In this document: piece after piece, positions 1 through 64,000 of the stretch | Position numbering within the stretch: position 1 is the first letter of the stretch | Layout of the letters: the number at the start of each line of letters is the position of its first letter | From: Candidatus Uhrbacteria bacterium RIFCSPHIGHO2_12_FULL_60_25 | GTDB lineage: Bacteria > Patescibacteriota > Patescibacteriia > 2-12-FULL-60-25 | Assembly (NCBI GenBank): GCA_001791275.1 | Contig: MGEH01000024.1 | Span: 11,097-75,096, forward strand | Length of the DNA stretch: 64,000 bases | Reading direction: 5' to 3' | The notes under the pieces: model-generated | What the model was told of the DNA's origin: nothing | The model's database searches: none | What the model saw: the letters and a program-made list of their open reading frames with translations, nothing else | Position numbers and translations under genes: made by a program

Positions 1-43
1 CGGTCTCGGGCGGAGCGACGCAGCTGATGTGGATGACTTTCAT
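1..43 (-). CDS. 5' end of a gene running off the left edge (possible glycosyltransferase N-terminus)
   Basis: Reverse complement of 1-43 reads ATG AAA GTC ATC CAC ATC AGC TGC GTC GCT CCG CCC GAG ACC (MKVIHISCVAPPET) and is open to the edge. Only 14 codons are visible, so the GT4-like call is a guess. Confidence 0.25.
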   Translation of the reverse strand, partial: MKVIHISCVAPPET

Positions 44-55
44 AGCATGCACGAC

Positions 56-154
56 CCCCGTGTACGGGCGCGAGCCTGCCCCGAGCGTAGCCGAGGGGTG
101 CGCCCCGTCGTTGTGCCTATGCGCTCGGGGCGCACGCAGTGCGCCCGTACGGGG
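56..154. repeat. GC-rich nested palindrome (REP-like element or transcription stop) downstream of the GT2 gene
   Basis: 56-71 CCCCGTGTACGGGCGC pairs with 141-154 GCGCCCGTACGGGG. 79-87 CCCCGAGCG pairs with 122-130 CGCTCGGGG. 98-106 GTGCGCCCC pairs with 127-135 GGGGCGCAC. Confidence 0.5.
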
Positions 155-176
155 ACGCGAATGATCGCCATCACAT

Positions 177-1346
177 TTACCATACAACGATAAATTTCAG
201 CACTGCGAAATACGTCTCCATCAACGGATTCGCGACCTTCCGCATGAACGGACTCTCCACGTCCTGATACGCGATTGCAGACACGAACCGTTTTAAGATC
301 TCGCGGTCCGAGCGTTTACGCAGGCTCCGCGTCTTGCGTCTCGTCGAGACAATGTAGCGCCACGTGGACGGCTTGAAGAACCAGGCCGTGGCGCGGCCCT
401 TCTCCTTGATCCAGCCGCCCTTGATCGCAAAGAGCCACGTGGCGATTTCAATCACGAACATCGCGGGCAACGTCAGAATGATTGTCCCGAGGCGATAATT
501 CATCAGAAAGACGGCCCAGCGGTTTCGCTCCATCCAGTACCACTTCTTCACCGAGCGTGAAAATTCGTAGCGGTGACGCAGGGTGCTCTTGGGCGCGAGC
601 AGGTTGTCGTGCCCCGCGATCATCATGCGCCAGCCCAGATCCAGGTCTTCGTGGTACGCGAAAAGCGTCTCGTCGAGCAGGCCGACCTCGCGGAGGACCG
701 AGTTGCGATAGAGGACGCCGGCACCGGACGCGTACGCGATCGGTTGGACGTCTCCCGGCGCTTCTGACACGGGTTGTTTGTACCCACGGCAGTAGCCGAA
801 CGCGGCGAAGTGGATGTCGTTCCCCGTGGAGTTGATCGTTGTCGGATCCTGCATGAGCACGAGGAGCGACTGGACAGAGCCCGCGTTCGGATGCGCTTCC
901 GCGACCGCGACCGCTTCGCGCAGCGACCCCTCTTCAAATGCCGCGTCGTGATTCAGAAGATAGCAGTAATCGGCCGTGGACGTCCGCATGACCAGATTGT
1001 TCCCTGCCGCGAAGCCCGTGTTCGACCCGGGTTCGTGCAACACGACCTTCGGCAGGTTTTCAGGAGGATTTGCGAGCACGGACTTCACGTAGTCCGCCGA
1101 CCCGTCGGACGACGCGTTGTCCACGATGTGGACCGTGAAGGCGTCGCGCGGGTAGTCCACGACGCACAACCCGCGCACGAGCTCTTCCAAATATGGCCGT
1201 GCGTTCCACGTGACCACGATGACGTCGACCACGGGAACCGGGAACCGGAAACCGGAAACCGGAAAATTGGAACAGGGTGGTGTTCCCCGTTCCCCGTTCC
1301 CGGTTCCCGGTTCCCGGTTCCCGGTTCCCTGTTCCCGGTCATTCAT
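177..1346 (-). CDS. Family 2 glycosyltransferase (GT-A fold) with hydrophobic C-terminal segments
   Basis: 389-aa ORF. VVDVIVVTWNARPYL...HIVDNASSDGS is a typical GT2 N-terminus. The first ~38 codons are encoded by the heptamer hairpin; an alternative GTG start lies at 1230-1232. Confidence 0.9.
   Translation of the reverse strand: MNDREQGTGNREPGTGNGERGTPPCSNFPVSGFRFPVPVVDVIVVTWNARPYLEELVRGLCVVDYPRDAFTVHIVDNASSDGSADYVKSVLANPPENLPKVVLHEPGSNTGFAAGNNLVMRTSTADYCYLLNHDAAFEEGSLREAVAVAEAHPNAGSVQSLLVLMQDPTTINSTGNDIHFAAFGYCRGYKQPVSEAPGDVQPIAYASGAGVLYRNSVLREVGLLDETLFAYHEDLDLGWRMMIAGHDNLLAPKSTLRHRYEFSRSVKKWYWMERNRWAVFLMNYRLGTIILTLPAMFVIEIATWLFAIKGGWIKEKGRATAWFFKPSTWRYIVSTRRKTRSLRKRSDREILKRFVSAIAYQDVESPFMRKVANPLMETYFAVLKFIVVW
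1233..1336. repeat. Inverted heptamer arrays (GGGAACC-type x6, spacer, GGTTCCC-type x8) forming a long hairpin
   Basis: Read directly. 1233-1274 = GGGAACC GGGAACC GGAAACC GGAAACC GGAAAAT TGGAACA. 1281-1336 = TGTTCCC CGTTCCC CGTTCCC GGTTCCC x4 TGTTCCC. Confidence 0.9.
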
Positions 1347-1683
1347 GTTTCTGTTCCGGAAGTTCTTTGAGCGCGTCCTTCCTCACCACGTCTGTCAAAC
1401 GACGCTCAACGCGATCAAGCGTCAAAAAAATCTTGAACACGAGGAAGAAAAGCGTGACGACCGACGCGTACAACACGAAGTCCACGCCGCGGCCAACGCC
1501 GAAGAAGTTCGCCACCGTCGTGGTGGTCTGCGGAAGGAGGATGATGACGCCAGCGATCACCCAGAGCACGCTCCAGCCGAGCGCCTCGCGCCACGAGATG
1601 ACACCCTGCGTGGCACGACGCCAGGTGACGTAGAGCGCTAATACGAGGCTTGAAATTAATACAATCTGTATGAGCATATTCAT
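1339..1683 (-). CDS. Small membrane protein, DUF2304-like (commonly partnered with GT2 genes)
   Basis: Real start is MNMLIQIVLISS at 1683, in an ATGA overlap with the upstream stop. About 114 aa with three hydrophobic segments. The longer 215-aa ORF is an upstream extension overlapping the GT2 gene. Confidence 0.75.
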   Translation of the reverse strand: MNMLIQIVLISSLVLALYVTWRRATQGVISWREALGWSVLWVIAGVIILLPQTTTTVANFFGVGRGVDFVLYASVVTLFFLVFKIFLTLDRVERRLTDVVRKDALKELPEQKHE

Positions 1684-2354
1684 CTTCCTCCAATAAGCAG
1701 TTGCCAGACAATTTTCAATGCATCTGCTGATCTTTGTCCTTTCGCGAGCGACTCGGACGTATAGCGGACGCGGATCGGGACTTCGAGCCAGCGCAGGCGC
1801 GATCGCGTCACGAGTCGAAGAATTTCCGAGCAGTGCGCCATGCGGTCCTGCCGGAAGTCGACGAGAAGCGCCGCCTCGCGCGTCATCGCGCGCATCCCGC
1901 TCTGCGGATCGGTCACGCGGCGAGGAATTCCCATCACGAGCGAGTTGAACGATCGCGCGGCCCGGAGCAAAACACGGCGCGACCACGGCATGTCGCTCGG
2001 CAGGAGACCGAGGAAGCGGGAGCCGAAGACGACGTCCGTCTTCCCCTCTTTGATCGGCTGGATGATGGACGGGATGAGCGAAGGGTCATGCTGTCCGTCC
2101 GCGTCCACGTGGACGATCACGTCCGCGCCAAGACGCAATGCCGCGTCCGTCCCGGTCCGGAGCGCCGCTCCCTGCCCGCGATTGATCGCGTGACGGATGA
2201 TCGTCGCGCCGGACTCGCGCGCGACCCCGGCGGTCTCGTCCGTTGACCCGTCGTCAACCACGATCACGCCGTCCACGAACGGCCGAACGCCAAAAAGCGT
2301 TCCGCCAATGCGCGAAGCCTCGTTATAGGCCGGAATGACCGCGTAGACCTTCAT
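1680..2354 (-). CDS. GT2 glycosyltransferase, DPM1/GtrB-like (polyprenyl-phosphate sugar synthase-like)
   Basis: 224 aa. VYAVIPAYNEASRIG...VVDDGSTDET...VDADGQHDP motifs. Confidence 0.9.
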   Translation of the reverse strand: MKVYAVIPAYNEASRIGGTLFGVRPFVDGVIVVDDGSTDETAGVARESGATIIRHAINRGQGAALRTGTDAALRLGADVIVHVDADGQHDPSLIPSIIQPIKEGKTDVVFGSRFLGLLPSDMPWSRRVLLRAARSFNSLVMGIPRRVTDPQSGMRAMTREAALLVDFRQDRMAHCSEILRLVTRSRLRWLEVPIRVRYTSESLAKGQRSADALKIVWQLLIGGR

Positions 2355-2386
2355 TGCAGGCTACGTTACGGGAAAACTCATTACAT

Positions 2387-2531
2387 GTCATCCCGACCGA
2401 GGCGCGTTCGACGCGCCGAGTGGAGGGACCCCTTTTCCGTACAAGCTGCGAGGCCATCAAACCTGAATATTTTTTACGGGAAAGGGGTCCCTCGACTCCG
2501 GGCCGTCTGACGGCCCTCCGCTCAGGATGAC
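2387..2531. repeat. MITE/REP-like composite palindrome with GTCATCC...GGATGAC termini
   Basis: The left end GTCATCCCGACCGAGG is inverted against the right end CCTCCGCTCAGGATGAC. GAGTGGAGGGACCCCTTTTCCGTA is inverted against TACGGGAAAGGGGTCCCTCGACTC. Each arm also holds a small internal hairpin (GGCGCG-TTCGA-CGCGCC and GGGCCG-TCTGA-CGGCCC). Confidence 0.55.
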
Positions 2532-2582
2532 TCTTTAAAAGTTACTTCGCTCGGGACACGAAAGTGCTACACTCCCTCCACT

Positions 2583-3221
2583 ATGCCGAACCACAAGCCT
2601 TACGCCTCGCTCGCCAAGCTCCCCACCTGCGCCATCATGGATCATATGCTCATCCAGCGCGTCGAGCATCCGGAAAAGGCGAAGCAGCTCGACGCGAAGA
2701 TCAGAAAGACGTTCGAAAAGACGGTGGCTATCATGGTGCTCGACATGAGCGGCTTCTCGCGGCTCGTGCAGCGCTACGGCATCATCCACTACCTCGCGAT
2801 GATCAGACGTATGCGACGGGTGGTCGCGCCGGCCATCGCGCGGAATCACGGCGTGGTGATCAAATTCGAGGCGGACAATTGCTTCGCCGTGTTCCCGAAA
2901 GCGGATGATGCGGTGCAGGCCAGCCGCGAGATCAAGCATGACCTGGACGTGGCGAACCTCGCGACGCCGGACGAGAGCGATATCTACGTGTGCATGGGGA
3001 TTGGCTATGGACCGACACTGCTCGCGTGCGACGACATGTATGGGAACGAAATGAACCTGGCGTCGAAACTCGGCGAGGATGTGGCGGAGAAAGGCGAAGT
3101 GTTCCTCACGGAAGCGGCGAAGAAAGCGTGCAAGAAAAAACACGACCTCGCTCTCGTCCCCCTCACCATCAGCGGCGTGACGATGAAGGCGTACAAACTG
3201 CGATTCACTCCTTCGGCTTGA
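2583..3221 (+). CDS. Stand-alone class III nucleotidyl (adenylate/guanylate) cyclase catalytic domain
   Basis: 212 aa. IMVLDMSGFSRL (metal Asp), KFEADNCFAVF (second Asp) and GNEMNLASKLGE (Asn present; the usual Arg position reads Lys). Alternative start at 2637. Confidence 0.7.
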   Translation: MPNHKPYASLAKLPTCAIMDHMLIQRVEHPEKAKQLDAKIRKTFEKTVAIMVLDMSGFSRLVQRYGIIHYLAMIRRMRRVVAPAIARNHGVVIKFEADNCFAVFPKADDAVQASREIKHDLDVANLATPDESDIYVCMGIGYGPTLLACDDMYGNEMNLASKLGEDVAEKGEVFLTEAAKKACKKKHDLALVPLTISGVTMKAYKLRFTPSA

Positions 3222-4233
3222 ACGCACCCAACAGTTTCTTGTTCGCGATCGTGTAATCAATCGCCTTTTTCAGACCGTCATCAATTGAAACAAGCGGCAG
3301 CCACGACAGTTTTTCTTTTGCCTTCTGGATCGAGGGAAGACCCAGCTGCGTCATGAAGAGGAGCGGCGGCTGGAAGGAGATGGTGGATTTTGACCCTGTC
3401 ATTTCAAGGATGCGCTGTGCCACTTCCACGAGCGGCATGTCCAGGTCCGATCCCAGGTTCACGGGCCCGATGTCGGCCGGTGCCTTCATGAGTTTCACGA
3501 GACCGTCCACCACGTCGTCCACGTAGACGAGCGACGTGCGGAACGTTTCGTCGCCGAAAATCTGGAGCGGCTTGCCGTCGAGTGCGTTCAGGATGAAGTC
3601 CGGAATCATGTGGCCGTCGAAGAGCGGCGTGCGCGGCCCGTACGTGCGGAAGATGCGCGCCACCTTCGTTTCGAGCTTGTGCACCTGGCCGTAGGTCGCC
3701 ACGACGGTTTCCGCGAACCGCTTGCCTTCGTCGTAACACGCGCGGGGCGACAACGTATTCGCCGTCCCCCACTCATCCTCCTGGAACGGCCGTCCGTCCG
3801 TAGGGCGCGGGCCGTAGACCACGGACGACCCGGTGAACAGGACTTTTGAGTTGTACTTCACGGCCGCGTCCATCACGTTCTTCGTGCCAATGGACATCGT
3901 GTAGAGCGTCTGCATCTTGTACTGGTCGAACTTCTTCGGGCTCGTGGGCGCGGCGAGGTGGTAGATCTCCTGGATCCCCTGGAACTTCAGCTTGAAGCGC
4001 GCGAGCTCCGGGAAGCTCTCGAGGTCGAACGGCACGTTGATGTCGTGCCGGATGAACTCGAAGTCGGGGTTCTTGAGCAGGAGATCAATGTTCGCCTCGG
4101 ACGAGGTCACGAAGTTGTCGATGCAGATCACCCGCGACTCCTTGAGCAATCGTTCGCACAGGTGGGACCCAATAAACCCCGCTCCACCTGTTACCAAAAT
4201 ATTCTTTTTATCAAAAACAACTTTGTCGGGCAT
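3205..4233 (-). CDS. Extended SDR, UDP-glucuronate decarboxylase (UDP-xylose synthase)-like, divergent copy
   Basis: 342 aa. [18 protein letters not shown] Rossmann motif and [11 protein letters not shown] catalytic YxxxK context. Carries an extra DLESFPELARFKLKFQG segment relative to the second copy at 59099-60028. Confidence 0.85.
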   Translation of the reverse strand: MPDKVVFDKKNILVTGGAGFIGSHLCERLLKESRVICIDNFVTSSEANIDLLLKNPDFEFIRHDINVPFDLESFPELARFKLKFQGIQEIYHLAAPTSPKKFDQYKMQTLYTMSIGTKNVMDAAVKYNSKVLFTGSSVVYGPRPTDGRPFQEDEWGTANTLSPRACYDEGKRFAETVVATYGQVHKLETKVARIFRTYGPRTPLFDGHMIPDFILNALDGKPLQIFGDETFRTSLVYVDDVVDGLVKLMKAPADIGPVNLGSDLDMPLVEVAQRILEMTGSKSTISFQPPLLFMTQLGLPSIQKAKEKLSWLPLVSIDDGLKKAIDYTIANKKLLGAFKPKE

Positions 4234-4267
4234 AGGATCCTAGTATAGCGCGCGACGGACGATGACG

Positions 4268-4714
4268 CTACGCCGCGTCATGCCTCGGATGGAACGTGTA
4301 CAACCGATGCGTGAAATAGCTAACGCCGGCCACGAGGAACGCGGAACCCACGAGGACGATGAAGTCGTAAATCTTCAACACTTCGTGCCCGATGTAAAAC
4401 AACGTCCCTGTCAATGCGGACCCTGCGACGACCACGCCGATGTATCTGGCGACCATGCGTGCATTGAATCCGCGCGCCTTGAACGTCCACGTCCGGTGCA
4501 TGGTGAAGTTGTACACGGCCGAGATCGTCACGGCGATCACGGATTCGAACGTTCGGTTCCCTTCCGTCCACAGAACGCGTGAGAGGAGTGCGTATACACC
4601 GGCATTGATTCCGAGCGATGTTCCCCCGACGACCCCGAACTTAAACAAATTCCACACCTCACTCCAAAGGAATTCCCACGTCACGTTTTTCTCTTTGAGA
4701 AATCTTCGAATCAT
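4268..4714 (-). CDS. GtrA-family small membrane protein (polyprenyl-P-sugar translocation family)
   Basis: Start taken at MIRRFLKEK (4714), because the upstream gene ends at 4740. FKFGVVGGTSLGINAGVYALL followed by four hydrophobic segments. Confidence 0.8.
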   Translation of the reverse strand: MIRRFLKEKNVTWEFLWSEVWNLFKFGVVGGTSLGINAGVYALLSRVLWTEGNRTFESVIAVTISAVYNFTMHRTWTFKARGFNARMVARYIGVVVAGSALTGTLFYIGHEVLKIYDFIVLVGSAFLVAGVSYFTHRLYTFHPRHDAA

Positions 4715-4739
4715 GGCGGAGAGTGTAGCAGGAAGACGT

Positions 4740-6599
4740 CTAACGCGGCCACTCGTCGTAGATGCGGAGGTTGGCGTCACCGGACGAACGCCCGGACGAC
4801 GTCACGGGCTTGGCCGCTTCCAGGTCCTTGAACGTGATGGCGGACCACCCGGTGGCGCCGAGTCGCGCGACGTCAAGGACACGGCTCCCGAGCGGCCCGC
4901 TCACCACGAGCGACGCCGGCCGTGACGGAGACGCAGGGAGCCGCGCGAGCGACCAGCGTCCGCGCGCGGACGTGCCGAACGGGAACGCGGAGACGAGCCG
5001 CCGTCCCTTCACGTCCGTCACCATGAGGTGCCCTCCCCCGCCGCGAGGGGCGAACGCGGCGGCGCCGGAGACGGACAAGAGATCGAGTCCCGTGCGATAT
5101 GCGTTTCCGTACGGTCTGAACAGCGTAGCCGTCCCGTCATGCAGAACGCCCCATGCGCGCCCGCCGCTCTGATCGGCGATGACGACGCCTCCTGTAACCG
5201 CCGTGATGAGCGCGCCGTTCACCAGGTCACGGACAATGGTTGACCGACGACGCTCGCGGCCGTCCAGTGTGTAGACCACATACGTCAGCTCGCGGCCGGA
5301 CGCAGGGACGACGACGATTTCGGGACTCCCGTCCGCATCAGTGTCTGAAAAGACGGCGCGCGCCCCGCGTCGATCCGTGGCGCCGTACGGCTGGAGTTCA
5401 AGCACGCTCGTTCCGCTCGAGATGCGAACGCGCGTGGGCCGCCCGGGCACGGTCGCGCCGACGGCATACGTCGCAACCGTACTCGTGGACACGTCCGCGA
5501 GTGCGAGCGCCGCATCGATCCGGCCCTGACCGAGCTTCCCCTGGTACGCGGCAAGCTGCATTCCTTCGATGGGAATCGCGGTCGACATGATTCGCGCCTT
5601 GAGTTCATCCGCCCGCCAAAGCGGATGGACGGACTTCAGGAGCGCGGCCGTGCCAGCAACGAGCGGCGCGGCGAGTGACGTGCCGCTGAAGTCGCCTTCG
5701 TACCCGATACGGGCCGCTGATGACGTCGACGTGAGCGAGACGGGTCGCGCACCGAACAAGTCGTACGACGGCGCGAGCACGTTTACGCACGAACCGTAGT
5801 TCGAGTAGAGGGCCTTCTGGTCGAGCGTGTCCGTCCCGCCCACGGCGATGACTCCGTACGACGGATCCCGGCTCAAACAGGCGGGGTAGACGCGTAGGAC
5901 GTCGAGATCAATCCCCAGCGGGTCTTCCGGAGCGTTGCCGGTTGCGGCGACGGTGAGTACGCCTTTCGACCTTGCGAATGCGAGCGCATCGGAGAGGTCG
6001 GCGGAATCCGTATATCCTTCGAGACTCAAGTTGATGATGTGCGCGCCGTTCTCCACGGCGTACCGGATGCCTTCCGCCACGTCGGACGACGACCCGCCGC
6101 CGGTTTCATCCAACGCCACGACCGGCATGATCTTCACGCGCCAGTTCACGCCCGTGACCCCGATGCCGTTATTCCCGCGCGCGCCGATGAGCGACGCCAC
6201 GAGCGTGCCGTGGACGTATCCCGCTTCCGTTGATCCGTCTTCTTTCGGCCGGACGTCGCCGGTCTTCGTCAAAAAATTCCATCCGTGCACGTCGTCCGCG
6301 AACCCGTTCCGATCATCGTCGACGCTGTTCCCAGGAATCTCGCGCGTGTTCGTCCAGATGTTTTCGCGCAGATCTTCGTGGTCGATCGCGACGCCCGTAT
6401 CAATCACCGCGACCACGACCTGATCCGACCCGGTCGTTTTCTCCCACGCGGCCTCCGCCCCGATCTGACGCAGGTACCACTGCTTCGTATAGAGCGGGTC
6501 GTTCGGCACGCGTGCCTGGGCGACTGGAACAACGGCTCCGAAGAAGAGCGCGATCATCACCAAAACGCTTCGATGTTTCAGACCGCCATAGTCTAGCAT
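4740..6599 (-). CDS. Secreted subtilisin-like (S8) serine protease with a C-terminal FG-GAP/beta-propeller-like region
   Basis: 619 aa. Signal-like N-terminus VLVMIALFFGAVVPVAQA. Catalytic triad contexts VAVIDTGV (Asp), HGTLVASLIG (His) and GTSLAAPLVAG (Ser). The C-terminus contains DTDADGSPEIVV-type repeats. Confidence 0.9.
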   Translation of the reverse strand: MLDYGGLKHRSVLVMIALFFGAVVPVAQARVPNDPLYTKQWYLRQIGAEAAWEKTTGSDQVVVAVIDTGVAIDHEDLRENIWTNTREIPGNSVDDDRNGFADDVHGWNFLTKTGDVRPKEDGSTEAGYVHGTLVASLIGARGNNGIGVTGVNWRVKIMPVVALDETGGGSSSDVAEGIRYAVENGAHIINLSLEGYTDSADLSDALAFARSKGVLTVAATGNAPEDPLGIDLDVLRVYPACLSRDPSYGVIAVGGTDTLDQKALYSNYGSCVNVLAPSYDLFGARPVSLTSTSSAARIGYEGDFSGTSLAAPLVAGTAALLKSVHPLWRADELKARIMSTAIPIEGMQLAAYQGKLGQGRIDAALALADVSTSTVATYAVGATVPGRPTRVRISSGTSVLELQPYGATDRRGARAVFSDTDADGSPEIVVVPASGRELTYVVYTLDGRERRRSTIVRDLVNGALITAVTGGVVIADQSGGRAWGVLHDGTATLFRPYGNAYRTGLDLLSVSGAAAFAPRGGGGHLMVTDVKGRRLVSAFPFGTSARGRWSLARLPASPSRPASLVVSGPLGSRVLDVARLGATGWSAITFKDLEAAKPVTSSGRSSGDANLRIYDEWPR

Positions 6600-6602
6600 A
6601 AA

Positions 6603-6663
6603 AATTTCTAATTTCTAATTTCTATAATAGAGTTTAGAAATTAGTCATTAGAAATTAGAAATT
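6603..6663. promoter_or_regulatory. AT-rich palindrome of heptamer arrays (TTTCTAA x3 / TTAGAAA x4) in a divergent promoter region
   Basis: 6605-6625 = TTTCTAA TTTCTAA TTTCTAT. 6634-6661 = TTAGAAA TTAGTCA TTAGAAA TTAGAAA. Lies between the divergent starts at 6599 (-) and 6717 (+). Confidence 0.5.
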
Positions 6664-6716
6664 CAACGCATCCTGACTCTTGCCAACATCGTCGCGTCCC
6701 CGTACCCTGCTCCCGC

Positions 6717-8096
6717 ATGTATAAGACCGCGTTGAACCTGAAACGACTTCTCTTGATCGGCGGAGACGTACTCGCGTTGCAAGCGTCGCTCCTTGCGACC
6801 CTCTGGCTTCGGTACGGCAAATTCGAAACGCTCGTCTGGCAGCAGCACCGCGTTCCGTTCTTCTACGTCACGGGTCTCTGGGTCGTGGGACTGTTCGTGG
6901 CCGGACTCTATGACCTGTCGAAAGCTCGAAACGGCCTCGCGTTTTTCCGCCTGTTCCTCGAAGGCATGATCGTGAACCTGCTCGTGGCGTTCGCGTTCTT
7001 CTATCTCATCCCCGTGTTCGGCATCGAGCCGCGCACGAACCTGCTCCTCTACTTCGCCATCTCGCTCCTCTTCGTGTACGTGTGGCGCCTGCTCTATAAC
7101 CGGTACGTCTCCCGCGGACTCTTCCGGAACCGCCTGCTCTTCATCGGCTCGTCCGAAGACGCCCTCGTGATCTGTGAGATGCTGAAAAACCGGCCGCTCG
7201 GCTTCCAGGTGTGCGCCGTGATCCACACGACGCCGCGCGCGTCGTACGCCGCTGACGGGCTTCGGTGGGACGATCGTCTGTCCGCGCTTGAGGACATGCT
7301 TGCCAGGGAACGGATCAGTTCCATCGTCCTGGGTCACAGTCTGGAGGCGCTCCCGGAGCTCCGTGACGCCCTGTACCGGACGCTGTTCACGTCGACGGCG
7401 ATCATCGACCGCAAGGAACTCGAAGAGACGCTGACCGGCCGCGTGCCTGTGGCGAGCGTCACGAAGGCGTGGTTTTTGGAAAACCTCCGCGAGTCGGAAA
7501 AGACCTGGTACGAGGCCGTGAAGCGCGCAATCGACGTGCTGCTCGCCATCCCGTTCGGACTCGTGACGCTCGCGATCACGCCGCTCGTCGCGCTTGCCAT
7601 CAAACTTTCGTCGCGCGGACCCGTATTCTATTCCCAGGTTCGCGTTGGGAAGGGCGGACAGCTCATCCGGATCTGGAAATTCCGCACCATGCATGCGGAC
7701 GCGGAAAAGGACGGTCCGACGTTTACGGCGTCCGCAAAGACGGACGCGCGCCTGTTCTGGACCGGGCGGATCATGCGTCAGTTGCGAATCGACGAACTGC
7801 CACAGGTGTGGAACGTCTTGAAGGGCGACTTGTCGTTCATCGGGCCCCGTCCGGAGCGCCCGGAATTCGTGGGGTCGCTCGTGGAACGCATGCCGTACTA
7901 CGCGCTCCGTCATCTCACGCGACCCGGCTTGACCGGGTGGGCGCAGATCCAGTTATTGACTCCCACGACGAGCCTGGAGGACAACCTGAAGAAACTCCAG
8001 TACGACCTGTACTACATCAAGCACCGGTCGCTCATCCTCGACCTCGCGATCCTGCTCAAAACCATCGGGATTGTGCTTCGGAGGCAAGGGACGTAG
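6717..8096 (+). CDS. Polyprenyl-phosphate glycosyl-1-phosphate transferase (WbaP/EpsB-type bacterial sugar transferase), initiating enzyme
   Basis: 459 aa. N-terminal TM segments followed by KRAIDVLLAIP...SRGPVFYSQVRVGKGG...FRTM...DELPQVWNVLKGDLSFIGPRPERPEF. Confidence 0.93.
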   Translation: MYKTALNLKRLLLIGGDVLALQASLLATLWLRYGKFETLVWQQHRVPFFYVTGLWVVGLFVAGLYDLSKARNGLAFFRLFLEGMIVNLLVAFAFFYLIPVFGIEPRTNLLLYFAISLLFVYVWRLLYNRYVSRGLFRNRLLFIGSSEDALVICEMLKNRPLGFQVCAVIHTTPRASYAADGLRWDDRLSALEDMLARERISSIVLGHSLEALPELRDALYRTLFTSTAIIDRKELEETLTGRVPVASVTKAWFLENLRESEKTWYEAVKRAIDVLLAIPFGLVTLAITPLVALAIKLSSRGPVFYSQVRVGKGGQLIRIWKFRTMHADAEKDGPTFTASAKTDARLFWTGRIMRQLRIDELPQVWNVLKGDLSFIGPRPERPEFVGSLVERMPYYALRHLTRPGLTGWAQIQLLTPTTSLEDNLKKLQYDLYYIKHRSLILDLAILLKTIGIVLRRQGT

Positions 8097-8116
8097 AGGC
8101 ATGGCGCGACATGCCC

Positions 8117-9031
8117 CTACATCGGCTCAATCCCCCATTCTTTCAATAACGACCGCAGACCCTCGTCAAAACGGATGCGCGGCTCCCACCCGAGGAGCTC
8201 TTTTGTTAATGAAATATCCGCGAGCGAGTCGCGTGCTTCACCTTTACGCGCATCCTGTCGCGTGACGGGTCCGCCGAAGAATCCGGCGATCTTGTTGATG
8301 GAATGGCGTTCGCCGGAACCGACGTTCAGCACCTCCCCCTTCCCGACGTTGGGCGACGTCATGGCACGAACGTTGGCGTCTACCACGTCCGACACGTGCG
8401 TGAGGTCGCGCGTTTGTCCCCCATCGCCGTGGATGGTGAGCGGTTGACCGGCGAGTTTCTGATTCTTGAAGACGGAAATGACCGTCACGTACGCGCCCTC
8501 GTCGGCCATCCCCGACCCGTAGACGTTGAAGTAACGCAGCGAGACCGTCTCAAGTCCGTAAAAGAACGAGAAGTGTCGGCAAAAGACCTCGCCCACCTGC
8601 TTGTGGAGCGCGTATGGATTCAGCGGGTTCACGGGCATGTCCGGCCGGAGCGGCAGTTCCGGCTGTGCGCCGTAGGCGGAGGACGACGCGGAGTAGACCA
8701 CGCGTTTCACGCCCGCGTCGCGCGCGGCCACGAGGACATTCAGCGTGCCGAAGATATTCGCCTGCGCCGCTTCAATGGGATGTTCGATGGAAAATGGGAT
8801 GCGCGGGAGGGCGCCCACGTGGAACACGCCGTCCACGCCTGCGAAATGCGGCTTGATCTCGTGGAGCTTCGTGAAGTCGGCCTGGATGAATTCCGCGGCT
8901 TCGGGCACGCGCTCACGCCTGCCCGTGGACAAGTTGTCGATAATGCGGACGCGGTGGCCGTCCGCAATCAGCCGTTTCGCGAGATGCGATCCGATAAATC
9001 CGGCACCTCCGGTGACGAGGTAGGTTGCCAT
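8117..9031 (-). CDS. NAD-dependent nucleotide-sugar epimerase/dehydratase (UDP-hexose 4-epimerase-like)
   Basis: 304 aa. [27 protein letters not shown] and YALHK (YxxxK). Confidence 0.88.
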   Translation of the reverse strand: MATYLVTGGAGFIGSHLAKRLIADGHRVRIIDNLSTGRRERVPEAAEFIQADFTKLHEIKPHFAGVDGVFHVGALPRIPFSIEHPIEAAQANIFGTLNVLVAARDAGVKRVVYSASSSAYGAQPELPLRPDMPVNPLNPYALHKQVGEVFCRHFSFFYGLETVSLRYFNVYGSGMADEGAYVTVISVFKNQKLAGQPLTIHGDGGQTRDLTHVSDVVDANVRAMTSPNVGKGEVLNVGSGERHSINKIAGFFGGPVTRQDARKGEARDSLADISLTKELLGWEPRIRFDEGLRSLLKEWGIEPM

Positions 9032-9038
9032 AGCGAGA

Positions 9039-9965
9039 TTAGAGCCTACTCGCGGGCGCCGGATCTGTCGAGGGAACGGGACGCGCGGTCACGATCATCA
9101 TGTCGCGCGGGTTGATGCGGACGGACAGGCGTTGCAGGAGCGGCCGTTCGGTGAGCCGTTTCAACCACTTCCATTCGAACCCGAGCCACCCCATGATGAA
9201 GTGGATCACGTAGGCGATCGTAAAATCCTTGCCGCGCCACTCGACGGAAACGAACTCAAACCCAGAGTCCGCCAGGCACGCCTTCATGCTCTGGAGCGAG
9301 AAGTAATGGATGTGCTGCGGAGGCGCCAAGAGCGTCCACCATCGGCCCGTGATGCGCGCGAACCAGGAGTCGCTCTGGGGCGTTGCAAACATGATGAGCC
9401 CGTCTGATGACATGATGCGTCGTATCACGCGGAAGAACTCGAACGGATCGCGCAGGTGCTCCACCACATCCCAAAGCGTGATCGCATCCACGCCCCGGAA
9501 CCGCTCGGCGTTCGCTTCGAGCGTCCCCTGCGCCACGTCCAACCCGCGCGCCCTCATGACCGTGGCCGCGTGCTCGGACAGTTCCACGCCGGACGCCTTC
9601 CAACCGCGTTCCTCTGTCATGCGCATGAAAAAACCCGTAGCCGCGCCCACATCGAGCAACCAACCCTTGGACGGTTTCCGCGCTTCGATGCGCTCGAGGA
9701 AATACGTGAAATCCGTTGCCACGCTCTGCTTGTCGCGATCGTAGTTCACGTACCCGTGCTTGGACGTATCGCCCTGGAAATACCCTTTGTCGTAGAACGC
9801 GATCAGCTCCGCCTCGGTCGGGATCGGGTGGATCCACAGGTGCTTGCACGTCCCGCACCGGTACAGCGACCAACGGTCTTTCGTGAACGCGAAACGGCCC
9901 GTGTGTCCGCTCTTCCCGGACGGACATGCGAGCTCGTTCGGACGCGATGCTACGGCTTCTTCCAT
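9039..9965 (-). CDS. Class I SAM-dependent methyltransferase with an N-terminal Cys-rich (zinc-ribbon-like) segment
   Basis: 308 aa. CPSGKSGH...YRCGTCKH followed by the LLDVGAATGFF SAM motif. Confidence 0.8.
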   Translation of the reverse strand: MEEAVASRPNELACPSGKSGHTGRFAFTKDRWSLYRCGTCKHLWIHPIPTEAELIAFYDKGYFQGDTSKHGYVNYDRDKQSVATDFTYFLERIEARKPSKGWLLDVGAATGFFMRMTEERGWKASGVELSEHAATVMRARGLDVAQGTLEANAERFRGVDAITLWDVVEHLRDPFEFFRVIRRIMSSDGLIMFATPQSDSWFARITGRWWTLLAPPQHIHYFSLQSMKACLADSGFEFVSVEWRGKDFTIAYVIHFIMGWLGFEWKWLKRLTERPLLQRLSVRINPRDMMIVTARPVPSTDPAPASRL

Positions 9966-11887
9966 ACGGAAACGTTATTGCCAACATGTTCTTCGACGTA
10001 CCCGGCCGGCAACTGCCAGAACGCACTCTGCGGATCCGGAATGATGACCCACGGACAGAACGCGCGGAAGGCGTACTTGTCCAACGTATGACGATTGATC
10101 GCCGCTTCGACGCGCTTCCAGTTCGCGTCGATCACGGCCTGACGGCACCCGATGAGTTCATTCGCCCGAGCCTGGTCGAACCCCATGCGTCGCAACACGT
10201 CCGCATAGAACGCATTGTGCGAATACTTGCTCCCTTCGGCGCACGGGATCGTTCGGTAGTGACCCGTGTAGAACCGGAAGAACCAGAGTTCGCCTGACGA
10301 CGTGACGCTGTATGCGCCCACCAGCGTCTCCAGATCGCGAATGACCTGCTCGCTTGAGTCGGGGTACGACAACGTGGGTTCAGCCGGATTCACGCGGCGT
10401 CCCGTATGGGCGGCGTAGAACGACGCGGATCCGGGATCGGCGCACATCATGTCTCCGGGCGGGACGTGAGACCTGATCCAGTCCACGACCGGGACGTTCA
10501 CCATGACCTCCGGGACCTTGGGAAAGTCCCGCAGGATGACGGGGATGCTTGCTCCGACCCCGATGGCTGCCATGGGCAGCGTGATGAGGATCGTGACGAC
10601 GGTCGTGTTCAGATGTGACGAGGTATGTCTCGACCGCCAGACCACGAGCCAGGCCGCCACGGCGAGCGCGAACCAGTGCGTCAGGTGGATCACGTACGAG
10701 TCGAACTTCCAGATATTCGATCGAAGCGGCTGCTGGAGCACGTAGACGAAGAACAACGTGGCGCCCGCGGCGACGACAAGCGGAAGTTGTTTGATGAGTG
10801 CATTTCCCAGTCCCCGTTTCCCAGTCCCCGTTTCCCAGTCCCCAGTCCCCAGACCCCAGACCGTGGCGAGCGAAAGCCATGCGAGCACGGCCACGGGCGC
10901 GATGAAGTGGTCGCTGTAGATATGGATGCCGGTGAACGGCGTGTTGAACCACAGGAAGAACAGGACGATCCATCCCCATGCCGCGAACGTGAGTCGATCG
11001 CGTGCGGCTGGCGACGCGGCGCGGCGCGCCAGTGCGAACAGGAACGCGATCCATGCGAGCATGGCAAGCACCGTGTTCGCGAAGAATGGCACGCGCGCGA
11101 ACACCATCCCGTTCCGCTCGTACATGCCCACGAGCCCTGCGCGCGCCGGATCGAGGAACCACTCTGCAAGCGGACCGGCGAGCGTCCACACGGTGATGAC
11201 GGAGAGCGCGACCAGGACCGGCAAGGTCCACGTGCGCAGCCGGACGAACCGCGCGGCCCAGATCGTGGCGAGCCAGAGTCCCGCGGGCATGAGGAACCAC
11301 GGGTAGAGGGTCGTGAGAAGGAGCGACGCGACGGACAGACCGATGGACCGGACGTATCGGTCTTTTTTCAGGGCTTCGTACGCCGGAAGGACGAGCGTAA
11401 GCCCGAGCATGCAAAACGGCAGGTACCACGAGTACATCCCGGGCCGGAGACTCAAGGGCAGGAGCGACAACCAGAGGCCCGCGATGACAGCGCGTGACGG
11501 CCAGCGCGCGATGCCTGACCACTGCTCCACGCACCAGGCGCCGATCCAGAGCGTGAGCGTGATCGCGATCCATCGGCTCACGATCCAGAGCTCCGGGACG
11601 CTCGCCCATGAGCCGACGAGCTTCCAGAGCGCCACGATGATAAGCGACCCGAACCATTTCAGGTGTCCGCCGTACGCGAGCCCGTTCGCCGCGGCGCCCA
11701 TCCAGTGCAGGTAGACGTACGTATCGAAGACCCCCGGAGTGACGGCGGGCACACGCCACCAACGTTCCACGTGCGCGGACACGTTCCAAATCCAATACGG
11801 CACCCAGGAGACAAGCCCTGTCAGGACCGGCACGCCGACCCACCATGCGCGCTCTCCATATCGCTTGAGGTCAAATGAGCGGGACAT
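9950..11887 (-). CDS. Large polytopic membrane protein, paralogue 1 of an unnamed family (GT-C-like candidate)
   Basis: 645 aa with many hydrophobic segments. Shares the VFDTYVYL loop motif, PFTGIHIYSDHF and four C-terminal Cys positions with the ORFs at 15274-17133 and 45625-47697. Confidence 0.85.
   Translation of the reverse strand: MSRSFDLKRYGERAWWVGVPVLTGLVSWVPYWIWNVSAHVERWWRVPAVTPGVFDTYVYLHWMGAAANGLAYGGHLKWFGSLIIVALWKLVGSWASVPELWIVSRWIAITLTLWIGAWCVEQWSGIARWPSRAVIAGLWLSLLPLSLRPGMYSWYLPFCMLGLTLVLPAYEALKKDRYVRSIGLSVASLLLTTLYPWFLMPAGLWLATIWAARFVRLRTWTLPVLVALSVITVWTLAGPLAEWFLDPARAGLVGMYERNGMVFARVPFFANTVLAMLAWIAFLFALARRAASPAARDRLTFAAWGWIVLFFLWFNTPFTGIHIYSDHFIAPVAVLAWLSLATVWGLGTGDWETGTGKRGLGNALIKQLPLVVAAGATLFFVYVLQQPLRSNIWKFDSYVIHLTHWFALAVAAWLVVWRSRHTSSHLNTTVVTILITLPMAAIGVGASIPVILRDFPKVPEVMVNVPVVDWIRSHVPPGDMMCADPGSASFYAAHTGRRVNPAEPTLSYPDSSEQVIRDLETLVGAYSVTSSGELWFFRFYTGHYRTIPCAEGSKYSHNAFYADVLRRMGFDQARANELIGCRQAVIDANWKRVEAAINRHTLDKYAFRAFCPWVIIPDPQSAFWQLPAGYVEEHVGNNVSVWKKP
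10803..10865. repeat. Nine tandem heptamers (TTTCCCA GTCCCCG ... GACCCCA) in-frame within the membrane-protein gene
   Basis: Read directly. The coding strand is TGGGGTC TGGGGAC TGGGGAC TGGGAAA CGGGGAC TGGGAAA CGGGGAC TGGGAAA, encoding GLGTGDWETGTGKRGLGN. Confidence 0.85.
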
Positions 11888-12560
11888 GGCGGAGAATGTC
11901 TTCAGGTTTCATGACGATCCAGCACCCGAGGCCGAGCGCGGGCCAGTCCGACCGGAAGCGGAATGGAAGACCGGGATACTTCTCCCGCGTATGTCGCGCG
12001 GAGAACAGTTCTTCATCCGCCCACACGCCCGTCCTGCCGAAGAAGCAGCTGTTCACCCAGAGGATCAAACGCATGTGCGGGGTGTCGGGCGGGAGTTCGA
12101 GGACCACCGCGTTCCGCGCGCATCGCGCGTGCTCACGCAGGATGCGCGCCTGTTCGTCCGGTTCAAAGTGTTCAAGGAGACCAAGAGAGTAGACCACGTC
12201 GAACGACGCGTCCGGGAACGGCATGGCCATGGCGTCGCCAAGGACGATCTCACACGCCGTGGCGTGCGCTTTGCCCAGCTCATAGGCACGCGGCGTCTTT
12301 TCGATCCCCGTGCATTTCGCGCCCGTCATCTGTTGCAGTCGGACGATCGTTTGCGCGGACCCCACGCCGACTTCCAGGTAGGACGTTGCCGGGCCCCCGA
12401 GCTCGGCGATGCGCTTTGCGAACAATTTCGAGAAATAGACCTCCCGGCCCCAGTGGATCATGCGGTCAAACCACCCCTTCTGGCCCTCTTCGGCCGCGTA
12501 GTAGCTGTCCCACATCTCGGGACTATTATTGTGTCGTTTCGTCTGTGGTCGGTCGTTCAT
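11871..12560 (-). CDS. Class I SAM-dependent methyltransferase
   Basis: Start taken at MNDRPQ (12560). YLEVGVGSAQT SAM motif and FDVVYSLGLLEHF. Confidence 0.8.
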   Translation of the reverse strand: MNDRPQTKRHNNSPEMWDSYYAAEEGQKGWFDRMIHWGREVYFSKLFAKRIAELGGPATSYLEVGVGSAQTIVRLQQMTGAKCTGIEKTPRAYELGKAHATACEIVLGDAMAMPFPDASFDVVYSLGLLEHFEPDEQARILREHARCARNAVVLELPPDTPHMRLILWVNSCFFGRTGVWADEELFSARHTREKYPGLPFRFRSDWPALGLGCWIVMKPEDILRHVPLI

Positions 12561-13353
12561 ACGCAGTGAGAGGTTTTCGGAATTTCCAGCCCAGGCGCCA
12601 CGGCATGCCAACGGCTTCAAGGATGATTCGCTTGTTCAGCTTGGACGCGCCGAGCGTACGGTCGCGGAACACGATCGGGACTTCGATGGCCGGGAAGCCC
12701 AGCCGGAACGCCACGAATTTCAGCGCCGTGAGGAACGAGTACCCATCACCCATGACGGGCTGTTTCAGGACGGAGCGGAGCACGTCCGCACGCCATACGA
12801 TGAACCCCGCCGTATTATCGCGCACCGGGTAGGATGGGTAAAACAGGCGGAGCACGGTGCGCGCGTACAGGTTCCCGCCGCGGGACAGGAGGACGCGCCG
12901 GTGGTCCCAGTCCGGCGTTGACCCGCCCTGCACATACCGCGAGCCGACCGCGACACCATACGTGCGCGCGCGTTCGATCAAGAGCGGCAGCATCTCGGGG
13001 TCATGCGAGAAGTCCGCATCCGTCTGGATCACGATCCCATACCCGGGGGCGTGCTCTTGCACCCAAGCGAACGCATCGAGGTAGCAGCGCCCCAATCCGT
13101 ACTTCCCCGTGCGCCGCATGAGGATGATGCGTCGCGGCAGCGACGGCGCGAGCCGCTCCACCGCGTCCGCCGTTCCGTCCGGGCTGCCGTCGTCTGCCAC
13201 GAGGACGTCCGCCGGGATCTCGAGGCCCGTGAGGGCCGTGAGCAACCGCTCGATGTTCCCCCGTTCGTTATACGTGGGAACGATCACGACCGCCCGACCT
13301 TGCGGCAGGCGGTCGTTCCACGTGGTGACCGAAGCGACACGGACGTCCGTCAT
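12526..13353 (-). CDS. Polyprenol-monophosphomannose synthase-like GT2 (Ppm1/DPM1 type), copy 1
   Basis: Real start is MTDVRV at 13353, in an ATGA overlap with the gmd stop. VVIVPTYNERGNIERLL...DDGSPDGT...TDADFSHDP. Confidence 0.88.
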   Translation of the reverse strand: MTDVRVASVTTWNDRLPQGRAVVIVPTYNERGNIERLLTALTGLEIPADVLVADDGSPDGTADAVERLAPSLPRRIILMRRTGKYGLGRCYLDAFAWVQEHAPGYGIVIQTDADFSHDPEMLPLLIERARTYGVAVGSRYVQGGSTPDWDHRRVLLSRGGNLYARTVLRLFYPSYPVRDNTAGFIVWRADVLRSVLKQPVMGDGYSFLTALKFVAFRLGFPAIEVPIVFRDRTLGASKLNKRIILEAVGMPWRLGWKFRKPLTAYERPTTDETTQ

Positions 13354-14396
13354 GCCTGTGTGAATTGGAGGTCCGGACGTTTGAGGCGCGCGACCTCCAC
13401 GTCCACCATGCGCGCCACGAGCGTGTCGAACGACATGCGCGTGGTCCAACCGAGCTCGCGTTTCGCCTTGGACGCATCTCCACGCAGCTCGTCTATTTCC
13501 GCGGGACGGAAGTGAGCGGGGTCGATCGTGATGACCGTCTGGCCGTTCGCTGCATTCTTCCCGATCTCGTCCGCACCCCGCCCTTCCCACACGATGGTGA
13601 TCCCCACGCGGCCGAATGCCCGTTCGGTGCATTCGCGTACGCTGTAGTTCTCGCCAGTGGCAAGCACGTAGTCGTCCGGCATCGGACGCTGGAGCATGAG
13701 CCACATCCCTTCCACGTAGTCCCCGGCGAATCCCCAGTCGCGCCTGGCTTCCAGGTTCCCGAGCCTGATCGGCTCGGACGATCCCCGTGCGATCTTCGCG
13801 GCTCCCGCGGCGATCTTGCGCGTGACGAACTCCGGACCGCGCATCTCCGATTCGTGGTTGAACAGGATCCCGTTCGTGAGGTACAGGCCGTACGACTCGC
13901 GATAATTCTTGATGGTCCAGAACCCGGCGAGCTTGGCCACGCCGTACGGGCTCCGCGGATGGAACGGAGTGCGTTCGTCCTGCGGCACGGCCTCGGCCTT
14001 GCCGTACATTTCGGACGTGGCCGCGAAATACATCTTTGTGCGTTGGCTGTATTCCTTGATCGCGTTCACGAAATTCAGCGTGCCACCGATGTTGATGTCG
14101 TACGTGGCCTTGGGATTCTCGAAACTCAACCCCACGAAGCTCTGCGCGGCGAGGTGGTAGATCTCGTCGTAGCGGTTCATGCGCACGAGCGAGTCGATGA
14201 ACGGATGGTCGAGCACGTCGCCCCAGTGCATCTTGATGCGGCTCCGTTCGTCCGGCGTCAGGAACACGAGCGTCCCGAGCGCCATCTGGCTGTTCCGGCG
14301 CGCGAACCCGTGGACCTCATACCCTTTTCCAAGCAGGAATTTCGCAAGGAAATATCCGTCCTGCCCGGTAATGCCCGTAATCAACGCCTTTTTCAT
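13350..14396 (-). CDS. gmd: GDP-mannose 4,6-dehydratase
   Basis: 348 aa. MKKALITGITGQDGYFLAKFLLGKGYEVHG is a classic Gmd N-terminus; full length is consistent with Gmd. Confidence 0.95.
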   Translation of the reverse strand: MKKALITGITGQDGYFLAKFLLGKGYEVHGFARRNSQMALGTLVFLTPDERSRIKMHWGDVLDHPFIDSLVRMNRYDEIYHLAAQSFVGLSFENPKATYDINIGGTLNFVNAIKEYSQRTKMYFAATSEMYGKAEAVPQDERTPFHPRSPYGVAKLAGFWTIKNYRESYGLYLTNGILFNHESEMRGPEFVTRKIAAGAAKIARGSSEPIRLGNLEARRDWGFAGDYVEGMWLMLQRPMPDDYVLATGENYSVRECTERAFGRVGITIVWEGRGADEIGKNAANGQTVITIDPAHFRPAEIDELRGDASKAKRELGWTTRMSFDTLVARMVDVEVARLKRPDLQFTQA

Positions 14397-14415
14397 AGCG
14401 CGAGGATGATAACCG

Positions 14416-15228
14416 TTACCTGCCGGACTGTGAAGGGTCGGACTTCCGGAACCGCCACCCCAATTTCCACGGCATGATGAACGCTTCGAACACGATATGC
14501 CGATTCAGTTTCGACACGCCGAGGCGGCGGTCGCGGAACACGATGGGGACTTCGATGGCGGGGTAGCCGAGCCGGAACGCAACGAGCTTGATAGAGGTCT
14601 GATACGCGTACCCGTCGCCGTAGATGGGATGGCGCATCACCGTGTCCAGGACATCGCGACGGAACGCCGCGAATCCGGCCGTACTGTCCTTGATGAGGTA
14701 GGAAGGGAAGAAGAGGCGCAACACCAGACGCGCGTAGATGTTCCCCACGTGCGACAGGAGGAAGCGACGATGGTCCCAGTCCGGCGTGGCACCGCCCTGC
14801 ACATACCGGGAACCGACCGCGAGCCCGTACGCCTCGGCCCTCGCCATGAGGAGCGGGATCATGTGCGGGTCGTGCGAAAAGTCCGCGTCCATCTGGAGCA
14901 CGAGGCCGTATCCGGGCGCATGCAGAAGGATCCAACGGTAGGCGTCCGTGTACGCCACGCCGAGGCCGAACTTCCCGGAACGACACATCAGGATGATCCG
15001 ACGCGGGAGCGAGGGGGCGAGCCGTTCGACGGCGTCCGCCGTGCCGTCCGGACTACCATCATCGACCACGAGCACGTCCACGCCAGGTTCAAGCGCCGCA
15101 AGCTCGCGCACGAGCGCCTCGATGTTGTCGCGCTCGTTGTAGGTGGGCACGACCACAAGCGCCTTCCCTTCCGGGAGGTGCGCGTTCAGCGCATCCACGC
15201 GAACGATCCGTTCCTGTTCGAACGACAT
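14416..15228 (-). CDS. Polyprenol-monophosphomannose synthase-like GT2, copy 2
   Basis: 270 aa. LVVVPTYNERDNIEALV...DDGSPDGTADAVERLAPSLPRRIILM (26 aa identical to copy 1)...MDADFSHDP. Confidence 0.9.
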   Translation of the reverse strand: MSFEQERIVRVDALNAHLPEGKALVVVPTYNERDNIEALVRELAALEPGVDVLVVDDGSPDGTADAVERLAPSLPRRIILMCRSGKFGLGVAYTDAYRWILLHAPGYGLVLQMDADFSHDPHMIPLLMARAEAYGLAVGSRYVQGGATPDWDHRRFLLSHVGNIYARLVLRLFFPSYLIKDSTAGFAAFRRDVLDTVMRHPIYGDGYAYQTSIKLVAFRLGYPAIEVPIVFRDRRLGVSKLNRHIVFEAFIMPWKLGWRFRKSDPSQSGR

Positions 15229-15273
15229 ATGGAAGGTGTCAGTGAAGCACGGTTTGGTGTGGCTGCCAAGCCT

Positions 15274-17133
15274 CTACTTTGCGCCGTATACGACGGCGGT
15301 CGCGTCTTCGTAGAGCTTGACGTAGGACAATGGGATTCGCCAGTCGTCCGAGAATCGTTCGTGAATTACGATCCGTTGGCAAAAATCGGAATCATTCGCG
15401 GTCTGTTGTGCCCATTGCAACTTCATTCGAGCGATCACTGCTGCACGAATCGCATTGGCCCGATCCTCGTCGCACCCGCTCAAAAATATACGCTGCGTCG
15501 CAGTAAATGGAATGAGGTTCAGGATCTGACGAGCGGTCGTTGACAAACAAGCGGCATCATGTGCAATGAGGATCATGTCGTCCATATACGAACGCTCAAT
15601 ACCTGCGTCTGGGTTCAAATACTTTGAGAACTCGACGAGGCGATCCTGAAGAACGCTCGTTGGAACGTGGTCGAACATCATCACCATCGCCGGACTGAAC
15701 GAAGCCCCGGTCGTTGAAGAGAGGTCGTCACCTGTTAGATAATCTGCACACCAACGACGCAAATGTACCTTCGTATCTTGGAGCATCCAGCTCCTTACAC
15801 CTATCAACTCAGAAGATAGCTGCGTTCGCTCCATTGCATACGCACCAACTGAAATAATACCTATCAGTGCATACACGAACGCTATGAAACACCAGATCAA
15901 ATTCAAACGAAGACGTGTGATTCCAGATAGGAGTCCGAGTGCAAGAAACGTCCAGCTTCCGATATGGATCAGGAGCGAGGAAAAATCCATGAATCGATAC
16001 ACGCCAATTGCATATTTAGAGAGGATATACATTGTAAAAGCGTATGCGACCATAGCGAGCACAAAAAGAATCGATCGCCAGCGGTTGAAAATTGACTCAC
16101 GTGCATATATTGGCCACGCCACAACTGAGAAAATAGAAAGGTGCCACACGGGGTAAATAAAATGATCGGATAATATCGAGATACCGGTCAGGAGCGATTG
16201 ATTCCAAAGAATTGCGACCGCTACCCACGCTGCGAGCATGACCTCTGTAGAAATACACCTCTGTGGAGATATGCGCCTCTGAAAAGATTGTGACCTTCGA
16301 AGTATCGTCCAAGCGATAATCCACAATATAATGATGAGTATGCTATTACTGAGGACAGGTAGGTGAGAAAATCCAAGTGCACCACGTTCCATAAGCTCAT
16401 AAGTCGAAGAACGTAAAAAAGTTTCCCACCAATCATGACGCATCAAGATAAGTCCTTCAGCAATTACGAAACCGACCGCGAGGATGATGATCGCCGACAA
16501 CGGCTCAAGAAATCGTTTCAAGAACAGCAGGACGCACGTAACAAGGATGACTGAAACATACCAGGGATAAACCGCCGAAATGAATAGTGCCACACCCCAT
16601 AACGCCGTGCCGCGTATTCTCTTTCCTATGGCAAGATCATATTCTCCGAGAACTACGAGGAGAAATCCGAGATAAAAAAATGGCACATACCACGAGGAAC
16701 CGCCTGGCCGAAGAATAAGAATTGATTGAACGGAAAGAAATGCGAGGAGACTATAAAATCTTGTTCCAACAATTGAGAGATCGGTCAATTTTTGTAACAA
16801 AATTGCAAGAAACCAAACGCTCAGGATTGCGGAGACGATAATACCAAGCACATAAAGTTCCGATAGTGATACATACGGCCAGATCAAACGTGCGACATAT
16901 TCCATCGGACGAAAATGAATTGGAAGAATGGTGGAACCATTAAATAGATCCTTTGACAAAATTTGCAAATAAAATGTCTGGTCAAAAAAAACTTTTGGTA
17001 AGGCCGAAATTCTTAGCCCCTTCGGTACTGAAAGGGCACCGAGCCCGAACCAATAGCTAGCACCGATCGCTACAGGCAGTACCCCATACCATACCCATGG
17101 CATCGAAAGCCACTTTTTCAATGTGAGTTTCAT
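15274..17133 (-). CDS. Large polytopic membrane protein, paralogue 2 of the unnamed family (lower-GC copy)
   Basis: 619 aa. FFDQTFYL loop motif, LLTGISILSDHF, and C-terminal Cys positions conserved with the 9950 and 45625 proteins. ATGA overlap with the upstream GT2. Confidence 0.85.
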   Translation of the reverse strand: MKLTLKKWLSMPWVWYGVLPVAIGASYWFGLGALSVPKGLRISALPKVFFDQTFYLQILSKDLFNGSTILPIHFRPMEYVARLIWPYVSLSELYVLGIIVSAILSVWFLAILLQKLTDLSIVGTRFYSLLAFLSVQSILILRPGGSSWYVPFFYLGFLLVVLGEYDLAIGKRIRGTALWGVALFISAVYPWYVSVILVTCVLLFLKRFLEPLSAIIILAVGFVIAEGLILMRHDWWETFLRSSTYELMERGALGFSHLPVLSNSILIIILWIIAWTILRRSQSFQRRISPQRCISTEVMLAAWVAVAILWNQSLLTGISILSDHFIYPVWHLSIFSVVAWPIYARESIFNRWRSILFVLAMVAYAFTMYILSKYAIGVYRFMDFSSLLIHIGSWTFLALGLLSGITRLRLNLIWCFIAFVYALIGIISVGAYAMERTQLSSELIGVRSWMLQDTKVHLRRWCADYLTGDDLSSTTGASFSPAMVMMFDHVPTSVLQDRLVEFSKYLNPDAGIERSYMDDMILIAHDAACLSTTARQILNLIPFTATQRIFLSGCDEDRANAIRAAVIARMKLQWAQQTANDSDFCQRIVIHERFSDDWRIPLSYVKLYEDATAVVYGAK

Positions 17134-17849
17134 TGATGCTTAGAAAATTTCTTATGGAACTGAAGCATCGCGCGACTCACACTCACCAAATTTTCCCAAC
17201 GCAATGCGGTGGACCGTCCTTGTCGTGGAAGGATACGCATAGGGACTTCTACAAACGATGCGCCTTCTCGAAGGAGCGTGAGTAGTATCTCTGCGGCATA
17301 TGCGAAACTTGGAGTTTCTGGCAATGCGCGACGAAGTTGATCGATCCGATATACATTAATCCCATTGAAGTAGCGGACACGACGATGGTACATGACATTT
17401 AATATTATCGTGAATACTCTCGAGATGAGACGTCGAAGCAACGACCGTACTTCAGGATTTTCCGTATACGTAACGACCATGTCGGCGGAACCAATCGCAC
17501 AAATGACGCGCGCGACAGATATACTGTCAATTTCATTATCTCCGGGAACCATGACCACATGATTCTTGGTCGCCGCCAAAACGGCGTTTCGATATTTTTC
17601 TCCGAGAAGCTGGTATGTAGGACTGTGAAGTACTCGAATGCGTGCGTCTGATGCCGCAAGCTCCTGTGCGATGAGCCGAGTTCGATCTTCACGCCCATCA
17701 CGATCCACGCACGTCACAATGATCATTTCATAATCCTGAATCTCCGCTTTCGTAAGAGCGCTGCGTACTCCCTGTATCGTCGCTTCAATATTACGCTCCT
17801 CATTCAATGCAGGGATGATGATACTCAAGGATATGTTCATGGCCTGCAA
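17130..17849 (-). CDS. GT2 glycosyltransferase, DPM1/GtrB-like
   Basis: 239 aa. LSIIIPALNEERNIE...VPGDNEID. Confidence 0.85.
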   Translation of the reverse strand: MQAMNISLSIIIPALNEERNIEATIQGVRSALTKAEIQDYEMIIVTCVDRDGREDRTRLIAQELAASDARIRVLHSPTYQLLGEKYRNAVLAATKNHVVMVPGDNEIDSISVARVICAIGSADMVVTYTENPEVRSLLRRLISRVFTIILNVMYHRRVRYFNGINVYRIDQLRRALPETPSFAYAAEILLTLLREGASFVEVPMRILPRQGRSTALRWENLVSVSRAMLQFHKKFSKHQ

Positions 17850-17892
17850 AGACTACAGAAGTGAGTCGCGATTGACAAGCAATATCGATCAC

Positions 17893-18396
17893 CTATCGAT
17901 CACGCTCAAGCCCAAGTGATCGAAAAAGATCTGAAGAATGGATGAGGAGCGACGGAGTGAAGATGACACGACCACCAATTGATTCCATCACTCGGATATC
18001 CTCATGAATTCCATGAGACGGATCCGCGAGCATCGGCAGATGGTCTTCCCCTTTCGTATAGAGATTCGGTCGAATGGTCCGCATGAGCGACCAGGGACCT
18101 TCTTCCTCATTTAACACTACGTAGTCAACGCTCTCGAGCGCCGCGACCCACGTGAGTCGTTGAATCTCTGAAAACCATGGCCGTCCAGGACCCTTCCTCA
18201 CATAGGCATCCGCGATCACGCCAACGTATACGAAGTCACCACGTTTTTTTGCTTCCTCGAAATAGTTCACGTGTCCCAGGTGGACCAAATCAAAAACTCC
18301 ATGGCAGTGGACGATGGTCAGGCCTTCTGCTTGAAGTGCTCGCACGATCCGTGCGAGCTCATCGGGTGTTTTAATTTTCTCAGTCGTGAAACGCAT
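17893..18396 (-). CDS. Cytidylyltransferase-fold nucleotidyltransferase (heptose-1-phosphate adenylyltransferase, HldC/RfaE domain II-like)
   Basis: 167 aa. HCHGVFDLVHLGHVNYFEEAKK (GxFDxxHxGH motif). Confidence 0.8.
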   Translation of the reverse strand: MRFTTEKIKTPDELARIVRALQAEGLTIVHCHGVFDLVHLGHVNYFEEAKKRGDFVYVGVIADAYVRKGPGRPWFSEIQRLTWVAALESVDYVVLNEEEGPWSLMRTIRPNLYTKGEDHLPMLADPSHGIHEDIRVMESIGGRVIFTPSLLIHSSDLFRSLGLERDR

Positions 18397-18398
18397 GA

Positions 18399-18983
18399 TC
18401 AGGAGGCTTCACCATAGATGGTATGGTCCAGCATGGCATGCAGAATGGTTTCGTGGCCAAGTTCGGCATGCCCATACGTCGTCGTGTTGAGATACACGTT
18501 GATATCTCCAAGTTTTCGCAGCGGATTATCCGCTCCGAACGCAGTAAGGGTGAGGACAAAGCAACCCAGACGTTTCGCCTCCGCGACCGCATTCACGATA
18601 TTCTTGGATCTCCCTGAACTGGAGATAGCCACGACCACATCGTGCGGCGCAGCGAACATCGCGATCGGCCTCGTGAAGACGTCCGGGTACCCGAAATCAT
18701 TCGCCGATCCGGTCAATAGCGATGCATCATTGAAGCACATCGCTCGCAACTTTCCATTCTTCCAGTAATCGTATGATTGATGGCTCGCGATCGCCGCGCT
18801 CCCGCCATTACCAAGAAAGATGATCTTGCCGCCTGCGGCATGCGATTCACGAAATTTCGCGATCGTCTGTTCGAGACACTGGATCAGATCCAATTCGCAC
18901 CCTGACGCGTCCGTCGCCAAAGCTCCCTGAACGCAGGATGCCAGATCTGTCGTGTACCGTTTGAAGTAGTCGCTCAAATTCAT
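18399..18983 (-). CDS. gmhA: SIS-domain sugar-phosphate isomerase (phosphoheptose isomerase-like)
   Basis: Start taken at MNLSDYF (18983), since the upstream stop is at 18988. IIFLGNGGSAAIASH SIS motif. About 194 aa. The gene context supports GmhA. Confidence 0.7.
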   Translation of the reverse strand: MNLSDYFKRYTTDLASCVQGALATDASGCELDLIQCLEQTIAKFRESHAAGGKIIFLGNGGSAAIASHQSYDYWKNGKLRAMCFNDASLLTGSANDFGYPDVFTRPIAMFAAPHDVVVAISSSGRSKNIVNAVAEAKRLGCFVLTLTAFGADNPLRKLGDINVYLNTTTYGHAELGHETILHAMLDHTIYGEAS

Positions 18984-18987
18984 ACCA

Positions 18988-20598
18988 TCAAGCCAAAATT
19001 GAATGAATCGCCGCGACGACCGACGGGAAATCGACGGTTTCACGGTTCCCCACGATCATGACGGCCCGCGAACCAACGATATTCCCGATAAACCCCACAA
19101 GATCCATCGGCATGCCGGCTGCCGCGCACGGAGCCGTGACGGCTAGGAACGCGTCCCCCGCTCCGACGGCATCCACGACGTTCTGCGAGAGGACCGGAAT
19201 GGATTGGAGTCCCGTGCCAGCTTCAAAGGTCAAGCAACCATGATGCCCTCGCGTGGCGATCGCTTTCGGACATGAAAGTCGCTCCGCGACACTGACAAGC
19301 AATGGATCGATCGGTCCGAAACGGTCGAGGGTCGCGAGGCGAAGTTCAGGCTCGTCAATGCAGATGTAATCCGCGTTCGGATAACGCGTGATGGGATTAT
19401 ACCCGATATTCGCCGCGTTCGTCTGCGTGTTCACGGCGAGGAATGCGGACTGACTGGCGAGCAGTTCGACCGTCCGTGAAGAGATCAGACCATGAAGGTA
19501 ATCCAGGCAGATCACGACGTCGTACTGCGGCAAGACAGTCAGGAGGTATGCGTGCAATTCAGCTTCCTGGTCCGCATGGAGCGCACCGTCATCGAAGCGA
19601 TAGACCTCGAAGAGTTTCGCAAGAAAGTTGGAATCGACGTAGCGGCGCTTGACGGTGGTCGGAACGCCCTTGCGATAGATCGCTTTCATCGTGACGTTCG
19701 TCTTCAAATGGTCACGGATGAATGTCTCTTTGGTGTCCGTCAGCCCAAGGCCCGTTACCACGTGGACCGTGTCACAGAATCCTGCCACGTGATTGGCGCA
19801 TGCGAAGATGCCACCAATGAACGCCTCATCGTTCAGAATACGCGAGGCGATGATATTCGCTTTCGACGTTTTGCCCATCGGCCGTACGTAGCAGTACTCA
19901 TCGATCACCGCGTCGCCGATGAGGAGGACCTTGAGCGGTCGGATGCGTTCGATCCGCCTGATCACGTCGTCCGCACGATACCGTTCCTGAAATTCTTGGA
20001 GAAACGCCCTTGTCTCTTCGGGGTAGCGATCGAGTCGGTGTGTTGCCGACGAGGCGGAAGGCATAATCAATCGACACGCTTCATCCATGGTCGTGACGCG
20101 ATCTGTCGCCTCGGACGCGTCGGCCGTGCCGAGCATGATGCGTCGCGGGATCCCCGCATCACGCGCCGCGATCATGTCACGCGGCGCATCGCCGATCATC
20201 GCTGCCTGTCGGGGGTCAATACCATGGCGCCGACACAGACCATTGATCATCCCCGGCAAAGGTTTGCGACACGCACACCCGTCCTCATCCCGATGAGGAC
20301 AAAGCACGCTGTCTACGATCTCCACTCCAGCCGTCGACAGCGCCGTGAGTATCTGTCGATGAAGTTCCTGAGCTTCTTCAAGTGTGATCAATCCGCGCGC
20401 CACACAGCTCTGATTCGAAACGATGAATAATCGCGTCCCAACGGACGTGAGAAGGCGGAGCGCTTCGGGCACTCCAGGCGCGAGGATGGCTTGTTCTGAT
20501 CGCAATACAAATGACCCAGGCGGCAATTGAGGCGTCACGACACCCTCACGGTCAAGGAAGACTGCCGTTGGTCTGATCTGGGTCTGTAGATCGATCAT
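18988..20598 (-). CDS. Fusion: GmhB-like HAD heptose-bisphosphate phosphatase (N) + PfkB-family sugar kinase (HldA/RfaE domain I-like, C)
   Basis: Start taken at MIDLQTQ (20598). N-terminal part: AVFLDREGVV, FIVSNQS and the Zn motif CPHRDEDGCACRKPLPGM. C-terminal part: PfkB motif VVDAVGAGDAFLA. Confidence 0.85.
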   Translation of the reverse strand: MIDLQTQIRPTAVFLDREGVVTPQLPPGSFVLRSEQAILAPGVPEALRLLTSVGTRLFIVSNQSCVARGLITLEEAQELHRQILTALSTAGVEIVDSVLCPHRDEDGCACRKPLPGMINGLCRRHGIDPRQAAMIGDAPRDMIAARDAGIPRRIMLGTADASEATDRVTTMDEACRLIMPSASSATHRLDRYPEETRAFLQEFQERYRADDVIRRIERIRPLKVLLIGDAVIDEYCYVRPMGKTSKANIIASRILNDEAFIGGIFACANHVAGFCDTVHVVTGLGLTDTKETFIRDHLKTNVTMKAIYRKGVPTTVKRRYVDSNFLAKLFEVYRFDDGALHADQEAELHAYLLTVLPQYDVVICLDYLHGLISSRTVELLASQSAFLAVNTQTNAANIGYNPITRYPNADYICIDEPELRLATLDRFGPIDPLLVSVAERLSCPKAIATRGHHGCLTFEAGTGLQSIPVLSQNVVDAVGAGDAFLAVTAPCAAAGMPMDLVGFIGNIVGSRAVMIVGNRETVDFPSVVAAIHSILA

Positions 20599-20698
20599 GT
20601 AAGACGGTATTTGAACCGAGAGAACCAGTCTTGTCAAACAGTAAAAGATAAAGAAAGAAGGGACCGCGTGAGTACGGGTCCCTTCCAGTGTCGCCGCG

Positions 20699-22732
20699 TC
20701 AGAACGGCGTTCCGATCGTGTTTGGTGCATCCATGGTTGCAATGTCCGTTGTAGGCTCTCTGCTCATCAGAGCGAAGACGCCTTTCACGATCTCCCGTGC
20801 GCCGGGGTAGTACGCCGTTTCGAGCGGTTCGGCCATGGGCGTGGGACCAGGAGGAAGACCGACGCGCAGAGGCGCCGCTCTCAAGCTCCCAAACGTCCGT
20901 TCGGTCACGACCGAGGCAATTTCCGCCGAGATCCCGAATGCGGTCCAGCCCGTGTCGGCGACGATGAGACGACCGGTCCTCGTGACCGATGCGCAGACGG
21001 CGCTCACGTCCCATGGCCGAATCGAGCGGAGGTCGATGACGTCCGCGCTGATCCCGTGCCGAACCAGCTCGTCGGCGGCGCGTTCGGCCTCGACCACCAT
21101 CTGGAGGACGGACACGATGGTTACGTCCGTCCCCCGGCGCACGATGCGCGCCTTGCCAATCGGGATGCGGTAGGGCTCCTCCGGGACCGCCGTATTCAAC
21201 GGGTGACACAACCGATGCTCCAGGAAGATCACGGGCGTCCGTCCTCCGAGCGCCGAGAGCAGGAGACCTTTCGCGTCGTACGCGTTGGACGGCGCGACGA
21301 CGTGGAGACCCGGAAAATGGGCGAACAGCGACTGCAGGCTCTGCGAGTGCTGACAGCCCTGGCCGCGCGACCGTCCGACGATCGCTCGGATCACGAGCGG
21401 AACCGTGAGTCGGCCTCCTGTCATGTAGTGCCACTTCGTGAGCTCGTTCCCGAGCTGGCTCATACAGAGCAGGAGAAAGTCGTTCCGCGCGTGAACGTGA
21501 AGCGGTCGCATGCCCATCATCGCGGCGCCGCCGGCAATCGAGGTGAGCGACGCCTCGGAGATGGGCGTCTCGAGGACCCGACGGGTCCCGAATTCCAGGA
21601 AGGCGCGGGTCGTGGTCCCGAAGACGCCGTTCGGGTCCGTCACGTGAAGTCCGAGAAGGAAGACGCCGTCGTCTTCTCTCATGGCCTGGACCGTCGCTTC
21701 GGAGATCGCTTCCGCGCAGCTCAACAGACGTTCACCGTGAGGCGTAGCCGGTTCCGAGACGGACGAAACGGCGTCGCCGACATTCTGGAGAAGGTCCGAC
21801 GCCTTCGGCGCCGGGCTCTCCTCGGCGAAGCGAAACGCTTCGACGACCTCCACCGACGCCTGCTGGTCGCACGCGTCCAAGTCCGCGGCAGGTACCCCGT
21901 GCCCGATCAACTCTTCCCGGAAGCGCTTCACCGGACACCGGGCCCTCCAGTAGCGAAGCTCGTCGTCGGGTCGGGCCATGATCCCATTGTTGTGCTCCAC
22001 GTGTTCGCGCATGCGGTACGTGGTGGCCTCAATCAACGTCGGTCCCGCACCCGCGCGCGCGCGTTCGACGGCTTCGCCCGCGACGGCGACGACCTTCAAC
22101 AGGTCGTTCCCGTCGACTCGAACGCCCGGCATCCCATACCCCGCCGCGCGTTCCATGATCGGCACATTCTGACGCACGTAACGCCGCGTCATGGTGGAGT
22201 AGTCGTTGTCCTCGCAGACGAGGAGGACGGGAAGCGACCAGAGAGAAGACACGTTCATGCATTCATGGAACACGCCAGACTCCACGGCCGCGTCGCCGAA
22301 GAACGCCACGCTCACGCGCGGCTGGTTGCGCAGTTTGAACGACAGCGCGGCTCCGACCGCAAGCGGGATGGAACCGCAGACGATCGCCGATGCGCCGTAC
22401 ATCCCGCGCTCCACGTCGACCAGGTGCATCGAGCCGCCGCGCCCGTTCGCGCACCCGGTCTCTTTGCCGTACATTTCCGCGATCATGCGCTTCATACTCC
22501 CGCCCTTGGCGAGGTAGTGCGCATGGCAGCGATGCGTGGAATAGATGACGTCCTGATCGGTGAGACCGTCGCACACGCCGACCGCGACCGCTTCCTGTCC
22601 GATGGACAGGTGGGTCGGGCACTTCATCCGATCTTCGTCGTAACGTTCTGCGATGCGCTCCTCGACCGCACGAATGCGGACCATAGAGCGGTACAGGTTC
22701 CGCAACACGGAAGGGTCCGGAATGAGTGTCAT
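20699..22732 (-). CDS. Fused E1 alpha + E1 beta thiamine-diphosphate-dependent 2-oxoacid dehydrogenase/acetoin-dehydrogenase-like enzyme
   Basis: 677 aa. The N-terminal half is E1_dh-like (RIRAVEERIAERY...THLSIGQEAVAVG...GGSMH). The C-terminal half is transketolase-pyrimidine/E1-beta-like (VFLLGLHV...RVLETPISEASLTSIAGGAAMMGMRP). Confidence 0.9.
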   Translation of the reverse strand: MTLIPDPSVLRNLYRSMVRIRAVEERIAERYDEDRMKCPTHLSIGQEAVAVGVCDGLTDQDVIYSTHRCHAHYLAKGGSMKRMIAEMYGKETGCANGRGGSMHLVDVERGMYGASAIVCGSIPLAVGAALSFKLRNQPRVSVAFFGDAAVESGVFHECMNVSSLWSLPVLLVCEDNDYSTMTRRYVRQNVPIMERAAGYGMPGVRVDGNDLLKVVAVAGEAVERARAGAGPTLIEATTYRMREHVEHNNGIMARPDDELRYWRARCPVKRFREELIGHGVPAADLDACDQQASVEVVEAFRFAEESPAPKASDLLQNVGDAVSSVSEPATPHGERLLSCAEAISEATVQAMREDDGVFLLGLHVTDPNGVFGTTTRAFLEFGTRRVLETPISEASLTSIAGGAAMMGMRPLHVHARNDFLLLCMSQLGNELTKWHYMTGGRLTVPLVIRAIVGRSRGQGCQHSQSLQSLFAHFPGLHVVAPSNAYDAKGLLLSALGGRTPVIFLEHRLCHPLNTAVPEEPYRIPIGKARIVRRGTDVTIVSVLQMVVEAERAADELVRHGISADVIDLRSIRPWDVSAVCASVTRTGRLIVADTGWTAFGISAEIASVVTERTFGSLRAAPLRVGLPPGPTPMAEPLETAYYPGAREIVKGVFALMSREPTTDIATMDAPNTIGTPF

Positions 22733-22884
22733 CGTCGCTCCTTTTGTAAAGAACCGCTCGGAATGTATGCAGATGGTTGCGTTCTGTCAAGGGCGCGTGG
22801 ACCAGCCCGTGGCTCATTGACATGACCGTCCGTCCCTGTCTACAGTCATCGCGCACTTTCAGACGACCAATACACGGAGGGAAG

Positions 22885-24033
22885 ATGGACTCAACCCATG
22901 AACTCGACGTCCTCGTCATCGGGGGCGGCATCGCGGGACTGTGGCTCTTGGATGAGCTGCGTCGCGCCGGCTATTCGGCATTGCTCGTTGAAAAGAACGC
23001 GCTGGGCACGGGCCAGACGGCGGCGTCCCAGGGGATCCTGCATGGCGGATTCAAACACGCCCTGACCGGGAGACGTGACCGCCACGTGAGCGCGTTCCAG
23101 CACATGCCGGCCGTGTGGAAGGAATGTCTTGCCGGTCGCCGCGAACCGGACTTGAGCCGCGCGGCGCTCCGTGGAGATCATTGCCTGTGCTGGCGCGCCA
23201 ATTCCGTCGGCGGGGTCTTTGGACTCATGGCGGCACGACTTGGATTCTCCGCGCAAACGGCCGTCATCCCGCGGGAGGAGCGACCGCTCCCCGTGAAGAA
23301 CTGTCACGGTGACGTTCTCCGGCTGAATGAACAGGTGGTGGACCCGACGAGCGTCGTCCAAGTTTTCGCGGAACGGAACCTGCGGCACATCGTGCATGCT
23401 GAGGTCGTCTCCGTCAGACGCACGGGTGGTGCTCGCGTCACCGGTGTGAGCATTCAACAGGGAACGGTCACTGCCCTGCTCCGTCCACGAACAACGATCC
23501 TGACGGCCGGTGAAGGGAACGCGGAACTGGGTGATGACTTCGGTGTGGCGACCCCCGTGATGAAACGGCTGCCGCTCTCGATCATGGTGGTGCGCGGTCC
23601 CCTGCCCGACATGAATGGGTTCTGCATCGACGGCACGCGCGCCAAAGCCGTCATCACGACGCACCGCGAAGGTCCGGACGCCGCCGTGTGGCAGGTCGCG
23701 TGTGAACGCGCGACGGACCCATTCCAAAAATCCGCGTGGCGTGAGCTTCAAGACAGCCTGTCGGGGTACCCCTGGCCGGATGTCACGCTCGACGCCTATC
23801 GGGTGAACCGGGCGGAACTGCCGTCTTCCGGAACGCGCGCGGATGACGTCCAAATGCAAGAACAGGACAACGTCATTGCGGCGTGGCCGACGAAATTCGT
23901 GCTCGCTCCCCGGCTCGCGGAACGAATCATGCGGCGATTGCCGCCGCCGGGCATCCGCGCAGACGTCACGACCGAATTTCGCGACTGGCGGCGGCCGGAT
24001 GTCGCCGTTTTCCCCTGGCAGAGGTCTCCCTAG
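22885..24033 (+). CDS. FAD-dependent oxidoreductase (DAO/GlpD-like)
   Basis: ATG at 22885 preceded by GGAGGG. DVLVIGGGIAGLW dinucleotide motif and GTGQTAASQGILHGG. Confidence 0.8.
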   Translation: MDSTHELDVLVIGGGIAGLWLLDELRRAGYSALLVEKNALGTGQTAASQGILHGGFKHALTGRRDRHVSAFQHMPAVWKECLAGRREPDLSRAALRGDHCLCWRANSVGGVFGLMAARLGFSAQTAVIPREERPLPVKNCHGDVLRLNEQVVDPTSVVQVFAERNLRHIVHAEVVSVRRTGGARVTGVSIQQGTVTALLRPRTTILTAGEGNAELGDDFGVATPVMKRLPLSIMVVRGPLPDMNGFCIDGTRAKAVITTHREGPDAAVWQVACERATDPFQKSAWRELQDSLSGYPWPDVTLDAYRVNRAELPSSGTRADDVQMQEQDNVIAAWPTKFVLAPRLAERIMRRLPPPGIRADVTTEFRDWRRPDVAVFPWQRSP

Positions 24034-24074
24034 ACGCTCATGGCGGTCTTTGCTAGGTTCTGGCCGGAGGATAC

Positions 24075-24779
24075 ATGACAAGAAACGCACTTTTCATCGG
24101 CGGGACCAAGGGGCTTGGACATGCGCTTTCGCAACTTGCAATCGCAGACCTCTGCGATGTCAGCATCGCCGGACGAACGGCGCACAAGTGCGATCTGGTC
24201 CGAGAGGGTCGCGCGATGCCGTTCATCGTGGATCTCGAGAGCGAAGACATGCGTCCATGGGTATCAATGGTACAGTACGATGTGATCGTGTGGGCCGCGG
24301 GCATCTACCAGGATGGCGCTTTCACGACGCTCACGCCAAACCAGGTGATGAAGTGTTGCCGGAACCATCTGGTGGGACCGATCGCCCTGCTCACGGCTCT
24401 CTTTCGCAGCAACAAGGAAAGTGCTCGTCCGTGTCATCTGGTCGTCATCGGGTCATCGAGCGCCTATCGCGTGCGAACGGACGAGTCGCTGTATGGCGCG
24501 CTCAAAGCGGCCAAAGCGCAACTCGCGCGAAACCTCGGCAAAGAGCTCCCCCGCGACTTGCCAGGCTCGAAAGTATTGCTCGCCAATCCCGGCGGGATGG
24601 CCACTCCCTTCTGGGACGGACGTGATCGCGATGTGAGCTCGTTCATGGATCCGAAAGACGTCGCGCGCGTCATCTGGGACGAAGTCCGACGTCAAGACAC
24701 ACCGTTTCTCGAAATTCAGGTGATCCGTCAGGCCGATCGCAGTCCTAAAGTGGAGTACGGCCCCAGACTGCCTGAATGA
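24075..24779 (+). CDS. Short-chain dehydrogenase/reductase (classical SDR)
   Basis: 234 aa. GGAGG RBS at 24066-24070. FIGGTKGLG and YGALKAAK (YxxxK). Confidence 0.8.
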   Translation: MTRNALFIGGTKGLGHALSQLAIADLCDVSIAGRTAHKCDLVREGRAMPFIVDLESEDMRPWVSMVQYDVIVWAAGIYQDGAFTTLTPNQVMKCCRNHLVGPIALLTALFRSNKESARPCHLVVIGSSSAYRVRTDESLYGALKAAKAQLARNLGKELPRDLPGSKVLLANPGGMATPFWDGRDRDVSSFMDPKDVARVIWDEVRRQDTPFLEIQVIRQADRSPKVEYGPRLPE

Positions 24780-24792
24780 TTTCAGATAACGT

Positions 24793-24829
24793 AAACGGCC
24801 TCCCGTGCAGATGCACAGGAGGCCGGTTT
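24793..24829. terminator. Bidirectional intrinsic-terminator-like hairpin between convergent genes
   Basis: AAACGGCCTCCCGTGCA-GA-TGCACAGGAGGCCGGTTT. About a 16-bp GC-rich stem flanked by A/T runs on both strands. Confidence 0.6.
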
Positions 24830-24842
24830 ATAGTCGTGCTTC

Positions 24843-26069
24843 TCACTTGATGAAGCTGCGAGTCGGCTCCGGGTTCATGAGGTCCCAGAGGTACCGATTC
24901 GGCATGTCCATCTGACAGCCGCGCATGCAGGTGTCCACGTCGAGTCCGCCTTCAGCAGGCGATTTGCGTGTGTACTCCCAACAGGCTTTACGACGTTCAC
25001 CGTGCCAGATGTCCATGAACGAGAGCTCGTTCACGTTCCCGAGTCGGAAACGGTGATCGCCCAGTTCTTTGCCGTGCTCCACGCGTCCCACATGAGCCGA
25101 ACAGGCCCACAACTCTCCGTCCGCCTCGATGTATGCCCAGTGGTACGGCGTAGAGTAGCAGGCCTTGTACCCGCGCTCCGCCGAATCTTCGTGCGCCATG
25201 GTTTCACGACGGATCGTGATCTCGAACTGATCGGTCTCAAGTGCTTCGACGTCGTCGAACATCTTGCTGATCTGGTCGTACGCAACGGTCGCGTACATGT
25301 TCGATCGCGACACATCCTTTTCCACGAGATGTTGCTTGTAGGGCTTCACCGCGAGGTTGTCCACGCCAATGTCACGCAAACGCGTAGCGAGCGGGAGGAC
25401 CGTGTGAATGTTGGACGGGTAGTTCTCCTGGAGGAGCGACCGTCGACGTTTGCCCTGCGCTTCAGGGACGACCACGATCTGGGCGAGTATCTGCACGCGT
25501 GCGCCGATGCGTTCGCGGATCTTCACCGCGTTCTCCAGATTCCGGAGGACCGTATCGAAATCCTCCGGCTTGGTGCGATGGATCGCGGCATACGTTTCAC
25601 GGTCGCCTGCGTTCAGAGACGTACGGACCCAGCGCAAGCGTTTTGCCTGGAACGCACGTTCCGCGAACTTCTCCGTCAACAGGACGGCGTTCGTGGTGAT
25701 CGCGGTATCGACGCCGACCGTGTCGGCATGCACGATGACGTCAGCCAGTGTCTTGCCCGTGGCCTTGTCTTTGTAGAGCAACGGTTCACCGGCTCCGGCG
25801 AACATCGCGGAGAGCAGTCCCTGTTGAGCCATGTCGGTGAGCGCGCGCTCGAGAACGGTGTACTCCAGCCGTGGAGCGTCTTCCCGATCGAGCATGTAGT
25901 CCACGCTGCAGAACGTGCATTCGTGGTTGCACACGCCCACCGGCGACACTTCCATGTAGATGGGGAAGATGTTTTTCGCCGTCTCCCATTCATCCTTCGC
26001 GGCGAGCCAATGGGCCACGCGCGCCGGATGCATGTCGAGCTTCTGGCCTTCGATCCTGGTCTTATCCAT
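24843..26069 (-). CDS. Radical SAM enzyme with a Cys-rich C-terminal (SPASM/twitch-like) extension
   Basis: Start taken at MDKTRIEG (26069) with an AAGGAG RBS. CNHECTFCSVDY is the CxxxCxxC motif. Additional C-terminal cysteines: ACYSTP, WACSAHVG and CMRGCQ. Confidence 0.88.
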   Translation of the reverse strand: MDKTRIEGQKLDMHPARVAHWLAAKDEWETAKNIFPIYMEVSPVGVCNHECTFCSVDYMLDREDAPRLEYTVLERALTDMAQQGLLSAMFAGAGEPLLYKDKATGKTLADVIVHADTVGVDTAITTNAVLLTEKFAERAFQAKRLRWVRTSLNAGDRETYAAIHRTKPEDFDTVLRNLENAVKIRERIGARVQILAQIVVVPEAQGKRRRSLLQENYPSNIHTVLPLATRLRDIGVDNLAVKPYKQHLVEKDVSRSNMYATVAYDQISKMFDDVEALETDQFEITIRRETMAHEDSAERGYKACYSTPYHWAYIEADGELWACSAHVGRVEHGKELGDHRFRLGNVNELSFMDIWHGERRKACWEYTRKSPAEGGLDVDTCMRGCQMDMPNRYLWDLMNPEPTRSFIK

Positions 26070-26157
26070 GTAAGGTGCACTCCTTTCTGGCGCGTCCATT
26101 GATGTTTGTTACACGTGCGATGCTACTCGCTGACGGGTTGTGCGTCAATCCGTGTGG

Positions 26158-26985
26158 TTAAGAGTTTTTCTTCGGGCTTCCTTCTTCCCACGTGATATCC
26201 AATCCCTGTGACTTCACCAGTTCATTATTATACGCCTCCGCGAGTTTCAGGAGCGTTAGTTCGACTCCCGCCCGATCACCGAGTTGGATGGTCGATCGTG
26301 CGTCTTTCGGCAAACACTTGCCACCATATCCGCGATACCCATTGTGATGGACGTCCCAGTGCATCTCCCCCATCCACGGTTCGGCTTTCAAACATTCTTT
26401 CACGTGATCGTACTCGAGACCCAGTTTCGTGCACAGATCATACATCTGATTCGCGTATGAGACCTTGAGTGCATAGAAGGAGTTGCCCATACACTTCACG
26501 AACTCCGCCGGCTTCGCAGGGATGATCTTCTCGAACGGTGCGCGTGGAAGGAGTTCCATGACCACTTCTGCGTCACCCCTGCTCGCGTCCGTGAATCCGA
26601 CTATCTGACGGTTCGGATGCTGCATGTCGAAATCCACACGCGACTCTGTGAGGAATTCCGGATTGAACAGGATCCGATGTTGGGGGAATTCGGCCTGGAA
26701 TCGATCCGTGGTCCCAGGAAGGACCGTGGACTTCAAGACAATGATCTTTCCGGTAACACGGACCGTGTTCAACGCAGCGCGGAGGTACGAGTCATCAAAC
26801 CCCGTCCCATCCAAGTAATGCGGCGTCGGGACCGCGATAAAGATGATGTCGGCCTGCTCGAGCACCGTCAAATCACCCAACCCCTTCGGCGGATCGAATA
26901 ATCCCGCATCGATGTTGCGAGTCTTGAAGAAGCGGTCCAAGGCGCTCCCCACGAAACCGGCTCCGATAATGGCGACTTTCTTCAT
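26158..26985 (-). CDS. Short UDP-glucose/GDP-mannose dehydrogenase-family protein (N-terminal and central domains only)
   Basis: Start taken at MKKVAIIGAGFVGS (26985, ATGA overlap). Catalytic-Cys context GGKCLPKD. Only ~275 aa, with no visible C-terminal nucleotide-sugar-binding domain. Confidence 0.8.
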   Translation of the reverse strand: MKKVAIIGAGFVGSALDRFFKTRNIDAGLFDPPKGLGDLTVLEQADIIFIAVPTPHYLDGTGFDDSYLRAALNTVRVTGKIIVLKSTVLPGTTDRFQAEFPQHRILFNPEFLTESRVDFDMQHPNRQIVGFTDASRGDAEVVMELLPRAPFEKIIPAKPAEFVKCMGNSFYALKVSYANQMYDLCTKLGLEYDHVKECLKAEPWMGEMHWDVHHNGYRGYGGKCLPKDARSTIQLGDRAGVELTLLKLAEAYNNELVKSQGLDITWEEGSPKKNS

Positions 26986-27806
26986 GTTTTCGGGGGTTCC
27001 AGCACCGCGATACTGCCATATCCCAGGTTTCGAAGCAATGGTGCAGACCGATGCTTGTCGAGCCATCTGATCAGAGGGATCAGCGCGGGAAGATAGGGCA
27101 TGACAAGCGTACTCGCTTCAAAACGGACGATCTTCCATCCGGTCGCTTGTTCTAAACAGCGGCGCATGACCCACGGGTAACGCCAGATATGCGGCAGTTC
27201 CTTCGAGCCAGCATACCCTTCCTGAACACCTTCGCCGAACACATGGCCGATGATGCGCAGGATCCCCCATGGCAATGCTTTCAGCGACGTTTTGCTGAAT
27301 TGCCAAAACCCATAATCACCGCCCAAGACGGCGGCCGCGCAAAGATTGAGGCATGTTGGGAGGGCGACGATCACGCGCGTTCGCGCCACGCGAACCAACT
27401 CTCGTGCGCCTTGATCAAAATTCGGCAAATGCTCAAGGACGTGAGAGCTAACGACGACATCAAACGAATCATCCGGTACGGGAAGGTGCTCAGCGTCGCC
27501 TTGCATAAACTGTGTCAGGTGAGAAACACCGCGATGCTGCGCTTCTGCCATCGCCGCAGCAATATTCGGTTGCGACAAATCAACACCCGTAGACGCAATT
27601 CCCTTGTCCGCAAGGAGCAGCGATAGTACCCCCTCACCGCATCCGGCATCCAAAATCGAAGATCCTTGTGGGACGAGCGAAAGCAACGCATCATACTGCG
27701 TGCGATGCGCGTACCGCCGTAACGGTTCAGGCGACTCGAACCGTTTCTTGATGATTTGGTCGCTGTACCCCTCATAAAACGACTTGATCGAGGATGGCTC
27801 TCTCAT
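26982..27806 (-). CDS. Class I SAM-dependent methyltransferase
   Basis: 274 aa. ILDAGCGEGVLS SAM motif and FDVVVSSHVLEHL. Confidence 0.85.
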   Translation of the reverse strand: MREPSSIKSFYEGYSDQIIKKRFESPEPLRRYAHRTQYDALLSLVPQGSSILDAGCGEGVLSLLLADKGIASTGVDLSQPNIAAAMAEAQHRGVSHLTQFMQGDAEHLPVPDDSFDVVVSSHVLEHLPNFDQGARELVRVARTRVIVALPTCLNLCAAAVLGGDYGFWQFSKTSLKALPWGILRIIGHVFGEGVQEGYAGSKELPHIWRYPWVMRRCLEQATGWKIVRFEASTLVMPYLPALIPLIRWLDKHRSAPLLRNLGYGSIAVLEPPKT

Positions 27807-27899
27807 GGCCTCACATCATAAATTGTTCATGGCAAATCGTAAATAGTCGTACGATGGAATAATTTACTTAATGTCATTTACACACTACTATCACGTCAC

Positions 27900-29201
27900 A
27901 TGGACTGGAAATCGAACCGAGCTGACCTCGCAAACTGGCTGACACGGACGTTAGAATTGGACGTCCGGTTTTATGGTCGTTCAATCGCTTTGCTCACATT
28001 CGGTTACGCGAGCAGCGTGTTTCGCGGCGTCGCAACCACGTTTCTCATGGCGCGCTGGCTTCCGAAGGAAACGCTCGGGCAATTCCGGTACGTGCTCGCG
28101 CTCTTCGGAATGGCGGGCATGTTCGCGCTTACGGGGATGAGCTCGTCCGTGATTCGCGCCGTTGCTCAAGGAGATACGATCGTCGCCCGCCTCGCATTCA
28201 AGCGGGTGCTCACGTTCGCGCCGCTTGGGAGCCTGGCGCTACTTCTTGCCGCAGCCGAACGAGCCTGGCACGGCGAACCCGTGGTCGCGAGTGCGCTCGC
28301 CTTTGCCGGCATCGCATTCACGCCATACGCCGTGAGCGGATTCTATGGACACATCCTCACAGGTCAGCAGAAGATCCGCGAACTCACACAGGTCGCCGTC
28401 GTGAACAACTTGCTCTTCGCGATCCTGTTCGTCATGCTTCTCCGCGCAAACCGCGGACTTCTGACCGTGACCGTCGCCTACTTCGGCCTGGACGTGGCGA
28501 TCCGCGGATATTTCACGTGGCGAGAAATGCGGCGCCTCCCGATTCAGGGGTCCGCCGAAGGACATCTCTCGCTCGGACATCATCTGTCCGCTATCGGTGT
28601 CATACAGACAATCGCCGCCCAGCTCGACCAGGTGCTCGTGAAATGGTTCGGAGGCTACGGAACGCTCGCAAGCTTCAGCGTCGCCACCGTGATCCCGGAA
28701 CAGATCAAGGACTTCGTGAACAGTATCAGCGGAACCGTCTTGCAGCGCCTCTCTCGCCACGAGCGCACGAATGCGCATGTTCGCGCGACGCGTCGTCATT
28801 TCTGGCTGGCCATGTGCGGATCCGCCGTCATCGTGGCCGGATATGCGATCGTCGCACCGTTCGTGATCCCCTGGCTGTTCCCGCAATATAGCGACGTCGT
28901 CCTGCCGTCCATCGTCTACGCCGTTGGTCTTCTCGCATTGCCGGCCGTCGTGGGCTTGTTCTTCTTCCAGGCGCACAACGAGATCAAGCGACTCTGGCGA
29001 TTCTATGTAATACAGACGGTCCTGCAGATGGCCGCGAACATCGCTCTCATCCCAACCTTCGGAGCATGGGGTGCCATCTGGTCGAAGACCGGAACCAGAC
29101 TCGTAAGCCTTCTGGTAAGCTACCCATCGTATGATCCGGACAGTGCGCGGTCGGCATCCACAGTGCGCCCAAACGACGGTCCTGACAGGGATGCAAAGTA
29201 A
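27900..29201 (+). CDS. Polysaccharide/oligosaccharide flippase (Wzx-like, MOP superfamily)
   Basis: 433 aa, about 12 hydrophobic segments, typical Wzx-like size and layout. No strong motif, so the family call is moderate. Confidence 0.75.
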   Translation: MDWKSNRADLANWLTRTLELDVRFYGRSIALLTFGYASSVFRGVATTFLMARWLPKETLGQFRYVLALFGMAGMFALTGMSSSVIRAVAQGDTIVARLAFKRVLTFAPLGSLALLLAAAERAWHGEPVVASALAFAGIAFTPYAVSGFYGHILTGQQKIRELTQVAVVNNLLFAILFVMLLRANRGLLTVTVAYFGLDVAIRGYFTWREMRRLPIQGSAEGHLSLGHHLSAIGVIQTIAAQLDQVLVKWFGGYGTLASFSVATVIPEQIKDFVNSISGTVLQRLSRHERTNAHVRATRRHFWLAMCGSAVIVAGYAIVAPFVIPWLFPQYSDVVLPSIVYAVGLLALPAVVGLFFFQAHNEIKRLWRFYVIQTVLQMAANIALIPTFGAWGAIWSKTGTRLVSLLVSYPSYDPDSARSASTVRPNDGPDRDAK

Positions 29202-29245
29202 GCCATATCCGCCACCCTGTACGAAGCACATATAACGTGTTAAAA

Positions 29246-30247
29246 ATGAGCGCCTCTCAAAAAAATATGCCTCATACCTTCGAATCCGCATTCCAGGGCT
29301 ACCATGGAAAACGTGTGCTCGTAACGGGCGCGGACGGTTTTATAGGTTCGCATCTCACGGAAAAACTGCTCGATCTGGGCGCGCACGTGACCATTTTTGT
29401 GCGCGGCACGTCCGTGCTCGGCACGCATCGCAACGATGTAAAAAATCTCGCCCACGTGTTGCCGCGCCTCAACGTGATCGCGGGTAATCTAGCCACGCAT
29501 GATTCCATCGAACTGATCCGCAGCGCAAGCCCCGACATCATCCTACATCTGGCAGCGGAAGCATACGTGCCAAAATCTTTCACCCAGCCTCTCGACGTAT
29601 TCGCGGTGAATCTTGACGGAACACTCAACGTGCTTGAAGCGGCCCGCGGGTTGCCTTCCGTCCAGCGCATGGTGGTGACGTCATCGAGCGAAGTCTATGG
29701 GAGCTATCCCGATCCGATCAGCGAAACAAATTTATTGAATCCGACATCCCCGTATGGCGCATCAAAGGTCGCCGCTGATCGCGCGGCTTATGCCTGGCAC
29801 GTGACCTGGCAGATGCCGATCGCCATCATCCGGCCCTTCAATACCTACGGCCCACGACATACCTATGACGTCATCCCCAAATTCATCGACCTGGCGCTCT
29901 CCGGCAAGCCGCTGACTGTTCATGGAACGGGTCAACAGAGCCGGGATTTCACCTACGTCAGCGATACTGTCAATGGATTCCTGCTCATGGGCATCCATCC
30001 AAAGGCAGTCGGCGAAGTGGTGAATTTCGGAGCCGGAGCACCCGTGAGCATCACCGACGTCGCCACCAAAGTGAAAGCCCTTACCGGCTCATCCTCGGAG
30101 ATCGTGCACGATATGAACCGTTTGGCTGAAGTCGCTACCCTTACATGCAACTGGAAAAAGGCACGTGCCCTGTTCGGATGGTCGCCTCTGGTGGATTTCG
30201 AGCAAGGCTTAACACTCAACATACAATGGTCAAAAGAGAACCAATAA
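29246..30247 (+). CDS. NAD-dependent nucleotide-sugar 4,6-dehydratase/epimerase (extended SDR)
   Basis: KRVLVTGADGFIGSHLTEKL, SSSEVYG and YGASKVAAD (YxxxK). Candidate starts at 29237 (GTG), 29246 and 29267 (ATG). Confidence 0.85.
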   Translation: MSASQKNMPHTFESAFQGYHGKRVLVTGADGFIGSHLTEKLLDLGAHVTIFVRGTSVLGTHRNDVKNLAHVLPRLNVIAGNLATHDSIELIRSASPDIILHLAAEAYVPKSFTQPLDVFAVNLDGTLNVLEAARGLPSVQRMVVTSSSEVYGSYPDPISETNLLNPTSPYGASKVAADRAAYAWHVTWQMPIAIIRPFNTYGPRHTYDVIPKFIDLALSGKPLTVHGTGQQSRDFTYVSDTVNGFLLMGIHPKAVGEVVNFGAGAPVSITDVATKVKALTGSSSEIVHDMNRLAEVATLTCNWKKARALFGWSPLVDFEQGLTLNIQWSKENQ

Positions 30248-30927
30248 AGGTGTTTCTGTTTGCGGGATATCTGCCCTCCTACGAAGTCATCTCTGGCTTG
30301 GTCAAAGCCGACGTCAAGCTGGTAGGCGCGCTGTTCGGATCGACGCGCGTTCGACGTCTGGGATGGCGCCAGCGTGTTCGGAATCTTTTCCGTCGCAGGT
30401 CATTCATGGAACCGGCGGTCTTACTCGCCAAGCACGGCGCCTCCGTCCACTTCGTGGACGACTACAATGGTCCGCAAGCCGAAGCAATCTTACGGGGCGC
30501 GCAACCGGACGTGCTGCTGCTCTATGGATCAAGAATCATCAAACCAAACATACTCTCCATTCCGAAGATCGGAACACTAAACGCACATTCGTCTCTGCTG
30601 CCAAAATACCGCGGATCGGCATCCGAATTTTGGATGTTGCGTAACAACGAACCACAGTATGCAGGCGTCACCATCCACTGGGTGACGCCGGGACTGGATG
30701 AAGGAGATATCTTCCTACAACGACCGCTCACGGTAATGACCGGCGTGGCACCCAGGACACTGCGTGAACAGAGCAGGCCGCTGGCAGGCGCGATGTTCGC
30801 TGAAGCGATCCATTCAATTGAAGACGGCCGTATCATCCGCATTCCCCAGAATGGATCATTGGCCAGTACATACAAACGACCGACAGCTGAAGATATAAGA
30901 GTCTTTGAGGAAACATATGGCCGATGA
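30226..30927 (+). CDS. Sugar N-formyltransferase (Fmt/ArnA-N/WbkC-like formyl_trans_N fold)
   Basis: Start taken at MVKREPIKVFLF. LNAHSSLLPKYRGSAS and HWVTPGLDEGDI (Asn-His-Asp catalytic pattern). Confidence 0.85.
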   Translation: MVKREPIKVFLFAGYLPSYEVISGLVKADVKLVGALFGSTRVRRLGWRQRVRNLFRRRSFMEPAVLLAKHGASVHFVDDYNGPQAEAILRGAQPDVLLLYGSRIIKPNILSIPKIGTLNAHSSLLPKYRGSASEFWMLRNNEPQYAGVTIHWVTPGLDEGDIFLQRPLTVMTGVAPRTLREQSRPLAGAMFAEAIHSIEDGRIIRIPQNGSLASTYKRPTAEDIRVFEETYGR

Positions 30928-32047
30928 CATGACATTTGCGGCTGCCGAATGGCTGCTCAATTCAGGTATTCAAAACCCCCCTGGGACGCACGAGATGCAC
31001 GGCGCAGATGTGGGCGGGAGTTTTAATGCATGGTTCAACCCACAGACGCATACCCATTCCTACATCTATACAGAGATATCCGGCTACGCGCTCACCACCC
31101 TCTTATACCTATACCGTCGATATGGAGACGCTCGATTCAAACGTCATGCGACTCTCGTGGGCGAGTGGCTCCACAACATCCAATTGCCAACAGGAGCGCT
31201 ACCAACCGCCTTCTATATCGAAGCGACGCCTTTCCAAAAATCTTCGGACCTTCATGCGTTCGACGTCGGCATGGTCCTGAACGGTCTCGTCTGTTTGCAT
31301 AGGGAGACCCTCGAAGAACGATATCTGCAGTCCGCGATACGCGCAGCCGATTGGATCGCGGGCATCCAACGCGGTGATGGCTCCGTTCCCGCCATGACGG
31401 ACGCGGTTACAGGAGCTACCAAGGATCATGAGGGTACATGGTCCACCCAGCCCGGGCCCTATCACGGGAAACTCGCGATTGGGTTGTTGAATCTATTCGA
31501 TCTCACACGGGATCCGCGCTACGCAGATGCGGCTCGCGCGTTATGCAACTACACGCTTACCCGTCAAAAAAAGAATGGCCAATTCCTGACCTACGGGAAC
31601 TTGGATGGAACAAACTTCCACCCCCATGCGTATGCATGCGAGGGTTTATACGCTGCCGGATGCTATCTCAATGAGCTTCGATATCTCGATGCTGCGCGAC
31701 GAGGCACCGAGTGGGCTCTCTCGCTCTGCAAGGACGGCATCATTCCCCGCCATATACATGACGAACGTATCAATTATCATGAGCGGGCGGACATTCAGAT
31801 GCAGATCTCGCGCCTCGCGACGCTCTTCCACATTCAGGACGACAATGCAACGCAACTGTTCCAGCGTTTGCCAGAATATCGTTACCGTCACGATCAGGAT
31901 ACTCAAGGAGGTGGATTCATCTTCGGCAAGAGCAGCGCCGGAGAACTGCTGCCACATGTGAACGCCTGGGTTACGATGTTCTCGCTACAAGCCATATCTC
32001 TTGGTGCTGATCCTGATGCGCAGTTCGATCCCTTCTATCTGATATGA
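30917..32047 (+). CDS. Hypothetical protein, probably an alpha/alpha-toroid fold (prenyltransferase/C5-epimerase/hydrolase-like)
   Basis: ATG at 30917 with a GAGGA RBS. Repeated aromatic/Gly-rich helical-pair segments (YTEISGYALT, AADWIAGIQRGDGS, HAYACEGLYAAG). No catalytic motif recognised. Confidence 0.6.
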   Translation: MADDMTFAAAEWLLNSGIQNPPGTHEMHGADVGGSFNAWFNPQTHTHSYIYTEISGYALTTLLYLYRRYGDARFKRHATLVGEWLHNIQLPTGALPTAFYIEATPFQKSSDLHAFDVGMVLNGLVCLHRETLEERYLQSAIRAADWIAGIQRGDGSVPAMTDAVTGATKDHEGTWSTQPGPYHGKLAIGLLNLFDLTRDPRYADAARALCNYTLTRQKKNGQFLTYGNLDGTNFHPHAYACEGLYAAGCYLNELRYLDAARRGTEWALSLCKDGIIPRHIHDERINYHERADIQMQISRLATLFHIQDDNATQLFQRLPEYRYRHDQDTQGGGFIFGKSSAGELLPHVNAWVTMFSLQAISLGADPDAQFDPFYLI

Positions 32048-33117
32048 ACATCCTTCATCTCGCCTACAGCGCGGATGTCCGATCCGGTTGGGGCCGCCTC
32101 ACATACGAGGTGATCACGCGACTGCGCGAACGTGGCCATGCGATCAACCTCCTCACGGAACACGCTTCAGGTTACCCGGAAGAAAAAAAACTGTTGGGTC
32201 GTTCGTGGCGTGCACTCACCGGTCTGAGTCAGATTCGCAAACATATACGAACCGCGGACATCGTCCACTCGTGGGAAGCGAATCCCTATGCCATCACAGC
32301 CTATGCGGCGGGGTGGGGTCTCAAGAGGAAGAATGTCATTATCGCCACCGGCGCCTATTCCGTGCAACCGCTCTATCACATCAGAACACGTGCCATCCTG
32401 AAACATGTCTATCGCCGCACGAATCGGATCATCTGCATCAGTCGCTACATTGAAAAAGAGATTCAGCGTGTGATTCCTGATGCTCGTACCGAGGTCGTCA
32501 CCTTGGGGGTGGACTTTGAAAAGTTCAGCGGTGAACGAATGCGACCAAAGGAGCGCTTCGTGTTAAGCGTTGGCAATGTAGGACACCGTAAAGGATATCA
32601 CGTTTCCATTCCTGCCTTTGCCGAAGTGGCGCGCCGGATGCCGGACATGAACTATTACATTGCCGGCAGCACCGATAACGCCATCTATCAGCGCCTTCAC
32701 GAACAAATCCATGAGCATGGACTGGGTGGGCGCGTTGTTTTCTTGGGAACTCAAAACGATGAACAGCTCAAGGAGCTGTATCTCACTGCGGAGCTTTTCC
32801 TTCTCACCTCCGTAAATTTCGACCATCATTTTGAAGGATTTGGTCTGGTGTTCCTGGAGGCTGCATCCGCCGGGCTCCCGGTGATCGGAACGACAGATAA
32901 TGGAATCGTGGATGCCATCAACGAGAGTAAAAATGGCCTGTTAGTACCCCAAAATGATCCGCACGCTACCGCGGAAGCGATGCTGGCGATCCTGCAGGAT
33001 CCTGAACGCAAACGATCATATGCACGGGAGAGCGTCGCATGGGCAAAAAAAAATAGCTGGGATAACACCGTAGATCGGTATATCGGGATCTATACCCAAA
33101 TCCTACATGAGTCCTAG
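32044..33117 (+). CDS. GT4 (GT-B) glycosyltransferase
   Basis: 357 aa. EGFGLVFLEAASAGLPVIGT (E-x7-E region). ATGA overlap with the upstream gene. Confidence 0.9.
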   Translation: MNILHLAYSADVRSGWGRLTYEVITRLRERGHAINLLTEHASGYPEEKKLLGRSWRALTGLSQIRKHIRTADIVHSWEANPYAITAYAAGWGLKRKNVIIATGAYSVQPLYHIRTRAILKHVYRRTNRIICISRYIEKEIQRVIPDARTEVVTLGVDFEKFSGERMRPKERFVLSVGNVGHRKGYHVSIPAFAEVARRMPDMNYYIAGSTDNAIYQRLHEQIHEHGLGGRVVFLGTQNDEQLKELYLTAELFLLTSVNFDHHFEGFGLVFLEAASAGLPVIGTTDNGIVDAINESKNGLLVPQNDPHATAEAMLAILQDPERKRSYARESVAWAKKNSWDNTVDRYIGIYTQILHES

Positions 33118-34508
33118 CGGGCGTTCGTCATTGTCGCAATACGACCATGCATGCGAATCACGATTGCAGCCCCCAGCATCGCAACGATCGCCATCCTCCA
33201 TGGTGTGATCGGCACGCCGTACCGGATAACGGCATCAACCGGCGCGTGGAGCAGCAGGGTATATAGGACAATAAAACCGGGTATAAATGTCCGGCGATAG
33301 TGTTTGAAACCGTAAACGAGGCCATAGAGTGTCAGAAGCACCCACATCCAATCGATGAAATGCACCACAAGCAAAGTTACGACCTGACGGATCGTCAGCG
33401 CACCGCTCGCTGCCTCCGCTATGTACATTCCTTCGATGGAAAAATCCGGAGTGCCTGGCGACGGAAGCGACATGAGACGCCATTCTTCGACGGGCGTCCA
33501 TGCGAGGTAGCGCAAGAATGTTTCAGGTGATGAGAAAATAATCCGCTTCGCGACCTTTAGAAGCGCCGCGTCGACCGCTTGGTCAGACAACCCTTGTTCA
33601 ACGAGTTCTTCATACGCCTGCCAGACCTTTCGCTGGTGCTGAGTAATGATCGGTTCGATCTCAGGGTACCAACGCTTCATGGACGCCTGACCGAACAATG
33701 CAGATCCTACAGACGCGGAAAGGGCAGACCAAGATTGTTCTGCATTCAGTGCCCGCACGTAGAGAACGACCCCAGCCCGCTGTGTGATTGCATACACTTG
33801 AAACGAGAGCGCATTCCGAACGAGCCAAGGGAGCATCACGGTTGCGGACGTGATGAAGACGACCCCAGCGACAGCCAACCGATGACGTAAAGTCTTTTTC
33901 ACAAGCGCGAACATGAGGATTGCGGCCATCAGAGCTCCAAAGAACTGGTAAATGCCCCTCGTGAGGCCCACTAGTCCTGCAGCAGTACCAAGCGCTCCGG
34001 CCCAGCACAGAGATCGACCGTTTGTATCGTCAGCCCGTAGCAGCTTCATGTACGCCCAGCCTGCGAACGCGAGGAGAAACGCCGTGAGTAATTCTGTAAG
34101 ATGACGCGACGCATACACGGCAAACCCGTATGCAAACGCCGACATCCAGGCGGTCGGTAGTTCGAGCCGCCGATCCATCTCTCCTGTAGCCTTCGCAACG
34201 AACCAAATCGTAGCCATGAGAAGCGCAACCTGCACCCACAGGATTACCGTCAGTTCGGTAGTGATGATGTTCACTACGGACCGCATGAGCGGATACAGTG
34301 GCTCTCGCAGCATGGTCGGCTTACCTCCCAGATCGTAGTGTCCCTGAAGGATGCTTTTCGCGATGGTGTCATACTCGAGTGCGTCTTTCATGATCGGCCC
34401 GTGATTCAACGTCACGAACAGTGCGGCCAGACAGCCCGCTGCGAACAAGGGCCAAAAAAATGACTGCCATGTAAATAATTTACGTACCATGCCTATGACG
34501 CCATACAT
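33114..34508 (-). CDS. GT-C fold membrane glycosyltransferase (ArnT/PMT, GT39/83-like)
   Basis: Polytopic. Loop-1 acidic motif KDALEYDTIAKSI and REPLYPLM. Start taken at MYGVIG (34508); the ORF maximum is 34547. Confidence 0.8.
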   Translation of the reverse strand: MYGVIGMVRKLFTWQSFFWPLFAAGCLAALFVTLNHGPIMKDALEYDTIAKSILQGHYDLGGKPTMLREPLYPLMRSVVNIITTELTVILWVQVALLMATIWFVAKATGEMDRRLELPTAWMSAFAYGFAVYASRHLTELLTAFLLAFAGWAYMKLLRADDTNGRSLCWAGALGTAAGLVGLTRGIYQFFGALMAAILMFALVKKTLRHRLAVAGVVFITSATVMLPWLVRNALSFQVYAITQRAGVVLYVRALNAEQSWSALSASVGSALFGQASMKRWYPEIEPIITQHQRKVWQAYEELVEQGLSDQAVDAALLKVAKRIIFSSPETFLRYLAWTPVEEWRLMSLPSPGTPDFSIEGMYIAEAASGALTIRQVVTLLVVHFIDWMWVLLTLYGLVYGFKHYRRTFIPGFIVLYTLLLHAPVDAVIRYGVPITPWRMAIVAMLGAAIVIRMHGRIATMTNAR

Positions 34509-34509
34509 A

Positions 34510-35334
34510 TTATGTGCTTCGACGTTTCTCCGCCCACGCTTTTCCATTCACCCACATGCTCCGCAACCGATATTCAAGAAAGATCTCGTTATATGACCAT
34601 GGAAGTGACGTCTCACCGCGGATAAGGCCGACGACCGATGCCTTGATCGCTTTCAGGAGCTGTCCCGTGAAACTACGGATGTTGTACCAGATGATCCAGC
34701 GGAACAGATGCGACCATGAGGTGGACGCGATCGTCTTCGCTTCAAGCGCGAGATACTTCATCTGCCGTTTGCGCCACACGCGTGCGGACGGTTGAGGATC
34801 AAGGATCGCTTCATCATGGTCAACGAGTTTCACGTCCGAAGGGAAGACGAGACGTTCATGGACCGCGCGTTCTCCAAGCGTCACACCGGACGAATGCGCG
34901 AAGATATTGGGATACCGATACGGATAGAACAAGGCGTTCAAGACCACGCGTTCATCCGGGAGCTGTGTGAGACGCTGGACCGTGTGCGCGGTATTCGTAT
35001 CGTTCTCGGCGACGATACGGCGCGCGAGATCCATCACCTCCGGCGTGGGGATCTCATCGGCGTCGACCAAGAACCGCCAGTCATGCCGACCCTTGGACCA
35101 CAAACGCAGACGCATGGCACGAAAATCTTTGATCCGCTGATCCGGCTCATCCGTATCAAATTGCTTTTCAACGCGTACACCCATGGATCGCGCGTACTCC
35201 ACCGTCCCGTCCGTACTATTGCCATCCATGATGTACACGTCATCAAACACCGGCACGATGATCGGCAACAACCGCTCAAGCTGCGTTTTCGCATTGAGCG
35301 TCAGGACCCCCACCGAGCAAGGGATCTTTTCCAT
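34510..35334 (-). CDS. GT2 glycosyltransferase
   Basis: Start taken at MEKIPCSV (35334). VGVLTLNAKTQLERLL...YIMDGNSTDGT...VDADEIP. Confidence 0.85.
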   Translation of the reverse strand: MEKIPCSVGVLTLNAKTQLERLLPIIVPVFDDVYIMDGNSTDGTVEYARSMGVRVEKQFDTDEPDQRIKDFRAMRLRLWSKGRHDWRFLVDADEIPTPEVMDLARRIVAENDTNTAHTVQRLTQLPDERVVLNALFYPYRYPNIFAHSSGVTLGERAVHERLVFPSDVKLVDHDEAILDPQPSARVWRKRQMKYLALEAKTIASTSWSHLFRWIIWYNIRSFTGQLLKAIKASVVGLIRGETSLPWSYNEIFLEYRLRSMWVNGKAWAEKRRST

Positions 35335-35335
35335 A

Positions 35336-36433
35336 TCAGCTGAAGAAGGCTCGGACCGCGGCAATGACCTCGTCGACCTCTGCGTCCGTCAATTCCGGGA
35401 ACATTGGCAACGAAAGCATGCGTGTGGCAGACGATTCAGCCACCGGACACTGTCCCTCTTTCCCACCATATTTCAAAAACGACGGCTGGAGATGTACGGG
35501 AATGGGATAGTGGATGCCCGTGCCGATCCCCTTTTCTTTCAACTGCGCCTGCAGTTCATCGCGACGTTCGGTCGCGATGACGAACAGATGGTAGACGTGC
35601 GCGTCTCCAGCGTCTGCAGGACATTCGGCCGCGTTGCCGAGACCGGAACGGTATCGAGCCGCGCTCTCGCGCCGTCGCGCATTCTTCGCGTCGAGCCGCG
35701 TGATTCGTGCAGACAGGTAGGCGGCCTGCAGCGCGTCCATCTTCAAGTTCAACCCAAAAATATCGTGGCGATACTTCTCCTTCATGATCCCATGGAGACG
35801 AATCGCACGAAGTCGTTCTGCCAATGCATCGTCATTCGTGACGACCGCTCCCCCTTCACCCAGCGCGCCAAGATTCTTCGTCGGATAGAAACTGAAACAT
35901 CCCATGTCGCCGAATGTGCCTGCACGCTTCCCGTTCAAGACGGCTCCGTGTGCCTGTGCCGCATCTTCGATGACCTTGAGACCGTGTTTCGCCGCGAACG
36001 CGAGGACGTCATCCATCGGCGCGACGCGACCGTAGAGGTGTACCGGAACGACGGCTTTCGTCTTTGGTGTGACAAGACGTTCGCAGGACGCGAGATCGAG
36101 CAGATGCGTCGTCGGATCAACGTCGCAGAAGACGGGCGTGGCGCCCACGAGCGCGACCGGTTCCGCCGTGGCGATAAACGTGTTGGCCGGCAGGATGACC
36201 TCATCGCCGGGACCGACCCCCAGTGCGAGGTACGCCGCGAGGAGCGCGAGCGTGCCGCCGTTCACGCCTACGGCGTGGTGCACGCCGAGGTAAACCGCGA
36301 ACGCTTTTTCAAACGCGTCAACCTCCGCGCCGAGACTGAAGACGCCCGAGTCGAGGACTCGGGCGGTGATGGCGATGTATTCGTCGCGATGATCAGCGAC
36401 GTCCCTCTTGAGGTCGACAAATGGGACAGGCAT
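35336..36433 (-). CDS. DegT/DnrJ/EryC1/StrS-family PLP sugar aminotransferase (WbpE-like)
   Basis: 365 aa. GCFSFYPTKNLGALGEGGAVVTND with the Schiff-base Lys present. Confidence 0.92.
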   Translation of the reverse strand: MPVPFVDLKRDVADHRDEYIAITARVLDSGVFSLGAEVDAFEKAFAVYLGVHHAVGVNGGTLALLAAYLALGVGPGDEVILPANTFIATAEPVALVGATPVFCDVDPTTHLLDLASCERLVTPKTKAVVPVHLYGRVAPMDDVLAFAAKHGLKVIEDAAQAHGAVLNGKRAGTFGDMGCFSFYPTKNLGALGEGGAVVTNDDALAERLRAIRLHGIMKEKYRHDIFGLNLKMDALQAAYLSARITRLDAKNARRRESAARYRSGLGNAAECPADAGDAHVYHLFVIATERRDELQAQLKEKGIGTGIHYPIPVHLQPSFLKYGGKEGQCPVAESSATRMLSLPMFPELTDAEVDEVIAAVRAFFS

Positions 36434-36926
36434 TTCGTTGTGCTGACAGCATTCGCAGAAGGAACGGTTTTCCCTCGCGGATGATCCCCCCGACCACGGT
36501 GTGCGGGTCCACTTTCGATTTCACGATGGCTCGTGCGCCGACGACCGATCCATGACCGATGGTCACGCCCGGCATGATGATGGCATAGTCGCCGATCCAC
36601 ACGTCGTCTTCGATCGTCACGTCCCCGGCCGTGATGGGATACTCCTTCTGGAGCAACGGCGACGTGTTGGGACCGGAATCGGTGTGGATCACCACACCGA
36701 CCGCGAGCGTTACGCGGCTGCCGAGCGTTAGCTGGGCCGATCCGCCGTGCAACTCGCATCGCGAGTTGATGTAGATGTCATCGCCCATGACGATCGGGCG
36801 CCCGCGTGATCCGAACAGGTTCGTTCCCCGTCGGATCTTTACGTTGATCCCAACACGTACGTAGCTAGGAGTAACGTCGGGTGATAGGTCCACGTCCTCT
36901 CCATGTACGAACTCGACATACTGCAT
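36393..36926 (-). CDS. Left-handed beta-helix (hexapeptide) acyl/acetyltransferase (WbpD/PglD-like)
   Basis: 177 aa. Hexapeptide periodicity IEDDVWIGDYAIIMPGVTIGHGSVVGARAIV. Confidence 0.85.
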   Translation of the reverse strand: MQYVEFVHGEDVDLSPDVTPSYVRVGINVKIRRGTNLFGSRGRPIVMGDDIYINSRCELHGGSAQLTLGSRVTLAVGVVIHTDSGPNTSPLLQKEYPITAGDVTIEDDVWIGDYAIIMPGVTIGHGSVVGARAIVKSKVDPHTVVGGIIREGKPFLLRMLSAQRNACPICRPQEGRR

Positions 36927-36994
36927 GATTCCTCCACAATGTGCGAGTGGAGGGTAGCAATATTCGGCTTGTTTTGCAAGATGCGGGGGAACGC

Positions 36995-38428
36995 CTATTC
37001 ATGCGGAATTCCGCACCCTTCACGATAATTCGCGAGGACGGCTCCACTCACGAGGTCCACGTGTCGATCCGTCATTCTCTGATGACATGGCAGAAAAATC
37101 GCCGCGTGGTGGTACCAGTTGCCGACTTCGACGCCGAAGCGGCGAACGAATGCGGACACGCGTTTCATTTCTTCTTCGTCTTTCATCTTTACGACGAATG
37201 CGCCAGGAAGAACGCCGGGCGGAAGATCGATGTAAGGCTCGATGACGGACTGGAGGCTGGATGCGTAACGTTTCCACACCCTCTGACGTGCATCGCGAAT
37301 GTCATTCAACGGTTGCCAATGCGCGGCGATGAGACCCAGCGACTCTTCTTCTTTTCCAGCATCCGACGCGGCATGGACATCCCACATGCGCTCGAACGGG
37401 ATCTTCATGCCGACAAGCGCACCGCCGAACTGGACGGGAAGAAGTTTCGTGAACGAATAGATCTTCACGTCTCCCCACGTCCCCGTCCCTTCACTCCCCC
37501 ATCCATACGCACAGTCCTCGATGAGTGGGATCTTTGCTGCGTCACAAAACTTCCGCAACTCCGCAGATCGCGGATTCGGGAATCCGAATTCGTGGATCAA
37601 AAAGACTGCGCGTGTTTTTTCCGACTGTTTCTGTGACCACCGACACACCGCCGCGATCGCGCGTGTGACATGCGAAGAGATGTACGGCGTTTCTGTCGTC
37701 GTCGAAATAAGGACCTCGTCGTCCGCCGTCAGTCGTCCCTGATCGCGATATTCGCGAAGACATGCCGCGATCGCATACATCGCACGCGGGAAGATCGTGA
37801 ATTCGTCCGTGCCGAAAGCATCGGCAAGGATCTGATGCCCCTTGTCTGGGTCTCCGAGCGCTACACCATACGCCTCTGTATCGAACGGCGTGATGCGGAG
37901 ATCGATGGGAAGTTCAGGCGGTTTCATAATGAGCGGATACTCGGCCTGACGAAATCCCTCAAAGTATTTTTGGAGCGATGGACGATATGATCCGCCAACA
38001 TCGAGCCATCGGTAATCACGTCCGACCCACGTCTTCACGGCGTGCCACAACAGCAGGTTCGGCGTCTGCCGATCTTTCCCTGCAGGCGTGGACGCATGGC
38101 ACAGCATGAAAAGTTTCGAGCCAACGCCGGCGAGCAGGATCCAGCCGAGACGTTCACCTGTGTCGTCTGCGATCGCGATGTATGCATGATGACGGTCCTC
38201 GAATTGCGCTGGGATGTCATCATCATTCGGAGTGAATGTGCGAACAGCCGCAAGCTCCTCCGCGGATCCGTCGAATGGACGAATGGTCACGCCCATCCCC
38301 TCGCCTTTGCGCACGCTGGTACGGACGCGCTTATCAAGTGCGTCCCATGCGTTGTCCGCGCTTGTGAGATCAAGCAGGTTGCCGCGGACCACGTAATCTT
38401 TCGAGATGTATTTCAACGGCTCATTCAT
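36995..38428 (-). CDS. Fusion: FemAB/GNAT-like acyltransferase-fold domain (N) + DegT-like PLP-fold domain (C)
   Basis: 477 aa. N-terminal ~190 aa: LGWILLAGVGSKLFMLCHAS...RWLDVGGSY. C-terminal part: AVFLIHEFGFP...IEDCAYGWGS...WGDVKIYSFTKLLPVQFGGALVG. Confidence 0.75.
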   Translation of the reverse strand: MNEPLKYISKDYVVRGNLLDLTSADNAWDALDKRVRTSVRKGEGMGVTIRPFDGSAEELAAVRTFTPNDDDIPAQFEDRHHAYIAIADDTGERLGWILLAGVGSKLFMLCHASTPAGKDRQTPNLLLWHAVKTWVGRDYRWLDVGGSYRPSLQKYFEGFRQAEYPLIMKPPELPIDLRITPFDTEAYGVALGDPDKGHQILADAFGTDEFTIFPRAMYAIAACLREYRDQGRLTADDEVLISTTTETPYISSHVTRAIAAVCRWSQKQSEKTRAVFLIHEFGFPNPRSAELRKFCDAAKIPLIEDCAYGWGSEGTGTWGDVKIYSFTKLLPVQFGGALVGMKIPFERMWDVHAASDAGKEEESLGLIAAHWQPLNDIRDARQRVWKRYASSLQSVIEPYIDLPPGVLPGAFVVKMKDEEEMKRVSAFVRRFGVEVGNWYHHAAIFLPCHQRMTDRHVDLVSGAVLANYREGCGIPHE

Positions 38429-39260
38429 GCGTGTAGTCCTTTGCCGCCTGTGCGGTATCCGTCGAGTTCACGTAGAGCCCTGACCCAAGTTCCGCGCCTG
38501 CGAACACCCCTTCGCGCGGCACGAACCGAAGTTCGAACCGTTCTCCGCGTTTCCGCGTGGAGTACATGAAAAAATTGAAATCAAGTTTTTTGCGACGGAC
38601 GTATCGGAAGCAGAGCGTCAGCGCCTCTGCGACGGAACGTCGTTCCGCGGCCGTGAGCTGACCGAAATCATGCGCGCGACGTTTGGTCGTGATCCGTACT
38701 TCGTGATCAAACGGTCCTTCGGGCACGGTAGCGGTGACGTGGCGGTCCTCAAAGAATGGGATCCCTCGTGTCGTTGTGGGTCGTCCACCGAGCGGACCCG
38801 TCACGGACATCGCCCACAGTTGAGCGTGCGGATGAAGCTGTGTTGCGCCCGCGTTCTTCCCTTCGTTCTTATAGAGGAGCACGGACGTGATGCGACGATC
38901 ACGGAACGCGCGACGGAAACGGCCTGCATAGAACGCGAGAAGTTTTTCGATCCGTCGAGCGTCCCAGGAAGCAAGTTGTTTCGCATGCTCGCGACCTTCG
39001 ACGATCAATTCCTGCCGTCCGTATACGCCGCTTCCGTCCGTGACGAAGATCGGATACGAGTTCGCGACCGACAAGAACGACCCAGCGCGAGCAAGGACCT
39101 TCTTGCTGTTCAGACCTTTTGGACAAAACGAACAGCCGCCGGTCTTTTTACCGAACCGTTTTGTGCGATGCGGCGCAAAGAATACGAGACCGCCCGTGCG
39201 GGCGTCCCGAGAGATCCAGGAATACGCGTTCCGTTTCATGGGTGAATTGTACTCCTTCAC
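38421..39260 (-). CDS. Galactose-1-phosphate uridylyltransferase-like HIT-superfamily nucleotidyltransferase/phosphorylase
   Basis: 279 aa. GGCSFCPKG Zn-site-like motif and LHPHAQLWA (HxHxQ). GTG start overlaps the upstream stop. Confidence 0.75.
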   Translation of the reverse strand: MKEYNSPMKRNAYSWISRDARTGGLVFFAPHRTKRFGKKTGGCSFCPKGLNSKKVLARAGSFLSVANSYPIFVTDGSGVYGRQELIVEGREHAKQLASWDARRIEKLLAFYAGRFRRAFRDRRITSVLLYKNEGKNAGATQLHPHAQLWAMSVTGPLGGRPTTTRGIPFFEDRHVTATVPEGPFDHEVRITTKRRAHDFGQLTAAERRSVAEALTLCFRYVRRKKLDFNFFMYSTRKRGERFELRFVPREGVFAGAELGSGLYVNSTDTAQAAKDYTHE

Positions 39261-40264
39261 GCGACTTCCACGAACCGACCGTCTTCTTTGAGCGAACGCA
39301 TCGCGGTTTCGAGGATACGGATCACACGAAGTCCTGAATGCCCATCGGTCTCCGGTGCGCGTCCTTCCTTGATCGCATTGAAAAACTCGCGGATCTGGAG
39401 TTTCAGCGGTTCTTCCTGACGGATGTTCGGGATGAATGTATGACCGGTCCGCAGCGACGGGTAGGCCGGCGTGTCCTGTTCCGGATCATACGTTCCGCGA
39501 TCGTACACTTTGATCGGTTCTGCCGTGTTGATGTCATCGTACACCGCCATCTTTTTATCACCCGCCACGACCATGAGACGCTGCTTGAGCGGTGAATACC
39601 AGTTCACGTGCACGTGACCCATGAGTCCGTCGCCGTAATCGAGTGAGAGGTGGACCATGGTCTCTTGCGGAGACGTTGGATGCGGCACATGCGATGCGCC
39701 GACGGCCGCCACGCGTTTCGGCATGCGGCCGCCCAGCACCGCTTCGAAGATCGTCAGATCATGCGGCGCAAGATCCCACATCACATTCACATCCGGACGG
39801 AACAGGCCCAGATTCACGCGGACCGAGTCCATGTACCGGATCTTTCCGAGTTCGCCGGACTTCGCGAGCTCTGCCAGTGCGCGAACTTCAGGCTTGTAAT
39901 GGAACACGTGTCCCACCATGAGTCGCCGGTCTGCCTGTTCTGCGCGTGCGATCAGATCTTTCGCTTCATCAGACGTTCGTGTGAGGGGTTTTTCCACCAT
40001 CACATGGAGCCCGGCGTCGAGCGCGGCGCGTGCTAAGTCTGCGTGCGTGTGAACAGGCGTTACGATGAACGCGACGTCGTACCGGTCACTGAATACAGCG
40101 GGGGCGGACTCTGCGACGTGAGTGCGCGGATAACGCTGAACAAGTTTCTGCGCCTTCGACGCATCCAGATCGGAAATGCCGATCGACTCAACTTCCGGGA
40201 ACTCCAATAGATTCCGAACGATGTTCGGTCCCCAATACCCTGCTCCGACAACGAGGACGCGCAT
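39257..40264 (-). CDS. Gfo/Idh/MocA-family NAD(P) oxidoreductase (WbpB-like nucleotide-sugar 3-oxidase candidate)
   Basis: 335 aa. MRVLVVGAGYWGPNIVRNL and EKPL motif. Confidence 0.88.
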   Translation of the reverse strand: MRVLVVGAGYWGPNIVRNLLEFPEVESIGISDLDASKAQKLVQRYPRTHVAESAPAVFSDRYDVAFIVTPVHTHADLARAALDAGLHVMVEKPLTRTSDEAKDLIARAEQADRRLMVGHVFHYKPEVRALAELAKSGELGKIRYMDSVRVNLGLFRPDVNVMWDLAPHDLTIFEAVLGGRMPKRVAAVGASHVPHPTSPQETMVHLSLDYGDGLMGHVHVNWYSPLKQRLMVVAGDKKMAVYDDINTAEPIKVYDRGTYDPEQDTPAYPSLRTGHTFIPNIRQEEPLKLQIREFFNAIKEGRAPETDGHSGLRVIRILETAMRSLKEDGRFVEVA

Positions 40265-40386
40265 ATGATGGGTATTCCTTACATGGAAAAAACGAATACA
40301 TCAAGAGAGAACCAAAAAGGAAGACATCTTAATATTTCAAACAAGCCTGAAAAAACCGCTATAACGTTTGTAAGAAAAGCACAACA

Positions 40387-41634
40387 TCATCGATCCGGCT
40401 TGTACAGCGTAAAAAAAATATTAAACGCCTCTGCAACGTACTGAATATCAGCTTCAGTCATCCCTTGATGAGAGCCTATATAAAACCCATTTCGCTGAAT
40501 CCAATCAGCAACTGGGTAGGACGAACTAAGATCGCCAAAGCGATCACGATAAAAAGGTTGTGAAATAAGTGGAAGCATGTCACGTGTTTCAATACCTCTT
40601 GCCTCTAGATGGTTAACCAAATCAACTTTCAAATATTGATCATGAAGAATGACGATCGGAAACATCATAAAAGCATGATCAGTATCAGTTGGATGGTATG
40701 GTAATTGGAGTTCTGTTGCGTACTTACGCAGTACTTCAAGTAGTCGCAAAGCTGTTCGTTTGTGACCATCAATAATTTCAGCCTTTCTGTCCAGCTGCGC
40801 GACACCAAGCGCTCCCTCTAGCTCCGTTAGGCGATAGCTGTAACCGAGTCGTACAAAATTAAATCTCCGTTGAACGACTTCTGCCAAATGATCAGTATCT
40901 ACGGCACTTTGTCGATCATCCATGCTGAAATAAATTGAGTCCCGACCATGATTCGCGAGACTACGTAGAATGATGGCGAGATTCTTATCTTTCGTTAGGA
41001 CGATACCACCTACACCAGTTACTAGCAGATGACACATATACGTCGAGAAGCAGGCAATGTCGCCGAAGGACCCTACTGACCGACCACGATAACGTGTGAA
41101 CATCGTTTCGCATGAATCCTCGACGATACGTAATTTGTGTTTCTTTGCAATCGCTTCGATCGGCTCCATATTACATGGTTGTCCAAAAAGGTGAACGGGT
41201 ACGATTGCGCGCGTTCGATCCGTAATGTGTGCTTCTATTTTACTTGGATCGATGTTGTATGTTCGGCGGTCGACATCAACGAAAACTGGGGTAAGACCAA
41301 GCTCAATCAGCATGTTCGATGTTGCCACGAAAGTCACGGCCGGAACGATGACTTCATCACCCATTTTCCATCCATCCAATTCTTTTAATGCAGCAAACGC
41401 TATATGGAGTGCACTAGTCCCGCTGTTCACAGCTACCCCAAAAGAAACATCATGATCTCGTGCAAAACGATGTTCAAATTCTTGCAGGAAAGGACCATAG
41501 GATAAACGGCCACTGTCAAGAACCCGTAGTATATTTCTACGCTCGCGTTCACCGATGTCCAAGCAGCCAAGGCCGATTCGTATTTGTTTAATGTCGGGTG
41601 CCATACCAATAGTTCTTTGGAATACTGCATTCAA
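40387..41634 (-). CDS. DegT-family PLP/PMP enzyme with His in place of the Schiff-base Lys (ColD/E1-type 3-dehydratase-like)
   Basis: 415-aa ORF (alternative start MAPDIK). FGDIACFSTYMCHLLVTGVGG aligns to FGDMGCFSFYPTKNLGALGEGG of the 35336 gene, with K replaced by H. Visibly AT-rich. Confidence 0.8.
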   Translation of the reverse strand: MNAVFQRTIGMAPDIKQIRIGLGCLDIGERERRNILRVLDSGRLSYGPFLQEFEHRFARDHDVSFGVAVNSGTSALHIAFAALKELDGWKMGDEVIVPAVTFVATSNMLIELGLTPVFVDVDRRTYNIDPSKIEAHITDRTRAIVPVHLFGQPCNMEPIEAIAKKHKLRIVEDSCETMFTRYRGRSVGSFGDIACFSTYMCHLLVTGVGGIVLTKDKNLAIILRSLANHGRDSIYFSMDDRQSAVDTDHLAEVVQRRFNFVRLGYSYRLTELEGALGVAQLDRKAEIIDGHKRTALRLLEVLRKYATELQLPYHPTDTDHAFMMFPIVILHDQYLKVDLVNHLEARGIETRDMLPLISQPFYRDRFGDLSSSYPVADWIQRNGFYIGSHQGMTEADIQYVAEAFNIFFTLYKPDR

Positions 41635-41758
41635 ACAGATCGACGATTAGGATAGTGTACTGTCAATCGTCATTTTTTTGCAAGGAATCAAGTTTCAAGA
41701 CAAATAACCCTTGCTATTGCAGTCGTTTCCCGATACAATTCACTCAATATTAATCGAT

Positions 41759-41968
41759 ATGGCATCACGTCGTAAGAGGGTGTTGGTCGTTGGAGCCAAT
41801 GGATTCATCGGTCGAGCACTCACATCACGACTCGTCTCCCTCGGTTATCATGTTGTGGCTGCGTCTCATTCACAATGTCATGGAATCTCTGCTTCGCAAA
41901 TACGAACTGGCGACCTACGCGACGCACGCTACTGTCGGCGTATTACGAGGGATGTTGACATTATTTAA
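41759..41968 (+). pseudogene. Truncated remnant of an NAD-dependent epimerase/dehydratase (Rossmann N-terminus only)
   Basis: MASRRKRVLVVGANGFIGRALTSRLVSLGYHVV... stops after 69 codons and abuts the 3' end of the convergent AT-rich membrane gene. Confidence 0.55.
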
Positions 41969-41977
41969 ATAACAGAC

Positions 41978-43672
41978 TCAATACTTTGCATATCGTAAGA
42001 AATATGGGTAGCCCAAATTTTTTGACTTCACCGTTCCATAAAGAGTGGTCACATTCTGCGGTGACCCATTTCGAACATCACATGAAGATGCATTAATGCT
42101 GATGCAAGAGTCTACATCTTCATTTTCAGTACACGATCTGGAACAATCCGATGTTACACGCCAGATGTGTTCGATGTGCGTTTGAGGTATAGGGAGCACA
42201 TCAAAAGATGAATTTTGATAATATACGATCGGACGGAAATCTATGAAGCGATCAATCATATCCGGATGATCAATTAAAAACTGATTTCGCCGTAACGCTT
42301 TCGTATTGACATCAAGAAATTGAAAAGAGGACCTGTTCAGAGGCAGTTCGAGGTGCTTAGCGTCTATCACGATCAATTGATCAGGGGTATTGTATTTCTC
42401 GTAAAAAAACTGGTAGACCTGCATTTCTGATGATGGTGACCAAAATAACAACATGACTTTTAGTAAAATGTATATTGCAAAAATAGCAAATGGTGGAATG
42501 AACAGGGTGAGAATACTGTTGGATAAAGTTGTAAAAAGAAATAAAAAACTCATCGTGATTGCAAGACTAAAAATAATGGCATATCTCGGATATCCAATAA
42601 GTCCCGCAATTACAACATCAGTCGTGAATACAGCTACTGGATAGAGTAGACATATCAAGAGGACGATCAGCTTCCTTCGTCTTGAACCTAGTTGATGAGA
42701 GTATGGTAGTTGGACAAGATAAAATGCGAAAATAAAGAGGAAAGAAACGACAAGTACTGGGTTGCTCTCCCATAAGGTCTGGAACAGCCATACAAATCTT
42801 TTCAGCCAGTCAATTGAACCATCCGGAAACAAGTAGTCCGTCCCATTCAGACTCGTACTGGTTGCAACAGACGACGTTAAATTAAGAATTCGTTGATAGA
42901 AACTTAATTGAGTAAGTATTATCAACAAAAAAATCCCGATGTGGCATTTTAGGGCTTGTACAGTTTCAGATATTGAAATATGACCAAGCAACATTGCGAA
43001 TACCACCCAGAGAACCACATGGATCATCATTGGTACTTGTAGTATTGCAAGGAATGCCAGCCATAACAGTAATGAAATATATACTCGCTTCTCAATAAGG
43101 AGATTTTTTGTTCGCGTAATGAAGTATTCCTGAAAAAGCACAAGCCCTCCAGCGGTGAGCATGAATAATGAACCAAGAAGCCAGACTTTGCCGGTATGTA
43201 TAAGCAATACGAATAACGGATTACTGAAAAGAACAGAAAGAAATAGTGCAGCAAGTAACCCAAGTTGTTTCAATCGATTACGCGTGTATAAAAATCTAAA
43301 AAAAAGGAACAGCAACAGTAGGACACTGAGACCATTAACAACTCGTACCGTATGTAGAAGATCACCATAGTGAACTGCAAAATATCCCATTAAGATTATA
43401 GGTGGATAAAAAAAGGTTAAGTCATATACAAATCTCGTGAGGACAGCAACCGTCACGAGGTATGTTTGCACTCCACCGTAATATGCTCCGCCCACCGTAA
43501 AATCCCATCCGGGGAGCGTATGATTACTCAATGCTGATAATGCACTGCTCAAAAAATACGATTCATCAGAAATTACGGCTGTATTATCCCCAAAGGGATT
43601 CGGATTAAGAAATAATGGTGATATAAGCAACGTTACTAGGATTGGAAGTGCAGATCGAAATTTCAAAAGCAT
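41978..43672 (-). CDS. Polytopic membrane protein, GT-C-like candidate (very AT-rich)
   Basis: 564 aa with many hydrophobic segments. Early loop motif ISDESYFLSSA (DExY-like). Cys-rich C-terminal soluble region. Confidence 0.8.
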   Translation of the reverse strand: MLLKFRSALPILVTLLISPLFLNPNPFGDNTAVISDESYFLSSALSALSNHTLPGWDFTVGGAYYGGVQTYLVTVAVLTRFVYDLTFFYPPIILMGYFAVHYGDLLHTVRVVNGLSVLLLLFLFFRFLYTRNRLKQLGLLAALFLSVLFSNPLFVLLIHTGKVWLLGSLFMLTAGGLVLFQEYFITRTKNLLIEKRVYISLLLWLAFLAILQVPMMIHVVLWVVFAMLLGHISISETVQALKCHIGIFLLIILTQLSFYQRILNLTSSVATSTSLNGTDYLFPDGSIDWLKRFVWLFQTLWESNPVLVVSFLFIFAFYLVQLPYSHQLGSRRRKLIVLLICLLYPVAVFTTDVVIAGLIGYPRYAIIFSLAITMSFLFLFTTLSNSILTLFIPPFAIFAIYILLKVMLLFWSPSSEMQVYQFFYEKYNTPDQLIVIDAKHLELPLNRSSFQFLDVNTKALRRNQFLIDHPDMIDRFIDFRPIVYYQNSSFDVLPIPQTHIEHIWRVTSDCSRSCTENEDVDSCISINASSCDVRNGSPQNVTTLYGTVKSKNLGYPYFLRYAKY

Positions 43673-43699
43673 AAGTGAATGAAAGATAACAATTTCCTA

Positions 43700-44407
43700 T
43701 CACGTTTTCCAATAGAGATCTTTAAGCAAGACAAAAATAAACTTTATTCCCATTATGGTCTTTAATTTTGATTTTCCCCACGCTCTCGCCTTTTCCCGAC
43801 TCGGAATTTCTACCAATCGACACTGCTTCTTTAAACATTTCACAACCATTTCCTGTTCAATGCAAAAATCATTCGACTTCAATCCTAAACTATGGAATGT
43901 CGATTTTTTTACGGCTCTAAAACTATACAGAATATCACTCAATTGAATTTTGAAACGTTGATTTACCAAAACAGTTAAGAAATCAGATCCGGCTGAACGG
44001 ATAATCCCTGTTAGACTCATATCTAGATCGTGACTTCCGCCAAGTCGCCTTGAAGTAATCACCATGTCCGCGGTCTCATCGATCAGCGGCTTGATGAGCT
44101 GTGGGATATCGCTGGCTTCATGCGATCCATCGGCATCAAAAAATACAATGATATTACCTGAGGCCGCTTCAACACCCATACGGACTGCATCCCCTCTGCC
44201 GAGACCATGATCGAGTAAGTATTTCGCTCCCTGCTCCAAGGTAATGTATCGGGTGTTGTCTTTCGAGTGGCCATCAACAACGATGACTTCGTCTGCATAA
44301 GGTTTAACCGATTCAATTATTTTTTTTATTCCTGCTCCTTCGTCTTTTGTTGGAATGACGATTGATATCCCGATATGATCGCTCATATTGCCGATGCTTC
44401 TAGTCAC
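43700..44407 (-). CDS. GT2 glycosyltransferase, DPM1/GtrB-like
   Basis: 235 aa. ISIVIPTKDEGAGIKKII...VVDGHSKDNT...FDADGSH. Confidence 0.85.
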   Translation of the reverse strand: MTRSIGNMSDHIGISIVIPTKDEGAGIKKIIESVKPYADEVIVVDGHSKDNTRYITLEQGAKYLLDHGLGRGDAVRMGVEAASGNIIVFFDADGSHEASDIPQLIKPLIDETADMVITSRRLGGSHDLDMSLTGIIRSAGSDFLTVLVNQRFKIQLSDILYSFRAVKKSTFHSLGLKSNDFCIEQEMVVKCLKKQCRLVEIPSREKARAWGKSKLKTIMGIKFIFVLLKDLYWKT

Positions 44408-44530
44408 AGATATTAACTTTCAGACTTAAGAGATACAGGCTAAGGGATACTAAGCACTACGTCAAATTGATACAAGAAAAAAGAAAAAATATAAACGTCG
44501 CGATTGTACATGCATATCATGAATTTCATG

Positions 44531-45613
44531 TTATCTTTTTAATATATCGAGGACCTTCACCGCCGTCGTTCCGTCCCCGAACGGGTTCGTCCAATCGCGC
44601 GCTTTCGCCATCATGCGCCGCATCGTATCCGCAAGGGATGCCGGGTACGCCTCGAAATGGAGCGCGTTCGAGCCGGCGTCGAGCGTCTCCGGCCGTTCGG
44701 TGTTCGCGCGCAACGTGACGCACGGCACGCGCAGGATGCACGCCTCTTCCTGAATCCCTCCGGAATCCGTGAGCACCACATCCGCGGACGACTGGAGCCG
44801 TAACAGGTCGAGATAGCCGACGGGTTCCGTGAGGATGAACGGATCGCCGAGTGAGAGATGCGCGGCGTCCATAGCCGCCTTCGTCCTCGGGTGGACCGGG
44901 AACACCACCATGAGTCCAAGCGTACGCGCGGCGTCCCCGATGGACGAAAGGATGGCGCGAAGCCGCGCGGGATCGTCCACGTTGCTCGGACGGTGCATGG
45001 TGAGGAGCGCGTACGGACGGTTCGTGACGCCCAGACGCTCCGCGATGTCGCTCTTGTCGTACGCGACCTTCGTATAATGAAGTGACGCGTCCACGATCGT
45101 GTTGCCCACCACGTGCACGCCGTCGTGATCGATCCCTTCTTTCAGAAGACGCTGACGCTGCAGGTCGGTCGGACAAAAAAGCCACTTGGACAGACGGTCC
45201 GCCAGGACGCGATTGGATTCTTCGGGCATGTCCCAGTCGTCGCTCCGAAGTCCGGCCTCGAGGTGTGCGACCGGAATGTTGGATTTATATGCCGCGAGCG
45301 CGCCAGCGAGCACCGAGTTCGTATCCCCTTCTACCATCACGATCTCCGGCCGTAGTTCATCGAACACGTCGTGTAGACGCTGCATCATGAGACCGATCTG
45401 GCGCGACGCCGGGTGCGAACCCACGTGCACATGCGCGACCGGTTCGGGCAGATTTAGTTCGGAAAAGAAAACGCCGTCCAGCTCCGATGAGTAGTGCTGG
45501 CCCGTATGGATGATGCCCACAGGCAACCCGCGCCGTTGCGCTTCCAAAATGACGGGAGCGCACTTGATGAGCTCCGGCCGGGTGCCGAGGACGACCCCCA
45601 AAAACGGTTTCAT
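44531..45613 (-). CDS. wecB: UDP-N-acetylglucosamine 2-epimerase (non-hydrolysing), copy 1
   Basis: 360 aa. GTRPELIKCAPV, HTGQHY and HLEAGLRS. Confidence 0.92.
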   Translation of the reverse strand: MKPFLGVVLGTRPELIKCAPVILEAQRRGLPVGIIHTGQHYSSELDGVFFSELNLPEPVAHVHVGSHPASRQIGLMMQRLHDVFDELRPEIVMVEGDTNSVLAGALAAYKSNIPVAHLEAGLRSDDWDMPEESNRVLADRLSKWLFCPTDLQRQRLLKEGIDHDGVHVVGNTIVDASLHYTKVAYDKSDIAERLGVTNRPYALLTMHRPSNVDDPARLRAILSSIGDAARTLGLMVVFPVHPRTKAAMDAAHLSLGDPFILTEPVGYLDLLRLQSSADVVLTDSGGIQEEACILRVPCVTLRANTERPETLDAGSNALHFEAYPASLADTMRRMMAKARDWTNPFGDGTTAVKVLDILKR

Positions 45614-45624
45614 GGAGCTCGAGC

Positions 45625-47697
45625 ATGCCCGTTTTTTCCGCCGCCGTCAAACCCCCGGGATGGCTCGGTTATGCGGCTTTCCGCTTGACCATGGGCGTGT
45701 ATGAGCCTAGTCTGCATGTCATGTCCCCCTTCGCTGTCGCTCCGGGGGACGCGTGGAGCATGATGACACCGAAGGAACCCCGTCCCACGAAGCCCCGCAT
45801 ATTGCGGGGCGAAGTGGAATGGTGGCTCGGCGCGCCCATCGCGGTCGCACTCCTGACCTGGGGGCCGTATTGGGTCCGGAATCTCGCGATCGGACGCAAA
45901 GACTGGACTCGCATCCCGGCGCTCGCGGCGACCGTGTTTGACCTCACGGCCTATCTGCAACCGATCGGGCAAGCGATGACGGGTGTCGTGACCGCACATC
46001 TCATCGGTCCTTTCGCGCTGCTCATGCGTCTCATCGCGCTCACGTTCCCGAACGCGAGCGTGCCCGAAGCCTGGTTTGTGGCACGATGGATGGCGACGAC
46101 CGCGGCGCTGTTTGTATTCGCATGGTGCCTTGAGCGCTGGTCCGGAGTGGGTCGTAACATGGCGCGCCTGCTGTCGCTCTCATTCTGGATCGCGTTCATC
46201 CTCGTGCTCGGCATGAAACCCGGATTCGCCTCGTGGCTGTTCCCGTTTGGTGTGCTTGGGATGGTCGGTGTGACCATCGTTGGTGAGCGTCTCACAAAGC
46301 GACGGATCATTTCCGCGATCGTGTGGTCTGCCATCGCACTCACAAGTTCCTCGCTCTATGCCTGGTACTTTTTATTCGTTGCCGTGTGGCTCGGCGTGAC
46401 CTGGTTCCTCTGGCTCGTAAAAAATACTCCACGCGTCGCACTCTCGCTCGCCGCGATCGGGTCCGTATCCGCTTGCGTATTCGCCGTCGTGTTCGCCTAC
46501 TGGATCACGCTCACTCCCGCAGGCATCGTCTGGATCGAACTGACCCAACGCCTGTCATTGAGCTACACGCACATGATCTTCATCTCGGGATCCGTGCTGC
46601 TCACGATGCTCTGGACCGTTCTCTTCGGAGCAATCTATGCGGTCGCGAGTTCGGACGATCGACCAAAGATCGAGGTGACGGGCATTGCCTGGCTCTCGCT
46701 CCTCTTCACCTTCTTCCACTCCCCGTTCACCGGCCACTACATCCAGAACGATCACTTCCGAAGCGCCGCCGCGATCCTTTCCTGGTTCGCCCTCGCCGTC
46801 ATCTGGTCTCTCGTTCATCAAAGTCCGACGACGCACGACGCACGACGCACCCGTTTCATCCCCTATCTCACCCTCTTCATCTCCCTCGCCTACGTGATCC
46901 GCATCCTCGCCGCCCCCTATGCCTGGAACCGTGACTTCTTGAACGTGCTTCAACTCACGCACTGGTTCGCACTGCTCATCGCATCATGGCTCGCGATTCG
47001 ATGGATGCAAGGAAAGAAACCGCTCGAGACAAAGACGTTCGCGACCATCGTCCTTTCCGGATCACTCCTGATCGGAGGCAACGCAATGGCAGCGACCTAC
47101 TTCTATGAATTCAAAGACCTTCCAAAGATCGAAGCGCTCATACCCGTCTTCAACTGGGTGAAAGCGAATGTGCCACCAGGAATCTCAATCTGTACAGGCC
47201 AGGGAGGAGAAGGATTTAATATCGATGACATGTTGGCCGCTCAGACAGGACGTGTAGTGCATTTCTCACATACCACCATGTACCACAAAGAACGAGACGT
47301 AGCTCTTCTTGACAGGCTACGTGTTATTTCCGGTTTTTTTGATGCGGGAACGGCTGGTGATCAAGTAAACTGGCAGCTCTTGAGCTCAGAAAACCAATTC
47401 ATCGTCTGTGCTCAGTATCCCGTGCAGGTGAAGCTGTTCCATGCACTCGGTCTCTCTGAAGATCGTATTGATGCGCTCATCGGCTGTCCTCGAAAGACGA
47501 TCGATGCACGCTGGGCGTATGTGAAGGATGCGATGGATCACCCGATCCGAGACATGGAAGCGTTCAAGCGTGTGTGTCCATTTGTCGTCGTCCCGAACGC
47601 AAAAAAATCGTATTGGCATTTGCCGGATGACTATCGTGAAATCCCTGTGACGAACGAGATATACGTGTTTGCATCTATATCAACCGATCTTCGATGA
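45625..47697 (+). CDS. Large polytopic membrane protein, paralogue 3 of the unnamed family
   Basis: 690-aa ORF. By comparison with the paralogues, the start is likelier at 45721 or 45760. VFDLTAYL, PFTGHYIQNDHF and the conserved C-terminal Cys positions are present. Confidence 0.85.
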   Translation: MPVFSAAVKPPGWLGYAAFRLTMGVYEPSLHVMSPFAVAPGDAWSMMTPKEPRPTKPRILRGEVEWWLGAPIAVALLTWGPYWVRNLAIGRKDWTRIPALAATVFDLTAYLQPIGQAMTGVVTAHLIGPFALLMRLIALTFPNASVPEAWFVARWMATTAALFVFAWCLERWSGVGRNMARLLSLSFWIAFILVLGMKPGFASWLFPFGVLGMVGVTIVGERLTKRRIISAIVWSAIALTSSSLYAWYFLFVAVWLGVTWFLWLVKNTPRVALSLAAIGSVSACVFAVVFAYWITLTPAGIVWIELTQRLSLSYTHMIFISGSVLLTMLWTVLFGAIYAVASSDDRPKIEVTGIAWLSLLFTFFHSPFTGHYIQNDHFRSAAAILSWFALAVIWSLVHQSPTTHDARRTRFIPYLTLFISLAYVIRILAAPYAWNRDFLNVLQLTHWFALLIASWLAIRWMQGKKPLETKTFATIVLSGSLLIGGNAMAATYFYEFKDLPKIEALIPVFNWVKANVPPGISICTGQGGEGFNIDDMLAAQTGRVVHFSHTTMYHKERDVALLDRLRVISGFFDAGTAGDQVNWQLLSSENQFIVCAQYPVQVKLFHALGLSEDRIDALIGCPRKTIDARWAYVKDAMDHPIRDMEAFKRVCPFVVVPNAKKSYWHLPDDYREIPVTNEIYVFASISTDLR
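46830..46850. repeat. (GACGCAC)x3 perfect heptamer tract in-frame in the membrane-protein gene
   Basis: Read directly. Encodes part of TTHDARRT, in the loop homologous to the tract at 10803-10865. Confidence 0.8.
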
Positions 47698-49533
47698 AAA
47701 TTTCTTCCACCACAACTGAAACGTGAGGATTGACCAGATCGCGTGCAAACCATACGCACGCTTGGACAGGTGATCATCGAGGATCTTGTTCGCGGCCGCG
47801 AAATCAATGAACGCCGCGGTCTCCGGGTTATAGGATGGTGACAGGACCTCGCGGACGAATGGAAGCAACGGACCGCGGATCCATTTGGCGGCCGGGCTCA
47901 TCCATGCGCGCTTCTCTTGGTCTAAGACGTGTGACGGAAGATACGGACGCATCGCGTCGATCAAGACCTTCTTTCCCTGCGTCCGCGAATCGAGTTTGAA
48001 ACGTGTCGGGATGCGAAACGCGTATTCAACAAGATCCACGTCGAGTAACGGCACGCGCTCTTCAAGACCATGCGCCATGGTGAGTTTGTCCGTACGTACG
48101 AGCGACTCATCCGGCAACCAGGTCTGCACGTCTGCGGCCATGAGCTGATTCGTGGCATCTCGCCATTCCGAAGCGAACGAAGGCGCGAGCGCAGAACGGA
48201 CGTCGCCCGGAGTCTTTAGGAACGACCGGACCGATACTTCTTTCTGCATCACGAATGACAAGTGACGCTCAAGCCCCGGCGTCGTCGCGGTCTTCTTCGC
48301 GAATTCTTTGCTCAAGCAAAGTCCGAGCGCCTGTCGTGCAATCGGGATCCGTCGGATGAGATCGATCTTCTGTGCGTACCAGTACCGCGGATATCCCCCG
48401 AACAATTCGTCTCCCCCATCGCCGCCGAGCGCGACCGTGATCGTGGGCTTTGCGAACTTTGCGAGCAGATATGTGGACGACTGGACGTGGTTTGAGACCG
48501 GTTCATCCATGTACAAAGCGATGTCATCGAGACATGCGAGCACGACTGCCGCGGTCATCGTGAATTCGTAATGTTCCGTCTTAAAATGATCCGATGTCTG
48601 TCGTGCGAGTCGCGCGTCCGCGTTGTATTTCTGCGGATCGATCTCCGTCTCATAACCAACCGAAAACGTTTTAATCGTTCCCGACGGATCCAAATCGCGC
48701 ATCATTGCGAGCACGGACGTCGAGTCGACGCCGCCAGACAAAAAGACGCCGAGCGGTCGGTCAGACACGAGTTGACGCTGCACAGCGGAGCGGACGCGCT
48801 CACGAACGCCAACGACCGCATCCTTGTATGACGTGATCTGTTTCCCTTCTTCCAGCTTCCACCACTGTTTCATCGCGACCTGTCCGTCCTTTCCGCCAGA
48901 GGCTGATCCACCTTTGGCGGAGAACGTCAGTGCATGCCCAGGTTGAAGTTTTTTCACATCGCGAAACATCGTTCGCGGACCCGGGACGTAGAGAAGACGG
49001 AAATACTGACCCACCGCTTCCATATCCACGACTCGTGATACGTCATGTTCCAGGATCGCTTTGATCTCTGAAGAAAAGATCAGACGCGTTCCGTCGACAT
49101 GGTAGTACAGCGGCTTGATCCCGATCTGGTCGCGGACCAACGTGAGCGATCTTTCGTCTCGGTCCCATACCGCGAACGCAAAGATGCCGTTTAGCTTGCG
49201 CAGACCGTCCACGCCCCATCGCGCAAAGAATCTCAAAAGAACCTCGGTATCTGATTGAGACGTGAATGTCTCGCCAAGCCCTTCAAGCTCACGCTTCAGC
49301 TCGCGATAATTATAGATCTCCCCGTTGTAGATGATGGTGTAACGTCCGTCAGGGCTCGTCATGGGCTGATGTCCGCCCGGAGACAGGTCAATTATGGACA
49401 GACGATTGTGCGCGAACGAAATTCCGGGCGCTTCAAAAAAACCCTCGTCATCTGGACCACGATGTGTCGTCGCCCTGTGCATGCGTCGCAACGCATCGGC
49501 GTCGTTCCATGTAAAACCATTGACACCGCACAT
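47680..49533 (-). CDS. Asparagine synthase (glutamine-hydrolysing)-family amidotransferase, copy 1
   Basis: 617 aa. MCG N-terminal nucleophile and [11 protein letters not shown]-loop. Confidence 0.92.
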   Translation of the reverse strand: MCGVNGFTWNDADALRRMHRATTHRGPDDEGFFEAPGISFAHNRLSIIDLSPGGHQPMTSPDGRYTIIYNGEIYNYRELKRELEGLGETFTSQSDTEVLLRFFARWGVDGLRKLNGIFAFAVWDRDERSLTLVRDQIGIKPLYYHVDGTRLIFSSEIKAILEHDVSRVVDMEAVGQYFRLLYVPGPRTMFRDVKKLQPGHALTFSAKGGSASGGKDGQVAMKQWWKLEEGKQITSYKDAVVGVRERVRSAVQRQLVSDRPLGVFLSGGVDSTSVLAMMRDLDPSGTIKTFSVGYETEIDPQKYNADARLARQTSDHFKTEHYEFTMTAAVVLACLDDIALYMDEPVSNHVQSSTYLLAKFAKPTITVALGGDGGDELFGGYPRYWYAQKIDLIRRIPIARQALGLCLSKEFAKKTATTPGLERHLSFVMQKEVSVRSFLKTPGDVRSALAPSFASEWRDATNQLMAADVQTWLPDESLVRTDKLTMAHGLEERVPLLDVDLVEYAFRIPTRFKLDSRTQGKKVLIDAMRPYLPSHVLDQEKRAWMSPAAKWIRGPLLPFVREVLSPSYNPETAAFIDFAAANKILDDHLSKRAYGLHAIWSILTFQLWWKKFSSKIG

Positions 49534-49534
49534 A

Positions 49535-50554
49535 CTAGTTGCCCGGACGGATATAGACGGACATCTTCTCGATCAAACTCTGCAAGCTGTGACGCTCCTC
49601 GACGATGCGCCGCAATTCTGCGCGCGACTTCTGCGTCATGGTCTTGATGAAAAGCGCGACAGATTCCGGCGAGTCGTCCGCAGGAGCGTCAGGATACCCG
49701 ATCGCGTCCGCGTGCGCGCAGTTGATCACGGGAGTGAGCCCGCAGTACATGGCTTCGAGCACCGTTTTATCGATCGTCTTCGGCACCATGTTCACGAACA
49801 CGCGATACCGCGGATAGATGTTACGGAGTTCGGGCATGGGGATCGCGCCCATGAATTTCACGCGGTCCTTCAGACCGAGCGACGAGACAAGCCCTTCGAT
49901 CTCCGCCGCATACTCCGGGTCCTGGCTCGGGTCCTGCGGTCGGCCGTAATGCGTGACGCAGTATTGCGACGGAAGGAGCGCGAGCGTTTTCAACACGATC
50001 TCGAACCGCTTTGACCGCGAGATGCGGTGGACCACGAGCAGGTTGGTCATGGGTTCGCGTTCCGCGTCCGGAACGTCTGCGACGTTCCAGTACGCCGTAT
50101 CGATCCCGTGGCCGGTGACGATCTTTCGTGGGTCGCCTTCGAACTGCGGAAGGCTTTCTTTCGTGGCCGCGAATATGCGCGAGAGACAGATCTCGCCGAT
50201 GCGGAACGTGATCGTGCGCGTGTAGTGCGTGAACCACAGGTACGTGGGGATGCGTCGGATCCACCAGTACCACGCTCCGGCCGCAAGCCATCGGGTGTTC
50301 ATGTGCACGAACACACGGTCATATTTCAAGGTGACGATCAGTTTTTGGAAACGCAGAAAAGACCGGAGCCACGATCCGCCCTGTGCGTGTCCCACGCTCA
50401 AGACCGGGAACGGGAGCGAGTGCGACACCACGTCGCCGGCGATCACCGTGACCTCATATCCCGCATCCGCGAACGCCTTTGCCCACAAACTCGCGAACGC
50501 CAGGTCGTCATGGCGTTCGTCTATTTTTGGAGTGATGAAAAGCAGTTTAAGCAT
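49535..50554 (-). CDS. GT-B fold glycosyltransferase (GT4-like)
   Basis: 339 aa. MLKLLFITPK..., with a C-terminal VLEAMYCGLTPV region. Confidence 0.78.
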   Translation of the reverse strand: MLKLLFITPKIDERHDDLAFASLWAKAFADAGYEVTVIAGDVVSHSLPFPVLSVGHAQGGSWLRSFLRFQKLIVTLKYDRVFVHMNTRWLAAGAWYWWIRRIPTYLWFTHYTRTITFRIGEICLSRIFAATKESLPQFEGDPRKIVTGHGIDTAYWNVADVPDAEREPMTNLLVVHRISRSKRFEIVLKTLALLPSQYCVTHYGRPQDPSQDPEYAAEIEGLVSSLGLKDRVKFMGAIPMPELRNIYPRYRVFVNMVPKTIDKTVLEAMYCGLTPVINCAHADAIGYPDAPADDSPESVALFIKTMTQKSRAELRRIVEERHSLQSLIEKMSVYIRPGN

Positions 50555-51623
50555 TCTTCAAAATATCGGCGATCCGTTCTGCGGCGTGTCCGTCCCAAAG
50601 CGGATGAAGTCCCCCTTTCTTCCAGCGACCGTCCATGACGCTGGAGACGGCGTCAAGGATCTTCGATCGATCGCGACCCACCACTTCGCTCGTTCCGAGT
50701 TCGACCGTCACGGGTCGTTCGGTCTGTTCGCGGAGCGTGATGCACGGAACGTTGAATGCCGCCGTCTCTTCCTGCAGTCCACCTGAATCGGTGAGCACGA
50801 CTTTCGATCCTTTCAGAAGCGCCAGCATGTCGATGTACCCGACGGGCTCGATGGCGCGGATGGTGGGCGGGATCGAGAGTCCGAACGCGTCGAACTTGGC
50901 GCGCGCACGGTGATGCATGGGGAACACGAGCGGCAGGCGGACGGACGCAGCCGAGATCGCATCCCAGAGCGGCCTCAACGTGTCCACATCGTCCACATTC
51001 TCCGGACGATGGAGCGTAAGCGTCCCGTATGATCCGGGCATGAGCCCCAGATCGGTCAGGATGCGCGAACCGGCCACGGCCGGTTCCATGGCACGCAGAC
51101 TGTCGATCATCACATTGCCGACCAGGTGGACGCGATCGTGCGTGATCGATTCGTTCTTCAAGTTCGTCATCCCGGCCGGTTCGGTCACGAAGAGCCAGTC
51201 GGAATGGTGGTCCGCGATCATTCGGTTCAATTCTTCGGGCATCCGCCAGTTGAAACTGCGGAGGCCTGCTTCAACGTGTCCGACACGAATCCCGGCTACC
51301 GTTCCGGCCATGGCACCGGCCGCCGTGCTCGTGACATCGCCGAACACGAGGAGCGCGTCCGGCATTCGTTCACGAAGGACAGGGACGAGCGCGTCCATGA
51401 TTTTCTTCGTCTGCGTCATGCGATCACCGGCGCCGACTCCAAGATGGACGTCCGGCGCAGGGATCCCCAGTTCCTTGAAAAAAACATCCGACATGGCGGC
51501 GTCGTAATGCTGGCCCGTGTGGACAAGGATCGTCGAAACCCCCCGAGCCGCGAGTGCCCGATGCAACGGCGCCACCTTGATGAAGTTCGGCCGCGCCCCG
51601 ACGAGCAAAACAATATGTTTCAT
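50547..51623 (-). CDS. wecB: UDP-N-acetylglucosamine 2-epimerase (non-hydrolysing), copy 2
   Basis: 358 aa. GARPNFIKVAPL, HTGQHYD and HVEAGLRSF. Confidence 0.92.
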   Translation of the reverse strand: MKHIVLLVGARPNFIKVAPLHRALAARGVSTILVHTGQHYDAAMSDVFFKELGIPAPDVHLGVGAGDRMTQTKKIMDALVPVLRERMPDALLVFGDVTSTAAGAMAGTVAGIRVGHVEAGLRSFNWRMPEELNRMIADHHSDWLFVTEPAGMTNLKNESITHDRVHLVGNVMIDSLRAMEPAVAGSRILTDLGLMPGSYGTLTLHRPENVDDVDTLRPLWDAISAASVRLPLVFPMHHRARAKFDAFGLSIPPTIRAIEPVGYIDMLALLKGSKVVLTDSGGLQEETAAFNVPCITLREQTERPVTVELGTSEVVGRDRSKILDAVSSVMDGRWKKGGLHPLWDGHAAERIADILKNA

Positions 51624-51669
51624 TGAAGTCGCATGGTAATGAAAAACGACTGTTTTGGCAACCGTTTTG

Positions 51670-52368
51670 CTATGACCAACCGAGTCGCATTTTCACCATC
51701 CGCCACACGAGGCGGAGGTGCCTTTTCATTTCCTTCTGATAGTCTAATTTGCTCTCCCCGTGCACGCGTTGCGTAAGCATGGCCGGTACCTCAACCACGC
51801 GTTTACCGCGCCGAACAAGGTAGAAAAGAATTTCCGCGTTAATGTCAAACCCCGTGGACTGGAGCGGCAGGTCCACCACGTCCGCGCGGCGATACAGACG
51901 GAAGATCGGCGTGACCGCCGTGATCTTCCGTCCAAAGATCACCGAATACACGAGCGTGGACAGCTTGCCGACGAGCACGCGGTACGACGGAATGTCTTTT
52001 CCATATCCGGCGAGCTTGGGCGAGCCGGAGACGATATCCACGTCGCCGCGATGGAAACGTTCGAGGAGCAAGGGGACGAGCGAAGGTGAAAACGTGAGGT
52101 CCGTATCCATCGTCACCACGAGGTCACCTCTCGCTTCTTTGATCCCGGTGCGGATGGCGACACCCAGCCCACGGTTCCTGTCGTGCTGAACGAGCCGGAC
52201 CCGTTCCCCGAGACCGCGTGCGACGGCTGCCGTGTCGTCCACGCTGCCGTCGTCCACGACGATGATCTCGTACGGCTCTCCGATCCGCTCGAAGACAGGA
52301 ACGGCCTCAACCGGAAACCGTTTCAGATTTTCGGCCTCGTTGTATGCGGGAAAGATGAAGCTGATCAT
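51670..52368 (-). CDS. GT2 glycosyltransferase, DPM1/GtrB-like
   Basis: Start taken at MISFIFPAYNEAENL (52368, ATGA overlap). VVDDGSVDDT and MDTDL. Confidence 0.85.
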   Translation of the reverse strand: MISFIFPAYNEAENLKRFPVEAVPVFERIGEPYEIIVVDDGSVDDTAAVARGLGERVRLVQHDRNRGLGVAIRTGIKEARGDLVVTMDTDLTFSPSLVPLLLERFHRGDVDIVSGSPKLAGYGKDIPSYRVLVGKLSTLVYSVIFGRKITAVTPIFRLYRRADVVDLPLQSTGFDINAEILFYLVRRGKRVVEVPAMLTQRVHGESKLDYQKEMKRHLRLVWRMVKMRLGWS

Positions 52369-53516
52369 ACTCTGTGAACGCGACGTTGAAGCGACGCAAC
52401 CCATTCAAGGATTCTCCTGGAACGCTCCGACCAGGTGTATCGCGCGCTTAACGCGAGCGCAGCCGCCGCCTTGGCGCGCGCTTCATCCGGACGATCCATG
52501 GCGCGCACGATCTGGAGCGCGAGCGTGTTGACATCACCGGGCAAGGCGAAAAACGCCGACCGTTCATCCACGATCTCGCGGACCGAGGGCAGGTCCGTCA
52601 CGACCATCGGCACGCCGCTCATGAGATACTCAAAGAGCTTTAGCGGAGACATGTACAACGCGTAATGTTCCGTATGCGGAAACGGCATGAGGAGCAGGTC
52701 TGCGGCGGCATAGAACCGCTTCAGATCCGCTTGCGGAACATGCCCGCGCAGTTCAGTCCCGTCCTGGACACGGGGACGGTACCGCGCGATCTCTTCCGGC
52801 GTCCCGCCGACGGCGATCAGCCGGAGCTTCCGTTGTTTGCCGCGAAGATGCGCGACAGCCACAATCGCCTCATCCAGACCCTTCGGCATGCCCATGGTGA
52901 GAAACTTCCCGGTATAGAGACAGACGAATTCGCCATCCGGAATGCCGAGCGCGCGCCGTGCCGAAACGCGATCAGGCGCGCCTGCAAACAACGCTGGATC
53001 GACCGCGTCTGGTTCCACGAGGATCCGGTCGGACGGAAACCCGAACGACGAAAGGCGTTCTTTTGACGCGCGCGTGAGTGTCACGATCGCATCCATCGTG
53101 CGCATGGCGCGACGGCCGAACCACGACGAGTGGACACGGTGCGATTCCCATACGCGAAGCCCTGGAACGTCGCCGAATGAAAAAACGTACGGTTCGCGGC
53201 TGTACACGAGGTCGGGTCGGTATGTGAGCAGCCGGGGACGAAGCGCTCGGATGAACGTCGCCGTCTGAATCCAAAATCCAAGCGCGCCGAGCCAATGCCA
53301 ACGGAGCGCGTCGGCGCACGGCACGCGCTCGAACACGAATGTTTTCGGCTTGTCGTAATAGGCAAACGGATCATCCGCGACCACGGGCGTGCGATCCGTA
53401 ACATACAGGCGCACCTCATGACCGAGCGCCGCAAACGCCGAACACACGGCCATCACCTGGTCGCTCTGCGCTTTTTCCGACGGGAAACGGCTGTTTGCGA
53501 TGTAGGCGATTTTCAT
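52365..53516 (-). CDS. GT4 glycosyltransferase
   Basis: 383 aa. MKIAYIANSRFPSEKA, with a C-terminal SPLKLFEYLMSGVPMVVTD region. Confidence 0.88.
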   Translation of the reverse strand: MKIAYIANSRFPSEKAQSDQVMAVCSAFAALGHEVRLYVTDRTPVVADDPFAYYDKPKTFVFERVPCADALRWHWLGALGFWIQTATFIRALRPRLLTYRPDLVYSREPYVFSFGDVPGLRVWESHRVHSSWFGRRAMRTMDAIVTLTRASKERLSSFGFPSDRILVEPDAVDPALFAGAPDRVSARRALGIPDGEFVCLYTGKFLTMGMPKGLDEAIVAVAHLRGKQRKLRLIAVGGTPEEIARYRPRVQDGTELRGHVPQADLKRFYAAADLLLMPFPHTEHYALYMSPLKLFEYLMSGVPMVVTDLPSVREIVDERSAFFALPGDVNTLALQIVRAMDRPDEARAKAAAALALSARYTWSERSRRILEWVASLQRRVHRV

Positions 53517-56059
53517 ATCTTTTTCTTACGTCGCAATCGGTCCCAAATGACGACGAGCGCCATCGCCGCCAGAATCGCGAGCAGATTATCCAACGGAATC
53601 CGGTACTTCGTGTACCCAGCGATGATGGAATGCAACGCGGAATACACCGCAAAGACGATCAGGATCGGGACGATAACCCCGAACATCTTCCGTCGCTTCG
53701 CGAGGACGAGTCCGGCGAGCGTCAAGACTTCAAGTGCGAAGACGTACCCAGCGAGCGACCAGCGCGCCGCCATGATTTTCCAGCCCGCGTCCGCGAATGA
53801 CCATTGCGCGCCGTATTTCAACCCAGGCTGAAGCATCGGTGACCAGAACCCGGCGACCTTCAACGCCTGCAACTTCCATCCTTCAGACCAGTAGTTTTGC
53901 TTCAACCAATCCATCCCAACCTTCGTCCAGTAGTCGTTGAACTCCGGCTCGCTCATCGCTCCAGTATCCTTGCACGATGTCCGACTGTCACCAGGTTCAT
54001 GAGGATGCCACTCGGTGAACAGTCGTGACGGTTTGAGCCAACCCCGTTCGCGAAGCGCCGCTTCGACTTCCGGCAGCATCACGTACCGCACCTCCTGCGG
54101 GTTGTCCGGATTGAACACGCGCTCGCTCGTCTGCACTTCCTGCGGGAATCCGAGGACCGTGAGACCGTACATATTTTCGCTGTTCGCCTTGGCCAAGGCA
54201 TGTCCCAAATCCGTAGTCAGCGGCACGAACCGGTGGAACGCCTGCCAGTTCCGGTACGTCCACGGCGCAATGAGCGCGGCCGAGACGATCCCCATGATCG
54301 CGATCGCGAGCACTGCGCGCTTCACGTCCTTTCGCCAGCGCCACAAAAGCCATGCGGACAAAAGGACGGTCGCGGGCAGAATCGTCCCTTGGACGTACGC
54401 CAACGCCGCGATCCAAACGCCGGTCCCGACGGCCCATCGCATTCGCTTCGTCTCTTCGAGACGCAGCAGACTGAAGAGCAGCGTCACGAGGAACAAGCCG
54501 GACAGCACCGTGTGGTAGTACTGCGTGTAGTGATAGAAGGTGTACGGATGGATGGCGGTCAGAACCGCCGCGACGAGACCGACTCGACGGTCTTTCGTGA
54601 GCGCCCAGCCCAGGCGGTAGACCATGTACGTGAGAAGGACGGCCAGAGCGTTTTGGACGACTGCCTGCGCAAAGAAATTCGCAAACCCGAACAACCCGTA
54701 CACTCCCGTCAAGAAAAACAAAAAGCCGGGCGAACGGTACGCCGACACGCACCCGACGTCCTGCACGAACGAGTAGCCGTATCCCAGGAACCAATTCTGC
54801 ACGAGGGTGAAGAATCCCCACTCGCGATTCGCACCAAGCGTCTTCCAGAAAAGCGCCACGGACAGGCCTCGCACGAGAACCGCGAATCCGATCACCCCCG
54901 CCGTCCACATCCATACACGACGGCCGGGAACCGGGAACGGGGAACCGAGAACCGTCCATGCAGCGTGCTGCCGACGGACGAGCTCCCCAGCATCAGGAAA
55001 CTCCTTCGATCTCTCATACGCATTCTTCACCATCCACTCGCGGCGCTCTGACTCCGACAGTTGCTCGCGAATCGCCGCGACGAGCCCCGCGATATCATTA
55101 GGTTGGACGACACGACCATCTATTTGCGGCCTGAAAAACGATCCCACGCACCCCACATCCGTCGTCACGATCGGCACGCGCGCGGCCATTGCTTCCACGA
55201 TCGTCCTCCCCCACCCTTCATATCGGGAAGACAGAACGAACAGGTCAGCACCGCGCCACAGGTCTTCCTGTGAAGACCAAGGCTCGATCGTGACGATATC
55301 ACTCAGCTTGAGATCATGAATAAGCCGTTCGACGGCTCGCCGGAGCGGTCCTGCGCCGACAAGTCGCGCTCGAAAATCGACACCTTGCTCACGAAGCGAC
55401 GCGAGCGCACGGACGAGCACATCCAGCCCCTTCTGCTTCACGAACCGGCACGGCGCCACGATCGTCGGCGCCTTGGACCAAGGCTTTGGTTCTCGCGAGA
55501 GAAGACCCGTCAGGTTCTGCGCAACCGGAATAACGCTGATGCGGTCGGCCGCGACGTGACATCGCCGGACCAGATGATCGCGTACCCGCTCACTCACGAC
55601 CCTCACGCCGTCCGCGCGGCGCAGGAAGAACTTTCCCCACCCGGCCATGACTTCGTGAAAAAACGGCAATTCGCGCTCCCACGCGCCCGAATAGTAGTCC
55701 GCGTGCTCCTGGACCTCGTACGGAACGTCGAGCAGCCGTGAGACGAGAAAAGCGACGAAACCGGCCGCGAACGGATCTTGCGCCGTGATGATCGGCGTCT
55801 CGCCGGTCTTGCGCGCTCGCCTGACCGCCCGCATGACGGCGACGGTTGCTTTCCACACGCGGACGATTGCATTGCCGCGAAAACCGTACACGCACGTCTG
55901 CGAATCTCCGCGCTCCGCGTTCTGATGCGCGTTCGCGAGCAACACCGCGGTCACGCGGACGTCGTCTGACGCGAGAGCCGCGAGACGGCCCGAAGATTCT
56001 GACGCCGGATCCAGGAATCCGCGCTCGTACGACAGCATGATGATGCGGAGCGGCTTCAT
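53513..56059 (-). CDS. Fusion: GT4 glycosyltransferase (N, ~385 aa) + GT-C/PMT_2-like polytopic membrane domain (C, ~460 aa)
   Basis: 848 aa. N-terminal part has YEGWGRTIVEAMAARVPIVTTDVG. The C-terminal part has many TM segments. The domain junction is encoded by the heptamer tract (SPFPVPGR). Confidence 0.88.
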   Translation of the reverse strand: MKPLRIIMLSYERGFLDPASESSGRLAALASDDVRVTAVLLANAHQNAERGDSQTCVYGFRGNAIVRVWKATVAVMRAVRRARKTGETPIITAQDPFAAGFVAFLVSRLLDVPYEVQEHADYYSGAWERELPFFHEVMAGWGKFFLRRADGVRVVSERVRDHLVRRCHVAADRISVIPVAQNLTGLLSREPKPWSKAPTIVAPCRFVKQKGLDVLVRALASLREQGVDFRARLVGAGPLRRAVERLIHDLKLSDIVTIEPWSSQEDLWRGADLFVLSSRYEGWGRTIVEAMAARVPIVTTDVGCVGSFFRPQIDGRVVQPNDIAGLVAAIREQLSESERREWMVKNAYERSKEFPDAGELVRRQHAAWTVLGSPFPVPGRRVWMWTAGVIGFAVLVRGLSVALFWKTLGANREWGFFTLVQNWFLGYGYSFVQDVGCVSAYRSPGFLFFLTGVYGLFGFANFFAQAVVQNALAVLLTYMVYRLGWALTKDRRVGLVAAVLTAIHPYTFYHYTQYYHTVLSGLFLVTLLFSLLRLEETKRMRWAVGTGVWIAALAYVQGTILPATVLLSAWLLWRWRKDVKRAVLAIAIMGIVSAALIAPWTYRNWQAFHRFVPLTTDLGHALAKANSENMYGLTVLGFPQEVQTSERVFNPDNPQEVRYVMLPEVEAALRERGWLKPSRLFTEWHPHEPGDSRTSCKDTGAMSEPEFNDYWTKVGMDWLKQNYWSEGWKLQALKVAGFWSPMLQPGLKYGAQWSFADAGWKIMAARWSLAGYVFALEVLTLAGLVLAKRRKMFGVIVPILIVFAVYSALHSIIAGYTKYRIPLDNLLAILAAMALVVIWDRLRRKKKI
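54926..54953. repeat. Four GGGAACC-type heptamers at the GT4/GT-C domain junction
   Basis: GGGAACC GGGAACG GGGAACC GAGAACC read directly on the plus strand. The gene is on the minus strand, so the coding strand reads GGTTCCC-type units. Confidence 0.75.
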
Positions 56060-57219
56060 AGATTCAGGGCTTCCAGCGTCTTCTTCACCATGGTCTCAAA
56101 TCGCAACGCGTCCGGCACGGCCGGCGTCGTCCGTTCAGGCCATGGTCCTGACAGGGCGGTACGCCATGCGCCGACGTCACCATACGGCAAGACGCGCACG
56201 AGCTCGCCCAAGAGCTCGCGCGTCTCCGGGTTCCCGCCCTTGTCGCTCACGAAGCTCGGCAGACCCACGGACGCGGCCTCGGGCACCACGTGCGGGAAGC
56301 CTTCGTATCCGGACGGAAGGACGAACAGGTCGGCCGCGCGGTACCAGTCCGCGAGCGCCGTGCGGTCGAGTCTGCCGACAAACCGCACTCGGTCACCGAC
56401 GCCCCGTTCAGACGCGAGTTTTTTCCAGTCGTCCAACGATGGCCCGTCGCCTGCGACTACTAAGACGACGTCGCTGGGCAGGTCGGACATGATCCCGATG
56501 ATAAAATCCACGCCTTTCCAAGGCACGCATCGCACCGCCGTGAGCATCACGCGCTTACCCTCGATGTTGAGTCGCATCGTCGAAGAGGGCAGCGGTTCTG
56601 CCGCATTGTAAATGACGCGAATGCGTCCTTCCGGCACGCCCCATGCCTTCACGACAGACGCGAGATACCGGCTCGGCACGATCATGCGGATCGCCCGTTT
56701 CGCCGTCCATCGCTCGATCCATTCCAAGACGCGGACCGTCCCCACATGCCGATGCGTCAAAAATTCATCCAACAATTCTTTTCGTCCGGTTCCCGGTTCC
56801 CCGTTCCCGGTTCCCCGTTCCCGGTTCCCGGCTTCCCGTTCCCCGTTCCCGGTTCCCTGATACATCTCCCATGCATAATCCCCAACCACCTTCATCACCG
56901 TGGATTTGCCAGCGAGCATCGCACCGATCGTGCCTGGCAGACCCTCCGAGACAGGCCCTTGAAGATAAACGACGTCAACGAGCCGTGCTCTGCGACGTAC
57001 GGTATCCGCAAACTTCCAATATCGTGCCAAAATGTTGCGATTGCGTCCGATCCGTTCAACCGGATATCCGTCCACGTGCTCAATCCCGTCTTTCTCGCCG
57101 TATGCGACCACCTGCACTTCGTGCTCTGAAGACAACGCTGCCCGAGCAAAGGCCCGGGTGTATGTGGCAGGTCCGCCTGCGTCCGGCGGATAGATGCCAG
57201 TTGCAAGAAGTATCTTCAT
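56056..57219 (-). CDS. GT4 glycosyltransferase carrying a repeat-encoded insertion
   Basis: 387 aa. MKILLATGIYPPDAGGPA and YEGFPHVVPEAASVGLPSFVSD. Contains an internal QGTGNGEREAGNRERGTGNGEPGTGRK segment. Confidence 0.9.
   Translation of the reverse strand: MKILLATGIYPPDAGGPATYTRAFARAALSSEHEVQVVAYGEKDGIEHVDGYPVERIGRNRNILARYWKFADTVRRRARLVDVVYLQGPVSEGLPGTIGAMLAGKSTVMKVVGDYAWEMYQGTGNGEREAGNRERGTGNGEPGTGRKELLDEFLTHRHVGTVRVLEWIERWTAKRAIRMIVPSRYLASVVKAWGVPEGRIRVIYNAAEPLPSSTMRLNIEGKRVMLTAVRCVPWKGVDFIIGIMSDLPSDVVLVVAGDGPSLDDWKKLASERGVGDRVRFVGRLDRTALADWYRAADLFVLPSGYEGFPHVVPEAASVGLPSFVSDKGGNPETRELLGELVRVLPYGDVGAWRTALSGPWPERTTPAVPDALRFETMVKKTLEALNL
56788..56857. repeat. Ten tandem GGTTCCC-type heptamers in-frame within the GT4 gene
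   Basis: GGTTCCC GGTTCCC CGTTCCC GGTTCCC CGTTCCC GGTTCCC GGCTTCC CGTTCCC CGTTCCC GGTTCCC, read directly. Confidence 0.9.
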
Positions 57220-57225
57220 AAGATT

Positions 57226-57248
57226 GTCACCCTGAGCGAAGCGAAGGG
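57226..57248. repeat. Solo GTCACCCTGAGCGAAGCGAAGGG motif, related to the termini of the 2387-2531 element
   Basis: Fills most of the 30-nt gap between two minus-strand genes. Resembles the reverse complement of the 2514-2531 terminus (GTCATCCTGAGCGGAGGG). Confidence 0.3.
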
Positions 57249-57249
57249 C

Positions 57250-57954
57250 TCATGGTTTCTCCAAGACCAACGTCGTTGACCACATGACGTTGTCCAACTG
57301 TTCAGGCGTGAACAGCGACCCCATCCGGTCTTCAAGCCCATACCAGACTCTGATGGCGTCGTCCGACGCGCCGCGCATGAAGCCTTTCAGTGGATGCAGG
57401 TTGTGCTTGCGGACCGCGATCACACGAAACCCCTGCGCTTCGGCTTGGCGACGAAACTCCGCGTCGTCCACGCGCTTCATGTACGGCCCTTCGATGCCGA
57501 AGACCGTGAGAGCTTGGCTAACCGGAACCATGAGGCGCTCCTTCCAGTCCGAGGACCGGAAGTGCCCCGCGTCGTAATTCAAGTATGCGACGCCTCCAGG
57601 CTTGAGCGCGGTCCAGACCGTCTTCAAAAAAGCCGGACGGTCCACCACGTGTTCGATCGCGCTCATGGCGACCACCGCGTCGAACGTCCCCTCCTCGACC
57701 GGGCGCTGGGCGTCGAGAACACGCAAATCGACCTGCGGGACACCCTGAAACTCCGACCGTCCGCGTTCGACCGCAACCGCGTCCGTGTCCACGCCCACGA
57801 CGCACCACTCGGGATGTGAAACAACGAATGAAGACCATTTGTGTCCATTGCCGCACGCGAGGTCGAGCACGCGCGCATTCGCCCGGCCGAAGCGACGGTC
57901 AAGCTCTCCCAGCATCCACTGTTTTGCGGCATTGCCGCGTTCGTAGATCATCAT
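57250..57954 (-). CDS. Class I SAM-dependent methyltransferase
   Basis: Start taken at MMIYERG (57954, ATGA overlap). VLDLACGNGHK SAM motif and FDAVVAMSAIEHV. Confidence 0.85.
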   Translation of the reverse strand: MMIYERGNAAKQWMLGELDRRFGRANARVLDLACGNGHKWSSFVVSHPEWCVVGVDTDAVAVERGRSEFQGVPQVDLRVLDAQRPVEEGTFDAVVAMSAIEHVVDRPAFLKTVWTALKPGGVAYLNYDAGHFRSSDWKERLMVPVSQALTVFGIEGPYMKRVDDAEFRRQAEAQGFRVIAVRKHNLHPLKGFMRGASDDAIRVWYGLEDRMGSLFTPEQLDNVMWSTTLVLEKP

Positions 57955-59102
57955 GGTCGTTGCAGGTTCACGAGCATGCCGCGGATACGAGACGCAATCC
58001 CATCCCATCCGTATTTCTCACGAACGACCCGTTCGCCGTTCGTAATGAGTCGTGACCGGAGCGCGGGATCGTTCTGGATGCGGAGCACGGCGGCTGCGAT
58101 CGAGTCCGGATCACGCGGCTGGCAGAACACGCCGGTCTCGCCGTCCGTGAGAAAATCCGGGATGCCTCCCACCGGGGTACCGACGACCGGAATGCCTGCT
58201 GCCATGGCTTCCAGGAACGAATTCCCGAGTCCCTCGGACAGAGACGCGCGCACAAAGATGTCAGACGCCTGCAAGATGCCGGGCAGTTCGTCGTGCGGCT
58301 TCGACCCTAAGAAAACGACGCGACCCTGAAGACCTTTCTGCGCAGTCAGCACTTCAAGCTTCTGACGGTCCTCTCCGTCTCCGGCGATCAAAACCTTGTA
58401 GGACGCCGGCAGCTTCACGAGCGACCGGATGAGGTCATCAATCCCGTTCTTGAGCGACAAGCGCGAGGCGGTCGCAAGGACGACGTCTCCGTCGTTGAAT
58501 CCATACGACGCCCGGAGCTCACCGCGACGAACGGATGAAATGCGCGTCGTAAACTTCGCGATGTCCACGCCGTTCGGAACCACCTCCGGCTTTCCCTTAA
58601 ACCCCATTTTGATCGACCACTCCGCCAAAAAACGGCTGATCGCCTGCACCGCATCCGCGCGCTGGAAGACCTTCTTATGCAAGAACTCCAACTTGCCCGC
58701 GCGCTTCGCGTAGTGTTCAAGCGGATCCCCTTCCTGCAGCGTCAGCAAGAGCTTCGTCTTCGGTCTCACCCACGTGTACGTCAAGGCGGCGAATCCTCCG
58801 TAGCTCGCCATGAGCGCCCATGCGGCGTCGAACCGTCCAAGCGTGAGCGCCTTCACGGTCCCGAGGACGGGCAGCAGATACTTATCAAACGTCCGCCCGA
58901 AACCGACCCGGTGGACCGTGATATTGCCGATATTTTCGGTAGACGCGAGTCCCGGCTTCAGACGCGCGCAGACCATGTGAAACTCCACGCCTGTGGTGAG
59001 CGAAGTCGAACCATCCGTGATCCGGTCCGTCACTTCGCGCATGGCAATTTCCGCCCCGCCCACGAGCGGAAAGTAGACGGTGGAAAAGATCATGACTCTC
59101 AT
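57951..59102 (-). CDS. GT4 glycosyltransferase
   Basis: Start taken at [18 protein letters not shown] (59102, ATGA overlap). [27 protein letters not shown]. Confidence 0.9.
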
Positions 59103-60028
59103 ACGACGCTCTTGAAATAGTCGATGGTCCTCTTGAGACCCTCGCGTAATTCGATCTTCGGTTCCCACCCGAGCTTCGCCTTCGCGAGCGCGATGTCCGC
59201 CTGTCGCTGTTTCGGATCGTGCGGCACAGGCGGCAGGTACGTAATCTCGGACGAAGACCCCGTGAGCTCAATCACCAGGTCCGCGAGCTGCTTGATGGTG
59301 AACTCGCCGGGGTTCCCGATGTTCACCGGTCCTGTGAACCCTTCTGTCTCCATCATGCGGACGAGACCTTCCACCAGATCATCAACGTATTGAAAACTTC
59401 GCGTGTACGAACCATCGCCGTAGACGGTGAGCGGCTCGCCGTGGAGCGCCTGCAGGATGAAATTCGACACCACGCGGCCGTCGTCTTTCGCCATGCGCGG
59501 GCCGTATGTGTTGAAGATGCGGACCACGCGGATGTCCACCCCGTACTCGCGGTGGTAGTCGAAGCACAGCGTCTCGGCGCAGCGTTTCCCTTCGTCGTAA
59601 CACGCGCGGCGTGACGTGGGGTCCACGTTCCCCCAGTACGTTTCGTCTTGCGGATGGCAGAGCGGGTCGCCGTAGACTTCGCTCGTGGACGCCTGGAGCA
59701 CGCGCGCGCCCGTGGCTTTTGCGAGCTCGAGGCACGTGATCATGCCGAGCACGTTCGTACGGATCGTTTCGACCGGGTCATGCTGGTAGTGCGGCGGAGA
59801 GGCGGGACAGGCCAGGTTGTAGATGCGATCAAACTGTCCCGTGAACGGTTTTTGGACGTCCGCTTCGATGAACGTGAAGTTCGGATGGCGCAGGATGTGT
59901 TCGATATTGCGCTTGGACCCGGTGAAGAGATTGTCGAGGCACGTCACCGCATGGCCGTCCTGGATGAGACGGTCACAGAGATGGCTGCCGACGAATCCGG
60001 CGCCACCGGTCACGAGAATGTGATACAT
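59099..60028 (-). CDS. UDP-glucuronate decarboxylase (UDP-xylose synthase), canonical copy
   Basis: Start taken at [21 protein letters not shown] (60028). [21 protein letters not shown] and [11 protein letters not shown]. Confidence 0.9.
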
Positions 60029-60030
60029 GA

Positions 60031-61935
60031 CTACATCGACGGGCGTCCGTAGCGCGAGAGCCAGATGGAGAGCGCAAGCAGCATCCAGAGCCGATTCCCG
60101 TGATTCGTGCCGCGCGTATTTTCGTCGAACAGGCGCTGGACGGCCGGGAGCTGCACGTACGCCGCGAGCGGCCCTTTCGGGTCGATGCACCGTTCGCGCC
60201 AATAGCCATTCAGAGGGCCCCGGAACCAGTCTGCGAGCGGCACCTGGAATCCACGCTTTTTTCGGCTCAACACAGCGCTGGGAACGATGCCACGCAAAGC
60301 GCGTTTCAGTGCGACTTTCGTCTTACCATGATGCACCTTCTCGTTCAACGGGAGGCGGAGCGCGTAGGCCACGAGGTACTGGTCCAAAAACGGGGCGCGC
60401 GCTTCCAGCCCATACGCCATGGTGGCGCGATCCATCTTCACGTTCAGATCGTCGGGAAGATAGCTCATGAGATCGAAACGCAAGGCGCGAGCCAATGGCT
60501 CGCCGTCAGTCCCCATCTGCTTCGCGATGAACGCCGCGGGGTCATCGCCAGACGTCTGCTCTAAAAAATCGTGATGGAAGACCCCGGCCGCCTGCGTTGA
60601 TGAGAAGTATGAACCGCAGAAGAGCTCGGCATAGGCGCGATTCGGATCGCGCTTTGCCCAAGGCGCCGCATCGGCCACGCGGATGAATCGCGGATCATTG
60701 AACTCCGTACCGACGATGCGCGCGAGCGGCGGAGCGATGCTCCGGAACCCCGGAATCGCGGCGAGGCGGAGCGCGCGATCAAACGCGACGTACCTTCGAT
60801 ACCCGCCGAACGTCTCATCTCCTCCGTCCCCCGTGAGCACCACCTTGATCTGCTGCGACGCTTGCTCCGAAAGAAGCATGAGCGGCAGCGATGACGAGTC
60901 CGCGTACGGCGCGTCGTACTGATTGATGACGTACTCGGCGACGCGGGCGAGATCGTCCGGTTTCGCTTCGAACTCGAGGTGATCCGTATGGAATGCCGTC
61001 GCGATCTCGCGCGCCTCCGCGCGTTCGTCCATGCCGATATTCGGGAATCCCATCGTAAATGTACGCAATGGACGGTCGAGATGCTTTACGGCCAACGCGA
61101 CGACAGCCGCGGAGTCCACGCCTCCCGAGAGAAACGCGCCAACGGGGACATCCGCCTGCAATCGAATCTTCACGGCGTCATCAAGAAGCGACACGATGTC
61201 ACGCGATACGTCGCCGCTCGCGCTGACCGGGATGCTGGCCCAGTCGTGGTACGACTCGATGCGCACGCCGTTCGCATCCGCGTATCCGCGGTGACCCTGC
61301 GGAACGCCGACGATTTCCCGGAATCCCGTGCGCGGCGGCGGCACGTACTGCAGTCCGATGAATTGGCGCAACGCCGCGGGATCGATCGTGACAGGTTCAA
61401 GCGGGATGAGCGCCTTGAGCTCGGATGCGAACGCGAACGATCCGTTTGTGAGGACGCGGTAAAAAAACGGCTTCTTCCCGATCCGGTCGCGCGCGAAGAA
61501 GAGACGGCGCGTCGTGGCGTCCCAGATCACGAACGCGAACATCCCGCGAAGGCGTTTCACGGAGTCCTCTCCCCAGCGACGGTACGCTTCGAGGATCACC
61601 TCGGTGTCTGACGTCGATCGAAATGTCGAGCCGAGCCGTGAGAGCTCCTCACGCAACTCGCGGAAGTTATAAATTTCGCCGTTGTAGACTATGGTGAATC
61701 TTCCATCCGGCGCCTGCCCTCCGAAGCCCGAAGGGCGTAGGAGGGTCATCGGTTGCGCGGCGAGTGGCGACAAGTCCACGATGGCGAGCCGTCGGTGGCC
61801 CAAACCGACGCCTGGCTTGATCCAGACTCCCTCACCATCACGTCCGCGGTACGGGATCGCATCCATCATGCGCCGAATCAACCCCTCGTCCGGAGGAGAT
61901 CCGTCGCGCGTGACGATACCTGCAATGCCGCACAT
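60031..61935 (-). CDS. Asparagine synthase (glutamine-hydrolysing)-family amidotransferase, copy 2
   Basis: Start taken at MCGIAGIV (61935). [13 protein letters not shown]-loop. Confidence 0.92.
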
Positions 61936-61943
61936 ATAGATAA

Positions 61944-62004
61944 GTGCTTGGGTGCTTGAGTGCGAGAGACCCTCGTGCACTCAAGCACTCAAGCACTCAA
62001 GCAC
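61944..62004. promoter_or_regulatory. Palindrome of octamer arrays (TTGAGTGC-type x2.5 / GCACTCAA x3.5) in a divergent promoter region
   Basis: 61944-61963 = GTGC TTGGGTGC TTGAGTGC. 61977-62004 = GCACTCAA GCACTCAA GCACTCAA GCAC. Lies between the divergent starts at 61935 (-) and 62055 (+). Confidence 0.5.
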
Positions 62005-62054
62005 ATTATCCGTAGTTGCTATTTGTGACGAACCTCTCTACTCTAGCCTCAACC

Positions 62055-63242
62055 ATGGGAAATTCCAAGCGTCTCCTCATCGTCGTGACCCAGGCAGAAT
62101 GGGGTGGCGTTCAGGGCTATGTTGCGCGCTGCGCCGCGGAGGCGAAACGACGCGGATTCGAGGTGCTTGTCGCCGCGGGAGGGACAGGCGAGCTTGAGTC
62201 CCGTTGTCTCAATAACGGCATCCCCTATCGCCGCCTGTCACGGCTTCGACGAGACATCTCACCCTTCGCGGACGTATCTGCAATCCGGGAGCTCGTCGCG
62301 CTCATGCGAGAGTGGCGACCGGACGTTGTGTACCTCCACAGCTCAAAAGCTGGCATCATCGGGAGCATTGCCGCGCGCATCGCAAAGGTCCCGCGCGTCG
62401 TGTACCGCATCGGCGGGTGGTCGTTTCTGGACCCGGTCTCGCCGTTGCAAAAGATCATCCGACGCTGGAGCGAGAAACTGACCGCGGGAATGAAAGACGT
62501 CATCATCACGGTCCACCCCGGAGACGAGGAGCTCGCGCGACGCGTGGGCATCCGGCCGCGCGAGGCGCTCGTAACCGTTGCAAATGGGATTGACCTCAAT
62601 GCGTTCGACGCAAACCTGCTGTCTCGCGATGATGCACGCGCACTACTGCGCGGACTCTGGCGCGAGGGTGTCCCTTCCCACGCGTCCATGGATGAACACG
62701 ATCAACTTGTCCTGACCGTGGCAAATTTTTATCCTGCAAAAAACCTGATCGGATATCTGGATGCGGTGAAGCTCATCAACAAAGAACGACCACGGACTCG
62801 TTTCCTGATCATCGGCGACGGAGAGAGTCGGACCCAGCTCCAGACAGAACGTGCAGCGCTTGGTCTCGACGCGATCGTCTCCCTCCCAGGTAAACGCGAC
62901 GACGCGGCATCACTCCTCCAAGGCGCCGACGCCTTCGTCCTGCCGTCGGTCAAGGAAGGAATGTCATGGGCCGTCCTCGAAGCCATGGCCGCGTCACTCC
63001 CATGCGTTGTGACGGACGTGGGCGCGAACCGATGGATGGCGGAAGACGCGTGCGCCGTGGTCCCTCCGCGCGACCACCAGGCGCTCGCGCATGCGATCCT
63101 TCGGCTCCTCGACGACAAAACCGCCGCGGACAGGTCGGGAGCGCGAGCGCGAAACGTCATCGAACGACGATTCACGGATCGCGCGATGTGGGATGCAACG
63201 TTCAACGCACTCTTACCGCCTGGGACCACTGCCGCCGTTTGA
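62055..63242 (+). CDS. GT4 glycosyltransferase
   Basis: Start taken at MGNSKRLLIVVTQAEWGGVQGYV. EGMSWAVLEAMAASLPCVVTDVG. Confidence 0.9.
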   Translation: MGNSKRLLIVVTQAEWGGVQGYVARCAAEAKRRGFEVLVAAGGTGELESRCLNNGIPYRRLSRLRRDISPFADVSAIRELVALMREWRPDVVYLHSSKAGIIGSIAARIAKVPRVVYRIGGWSFLDPVSPLQKIIRRWSEKLTAGMKDVIITVHPGDEELARRVGIRPREALVTVANGIDLNAFDANLLSRDDARALLRGLWREGVPSHASMDEHDQLVLTVANFYPAKNLIGYLDAVKLINKERPRTRFLIIGDGESRTQLQTERAALGLDAIVSLPGKRDDAASLLQGADAFVLPSVKEGMSWAVLEAMAASLPCVVTDVGANRWMAEDACAVVPPRDHQALAHAILRLLDDKTAADRSGARARNVIERRFTDRAMWDATFNALLPPGTTAAV

Positions 63243-64000
63243 AACGGGTGCCGTCGGTGGCGCGGGAGTTTCGCTCGTTGTCGAACTCGTCGGTACGGAC
63301 GACTCGACCGGTGGATTGATCTCGATCGCGATCGGTGTCATGTCAATCGAGGCGTCGATGGAGGTCGCGTTCCCCTTGCGGAGCGCGTCGAGTTTGGGGG
63401 CGATGCTCGGATCGACTTGTTGCAGTGCGTTTAAGATGAGGTTCCGTTCTTGGAGGAGACCCATCCGCTCCATGATCCGTGCGATATCGAGATACATGGA
63501 CGAACTTCCGCCGCCGAGCGTAGGAAGCATCGGAACGACCGATTTCAGGGTCTCCGGGTCGTTCTTCATCTCCGCCGCCTGCGCCAGGATGAGGGCGTCC
63601 CTCACGCTCCGCAGGGGGTATTTGGACTTCGCTTTGACCGCCTCGAGGATCGCCTCCGCGCCCTCGTCCGGCTTGCCGAGGTCGAACCATGCGGTCACGC
63701 CCACGTACCACCAGCTCTCGCCGATGTTCCGGTTGAATTCGAGCGCCTGTTTCAACACGTCGAGCGACTCCTCCTTCCGGCCGAGCAGGGAGTACATGCG
63801 CGACAGGCTGTAGTAGAGCTGCTGCCGCTTCGGTGACGTTTCGATCGCCGCCCGGTACTCACGCTCCGCCAGTGCGATTTCTTTCGCCTGCTCTTCGGGA
63901 GGAATGAGCGGCAACACCTCATTCACCAGCCGCGCGTAGATGAAGTGCGTATGCGTGTTCCGTGGATGTTGCGCCACGAATGTCTCCGTTATTTTCTTCG
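63213..64000 (-). CDS. TPR-repeat protein, C-terminal part (gene continues beyond the right edge)
   Basis: The reading frame is open from 63213 to the window edge, with no stop upstream of the GTG at 63975-63977. TPR-like helical repeats (YYSLSRMYSLLGRKEESLDVLKQALEF). Low-complexity P/S/T-rich tail. Confidence 0.75.
   Translation of the reverse strand, partial: KKITETFVAQHPRNTHTHFIYARLVNEVLPLIPPEEQAKEIALAEREYRAAIETSPKRQQLYYSLSRMYSLLGRKEESLDVLKQALEFNRNIGESWWYVGVTAWFDLGKPDEGAEAILEAVKAKSKYPLRSVRDALILAQAAEMKNDPETLKSVVPMLPTLGGGSSSMYLDIARIMERMGLLQERNLILNALQQVDPSIAPKLDALRKGNATSIDASIDMTPIAIEINPPVESSVPTSSTTSETPAPPTAPVSNGGSGPRR

What the first reader, a model, noticed from the sequence alone, without database searches (positions are those of the whole stretch)
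1233..56857. Dispersed family of 7-nt-periodic GGGAACC/GGTTCCC tracts embedded in envelope-glycosylation genes
The same heptamer (consensus GGGAACC on one strand) forms tandem arrays at three loci:
- 1233-1336: 6 + 8 units, inverted;
- 54926-54953: 4 units;
- 56788-56857: 10 units.

Two related tracts exist. A G-run heptamer array of 9 units (TGGGGAC/TGGGAAA on the coding strand) is at 10803-10865. A perfect (GACGCAC)x3 is at 46830-46850.

All five tracts lie inside, or at the very start of, ORFs for glycan-assembly proteins: a GT2, a GT4, a GT4-GT-C fusion and two paralogous polytopic membrane proteins. They occur in both orientations relative to the host gene. Every ORF stays open through its tract, giving 7-aa-periodic peptides (GTGNREP, FPVPGSR, GTGDWET). 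I saw no such tracts in the nucleotide-sugar pathway genes of this window.

A 7-nt unit is not codon-compatible, so gain or loss of one unit would frameshift or truncate the protein. That is the logic of simple-sequence contingency loci in the LOS/capsule glycosyltransferase genes of Haemophilus, Neisseria and Campylobacter.

Two alternatives: these are small selfish insertions tolerated in-frame (compare Rickettsia palindromic elements), or they are G-quadruplex-prone regulatory tracts, since (GGGAACC)n fits the G3N4 pattern.
Basis: partly seen in the sequence, partly recalled or inferred. Interest (0 to 1): 0.82.

Follow-up and report, generated by a model that had tools for sequence, protein, structure and literature searches.

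The report
Seven-base repeats inside sugar-transferase genes
Short tandem repeats with a 7-base unit sit inside the surface-sugar-building genes of this tiny groundwater bacterium and its relatives, where losing one unit breaks the gene, so they may switch cell-surface sugars on and off, though no switching was seen in this genome.

Summary
The tracts are real. Period 7 is essentially the only tandem periodicity in the window (8 runs, against 1 of period 8 and 0 for all other periods from 2 to 15).

The source is a Candidatus Uhrbacteria genome (Patescibacteria/CPR, Rifle aquifer). The whole window is one glycan-synthesis cluster, so enrichment cannot be judged here.

In about 0.8 Mb of related loci, period 7 again dominates (67 arrays; 6 for all other periods). 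Arrays concentrate in GT4 glycosyltransferase genes:
- Non-focal GT ORFs hold 31 arrays in 217 kb; non-GT ORFs hold 4 in 433 kb (p = 2e-11).
- Arrays recur at a few fixed sites of the GT4 fold, with different units in different lineages.

Two relatives show natural copy-number variants. A Falkowbacteria GT4 has lost exactly one unit in one contig and is split in two, against 10 intact contigs. Another GT4 carries 8 units in one sample and at least 17 in another.

The window's own tracts are identical in five aligned assemblies; thirteen contigs encode the identical GT4. Some tracts are decayed.

Verdict: heptanucleotide slippage repeats with contingency-locus architecture. G-quadruplex potential only reflects this genome's high GC. 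This is a new variant of a known kind.

The parts
1232..1265 (-). Heptamer array, about 4.9 units (GGGAACC/GGAAACC as read on the + strand). It forms one arm of an inverted pair between the DUF2304 stop codon and the GT2 domain.
   Evidence: TRF; sequence.
1282..1339 (-). Heptamer array, 8.3 units (GGTTCCC as read on the + strand). It forms the other arm. It contains 4 perfect units and two G4 motifs on the - strand.
1227..1341 (-). Long hairpin formed by the two inverted arrays on the transcribed strand. It overlaps the annotated N-terminus of the GT2 and is absent from a relative about 90% identical.
   Evidence: Folded as DNA: -48.1 kcal/mol, z = -7.0. Alignment with L128. P0132 compared with P0131.
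177..1346 (-). GT2 glycosyltransferase ORF (389 aa). The GT2 domain starts at residue 40, so the tract encodes only the non-conserved residues 5-40.
   Evidence: Pfam; translation.
6603..6624 (.). Intergenic AT-rich heptamer array (AATTTCT)x3.1. It lies 4 nt upstream of the start codon of the S8 peptidase gene. The unit contains stop codons on both strands.
6634..6663 (.). Inverted partner array (TTAGAAA)x4.3, 54 nt upstream of the Bac_transf (initiating sugar transferase) gene. With 6603-6624 it forms a hairpin.
   Evidence: Fold: -13.9 kcal/mol, z = -5.5.
10803..10862 (-). Heptamer array of about 8.6 units (sense strand GGGGACT/GGGAAAC; 14-nt super-unit x2.9, perfect). It lies in a hypervariable loop of the 645-aa polytopic protein. 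The unit is the same as the Nostoc STRR-type GGGGACT.
9950..11887 (-). Polytopic membrane protein of 645 aa, with no Pfam family.
46828..46850 (+). Perfect (ACGACGC)x3.3 array in the homologous loop of the 690-aa paralogue.
45625..47697 (+). Paralogous polytopic membrane protein of 690 aa.
   Evidence: BLASTP: 30% identity, E = 2e-94.
54924..54954 (-). Decayed heptamer array, 4.4 units (sense strand GGTTCCC). It lies in the linker between the GT4 and PMT_2 (GT-C-like) domains. The L130 orthologue carries a different heptamer at the same linker.
53513..56059 (-). GT4-PMT_2 fusion protein of 848 aa. The fusion is conserved in L127 (884 aa) and in the neighbour of P0006 (870 aa).
56786..56857 (-). 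Heptamer array, 10.3 units (sense strand GGGAACC/GGGGAAC, with one 8-nt unit). It encodes residues of about 121-146 of the GT4, a disordered loop between the invariant motifs GDYAWE and ELLDEFL.
   Evidence: The AlphaFold2 model has pLDDT below 50 at residues 134-144.
56056..57219 (-). GT4 (GT-B fold) glycosyltransferase of 387 aa.
   Evidence: Pfam. Foldseek matches to BshA, MshA, PimA and PglA.

Best explanation
**What they are.** The tracts are heptanucleotide simple-sequence repeats (7-nt microsatellites). They are made and kept homogeneous by replication slippage.

**Where they occur.** They are not peculiar to this window. They are a lineage-wide trait of Patescibacteria (Uhrbacteria, Falkowbacteria and other Parcubacteria) glycan-synthesis clusters.
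- They concentrate in GT4 glycosyltransferase genes and in the spacers next to them.
- They occupy a handful of fixed surface sites of the GT-B fold.
- The site persists across lineages while the unit sequence turns over (concerted evolution).

**How they most likely work.**
- Seven is not a multiple of three. Only arrays whose net length keeps the reading frame are seen as consensus sequence.
- Any change of one or two units truncates the enzyme.
- The arrays therefore act as frameshift-prone, potentially reversible on/off sites for surface-glycan enzymes, that is, contingency-like loci.

**In this window.** All tracts are in the intact ('on') configuration. Some are interrupted or decayed and may be largely frozen. 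The two inverted pairs (1232-1339 and 6603-6663) lie outside conserved coding sequence. They more probably act as DNA or RNA hairpins, or as variable-length spacers, at gene starts.

**Shown versus inferred.**
- Shown: the periodicity, the enrichment in GT4 genes, the site recurrence, and natural variants that differ by one unit or by many units in relatives.
- Inferred: slippage as the generating process, reversibility, and any adaptive value.
For: 1. Period-7 specificity. The window has 8 runs of period 7 against 1 of period 8 and 0 for all other periods; simulations gave 0.0. In 80 related loci (779 kb) there are 67 arrays of period 7, against 1, 1, 2 and 2 for periods 3, 6, 8 and 9.

2. 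Enrichment in GT genes.
- 56 of 71 arrays lie in ORFs that hit the window's GTs (expected 28.6), and all 56 host ORFs best-match window genes carrying GT4 (Glycos_transf_1) domains. Only 2 lie in 348 kb of other ORFs (expected 30.6) and 2 in nucleotide-sugar/AsnB genes.
- After removing duplicate loci and the gene used to fetch each locus: 31 arrays in 217 kb of GT ORFs against 4 in 433 kb of non-GT ORFs. The rate ratio is 15.5, p = 1.8e-11.
- GC content and the frequencies of period-6 and period-8 repeats are the same in both classes.

3. Contrast with other phyla. In 119 (GGGAACC)3 loci from other phyla, 184 of 211 arrays are not coding-like and none is near a GT. Coding, GT4-borne arrays are therefore specific to this lineage among the loci examined.

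4. Site recurrence with unit turnover.
- All five GT4 orthologues aligned at DNA level carry a heptamer array in the same loop: GGGAACC, GGCAGTC, GAGAGGC, AACATKG+CCAAATW and CCAAATT.
- 41 arrays map to about six profile sites.
- 61 of 120 homologues of a second GT4 family have peptides with 7-aa periodicity, at three positions.
- Arrays at one site share phase and a related unit, AATYTMA, across genomes.

5. Natural variants.
- L210 differs from 10 contigs (L214-L223; 99.0-99.5% identical to L210) by deletion of exactly one AGTTACC unit. Its GT4 is split into 229 + 116 aa.
- L213 has 8 units, with the N- and C-terminal parts of the gene in different frames. L224 has at least 17 units at the same site.

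6. Consequences in the window. Simulated changes of 1 or 2 units truncate all five window host proteins. Changes of 3 units keep them open.

7. Tolerance in the window. The window GT4 tract is the main low-confidence, disordered excursion of an otherwise confident model, with mean pLDDT 89.
Against: - The window's own tracts show no variation. Thirteen contigs encode the identical GT4 and five assemblies are identical at DNA level. Variant proteins with 13 and 3 substitutions keep the same tract peptides.
- In the 80 loci fetched without regard to array state, 43 testable arrays were all in frame and none was off. In isolate genomes of classical contingency organisms, many loci are found switched off (my own knowledge, not checked here).
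- Typical arrays have only about 4 units. Documented heptanucleotide switches have 6-38 units.
- Genes often carry 2-3 arrays, in mid-gene. Classical switches have one tract near the 5' end.
- Several window tracts are imperfect (86-87% matches).
- The off alleles seen could simply be deleterious mutants.
- All related loci were fetched through a GT4 gene, so genome-wide distribution has not been measured.
- In the polytopic-protein family, orthologues do not show recurrent arrays.
Confidence: 0.5

Rival explanations
1. Non-adaptive by-product. A heptamer-specific slippage bias of the replication machinery seeds 7-nt arrays everywhere. Selection removes them from constrained genes. They survive only in fast-evolving, dispensable GT4 genes and in spacers, at structurally permissive sites. 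The frameshifted alleles are ordinary deleterious mutants, not a switch.
For: - Heptanucleotide repeats are the commonest long SSR class in many bacteria. A polymerase-footprint explanation has been proposed (summarised in PMC4679880; PMC4692102).
- The same GGGAACC arrays occur in many phyla, mostly outside genes.
- All 43 testable arrays are in frame.
- The window tracts are invariant and partly decayed.
- The window GT4 tract lies in a disordered loop whose length varies from 9 to 46 aa among 120 homologues.
Against: - A 15-fold excess over other ORFs, and a clear deficit in nucleotide-sugar genes of the same accessory clusters, is hard to obtain from tolerance alone.
- Frame-neutral repeats of 3, 6 or 9 nt should be tolerated better, yet they are almost absent.
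- 35 of 41 arrays replace structured, profile-matched residues rather than sitting in free loops.
- Perfect arrays persist at the same sites across lineages whose GT4 proteins are only about 30-50% identical. Neutral arrays should decay.
Confidence: 0.3
2. Mobile or copied cassettes. Arrays of about 30 nt spread between sites and between GT4 paralogues by short-patch conversion or transposition (selfish, like Rickettsia palindromic elements). Alternatively, they are landing pads or footprints of small palindromic elements.
For: - The identical imperfect 32-nt array AATTTAAAATTTAAAATTAAAAATTTAAAATT occurs at two different sites of one protein (L146) and also in L162, with a near-identical copy in L158.
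- Three diverged paralogues in L198 carry near-identical AAATATT arrays at the homologous site.
- Arrays within one locus share a unit 10 times more often than arrays in different loci: 10/103 against 28/2823 pairs.
- GC-rich palindromic mini-elements sit in-frame inside arrays in L213, L224 and L141.
Against: - Arrays have no conserved termini or flanks.
- Units are extremely diverse: 52 canonical units among 77 arrays.
- The single-unit deletion in L210 and the 8 versus at least 17 units in L213/L224 are slippage-type changes.
- The window tracts share no flanking sequence.
Confidence: 0.08
3. Structure-forming regulatory tracts. The G-rich arrays form G-quadruplexes, or the inverted arrays form hairpins, in DNA or mRNA. 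These structures modulate transcription or translation of the host genes.
For: - 6 of the window's 7 canonical G4 motifs lie in the arrays, all on the sense strand of the host genes.
- (GGGAATC)n and (GGGGACT)n form G4 structures in vitro (PMC4692102).
- The inverted pairs fold strongly: -48.1 kcal/mol with z = -7, and -13.9 kcal/mol with z = -5.5. Both lie at gene starts.
Against: - Only 2 of 71 arrays in relatives have a G4 motif and only 5 contain any GGG or CCC. G-richness therefore follows this genome's 60% GC.
- Single arrays do not fold better than shuffled sequence, with z between -0.1 and -1.6.
- Unit sequences are not conserved, which argues against a sequence-specific binder.
- The 1232-1339 hairpin is absent from a relative about 90% identical.
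- Hairpin regulation remains plausible only for the two inverted pairs.
Confidence: 0.07
4. Recombination substrates. Shared arrays of about 30 nt at homologous sites of diverged GT4 paralogues give just enough identity for homologous exchange. This would shuffle the acceptor-binding (N-terminal) and donor-binding (C-terminal) domains to create new transferase specificities.
For: - Arrays cluster at the inter-domain linker and at the borders of C-domain elements.
- Identical arrays occur in paralogues of one genome.
- The modal perfect length is 29-34 nt.
Against: - No chimeric gene with a breakpoint at an array was observed.
- Most paralogues in one locus carry different units; L170 has 7 arrays with 7 different units.
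- The idea is purely inferential.
Confidence: 0.05

Closest known systems
Simple-sequence contingency loci in LOS/LPS/capsule glycosyltransferase genes of Haemophilus, Neisseria, Campylobacter and Helicobacter
   Same: - A tandem repeat lies inside a glycosyltransferase ORF or its promoter.
- The unit length is not a multiple of three, so a one-unit change frameshifts the gene.
- A natural one-unit deletion allele splits a GT4 in a relative.
- Arrays are enriched in surface-glycan genes.
   Different: - The unit is 7 nt rather than 1-5 nt.
- Arrays usually have only about 4 units.
- They lie in mid-gene, at conserved structural sites, and often 2-3 per gene.
- The hosts are free-living or episymbiotic groundwater Patescibacteria, not host-adapted pathogens.
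- No switching rate or phenotype is known.
- The window's own tracts are invariant in all assemblies.
Heptanucleotide phase-variable SSRs of Haemophilus influenzae: (TGAAAGA)n upstream of hmw1A/hmw2A, (AATTTTG)14 inside hmw1a, and (AACAACC)n in a TonB-dependent receptor gene (PMC2651432)
   Same: A 7-nt unit, found both in promoters and in ORFs, with frameshifted alleles attributed to changes in unit number.
   Different: Those tracts have 6-38 units and vary widely between strains. Here about 4 units is the norm (10 imperfect units in the window GT4). Variation was seen at only two loci in relatives.
Heptameric long SSRs: cyanobacterial STRR / GGGGA(C/T)T of Nostoc and GGGAATC of Xanthomonas (PMC4692102); TAACTGA repeats of Beggiatoaceae (PMC4679880)
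   Same: - The same period.
- Nearly the same units: GGGAACC differs from GGGAATC by one base, and GGGGACT is identical.
- A mode of about four units.
- Occasional inverted pairs.
- Many dispersed loci per genome.
   Different: Those repeats are mainly intergenic and under-represented in coding DNA. In Patescibacteria about 80% lie inside genes, almost all of them GT4 genes. Most units there are AT-rich and cannot form G4 structures.
Tandem repeats of Borg elements that create new disordered protein regions (PMC9879509)
   Same: Young, perfect, DNA-level tandem repeats inside ORFs that add or replace peptide segments and evolve rapidly.
   Different: As I recall that paper, Borg repeat units inside ORFs are multiples of three and so cannot frameshift; this was not checked here. 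The units here are 7 nt, and repeats of 3, 6 or 9 nt are almost absent.
Rickettsia palindromic elements (selfish elements inserted in-frame in genes)
   Same: Extra peptide segments are tolerated in-frame at permissive sites. In relatives, GC-rich palindromic mini-elements really are inserted in-frame within GT4 genes.
   Different: The heptamer arrays themselves have no conserved sequence or ends. They are not palindromic, except for the two inverted pairs. They change by whole units.

Membership tests
SSR contingency (phase-variable) locus | A tandem simple-sequence repeat lies within the ORF or promoter of the controlled gene. | tested here: met
   Arrays lie inside 4 ORFs, at one ORF start and in one divergent promoter region.
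SSR contingency (phase-variable) locus | The unit length is not divisible by three, so a change in unit number shifts the frame and truncates the product. | tested here: met
   Simulated changes of 1 or 2 units truncate all five host proteins. Changes of 3 units keep them open.
SSR contingency (phase-variable) locus | Unit number is polymorphic at the locus within populations or between close strains, with both on and off alleles. | tested here: inconclusive
   - Window loci: no variant in 13 contigs, 5 aligned assemblies or near-identical protein variants. Only consensus assemblies were available, not reads.
- Relatives: a one-unit deletion (off) allele in 1 of 11 contigs, and 8 versus at least 17 units at another locus.
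SSR contingency (phase-variable) locus | The repeat tract is long and pure enough to be hypermutable. | tested here: inconclusive
   The window has 3.3-10.3 units at 86-100% purity. Relatives have about 4 perfect units. Known heptanucleotide switches have 6-38 units. No mutation rates are available.
SSR contingency (phase-variable) locus | Measured, reversible, high-frequency switching with a phenotype. | not testable with these tools
   This needs cultures or read-level time series.
SSR contingency (phase-variable) locus | Preferential association with surface or antigenic determinants. | tested here: met
   GT4 genes compared with other ORFs give a rate ratio of 15.5, p = 1.8e-11. This cannot be tested inside the window, where everything is glycan-related.
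Heptanucleotide long SSR (STRR-type) family | Tandem arrays with a 7-nt unit and at least 3 copies, at many dispersed loci, over-represented relative to chance and to other periods. | tested here: met
Heptanucleotide long SSR (STRR-type) family | Predominantly intergenic location, as described for Xanthomonas and Nostoc. | tested here: not met
   In the window, 4 of 6 loci are coding. In the 80 metagenome loci, 57 of 67 arrays lie inside ORFs. The other-phyla control is 87% not coding-like. Location is a descriptive feature of this family, not a defining one.
G-quadruplex-forming repeat | Four or more G3+ tracts with loops of 1-7 nt. | tested here: met
   Six motif instances fall in three window arrays. 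In relatives only 2 of 71 arrays have a motif, so this is not a property of the family.
G-quadruplex-forming repeat | Demonstrated G4 folding and a regulatory effect. | not testable with these tools
   In-vitro data exist only for the related GGGAATC and GGGGACT repeats.
Selfish in-frame insertion element (RPE-like / MITE) | A conserved element sequence with defined (inverted) termini, shared by all copies. | tested here: not met
   The window tracts share no flanks or termini. There are 52 different canonical units among 77 arrays.
Selfish in-frame insertion element (RPE-like / MITE) | Present as an insertion relative to orthologues that lack it. | tested here: inconclusive
   The window GT4 loop is about 20 aa longer than the 9-12 aa baseline, and the GT2 N-terminal tract is absent from L128. 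But 35 of 41 arrays in relatives occupy profile match states at equal length.
GT4 (GT-B fold) glycosyltransferase (host gene 56056-57219) | Glycos_transf_1 and Glyco_trans_4 domains, and a two-Rossmann-domain fold. | tested here: met
   Pfam E = 1.6e-26. AlphaFold2 mean pLDDT 89. Foldseek matches to BshA, MshA, PimA and PglA, with E down to 2e-17.

The most novel reading that the evidence does not exclude
Patescibacteria (CPR) carry an ancient, site-conserved system of heptanucleotide frameshift switches built into GT4 glycosyltransferase genes.
- Each array is held at the one length that keeps the enzyme intact.
- Single-unit slippage turns individual glycosyltransferases off and on again.
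- This would give these ultra-small, repair-poor episymbionts a phase-variable surface glycan coat, for example against phages or for host-cell attachment.

As far as my literature searches reach, this would be the first contingency-locus system described in Patescibacteria and the first based mainly on 7-nt units inside ORFs.

A linked possibility is that the linker array at 54924-54954 toggles the GT4-PMT_2 protein between fused and stand-alone forms. Loss of one unit gives a 386-aa GT4, which matches the unfused gene organisation in L125 and L126.
Probability: 0.4. Interest if true: 0.85.

Novelty: new variant of a known kind. Interest (0 to 1): 0.68.

Why it matters
Patescibacteria are a large, mostly uncultured fraction of bacterial diversity. 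They live attached to other cells, and how they vary their surfaces is not well understood.

**What was found.** A frameshift-prone repeat class is built specifically into their GT4 glycosyltransferase genes, at conserved structural sites, with natural on and off alleles.

**What it makes testable.** Stochastic surface-glycan variation in these organisms can now be tested with data that already exist: read-level repeat counts in groundwater time series.

**The wider puzzle of heptamer repeats.**
- Here G4 formation cannot explain why about four units is the modal length in coding DNA.
- An alternative I propose, but did not test, is the frame rule: one native unit plus three added units keeps the reading frame.
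- The system also allows slippage and selection to be separated.

**Practical point.** These arrays break contigs (L224 starts inside one). They also split gene calls, which affects annotation of CPR glycan clusters.

Tried and rejected
1. Flank-anchored scan of metagenome contigs for copy-number variants of the GT4 tract (pattern with N{56,84}). It found 0 hits although the pattern matches the window. That collection evidently lacks the Rifle contigs, so the scan is uninformative.

2. Search for off alleles among the 80 fetched loci. All 11 arrays not enclosed by an ORF turned out to lie at true gene borders. All six cases with different frames on the two sides involved two different neighbouring genes.

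3. G-quadruplex as a general explanation: rejected.

4. Hairpin formation by single arrays: no better than shuffled sequence.

5. Known RNA families: none in the window.

6. Pfam at E <= 1 for the polytopic and other unknown proteins: nothing found. Calling the two polytopic proteins 'glycan-assembly' proteins therefore remains an inference from context.

7. Recurrent arrays in the polytopic family: not found. The loop is merely variable in length.

8. Assembly artefact: rejected, because independent assemblies are identical and the arrays are shorter than the assembly k-mer.

9. P0006 locus: DNA not retrievable.

10. L211/L212 (P0262): the sequence after the array is unrelated and GC-rich. 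This is a rearrangement or a chimera, not a clean frameshift, and it was not counted as evidence.

11. P0017: a fragment with a 36-aa deletion next to the window-type tract, from a low-quality source. Not counted.

12. Whole-genome enrichment for the source genome: could not be tested.

Full report
**1. The observation**

Tandem Repeats Finder reports period-7 arrays at:
- 1232-1265 (4.9 units)
- 1282-1339 (8.3 units, reverse complement of the first)
- 10803-10862
- 46828-46850 (3.3 perfect units)
- 54924-54954 (4.4 units)
- 56786-56857 (10.3 units)

My own periodicity scan of the whole window gave 8 runs of period 7, one of period 8 (61977-62004) and none for any other period from 2 to 15. 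With a stricter cut-off 6 period-7 runs remain, and 200 second-order Markov simulations gave a mean of 0.0.

The tracts are not assembly artefacts. Thirteen contigs encode the identical 387-aa GT4. Five loci from five assemblies are 100% identical to window 46056-64000, apart from one SNP in one of them.

**2. Context**

The window comes from Candidatus Uhrbacteria (RIFCSPHIGHO2_02_FULL_60_44 and _12_FULL_60_25), a Patescibacteria/CPR genome of 60% GC from the Rifle aquifer.

Practically every gene in the window belongs to glycan synthesis: GT2, GT4, epimerases and dehydratases, AsnB-type amidotransferases, DegT, a flippase, methyltransferases and Bac_transf.

Host genes:
- A GT2 (177-1346). 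The tract covers only residues 5-40, ahead of the domain.
- A GT4 (56056-57219).
- A GT4-PMT_2 fusion (53513-56059). The tract lies in the inter-domain linker.
- Two polytopic proteins with no Pfam match, even at E <= 1. They are true paralogues, with the tracts in the aligned loop.

The inverted pair at 1232-1339 lies exactly between the stop codon of the upstream DUF2304 gene and the start of the GT2 domain. It forms a hairpin of -48 kcal/mol on the transcribed strand (z = -7). A relative about 90% identical (L128) lacks it and has about 2.4 units of CGTCCGT there instead.

The AT-rich pair at 6603-6663 lies in the divergent region between the S8 peptidase gene and the initiating sugar transferase gene. 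It also folds into a hairpin (z = -5.5). Its unit contains stop codons on both strands, which fits its intergenic position.

**3. The phenomenon is lineage-wide**

Orthologues of the window GT4 place the tract in a hypervariable loop between the invariant motifs GDYAWE and ELLDEFL. The loop is 9-12 aa long in 81 of the 120 listed homologues and 14-46 aa long in about a quarter.

DNA of four orthologues shows a heptamer array in that same loop in every case, each with a different unit:
- L129: GGCAGTC
- L127: GAGAGGC
- L125: AACATKG plus CCAAATW
- L126: CCAAATT

The AlphaFold2 model of the window GT4 is confident (mean pLDDT 89). Its only low-confidence segments are residues 134-144, inside the tract, and a short stretch at 14-18. 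The fold matches BshA, MshA, PimA and PglA.

A protein-anchored scan returned 80 related loci (779 kb). These contain 67 arrays of period 7, against 1, 1, 2 and 2 for periods 3, 6, 8 and 9. Units are very diverse and mostly AT-rich.

Perfect-array lengths are bimodal, with a second mode at 29-34 nt (about 4.1-4.9 units) and a valley at 21-28 nt. I suggest, without having tested it, that this reflects frame preservation: one native unit plus three added units equals +21 nt. The window GT4 array of about 10 units also fits a 1 + 3n series.

**4. Enrichment**

I classified ORFs of the related loci by BLASTP against the Pfam-annotated window proteins.

| Class | Arrays observed | Sequence | Expected |
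|---|---|---|---|
| ORFs hitting window GTs | 56 of 71 | 326 kb | 28.6 |
| Other ORFs | 2 | 348 kb | 30.6 |
| Nucleotide-sugar/AsnB ORFs | 2 | 74.5 kb | 6.5 |
| Intergenic or at ORF edges | 11 | 40 kb | 3.5 |

. All 56 GT-borne arrays are in GT4-type genes.

After removing duplicate populations and separating out the gene that was used to fetch each locus:
- Non-focal GT ORFs still hold 31 arrays in 217 kb, against 4 in 433 kb of non-GT ORFs. The rate ratio is 15.5, p = 1.8e-11.
- GT genes against nucleotide-sugar genes give p = 0.0025.

GC content (0.398 against 0.415) and the frequencies of period-6 and period-8 repeats are the same in the two classes. Only period 7 differs.

As a contrast, I examined (GGGAACC)3 loci from other phyla (at least 119, against about 0.3 expected by chance). 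They contain 211 heptamer arrays. None is near a GT homologue and 184 are not coding-like. That is the intergenic pattern already described for Xanthomonas and Nostoc (PMC4692102).

**5. Fixed sites, changing units**

Forty-one arrays could be aligned to a profile built from array-free orthologues.
- They fall at about six positions: 43-63, 120-131, 188-209, 228-241, 248-263 and 343-351.
- 35 of them occupy match states. They replace native residues at equal length rather than adding loops.

In a second GT4 family, whose members the sources name Falkowbacteria, Parcubacteria and Portnoybacteria:
- 61 of 120 homologues carry peptides with 7-aa periodicity (77 segments, against 5-19 for other periodicities).
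- These lie at three positions.

At the site just after the GxGP motif, arrays from different genomes share phase and a related unit (AATTTAA, AATCTCA, AATCTAA). This points to one array evolving in concert.

There are also hints of copying:
- The same imperfect 32-nt array occurs at two sites of one protein and in other genomes.
- Three paralogues in L198 share one array.
- Arrays within a locus share a unit 10 times more often than arrays in different loci.

**6. Variation**

For the window itself, none was found.

Among the 80 loci fetched without regard to array state, 43 testable arrays all keep the same frame on both sides.

Inspection of 90%-identity clusters of array-bearing GT4s did turn up truncated members:
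- **L210.** It differs from ten contigs of the same Rifle Falkowbacteria population (L214-L223; 99.0-99.5% identical to L210) by deletion of exactly one AGTTACC unit. This leaves about 3 units instead of 4 and splits the 378-aa GT4 into 229 + 116 aa. The only other indels across the 11 contigs (up to about 7 kb each) are one of 2 nt and one of 8 nt.
- **L213.** It carries 8 units (TTTCGGA/TGTCGGA), with the N- and C-terminal parts of the gene in different frames.
- **L224.** It comes from another sample and starts inside the same array with at least 17 units. Its downstream sequence is identical to L213.

**7. Interpretation**

What is shown:
- A heptamer-specific tandem-repeat process.
- Strong retention in GT4 genes and their spacers.
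- Site persistence with unit turnover.
- Slippage-type alleles in nature, differing by one unit or by many units, that inactivate the gene.

What is inferred:
- Slippage is the generator. Mrazek's polymerase-footprint idea is cited in PMC4679880.
- Off alleles revert.
- The arrangement is selected for its mutability.

Against an adaptive switch:
- Arrays are short (about 4 units) compared with proven heptanucleotide switches of 6-38 units (PMC2651432).
- No off states were found among the loci fetched without regard to array state.
- The window tracts are invariant and partly decayed.

I therefore give the contingency-like reading 0.5 and a non-adaptive slippage by-product 0.3. Copy or mobile cassettes, structural regulation and recombination substrates share the rest.

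The G4 idea fails as a general explanation, because only 2 of 71 arrays in relatives have a G4 motif. Six of the window's seven G4 motifs do lie in the arrays, but this follows from the genome's 60% GC.

For the two inverted pairs, hairpin or spacer effects at gene starts are the more natural reading.

**8. Comparison and novelty**

SSR switches in glycosyltransferase genes are classical in host-adapted pathogens. Heptanucleotide long SSRs are known from cyanobacteria, Xanthomonas, Burkholderia and Beggiatoaceae.

My full-text searches found no paper linking either phenomenon to Patescibacteria or to GT4 genes.

What is new here:
- The combination of 7-nt units inside ORFs, specifically in GT4 genes.
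- Their placement at conserved structural sites.
- Their occurrence across a major uncultured radiation.

I therefore rate this a new variant of a known kind. Interest is moderately high because the claim can be tested directly on existing read data.

Noticed in passing
window 6603-6663: An intergenic inverted pair of AT-rich heptamer arrays, (AATTTCT)x3 and (TTAGAAA)x4, in a 60% GC genome. It lies between the divergent S8 peptidase and Bac_transf genes and forms a hairpin (z = -5.5).
   Followed up: partly
window 61977-62004: A perfect octamer array (GCACTCAA)x3.5 in the 35-nt gap between the divergent AsnB-like gene (60031-61980, - strand) and the GT4 gene (62016-63242, + strand). This is a promoter-region repeat of another period.
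   Followed up: no
window 15274-18396 and 40387-44407: Two low-GC islands (GC 0.38-0.46, against 0.60 elsewhere; third-codon-position GC 0.36-0.51). They hold GT2 genes, two large proteins with no Pfam match (619 and 564 aa), a cytidylyltransferase and a DegT aminotransferase. They look like horizontally acquired glycan cassettes, and they carry no heptamer arrays.
   Followed up: no
L213 about 590-745 and about 1925-1980; L224 about 230-385 and about 1550-1600; L141 about 4690-4840: GC-rich palindromic mini-elements (core TCACCGCC..GGGCGGGATCCCGCC..ATAATAAAGTGGCGGGAC; about 55 to about 190 nt; 65% GC in loci of about 42% GC). They are inserted in-frame inside heptamer arrays of GT4 genes, with array units on both flanks. 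In L140 and L142 the same site holds (ATTTCAG)x4.4 instead.
   Followed up: partly
window 54924-54954 (gene 53513-56059): Simulated loss of one unit ends the 848-aa GT4-PMT_2 fusion at 386 aa, leaving a stand-alone GT4. This matches the unfused gene organisation in L125 and L126 (375 and 393 aa). The L130 orthologue has a different heptamer (CTCGCTC x4.3) at the same linker.
   Followed up: partly
L006-L124 (genome-contig scan): (GGGAACC)3 occurs in at least 119 stretches from very diverse high-GC phyla: Gemmatimonadota, Acidobacteriota, Phycisphaerae, Streptomyces and a Bifidobacteriaceae MAG. Several genomes have 3-4 loci. These 828 kb hold 211 period-7 arrays, mostly not coding-like.
   Followed up: partly
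L211 1040-1225 and L212: Directly after a 14-nt-period array (TTTTCGA/TTGACGA) in a GT4 gene, the sequence becomes unrelated and GC-rich, in two assemblies. This is either a rearrangement or insertion at the array, or a chimeric contig.
   Followed up: no
P0017 (relative of window 56056-57219): A 225-aa fragment whose aligned residues are nearly all identical to the window GT4. It starts in a GGGAACC-type tract (PGTGNGKPGTG) and lacks the 36 residues that follow the tract. It comes from a read-level source of uncertain quality.
   Followed up: no
L218 about 5321 (GCA_001777995.1): A 2-nt deletion (GC) in the 549-aa GtrA-GT4 fusion gene of one Falkowbacteria MAG. No gene call is listed for that gene in this record. 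This is a second inactivating indel in the same glycan cluster, and it does not lie at any heptamer array detected in the reference contig L214.
   Followed up: no

What the first reader, a model, noticed from the sequence alone, without database searches (positions are those of the whole stretch)
1233..1336. 104-nt hairpin built from opposed heptamer arrays exactly between a DUF2304 stop and the GT2 catalytic domain
The left arm is GGGAACC GGGAACC GGAAACC GGAAACC GGAAAAT TGGAACA. The right arm is TGTTCCC CGTTCCC CGTTCCC GGTTCCC x4 TGTTCCC. The two arms can pair over about 40 bp in several registers.

The element fills the space between the TGA of the upstream gene (1339-1341) and the first conserved GT2 residues (VVDVIVVTWN; a GTG lies at 1230-1232). 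The longest ORF starts at the ATG at 1344-1346, which overlaps the upstream gene by 8 nt. It reads straight through the hairpin as MNDREQGTGNREPGTGNGERGTPPCSNFPVSGFRFPVP.

So the element is either a translated low-complexity N-terminal extension or an intercistronic hairpin that must be melted for coupled translation. In either case, changes in unit number would alter expression of this glycosyltransferase.
Basis: partly seen in the sequence, partly recalled or inferred. Interest (0 to 1): 0.8.

Follow-up and report, generated by a model that had tools for sequence, protein, structure and literature searches.

The report
Translated heptamer-repeat hairpin in glycosyltransferase gene
A 104-base hairpin built from two mirror-image runs of a 7-base repeat sits inside the first codons of a sugar-transferase gene of an uncultured groundwater bacterium; it is most likely translated, is one of many such repeats in this genome, and could switch the gene on and off when it gains or loses repeats.

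Summary
Window 1233-1336 holds 6 + 8 opposed heptamers, and the mRNA (minus) strand folds at -97 kcal/mol (z -9).

It is probably not an intercistronic spacer. Orthologues of this GT2 gene (Candidatus Uhrbacteria) start at the same ATG, which overlaps the DUF2304 stop by 8 nt, and read M-N-D/E-R-x-P-T-VDVIVV. Here a 96-nt in-frame block is inserted after codon 4. AlphaFold predicts the inserted residues to be disordered.

Close relatives differ at the same site:
- One carries an 81-nt hairpin with a complementary change of unit in both arms (GGGGACT/AGTCCCC).
- One carries a 36-nt remnant with no hairpin.
- About 100 more distant orthologues carry nothing.

Read-level protein contigs from the same aquifer suggest an allele two units shorter. 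It would stay in frame through a second ATG 4 nt downstream (ATGAATGA). This allele is inferred and could be an assembly artefact.

The element is not unique. Period-7 arrays are strongly enriched in the window. They lie in frame inside other glycosyltransferase and membrane genes, or form mirror-array hairpins between genes. The same unit forms such hairpins in other phyla.

Best reading: an in-situ palindromic microsatellite, tolerated in frame, with phase-switch potential. This is a new variant of known kinds (neuO, hmw1A, STRR/TAACTGA/Geobacter heptamers).

The parts
1281..1336 (-). 5' arm of the hairpin in mRNA sense: eight heptamers (GGGAACA, GGGAACC x4, GGGAACG x2, GGGAACA). Encodes E5..G21 of the long ORF.
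   Evidence: fold
1275..1280 (-). Centre between the two arrays (CCACCC in mRNA sense); lies in the predicted hairpin loop.
1233..1274 (-). 3' arm in mRNA sense: six heptamers (TGTTCCA, ATTTTCC, GGTTTCC x2, GGTTCCC x2). The T-for-C variants pair as G.U in the mRNA but give A.C mismatches in the antisense strand.
   Evidence: sense -85.9 against antisense -70.4 kcal/mol; 4 against 0 G.U pairs
1344..1346 (-). ATG-A: ancestral GT2 start codon, 8-nt overlap with the end of DUF2304. In frame with GT2 in the window allele.
   Evidence: same overlap and MN(D/E)R start in orthologues
1340..1342 (-). ATG-B: second ATG of ATGAATGA, 4 nt downstream (ATGA overlap with the DUF2304 stop). Out of frame here (85-aa ORF 1085..1342). 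Would be in frame after -2 or +1 heptamers, and is the apparent start of the P0091/P0132 allele.
1339..1341 (-). TGA stop codon of the DUF2304 gene; the first heptamer begins 3 nt downstream.
1230..1232 (-). In-frame GTG (V39) directly after the 3' arm. Candidate alternative start in the rival 'intercistronic' reading.
   Evidence: no SD-like motif upstream; the upstream bases are the hairpin arm
177..1346 (-). GT2 glycosyltransferase CDS (389 aa). Residues 1 to about 35 are disordered; the first strand is 40-46.
   Evidence: Pfam; orthologues; AlphaFold (mean pLDDT 91.9; first three 10-residue blocks 42, 49, 50)
1339..1683 (-). DUF2304 membrane-protein CDS upstream (gene callers start it at 1677).
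   Evidence: Pfam; gene calls
6603..6663 (.). Family member: AT-rich mirror-array hairpin (AATTTCT x3 / AGAAATT-type x4) ending about 4 nt before the ATG (6599) of the S8 protease gene.
   Evidence: -22.4 kcal/mol, z -7.2
10803..10862 (-). Family member: GGGGACT/GGGAAAC/GGGGTCT-type heptamer array, in frame in a loop of a 645-aa polytopic membrane ORF.
46828..46850 (+). Family member: (ACGACGC) x3.3, in frame in a 690-aa membrane ORF.
54924..54954 (-). Family member: same unit (GGTTCCC-type in mRNA sense) x4.4, in frame in the variable linker between the GT4 and PMT_2 domains of an 848-aa ORF.
56786..56857 (-). Family member: same unit (GGGAACC-type in mRNA sense) x10.3 = 72 nt, in frame. It is an insertion of about 22 aa in a loop of a GT4 enzyme relative to orthologues (GDYAWEM-Q[..]-LLDEF).
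61943..62004 (.). Family member: mirror arrays of an octamer (TTGAGTGC)n / (GCACTCAA)n between the divergent AsnB and GT4 genes, 6 nt upstream of the AsnB ATG (61936).
   Evidence: -45.2 kcal/mol, z -9.8

Best explanation
The element is a palindromic heptanucleotide microsatellite that arose and evolves in place inside the 5' coding region of the GT2 gene. It is translated.

Shown:
- It is a lineage-specific insertion of 96 nt between codon 4 and the conserved Pro-x-Val-Asp of an otherwise conserved N-terminus.
- The start codon is the ancestral ATG that overlaps the DUF2304 stop.
- The frame is kept in every allele on record.
- The inserted 32 residues are predicted to be disordered.
- It belongs to a genome-wide population of 7- and 8-nt tandem arrays. 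These lie in frame in loops or linkers of glycosyltransferases and membrane proteins, or occur as mirror-image array pairs that fill intergenic spacers.

Inferred:
- Origin. The arrays grow and shrink by replication slippage. The inverted copy arises, and is kept complementary, by intrastrand template switching (one arm templating the other). This would explain why a relative has changed the unit in both arms in a complementary way.
- Selection removes only the versions that break the frame.
- Frame switching. The unit is 7 nt and two ATGs lie 4 nt apart (ATGAATGA). A change of 0 or +/-3 units leaves ATG-A in frame. A change of -2 or +1 units puts ATG-B in frame. A change of -1 or +2 units silences GT2. 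The tract can therefore act as a slipped-strand switch with two ON phases.
- Initiation. In the fold of window 1215-1355 an outer helix already pairs the AUG, and the long repeat stem starts 11-16 nt after its A. Initiation should therefore depend on ribosomes that terminate on DUF2304 and melt the base of the structure (translational coupling).

My estimates: about 0.75 that it is translated from the ATGAATGA start region, about 0.7 that it originated in situ by slippage and template switching, and about 0.3 that it really works as a phase-variation switch in nature.
For: Ancestral start and insertion.
- 120 homologues cover about 90% of the query, and nearly all of them are 350-370 aa. In the 99 homologues where the first-strand motif could be located, the N-terminal lead before it is mostly 3-9 aa, for example MNDRVPTVDV and MNDRIPTVDV.
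- DUF2304 and GT2 overlap by 8 nt in L001-L003, L005, L133 and L134.
- Alignment A3 gives insertions of 96, 81, 36, 0 and 0 nt.

Frame kept.
- L004 reads MTEWGQGTGKWGLRADDQSARLVQVPSPRPPVPSIDVIVV from the same ATG.
- L005 reads MIENERPSSVVQTPLAAPTVDAIVV.

Hairpin kept with changed units.
- The window pairs GGGAACC with GGUUCCC. L004 pairs GGGGACU with AGUCCCC (-65.5 kcal/mol, z -3.6). The first and last units of the two elements are homologous.
- L005, at 88% protein identity, has lost the 5' arm and the fold (z +0.9). The hairpin is therefore dispensable for the enzyme.

Apparent length variant.
- P0091 and P0132 (SRR3989338) start MTGNREPGTGNVEQVTPPCSNF. This matches the window with two GGGAACC units removed and a start at ATG-B.

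Disorder.
- pLDDT is 42-50 over the first three 10-residue blocks, and the first strand is 40-46.

Genome-wide class.
- The window has 8 period-7 arrays of at least 3 copies against 0 in 20 shuffles, none of period 6 or 9-12, and one of period 8.
- In-frame arrays lie in the GT4, GT4-PMT_2 and membrane ORFs.
- A second hairpin lies inside a CDS (L001 9706-9784, inside a 741-aa ORF).
- Intergenic mirror-array hairpins occur in the window, in L004 and in L133.
- Each hairpin has its own unit sequence, which argues for in-situ origin.

Distribution among genes.
- Arrays occur in 8 of 26 glycosyltransferase or membrane genes against 0 of 27 soluble enzymes (Fisher p = 0.0018).
Against: - No out-of-frame (OFF) allele is on record. 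16 contigs and two MAGs carry the identical 8+6 allele, so hypermutability is unproven.
- The shorter allele is known only from SRC contigs, which I believe are protein-level (Plass) assemblies. A heptamer repeat encodes the same heptapeptide in all three frames, so a frame-B N-terminus could have been spliced onto frame-A sequence. No DNA could be fetched.
- Keeping the frame in four alleles is only weakly significant if two of three phases are open (about 0.2 by chance).
- The conserved ATGAATGA could be explained by the DUF2304 C-terminus alone.
- Most in-CDS arrays lie mid-protein in loops, are short (3-10 units) and are often imperfect. That fits tolerated mutational debris better than tuned contingency loci.
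- The same unit, GGGAACC, recurs at five loci in about 70 kb and in many phyla. Pure in-situ origin from random seeds does not explain this.
- G.U pairs favour the mRNA-sense fold in both in-CDS hairpins. This hints at selection on RNA structure that the neutral part of this explanation does not need.
Confidence: 0.6

Rival explanations
1. Untranslated intercistronic hairpin. The insertion pushed the functional GT2 start to GTG 1232. The hairpin is a spacer between the DUF2304 stop and the new start, like the mirror-array hairpins that fill other intergenic spacers in this clade. It gates GT2 translation or mRNA stability.
For: - The hairpin runs exactly from 3 nt after the TGA to the GTG.
- Four intergenic mirror-array hairpins end 4-12 nt before a start codon: window 6603-6663 and 61943-62004, L004 5370-5445, L133 6548-6682.
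- Orthologues with leads of only 2-4 aa exist, so M-VDVIVV could be functional.
- The annotation of L004 starts the gene after the element (P0002).
- ATGAATGA may be conserved for the DUF2304 C-terminus alone.
Against: - The ancestral ATG and its upstream context are intact, and ribosomes terminating at the TGA would be positioned to restart there. Those ribosomes read through the hairpin in frame anyway.
- All alleles keep an open frame from the ATGAATGA region.
- The conserved Pro two residues before VDV is retained in frame.
- There is no SD-like motif before the GTG, and the GTG abuts the stem, so de novo initiation there is unlikely.
- Comparable arrays, and one hairpin, sit mid-gene and must be translated.
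Confidence: 0.15
2. Selected RNA device. The long mRNA hairpin is itself the functional unit, for example an RNase III processing site or a translation throttle that sets GT2 levels, as in the H. influenzae hmw1A leader. The repeats are only the material it is built from.
For: - The complementary unit change in both arms between the window and L004 preserves pairing.
- The fold is stronger in mRNA sense than in antisense for both in-CDS hairpins (-85.9 against -70.4 and -60.6 against -45.7 kcal/mol; 4 against 0 and 6 against 1 G.U pairs).
- Precedent: in hmw1A the (ATCTTTC)n repeats form the left arm of a long hairpin that RNase III cuts (PMC12721329).
Against: - L005 has lost the hairpin, and about 100 orthologues never had it.
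- Arm-to-arm templating would give the same covariation without selection.
- The G.U bias could come from C-to-T mutation on the non-template strand, and repeated units are not independent events.
- No Rfam family matches.
- Mirror-array hairpins with unrelated sequences occur at many unrelated sites.
Confidence: 0.15
3. Mobile palindromic element (MITE- or RPE-like) that inserted in frame into the GT2 gene and other genes.
For: - In-frame palindromic insertions in unrelated genes are the hallmark of Rickettsia palindromic elements (PMC10969869).
- The same heptamer unit occurs at five loci here and as mirror-array hairpins in Gemmatimonadota, Phycisphaerae, Actinomycetota, Acidobacteriota and Alphaproteobacteria.
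Against: - The copies share only the 7-nt unit. Unit number, loop and ends differ.
- Other hairpins in the same genome use unrelated units (AATTTCT, GCACTCAA, ACAGGACG, AATGCCT).
- I saw no terminal inverted repeats distinct from the arrays and no target-site duplications, and none of the window ORFs scanned against Pfam matched a transposase family.
- The window and L004 elements are homologous at their ends but diverged internally, which points to evolution in place.
Confidence: 0.08

Closest known systems
neuO poly-psi motif (E. coli K1, CUS-3 prophage): heptanucleotide VNTR in the 5' coding region of a capsule O-acetyltransferase
   Same: - A 7-nt unit lies directly after the start codon of a surface-glycan-modifying enzyme.
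- It is translated as an N-terminal repeat that the enzyme does not need for activity.
- Full-length translation happens only in the right phase, and slippage changes the length (PMC3046976).
   Different: - neuO has one direct array of 2-93 perfect copies, and its high-frequency switching has been demonstrated.
- Here there are two opposed, imperfect arrays of 8 and 6 units forming a hairpin, and twin ATGs that open two of three phases.
- No OFF allele and no switching rate are known here.
hmw1A 5'-UTR (ATCTTTC)n hairpin of Haemophilus influenzae
   Same: A heptamer SSR forms an arm of a long mRNA hairpin just upstream of the body of a surface-factor gene. Repeat number and RNA structure jointly set expression (PMC12721329).
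   Different: - There the repeats are in the untranslated leader and pair with a non-repetitive G-rich arm, and RNase III processing is demonstrated.
- Here both arms are repeat arrays, the hairpin lies inside the ORF, and processing is untested.
Dispersed heptamer arrays: cyanobacterial STRR, Beggiatoaceae/Cyanobacteria/Bacteroidetes TAACTGA repeats, Geobacter metallireducens GGACCGG elements and paired octa- or heptanucleotide sites
   Same: - Genome-wide excess of period-7 (and period-8) tandem arrays, both intergenic and intragenic.
- They often lie next to start codons.
- The same unit occurs across phyla with no known mechanism.
- Intragenic copies lie at protein peripheries.
- In Geobacter, arrays come in pairs on opposite strands.
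- Sources: PMC4679880; PMC2700814; bioRxiv 10.1101/2022.06.06.494920; the Vioque 1997 title as cited.
- The window array at 10803-10862 even has the STRR1 unit CCCCAGT; that identity is from my memory of Mazel et al. 1990.
   Different: - The taxon differs (Candidate Phyla Radiation, about 60% G+C), and so do the units.
- None of those reports describes a near-perfect 40-bp hairpin of two opposed arrays translated inside a conserved enzyme gene, or a complementary unit change between relatives.
Rickettsia palindromic elements (RPE)
   Same: Palindromic inserts of about 100-150 bp found in frame inside unrelated protein-coding genes, and tolerated because they encode surface peptides (PMC10969869).
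   Different: RPEs are families of conserved full-length sequences that spread as copies. Here only a 7-nt unit is shared, and the elements differ in length, loop and unit.

Membership tests
SSR contingency locus (slipped-strand phase variation) | Tandem tract with a unit that is not a multiple of 3, inside the ORF or promoter of the regulated gene | tested here: met
   8 + 6 heptamers starting 11 nt after the A of the ATG
SSR contingency locus (slipped-strand phase variation) | Tract length differs by whole units among closely related strains | tested here: inconclusive
   P0091 and P0132 fit a 5' arm two units (14 nt) shorter. However, they are read- or protein-level SRC contigs and no DNA is available. 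16 contigs and 2 MAGs are identical.
SSR contingency locus (slipped-strand phase variation) | Both in-frame (ON) and out-of-frame (OFF) alleles occur in natural populations | tested here: not met
   All alleles found are in frame from ATG-A or ATG-B. This rests on assemblies only, not on reads.
SSR contingency locus (slipped-strand phase variation) | High-frequency reversible switching of the phenotype | not testable with these tools
   The organism is uncultured and no read-level or experimental data are available.
neuO-type translated 5' heptanucleotide VNTR | Repeat tract directly downstream of the start codon, translated, and dispensable for the catalytic fold | tested here: met
   The insertion lies after codon 4. 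Orthologues lack it. pLDDT is 42-50 over the first three 10-residue blocks.
neuO-type translated 5' heptanucleotide VNTR | Single direct array of identical units with wide copy-number range | tested here: not met
   There are two opposed, imperfect arrays. The only lengths seen are 8+6 and possibly 6+6.
hmw1A-type SSR hairpin leader | Heptamer SSR forms an arm of a long stable mRNA hairpin next to the start of the gene | tested here: met
   -96.9 kcal/mol, z -9.0, stem of about 42 pairs
hmw1A-type SSR hairpin leader | Located in the untranslated leader and processed by RNase III | tested here: not met
   Here the hairpin lies downstream of the conserved start codon and inside the ORF. RNase III cleavage is not testable with these tools.
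Dispersed heptamer arrays (STRR / TAACTGA / Geobacter type) | Genome-wide excess of tandem 7-nt arrays, intergenic and intragenic | tested here: met
   8 arrays of period 7 against 0 in shuffles in 64 kb, and none of period 6 or 9-12. More occur in L001, L004 and L133.
Dispersed heptamer arrays (STRR / TAACTGA / Geobacter type) | One dominant unit sequence characteristic of the lineage | tested here: inconclusive
   GGGAACC occurs at 5 loci, but at least 8 other units are present. Only about 75 kb of the genome was seen.
MITE / Rickettsia palindromic element | Multi-copy conserved full-length sequence with terminal inverted repeats and target-site duplication | tested here: not met
   Copies share only the unit. 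Ends, loops and lengths differ. I noticed no target-site duplication at the GT2 site in alignment A3, but I ran no dedicated search for one.
MITE / Rickettsia palindromic element | In-frame palindromic insertion in unrelated genes | tested here: met
   GT2 (this element) and the 741-aa ORF in L001 9706-9784
Intrinsic (Rho-independent) terminator | G+C-rich hairpin followed by a U tract | tested here: not met
   The stem is followed by GUGGUCGACGUC. The element was not reported by the terminator scan.
Any curated RNA family (Rfam 15) | Match at gathering score | tested here: not met
   0 matches in the whole window

The most novel reading that the evidence does not exclude
Mirror-image heptamer-array hairpins may be a distinct, cross-phylum class of self-renewing DNA element with its own generating mechanism: hairpin-templated slippage that copies unit changes from one arm to the other. 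In Candidate Phyla Radiation bacteria, members sitting in glycosyltransferase genes would serve as real contingency switches for the cell surface. This one would be a three-state switch (ATG-A ON / ATG-B ON / OFF) that is coupled to translation of the upstream DUF2304 gene.
Probability: 0.2. Interest if true: 0.75.

Novelty: new variant of a known kind. Interest (0 to 1): 0.55.

Why it matters
Candidate Phyla Radiation bacteria are uncultured, are thought to live attached to host cells, and devote large islands to surface glycans. This whole 64-kb window is one such island. No phase-variation system has been described for them in the literature I could search.

A heptamer tract in the first codons of a glycosyltransferase, with twin start codons, is a concrete hypothesis for surface variation. 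It can be tested with existing metagenomic reads.

Separately, dispersed heptamer arrays in cyanobacteria, Beggiatoaceae and Geobacter remain unexplained, and period 7 itself has no accepted explanation. This locus adds three things to that question:
- a lineage far from the known ones;
- arrays that are translated inside conserved enzymes;
- a pair of relatives in which both arms of a hairpin changed unit in a complementary way. That constrains the mechanism to arm-to-arm templating or selection on pairing.

If the element is only tolerated debris, it is still a practical warning. Gene callers mis-start such genes (L004), and protein-level assemblers can splice the three frames of a heptamer repeat.

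Tried and rejected
- **DNA for the variant allele P0091.** Not on record.
- **Members of the 90% clusters of four array-bearing proteins.** They differ only in start calls, truncation, scattered substitutions and one 42-residue internal gap away from the array (P0126). None differs in copy number.
- **Rfam and terminator scan.** Nothing at the element.
- **Shine-Dalgarno argument for the start codon.** Only 9 of 32 genes have an SD-like motif, so I dropped it as uninformative.
- **Programmed -1 frameshift site.** I considered the units as slippery heptamers. They are GGGAACC, not an X XXY YYZ pattern in frame, and nothing requires a frame change. Rejected on the sequence alone.
- **T4 gene 60-type translational bypass.** Rejected because the ORF is open through the element.
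- **"The array at 54924-54954 created the GT4+PMT_2 gene fusion".** Rejected. Homologues of 844-876 aa have the same fused architecture, and the array sits in a variable linker.
- **Assembly artefact.** Rejected, because the identical protein is on 16 contigs and the loci fetched come from ENA, NCBI and JGI assemblies.
- **Enrichment in 'surface' genes as evidence for contingency function.** Only partly usable, because nearly every gene in the window is glycan-related.
- **** was an empty-structure mistake and gave no result.
Full report
**1. The observation**

- On the + strand, 1233-1274 holds six heptamers of the GGGAACC type, 1275-1280 is GGGTGG, and 1281-1336 holds eight heptamers of the GGTTCCC type.
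- The genes lie on the minus strand. The DUF2304 gene ends with TGA at 1341..1339. An ATG at 1346..1344 opens a 389-aa ORF that runs through the repeats into a GT2 glycosyltransferase (Pfam Glyco_tranf_2_3 and Glycos_transf_2). A GTG lies at 1232..1230.
- TRF finds 4.9 and 8.3 copies of period 7. The arms pair over 41-46 nt at 80-84% complementarity in at least four registers.
- The mRNA-sense RNA folds at -96.9 kcal/mol against -56.2 +/- 4.5 for shuffles (z -9.0). As single-stranded DNA both strands also fold well (z -7.0 and -5.4).
- Two units with up to 2 mismatches occur 23 times in the window against 0.56 expected.
- The identical protein is on 16 contigs; the loci fetched come from ENA, NCBI and JGI assemblies. 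The element is real.
- The organism is Candidatus Uhrbacteria bacterium RIFCSPHIGHO2_12_FULL_60_25, a Candidate Phyla Radiation genome. I believe the sample comes from the Rifle aquifer; that is my inference from the organism name, not a tool result.

**2. It is an insertion into an old coding sequence, not a spacer**

- 120 homologues of the GT2 protein cover about 90% of the query, and nearly all are 350-370 aa.
- Their N-termini are short. In the 99 homologues where the first-strand motif could be located, the lead before it is mostly 3-9 residues, and many read MNDRVPTVDV, MNDRIPTVDV or MNERTPTVDV.
- I fetched the DNA of two such orthologues. In L133 (61% identity) and L134 (74%) the DUF2304 gene ends ...CAT GAA TGA and the GT2 gene starts at the ATG inside it. 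This is the same 8-nt overlap as in the window.
- The alignment (A3) shows the window sequence as ATG AAT GAC CGG, then a 96-nt block, then CCC GTG GTC GAC.
- The ancestral M-N-D-R and the conserved Pro-x-Val-Asp (Pro is at least 90% conserved) therefore flank a 32-codon in-frame insertion.
- AlphaFold2 with 55 sequences gives a confident GT-A fold (mean pLDDT 91.9). The first three 10-residue blocks score 42, 49 and 50 with no secondary structure, and the first strand is residues 40-46.

**3. What close relatives have at the site**

| Relative | GT2 identity | Content at the site | Fold |
|---|---|---|---|
| L004 (GCA_035561755.1) | 87% | 81-nt insertion, in frame from the same ATG (MTEWGQGTGKWGLRADDQSARLVQVPSPRPPVPSIDVIVV) | hairpin, -65.5 kcal/mol, z -3.6 |
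| L005 (GCA_964359385.1) | 88% | 36 extra nt; they align with the 3' half of the L004 element | none (z +0.9) |

- The L004 hairpin is built from a different unit: GGGGACA GGGGACT GGTAAAT GGGGACT ... AGTCCCC AGCCCCC GGCCCCC AGTTCCC.
- The first unit (GGGrACA) and the last unit (rGTTCCC) align with those of the window. The two elements therefore look homologous.
- The core units differ at two positions, and the change is complementary in the two arms: GGGAACC paired with GGUUCCC, against GGGGACU paired with AGUCCCC.
- All three insertion lengths are multiples of three.
- The hairpin is therefore young, evolves fast, keeps its pairing while changing sequence, and can be lost without losing the gene.

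**4. A possible length polymorphism, and the twin ATGs**

- A search with the first 140 residues found three read-level proteins with SRR3989xxx accessions, the same run series as other read-level members of this population.
- P0131 (SRR3989344) is the window allele.
- P0091 and P0132 (SRR3989338) begin MTGNREPGTGNVEQVTPPCSNFSVPGSRFPVP[G/V]VDVIVV.
- That N-terminus is the translation from the second ATG of ATGAATGA (window 1342..1340, 4 nt downstream, an ATGA overlap with the stop). It reaches TPPCSNF after 15 codons instead of 21.
- 63 nt against 4 + 45 nt is a difference of 14 nt, exactly two heptamers.
- Deleting two GGGAACC units from the window in silico and starting at ATG-B reproduces the length and register of P0132.
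- The same simulation gives the rule. A change of 0 or +/-3 units leaves ATG-A in frame. A change of -2 or +1 units puts ATG-B in frame. A change of -1 or +2 units leaves both out of frame.

Caveat. The SRC contigs are, to my knowledge, protein-level (Plass) assemblies. A heptamer repeat encodes the same heptapeptide (GTGNREP) in all three frames, so a frame-B start could have been spliced onto frame-A sequence. The amino-acid substitutions in this allele are real differences, and no frame-A version of it is on record. I still rate the 6+6 allele as only about 65% real. No DNA was retrievable, and the metagenome scan that might have settled it returned only distant relatives. No out-of-frame allele was found anywhere.

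**5. The element is one of many**

Period-7 arrays of at least three copies occur 8 times in the window and 0 times in 20 shuffles. Periods 6 and 9-12 give none and period 8 gives one.

The other arrays fall into two groups.
- **In frame inside genes.**
  - 56786-56857 is 72 nt of the same unit inside a GT4 enzyme. Orthologues read GDYAWEMAQQKGEKTLLDEF at that point, so the array is an insertion of about 22 aa in a loop.
  - 54924-54954 lies in the variable linker of an ancestrally fused GT4-PMT_2 protein.
  - 10803-10862 and 46828-46850 lie in polytopic membrane ORFs.
  - Four more lie just beyond the window in L001. One of these is a second in-CDS hairpin, at -60.6 kcal/mol.
- **Mirror-array hairpins in intergenic spacers.**
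  - 6603-6663 is made of AT-rich heptamers and ends about 4 nt before the S8 protease ATG.
  - 61943-62004 is made of octamers and ends 6 nt before the AsnB ATG.
  - L004 5370-5445 and a 62-bp perfect palindrome at L133 6548-6682 are further examples.

Each hairpin has its own unit, which argues against copies of one mobile element.

Arrays occur in 8 of 26 glycosyltransferase or membrane genes and in 0 of 27 soluble enzymes (p = 0.0018). However, the whole window is a glycan island, and loops of such proteins may simply tolerate insertions.

**6. Beyond this lineage**

- (GGGAACC)3 occurs in more than 119 stretches of the GTDB species set. The hosts include Gemmatimonadota, Acidobacteriota, Phycisphaerae, Streptomyces, Bifidobacteriaceae and others.
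- 27 of 124 arrays have the reverse-complement unit within 200 nt.
- Several are clean mirror-array hairpins right after stop codons, for example L081 and L013.
- Array length modulo 3 is flat (45/40/39).
- The same-unit, cross-phylum pattern recalls the TAACTGA repeats of Beggiatoaceae, Cyanobacteria and Bacteroidetes (PMC4679880).
- It also recalls Geobacter metallireducens, which has 49 intra- and intergenic GGACCGG x4 elements and paired opposite-strand octa- and heptanucleotide sites (PMC2700814).

**7. Mechanism**

Shown:
- an in-frame insertion at the ancestral start;
- a stable hairpin in the mRNA;
- fast evolution with complementary changes in the two arms;
- membership of a genome-wide class.

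Inferred, from established knowledge of replication slippage and of template-switch correction of quasi-palindromes (recalled, not tested here):
- The arrays expand and contract by slippage.
- The inverted copy arises, and is homogenised with its partner, by intrastrand templating.
- Selection filters out the versions that break the frame.

Consequences for GT2:
- (a) The tract sets which of the twin ATGs, if either, is in frame.
- (b) In the fold an outer helix pairs the AUG, and the long repeat stem starts 11-16 nt after it. This lies within the stretch of mRNA that an initiating 30S subunit must hold single-stranded (general knowledge). Initiation should therefore depend on ribosomes terminating at the DUF2304 TGA.

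Both in-CDS hairpins fold better in mRNA sense than in antisense because their mismatches are G.U (-85.9 against -70.4 and -60.6 against -45.7 kcal/mol). This could mean selection on the RNA, for example as an RNase III substrate as in hmw1A (PMC12721329). It could also reflect strand-biased C-to-T mutation. I cannot separate the two.

**8. Comparison and verdict**

The element works like the neuO poly-psi tract, a heptanucleotide VNTR 2 nt after the start codon that is translated and phase-dependent (PMC3046976). It looks like the hmw1A repeat hairpin. It fails defining features of both: it is not a single perfect array with proven switching, and it is not in an untranslated leader with proven RNase III cleavage. 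It is not a MITE or RPE, not a terminator and not an Rfam family.

I file it as a new variant of known kinds. It is a translated, palindromic heptamer microsatellite in the 5' end of a CPR glycosyltransferase gene, with plausible but unproven phase-switch behaviour.

- Confidence in the composite best explanation: 0.6.
- Probability that it is a genuine contingency switch: about 0.3.
- Interest: 0.55.

Noticed in passing
window 6603-6663: AT-rich hairpin made of opposed heptamers (AATTTCT x3 / AGAAATT-type x4; -22.4 kcal/mol, z -7.2). It lies in the divergent spacer between the Bac_transf gene and the S8 protease gene and ends about 4 nt before the protease ATG. The orthologous spacer in L133 is only 20 nt, so this is a lineage-specific insertion.
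   Followed up: partly
window 61943-62004: Hairpin made of opposed OCTAMER arrays, (TTGAGTGC)n / (GCACTCAA)n (-45 kcal/mol, z about -9.8). It lies between the divergent AsnB and GT4 genes, 6 nt upstream of the AsnB start (ATG 61936, MCGIA).
   Followed up: partly
window 56786-56857, 54924-54954, 10803-10862, 46828-46850; L001 6849-6878, 7533-7561, 7887-7911, 9706-9784: Heptamer or octamer arrays lie in frame inside glycosyltransferase and polytopic membrane ORFs, in loops or linkers. L001 9706-9784 is a second hairpin inside a CDS. Arrays were found in 8 of 26 GT or membrane genes and in 0 of 27 soluble enzymes (p = 0.0018).
   Followed up: partly
L006-L124 (genome-contig hits), e.g. L081 6365-6500, L013 5228-5586, L019 3850-4005, L024 4195-4300, L072 5245-5405: The same unit pair, (GGGAACC)n ... 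(GGTTCCC)n, forms mirror-array hairpins in unrelated high-GC phyla (Gemmatimonadota, Phycisphaerae, Actinomycetota, Acidobacteriota, Alphaproteobacteria). Several lie directly after stop codons. I do not know why one heptamer recurs across phyla.
   Followed up: partly
L133 6548-6682: A 62-bp perfect palindrome (-106 kcal/mol) containing octamer arrays (CAAACACC / GGTGTTTG) fills the spacer between the GtrA and epimerase genes of a related Uhrbacteria-like genome. The window has only a 34-nt spacer there.
   Followed up: no
window 56640-56860 (GT4 gene); proteins P0134, P0138: Two read-level SRC contigs join the heptamer array of the GT4 gene directly to the PSRYL motif about 36 codons downstream, one of them out of frame. 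Either a deletion variant arose next to the array (microhomology AGCCGG), or these are assembly chimeras caused by the repeat.
   Followed up: no
window 10803-10862 and L004 2900-3000: The unit GGGGACT/AGTCCCC is a rotation of CCCCAGT. From memory, that is the STRR1 heptamer of heterocystous cyanobacteria. L004 also has (TTAGTCA) x4.3, one base from STRR2 (TTGGTCA). This may be coincidence, or there may be a shared preference for certain heptamers.
   Followed up: no
window 16000-18000 and 40000-44000: Two low-G+C patches (0.46 and 0.38-0.46, against about 0.60 elsewhere) lie inside the glycan island. They cover a GT2 gene and ORFs with no Pfam match (15274-17133, 41978-43672). They are probably horizontally acquired cassettes.
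   Followed up: no
L004 3001-4047 (P0002) against L004 2893: The public annotation starts the L004 GT2 gene at a GTG inside the conserved DVIVV strand, cutting off the element and part of the first strand. Repeat hairpins of this kind appear to mislead start-codon calling.
   Followed up: partly
window 1-64000: The whole 64-kb window is one glycan-biosynthesis island. It holds about 15 glycosyltransferases, 3 DegT aminotransferases, 2 UDP-GlcNAc 2-epimerases, 2 AsnB-like amidotransferases, a flippase, GtrA, a radical-SAM/SPASM enzyme and an E1/transketolase-like fusion. That is unusually large for a CPR genome.
   Followed up: partly

Follow-up and report, generated by a model that had tools for sequence, protein, structure and literature searches.

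A probable family of extracytoplasmic GT-C-fold glycosyltransferases, almost confined to Patescibacteria and recurrently linked to DPMS-like GT2 synthases

We describe a previously uncurated protein family, represented by three paralogues (A, B and C) in a 64,000-nucleotide stretch of Candidatus Uhrbacteria bacterium RIFCSPHIGHO2_12_FULL_60_25 (the window, throughout), whose members are probably extracytoplasmic GT-C-fold glycosyltransferases and are almost confined to Patescibacteria. A large share of bacterial diversity belongs to the CPR/Patescibacteria, whose cell-envelope glycans are, to our knowledge, essentially uncharacterised. The three paralogues are:

9950-11887, minus strand: paralogue A, 645 aa, predicted GT-C-fold protein with 13 TM helices and, at its C-terminus, an extracytoplasmic four-Cys domain
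15274-17133, minus strand: paralogue B, 619 aa, more diverged than the other two copies
45625-47697, plus strand: paralogue C, a 690-aa ORF with a probable true start at ATG 45760 (about 645 aa)

The first-pass annotation took these ORFs for clear paralogues, and with coordinates and strands verified they share 21-30% identity, the end-to-end alignments giving 23-30%. The later start of C is preferred because its long ORF carries about 50 N-terminal residues beyond its homologues. The database counterpart of A is a hypothetical protein of the same organism (100% identity); B sits in a low-GC stretch (45.6% GC at 16001-18000). Both motifs singled out earlier are present in all three copies, namely an FD..xYL motif after the first TM helix (VFDTYVYL, FFDQTFYL and VFDLTAYL) and a mid-protein TG....DHF motif (PFTGIHIYSDHF, LLTGISILSDHF and PFTGHYIQNDHF). 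In an alignment of 51 sequences, reaching down to 21% identity and numbered here after A, the residues D55, Y59, E99, W154, Y195, W306, H327, W405 and C611 are invariant, and F54, R148, P149, G150, R258, G320, D326, F328, C482, C549 and C581 are conserved in at least 90%. The four conserved cysteines proposed for the C-terminal domain (residues ~463-645 of A, ~180 aa) likewise hold, with exactly four present there in 49 of the 51 members.

A profile search against 1.84 billion representatives recovered only 83 proteins of this family, the named ones being mostly from Patescibacteria/Uhrbacteria. None of 24 members matched the Pfam GT-C models (PMT, PMT_2, STT3, YfhO, GT87 and others), even at E<=10; there was no NCBIfam match and no PDB sequence or profile match, and hhalign gave a probability of 3% for the family against the PMT_2 alignment. 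As judged by these searches, the family is new at the sequence level and has no curated model; its fold and pathway logic are well known. Individual loci carry two to three conserved paralogue types: orthologues of the B type occur at loci L006, L007, L009, L010, L012 and L014, and those of the C type at L006, L014, L021 and L022.

The relationship to GT-C enzymes emerges from structure. A confident AF2 model of A (pLDDT 87.6, pTM 0.88) shows 13 TM helices, and its best 19 Foldseek matches in the PDB are all GT-C enzymes from seven different GT-C families, including STT3/PglB, DPY19, ArnT, AftA, EmbA/B and ALG9 (probability 0.87-1.00, with marginal E-values of 1e-3 to 0.16 and whole-chain TM-scores of 0.3-0.43). 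The first outer loop of the model (38-96) holds two short helices (56-67 and 77-91). On this modelling the family has a GT-C fold with the acidic residue D55 in a helix-bearing first outer loop, as the first-pass annotation had surmised. The unrelated fold considered at the time, that of a transporter, was not borne out: MFS and other transporters rank below the GT-C enzymes, with probability <=0.3 and TM-scores of 0.1-0.16. The C-terminal domain, searched in isolation, yielded neither a significant structural match nor a CBM match.

The predicted inner loops contain 14.3 K+R per 69 residues and the outer loops 4.5 per 87, and the inner loops are the more charged in all 51 sequences, in line with the positive-inside rule. 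Together with the cytoplasmic GT2 and methyltransferase domains that some members carry fused at their N-terminus (see below), these loop charges place the N-terminus in the cytoplasm; on that topology, all conserved polar residues and the Cys domain are directed outward. Both motifs (FD and DH) and the Cys-rich domain are accordingly extracytoplasmic, as had been expected of the FD motif and that domain.

Genes for GT2 enzymes and methyltransferases surround A and B, and a further GT2 gene lies at 51670-52404:

17130-17849, minus strand: small soluble generic GT2 (PF00535, E=1.9e-11), ATGA-coupled upstream of B
14416-15228, minus strand: DPMS/Ppm1-like polyprenyl-phosphate GT2, 46 nt downstream of B
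12526-13353, minus strand: second DPMS-like GT2, 68% identical to 14416-15228
51670-52404, minus strand: third DPMS-like GT2; P0020 and L006 carry this type as a fusion with the family
11871-12560, minus strand: class I SAM methyltransferase (PF08241, E=2.8e-15), between GT2 12526-13353 and A
9039-9965, minus strand: a further methyltransferase (Methyltransf_23), sharing an overlap with the 3' end of A

A and B had each been described as translationally coupled to a DPM1-type GT2, and we read the junctions directly. Upstream of A, the GT2 has its stop at 12526, and the methyltransferase begins either at ATG 12560, with a 35-nt overlap, or at ATG 12514; its own stop runs 17 nt past the start of A. 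Upstream of B, an ATGA overlap joins the stop of GT2 17130-17849 to the start of B. The DPM1-type assignment of 17130-17849 is unproven since its GtrB and DPMS matches are sub-significant (E=0.096 and 0.16). The GT2 at 14416-15228 had been overlooked. Its best PDB match is the P. furiosus DPMS 5mlz (E=2.6e-26), as is P. furiosus DPMS for 12526-13353 (E ~1e-26), and 51670-52404 matches DPMS 5mlz at E=5e-26; for all three, ArnC and GtrB come next. The NCBIfam matches are AglJ, ArnC and PpgS for 14416-15228, and AglJ and Dol-P-hexose transferase for 51670-52404.

Across 20 non-redundant loci with 32 family copies, about half of the copies either directly adjoin a gene for a DPMS-like GT2 or methyltransferase or are fused to one, and for about half no GT2 was detected immediately alongside. 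Adjacency to DPMS-like GT2 genes is conserved across loci, as had been expected, and has given way to gene fusion in at least four diverged lineages, once as GT2 plus methyltransferase plus family domain. Colinear GT2::family fusions are seen in P0020/L001 and L006 (59% identity) and in P0054 and L018 (31%); P0037 is a GT2::MTase::family and P0002 an MTase::family fusion. The window genes have cognates among the fused domains: GT2 12526-13353 is 58% identical to that of P0054, GT2 51670-52404 69% identical to the N-terminal domain of P0020, and methyltransferase 11871-12560 63% identical to that of P0002. The Methyltransf_23-type downstream partner is also conserved, with the same adjacency in L003, L009, L010 and L014. 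At L012 the family neighbours include a UbiA-family prenyl-phosphate transferase, a PHP phosphatase and SDR epimerases, which are components of a polyprenyl-P-pentofuranose donor pathway (PMC11127046). Given this adjacency and fusion to DPMS-like synthases, the family most likely glycosylates some molecule of the cell surface on the outer side of the membrane, and the same association gives contextual support to the predicted glycosyltransferase activity with a lipid-phosphate-linked sugar donor.

A close parallel is ArnT (GT83), which likewise has a GT-C fold of 13 TM helices followed by a periplasmic domain at the C-terminus and gives the highest target-normalised TM-scores among the PDB matches of the A model (0.40-0.43: 5ezm 0.43, 5f15 0.40; AftA 0.41). 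The catalytic Asp of ArnT belongs to its first periplasmic loop, and ArnC, the GT2 that makes its donor undecaprenyl-P-L-Ara4N, is among the best matches of the DPMS-like GT2s of the window. However, there is no sequence similarity between ArnT and the family, PMT_2, which matches ArnT-like GT39-annotated proteins, misses it, and its C-terminal domain differs in having four conserved Cys and no structural match. We know of no lipid A in CPR bacteria.

The proposed likeness to the GtrB-GtrC and Ppm1-PMT pairs gains support from the fold, the outward topology and the adjacency and fusion to DPMS-like GT2s, and falls within a documented three-component paradigm of extracytoplasmic glycosylation (PMC11127046, PMC5836110, PMC8035078). 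The GtrA/GtrB/GtrC and GT136 systems (Shigella/Salmonella O-antigen; Citrobacter ORF12) share the synthase-flippase-GT-C logic (PMC11127046); GtrB (sll0501) is among the PDB matches of the window GT2s, and the window contains a GtrA-family gene. The present GT-Cs form another sequence family, with three paralogues per genome; their synthase has no TM helices and frequently occurs as a fusion with the GT-C, and a methyltransferase comes between the two. The CsbB/GtcA/YfhO system of Gram-positive lipoteichoic-acid glycosylation is a monoderm-type combination of GT2, GtrA-like protein and GT-C (PMC5836110, PMC8035078), but Pfam YfhO misses the A/B/C family. In Actinobacteria a soluble DPMS-like Ppm1 feeds several GT-C enzymes (PMT, MptA/B, Emb/Aft), of which AftA and EmbA/B are structural matches of the A model; the present proteins belong to a Patescibacteria lineage, show no sequence relation to these in our searches and lack PMT/MIR and CBM domains.

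Further genes of the window supply candidates for the donor pathway and for export:

4268-4780, minus strand: GtrA-family small membrane protein (PF04138, E=2.9e-15), candidate flippase
6717-8096, plus strand: Bac_transf polyprenyl-phosphate sugar-1-phosphate transferase, an initiating enzyme (PF02397, E=2.4e-58)
13350-14396, minus strand: gmd, GDP-mannose 4,6-dehydratase (PF16363, E=1.9e-127)
17893-18396, minus strand: HldC-like cytidylyltransferase-fold protein, heptose-nucleotide pathway
18399-19043, minus strand: SIS/GmhA-like protein, heptose-nucleotide pathway
18988-20742, minus strand: HAD+PfkB fusion, heptose-nucleotide pathway
27900-29201: Polysacc_synt (Wzx-like) flippase

The PF04138 match upholds the GtrA-family gene reported earlier, which lies 5 kb from A. 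It is syntenic in L002 and L015, as is the Bac_transf gene. Of about 20 loci, only 2 have a GtrA gene within 10 kb of a family copy; the others include many short contigs. An ORF at 6663-7913, antisense to the Bac_transf gene, is spurious. The heptose-nucleotide block (17893-20742, minus strand) lies directly upstream of GT2 17130-17849 and B.

We propose that a soluble DPMS/GtrB-like GT2 would transfer a sugar from a nucleotide-sugar to polyprenyl phosphate at the cytoplasmic face, the sugar of the A module possibly being GDP-mannose-derived mannose or a gmd-derived 6-deoxyhexose and that of the B module perhaps a heptose. The SAM methyltransferase encoded between GT2 and A probably O-methylates the polyprenyl-linked sugar of that module. 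The polyprenyl-P-sugar would then be flipped, with the GtrA protein as candidate flippase. At the outer face the GT-C domain may bind the lipid phosphate through the conserved basic and aromatic residues R148, Y195, R258 and H327 and pass the sugar, singly or processively, to a surface glycan or glycoprotein acceptor held by the disulfide-stabilised C-terminal domain. The invariant D55, where the first juxtamembrane helix begins, would supply the catalytic and metal-binding groups jointly with E99 and D326.

The strongest rival, although we consider it rather unlikely, is a processive extracytoplasmic polymerase resembling EmbA/B, AftD or mycobacterial MptA, which would build a homopolymer from the polyprenyl-P-sugar instead of attaching single decorating residues. 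The presence of EmbA/B, AftA and AftD among the structural matches, the two to three paralogue types per locus, reminiscent of mycobacterial arabinan and mannan assembly lines, and the very large surrounding glycan island are all consistent with it; however, the large carbohydrate-binding modules of Emb/AftD are absent, and the C-terminal domain is the short one noted above, with no CBM match. Distinctly less probable is an oligosaccharyltransferase or ligase of GT-C fold that would move a preassembled glycan en bloc to a protein or polymer from a polyprenyl-pyrophosphate carrier, for which Bac_transf would furnish the starting product and the Wzx-like flippase the export. It draws on the presence of these two genes, on STT3 and PglB giving the best Foldseek E-values for the full-length model (1e-3 to 4e-2), on STT3/AglB C-terminal domains providing five of the best 12 non-significant matches of the C-terminal domain, and on the 13 TM helices and C-terminal globular domain common to GT66 (STT3/PglB/AglB) and the family. 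Yet those domain matches have probability <=0.16, the WWD motif (WWDxG in GT66) occurs in none of the 51 members, Pfam STT3 does not match, and the monophosphate-donor enzymes ArnT and AftA give higher TM-scores; moreover, the enzyme that recurs as fusion partner is a DPMS-like synthase of monophosphate-linked sugars and not an initiating phosphoglycosyl transferase, a gene context that points to monophosphate-linked monosaccharide donors. A non-transferase role, as transporter or flippase of the fused GT2's lipid-linked sugar or as a Wzy/WaaL/SEDS-type polymerase or ligase, is highly improbable: in principle, fusion of a GT2 with a polytopic domain might serve to link synthesis with export, and most loci lack a GtrA gene, but transporter matches are poor, no WaaL, Wzy, RodA or FtsW structure is among the best 50 Foldseek matches of A, and the invariant acidic, basic and aromatic residues clustered on the outer face, along with the conserved extracytoplasmic domain, suit an active site that opens outward and not a translocation pathway.

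Returning to the glycosyltransferase reading, the P0037-type GT2::MTase::GT-C architecture might conceivably be a Patescibacteria-specific single-polypeptide machine for lipid-P-sugar synthesis, O-methylation at the cytoplasmic face and use at the outer face, with the GT-C membrane domain as the flipping route. We hold this to be doubtful; such a flipping route would explain why most loci lack a GtrA gene, and, if true, the organisms would have a lineage-specific route to methylated cell-surface sugars. The conserved fusions of GT2, methyltransferase and GT-C are, in any case, directly testable donor-enzyme pairs. No concept is changed by these observations, the fold and the three-component logic being established. 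New GT-C families turn up regularly, and a new CAZy family is probable if activity is shown for A/B/C. GT136 was itself founded on ORF12 (PMC11127046).

The glycan island around the paralogues is very large. The window encodes five DPMS-like GT2s, one further GT2 of generic type and five candidate GT-C proteins (A, B, C, a 564-aa protein at 41978-43672 and a GT4::PMT_2 fusion), which suggests heavy investment in extracytoplasmic glycosylation by these ultra-small bacteria. A 1054-aa GT2::YfhO-like fusion in the related locus L002 has no match to the A/B/C family and is not a member. The remaining neighbours are:

8117-9031, minus strand: SDR sugar-nucleotide epimerase/reductase, TviC/GalE-like
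44531-45613, minus strand: UDP-GlcNAc 2-epimerase, a recurring neighbour that is divergent from C
47680-49533, minus strand: AsnB-like amidotransferase, convergent with C

The UDP-GlcNAc 2-epimerase also adjoins a family copy in L007, and the AsnB-like amidotransferase recurs near B- and C-type copies, lying directly upstream in L004, L009, L010 and L014.

The three polytopic proteins encoded at 9950-11887(-), 15274-17133(-) and 45625-47697(+), here termed paralogues A, B and C (residue numbers follow A), are all present as ORFs and align over their full length at 23-30% identity, which bears out their description as paralogues in the first-pass annotation. A shares 100% identity with a hypothetical protein of Candidatus Uhrbacteria bacterium RIFCSPHIGHO2_12_FULL_60_25, which assigns the window to a CPR/Patescibacteria genome. 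The ORF of C is likely about 50 residues overlong at its N-terminus, with translation starting at 45760. The motifs quoted for these proteins are likewise genuine rather than chance resemblances, being conserved across a 51-sequence family alignment with identities down to 21%. In this alignment D55, Y59, E99, W154, Y195, W306, H327, W405 and C611 are invariant, while F54, R148, P149, G150, R258, G320, D326, F328, C482, C549 and C581 are at least 90% conserved; the C-terminal domain contains exactly four cysteines in 49 of the 51 members.

An AlphaFold2 model derived from a 24-sequence alignment (pLDDT 87.6, pTM 0.88) displays 13 long helices, two short helices (56-67 and 77-91) in the loop after the first TM helix and an α/β C-terminal domain (residues ~463 to 645). 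The 19 best Foldseek matches of this model in the PDB are all GT-C glycosyltransferases, namely STT3, PglB, DPY19, ArnT, AftA, EmbA/B and ALG9, with AftD lower in the list. These matches have probabilities of 0.87-1.00, E-values of 1e-3 to 0.16 and TM-scores of 0.3-0.43, the highest being those to ArnT (0.43) and AftA (0.41). MFS and ABC transporters rank after them (probability <=0.3, TM-score ~0.1), and WaaL, Wzy and SEDS proteins are absent from the top 50 PDB matches. Marginal as the individual E-values are, the agreement of seven unrelated GT-C families makes the predicted GT-C fold convincing. The C-terminal domain modelled alone (pLDDT 93.6) recovers no significant structural neighbor with Foldseek (best E 0.78) and thus offers no clue to the acceptor; the C-terminal domains of STT3/AglB are enriched at the top of its list with probabilities <=0.16.

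Sequence searches were negative: neither NCBIfam nor Pfam (threshold E<=0.1 for the three paralogues, E<=10 for 24 members) returned a GT-C or any other family match, and phmmer and family-profile searches of PDB sequences likewise gave nothing. In a profile-profile comparison, hhalign gave a probability of only 3% for the 51-sequence profile against a PMT_2 alignment of 16 sequences that was derived from the GT4::PMT_2 protein of the window itself. Hence, there is no sequence bridge to the ArnT/PMT-like GT-Cs, and the relationship is visible in structure only. The A/B/C family therefore belongs to the GT-C superfamily by structure and to no curated family by sequence, and constitutes a new sequence family. 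The family is small: searching 1.84 billion cluster representatives exhaustively with its profile yielded just 83 proteins (68 below 1e-30), and screening 185,579 species genomes yielded 10 loci, mostly labelled Uhrbacteria or Patescibacteria. A few loci come from MAGs labelled Gammaproteobacteria or Methylomirabilis, with neighboring genes closely resembling those of the window. Four such loci (L003, L004, L009, L012), titled 'Candidatus Methylomirabilis' or 'uncultured Gammaproteobacteria', contain genes closely homologous to those of the Uhrbacteria window and probably represent Patescibacteria contigs that were mis-binned or mislabelled. A literature search combining GT-C with Patescibacteria or candidate phyla radiation found no papers.

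Several family members are naturally fused to N-terminal GT2 or SAM-methyltransferase (MTase) domains, which need cytoplasmic substrates; the N-terminus is thus cytoplasmic. With loops assigned from the helices of the AlphaFold2 model, the predicted cytoplasmic loops carry 14.3 K+R per 69 residues versus 4.5 per 87 in the outer loops, and the inner count exceeds the outer in 51/51 sequences. Given 13 TM helices, the outward-facing elements comprise loop 1 (FD55), P98-E99, R148-P149-G150, Y195-P196-W197, E257-R258, the four-Cys domain and the TG...D326-H327-F328 motif. GT-C active sites are arranged in this way (PMC11127046). The four conserved extracytoplasmic cysteines would fit two disulfides. 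D55, E99 and D326 are putative catalytic residues or metal ligands, R148, Y195, R258 and H327 putative phosphate binders, and the low-confidence segment 261-265, which comes after outer helix 247-260, may form a loop gated by substrate, as in ArnT and PglB. A short tandem repeat at 10803-10859 inside gene A (7/14-nt unit CCCAGTC..., up to 7.7 copies at the 7-nt period) encodes the unconserved, low-pLDDT, Gly/Thr-rich cytoplasmic loop TM10-TM11 (residues ~347-362).

The window is essentially one glycan-biosynthesis island with GT4s, GT2s, a Wzx-like protein, three DegT aminotransferases, two AsnB-like amidotransferases, methyltransferases, a Bac_transf protein and a GT4::PMT_2 fusion. The genes around A and B are, in minus-strand order:

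Within 17893-22732, minus: HAD-PfkB, GmhA-like SIS and HldC-like genes
17130-17849, minus: GT2
15274-17133, minus: paralogue B
14416-15228, minus: polyprenyl-phosphate-sugar-synthase-like (DPMS-like) GT2
Next, minus: gmd
12526-13353, minus: DPMS-like GT2
11871-12560, minus: methyltransferase
9950-11887, minus: paralogue A
Next, minus: Methyltransferase_23
Next, minus: SDR epimerase
6717-8096, plus: Bac_transf
Thereafter: S8 peptidase, GtrA and a further epimerase

The block from A through the epimerase at 3205-4233 is syntenic in two other loci (L002 and L015), and Bac_transf is the sole plus-strand gene of this otherwise minus-strand block. An ORF antisense to it, 6663-7913(-), has an Arg/Glu-rich translation with no family match and is a spurious ORF in high-GC DNA.

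Reading the junctions directly, we recovered the ATGA overlap coupling B to the GT2 at 17130-17849 and a 17-nt overlap between the MTase and A; the GT2 at 12526-13353 and the MTase are separated by an 11-nt gap or overlap by 35 nt, depending on the start codon. The first-pass annotation had placed a DPM1-type GT2 at both modules; 12526-13353 is DPMS-like, and the assignment of 17130-17849 to this type is not established. It had omitted the DPMS-like GT2 at 14416-15228, which lies 46 nt downstream of B and is 68% identical in amino acids to that at 12526-13353; no DNA repeat indicative of recent duplication or gene conversion links the two genes, so their duplication is old. For 14416-15228 and the separate 51670-52404 the closest solved relative is the Pyrococcus DPMS (E ~1e-26, spanning the whole catalytic domain), followed by ArnC and GtrB, and the NCBIfam matches of these two and 12526-13353 (AglJ, Dol-P-hexose transferase, ArnC, PpgS and PgfS) are in line with this.

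The coupling recurs elsewhere. P0054 and L018 are DPMS-like GT2::family fusions 31% identical across ~900 aa, with P0051 a 5'-truncated equivalent; P0020/L001 and L006 fuse a 51670-type GT2 to the family (59% identity across 856 aa); P0037 has the architecture GT2::MTase::family, matching the gene order upstream of A; and P0002 joins an 11871-type MTase to the family. These fusions are not frameshift artefacts, since they are colinear across diverged genomes. Among 32 family copies from 20 non-redundant loci, 3 are GT2-fused, ~9 lie immediately downstream of a DPMS-like GT2 (in many cases MTase-fused) or an MTase, and 4 each are directly followed by a DPMS-like GT2, followed by a Methyltransf_23 gene or preceded by AsnB. 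In L006 and L012, family copies are followed by GT-C genes of the PMT_2 type. A-, B- and C-type copies occur in one locus in L006 and L014, and also in L007 and L012; hence, the paralogues are old, and presumably non-redundant. The hallmarks of the family are the C-terminal four-Cys domain without structural match, frequent donor-synthase fusion, the inserted methyltransferase, conserved A, B, C trios and near-restriction to Patescibacteria.

Fold, topology, fusions and synteny agree, and support the earlier proposal of a GT-C-like family using polyprenyl-P-sugar donors: we consider it quite probable that these proteins act as the GT-C partner in glycosylation systems that work outside the membrane and draw on polyprenyl-monophosphate sugars. 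This functional logic is shared with the Gtr, ArnC-ArnT, CsbB-YfhO and Ppm1-PMT/Emb schemes (PMC11127046, PMC5836110, PMC8035078). The proteins would likely found a new CAZy family; conceptually unsurprising, they offer a useful way into the glycobiology of the CPR envelope. In the A module the donor sugar would be mannose or a gmd-derived 6-deoxyhexose, probably O-methylated by the interposed MTase, and GtrA is a candidate flippase. The acceptor may be a glycopolymer, an S-layer or pilin protein, or a lipid.

Upstream of GT2/B lies the tightly packed operon 17893-22732(-), encoding an E1_dh/transketolase-like fused protein (20699-22732), a HAD+PfkB fusion (GmhB/HldA-like), a SIS/GmhA-like protein and an HldC-like nucleotidyltransferase. 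It looks like a nucleotide-heptose pathway, which suggests that the B-module donor may be heptose. In L012, the region 6315-9936(-) between family copies encodes a UbiA-family prenyl-phosphate transferase, two SDR epimerase-like proteins and a PHP phosphatase, a set resembling the DPPR/DPA-type polyprenyl-P-pentofuranose donor pathway; donor synthesis with such components is described for GT136 and mycobacterial arabinan (PMC11127046).

Besides the GT2 at 17130-17849, the window encodes five polyprenyl-phosphate-sugar-synthase-like GT2s, all on the minus strand (1680-2354, PpgS-like, E=5e-45; 12526-13353; 14416-15228; 43700-44407; 51670-52404), and, matching them in number, five candidate GT-Cs (A, B, C, the GT4::PMT_2 fusion and a 564-aa protein). 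Such a density of modules for glycosylation outside the membrane is unusual in a small CPR genome.

The 564-aa protein belongs to a fourth GT2 plus polytopic-protein module, 41978-44407(-), in a 38-46% GC island. Its GT2 (43700-44407) is AglJ/DPMS-like (NCBIfam AglJ, E=9e-39), and the multi-TM protein (41978-43672) starts 28 nt after it, has 'DESYF' directly after TM1 and has a homologue in L015 (2104-3786). It matches nothing in Pfam or NCBIfam, and hhalign finds no sequence-level relationship to A/B/C; it may represent another uncurated GT-C family. In the 848-aa GT4::PMT_2 protein, 53513-56059(-), a cytoplasmic GT4 (Glycos_transf_1) is joined to a C-terminal PMT_2/GT87-like GT-C membrane domain; its homologues in Uhrbacteria come in both fused and unfused forms. 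In L002, 1-1876(+) encodes a 1054-aa protein that combines a GT2 with a membrane domain faintly resembling YfhO and lies outside the A/B/C family; GT2::GT-C fusions are thus a recurrent theme in these bacteria and involve more than one GT-C family. Also inside the glycan island, 24843-26099(-) and 30145-32047(+) encode a radical SAM/SPASM protein, a formyltransferase-domain protein and a GH127-like protein.
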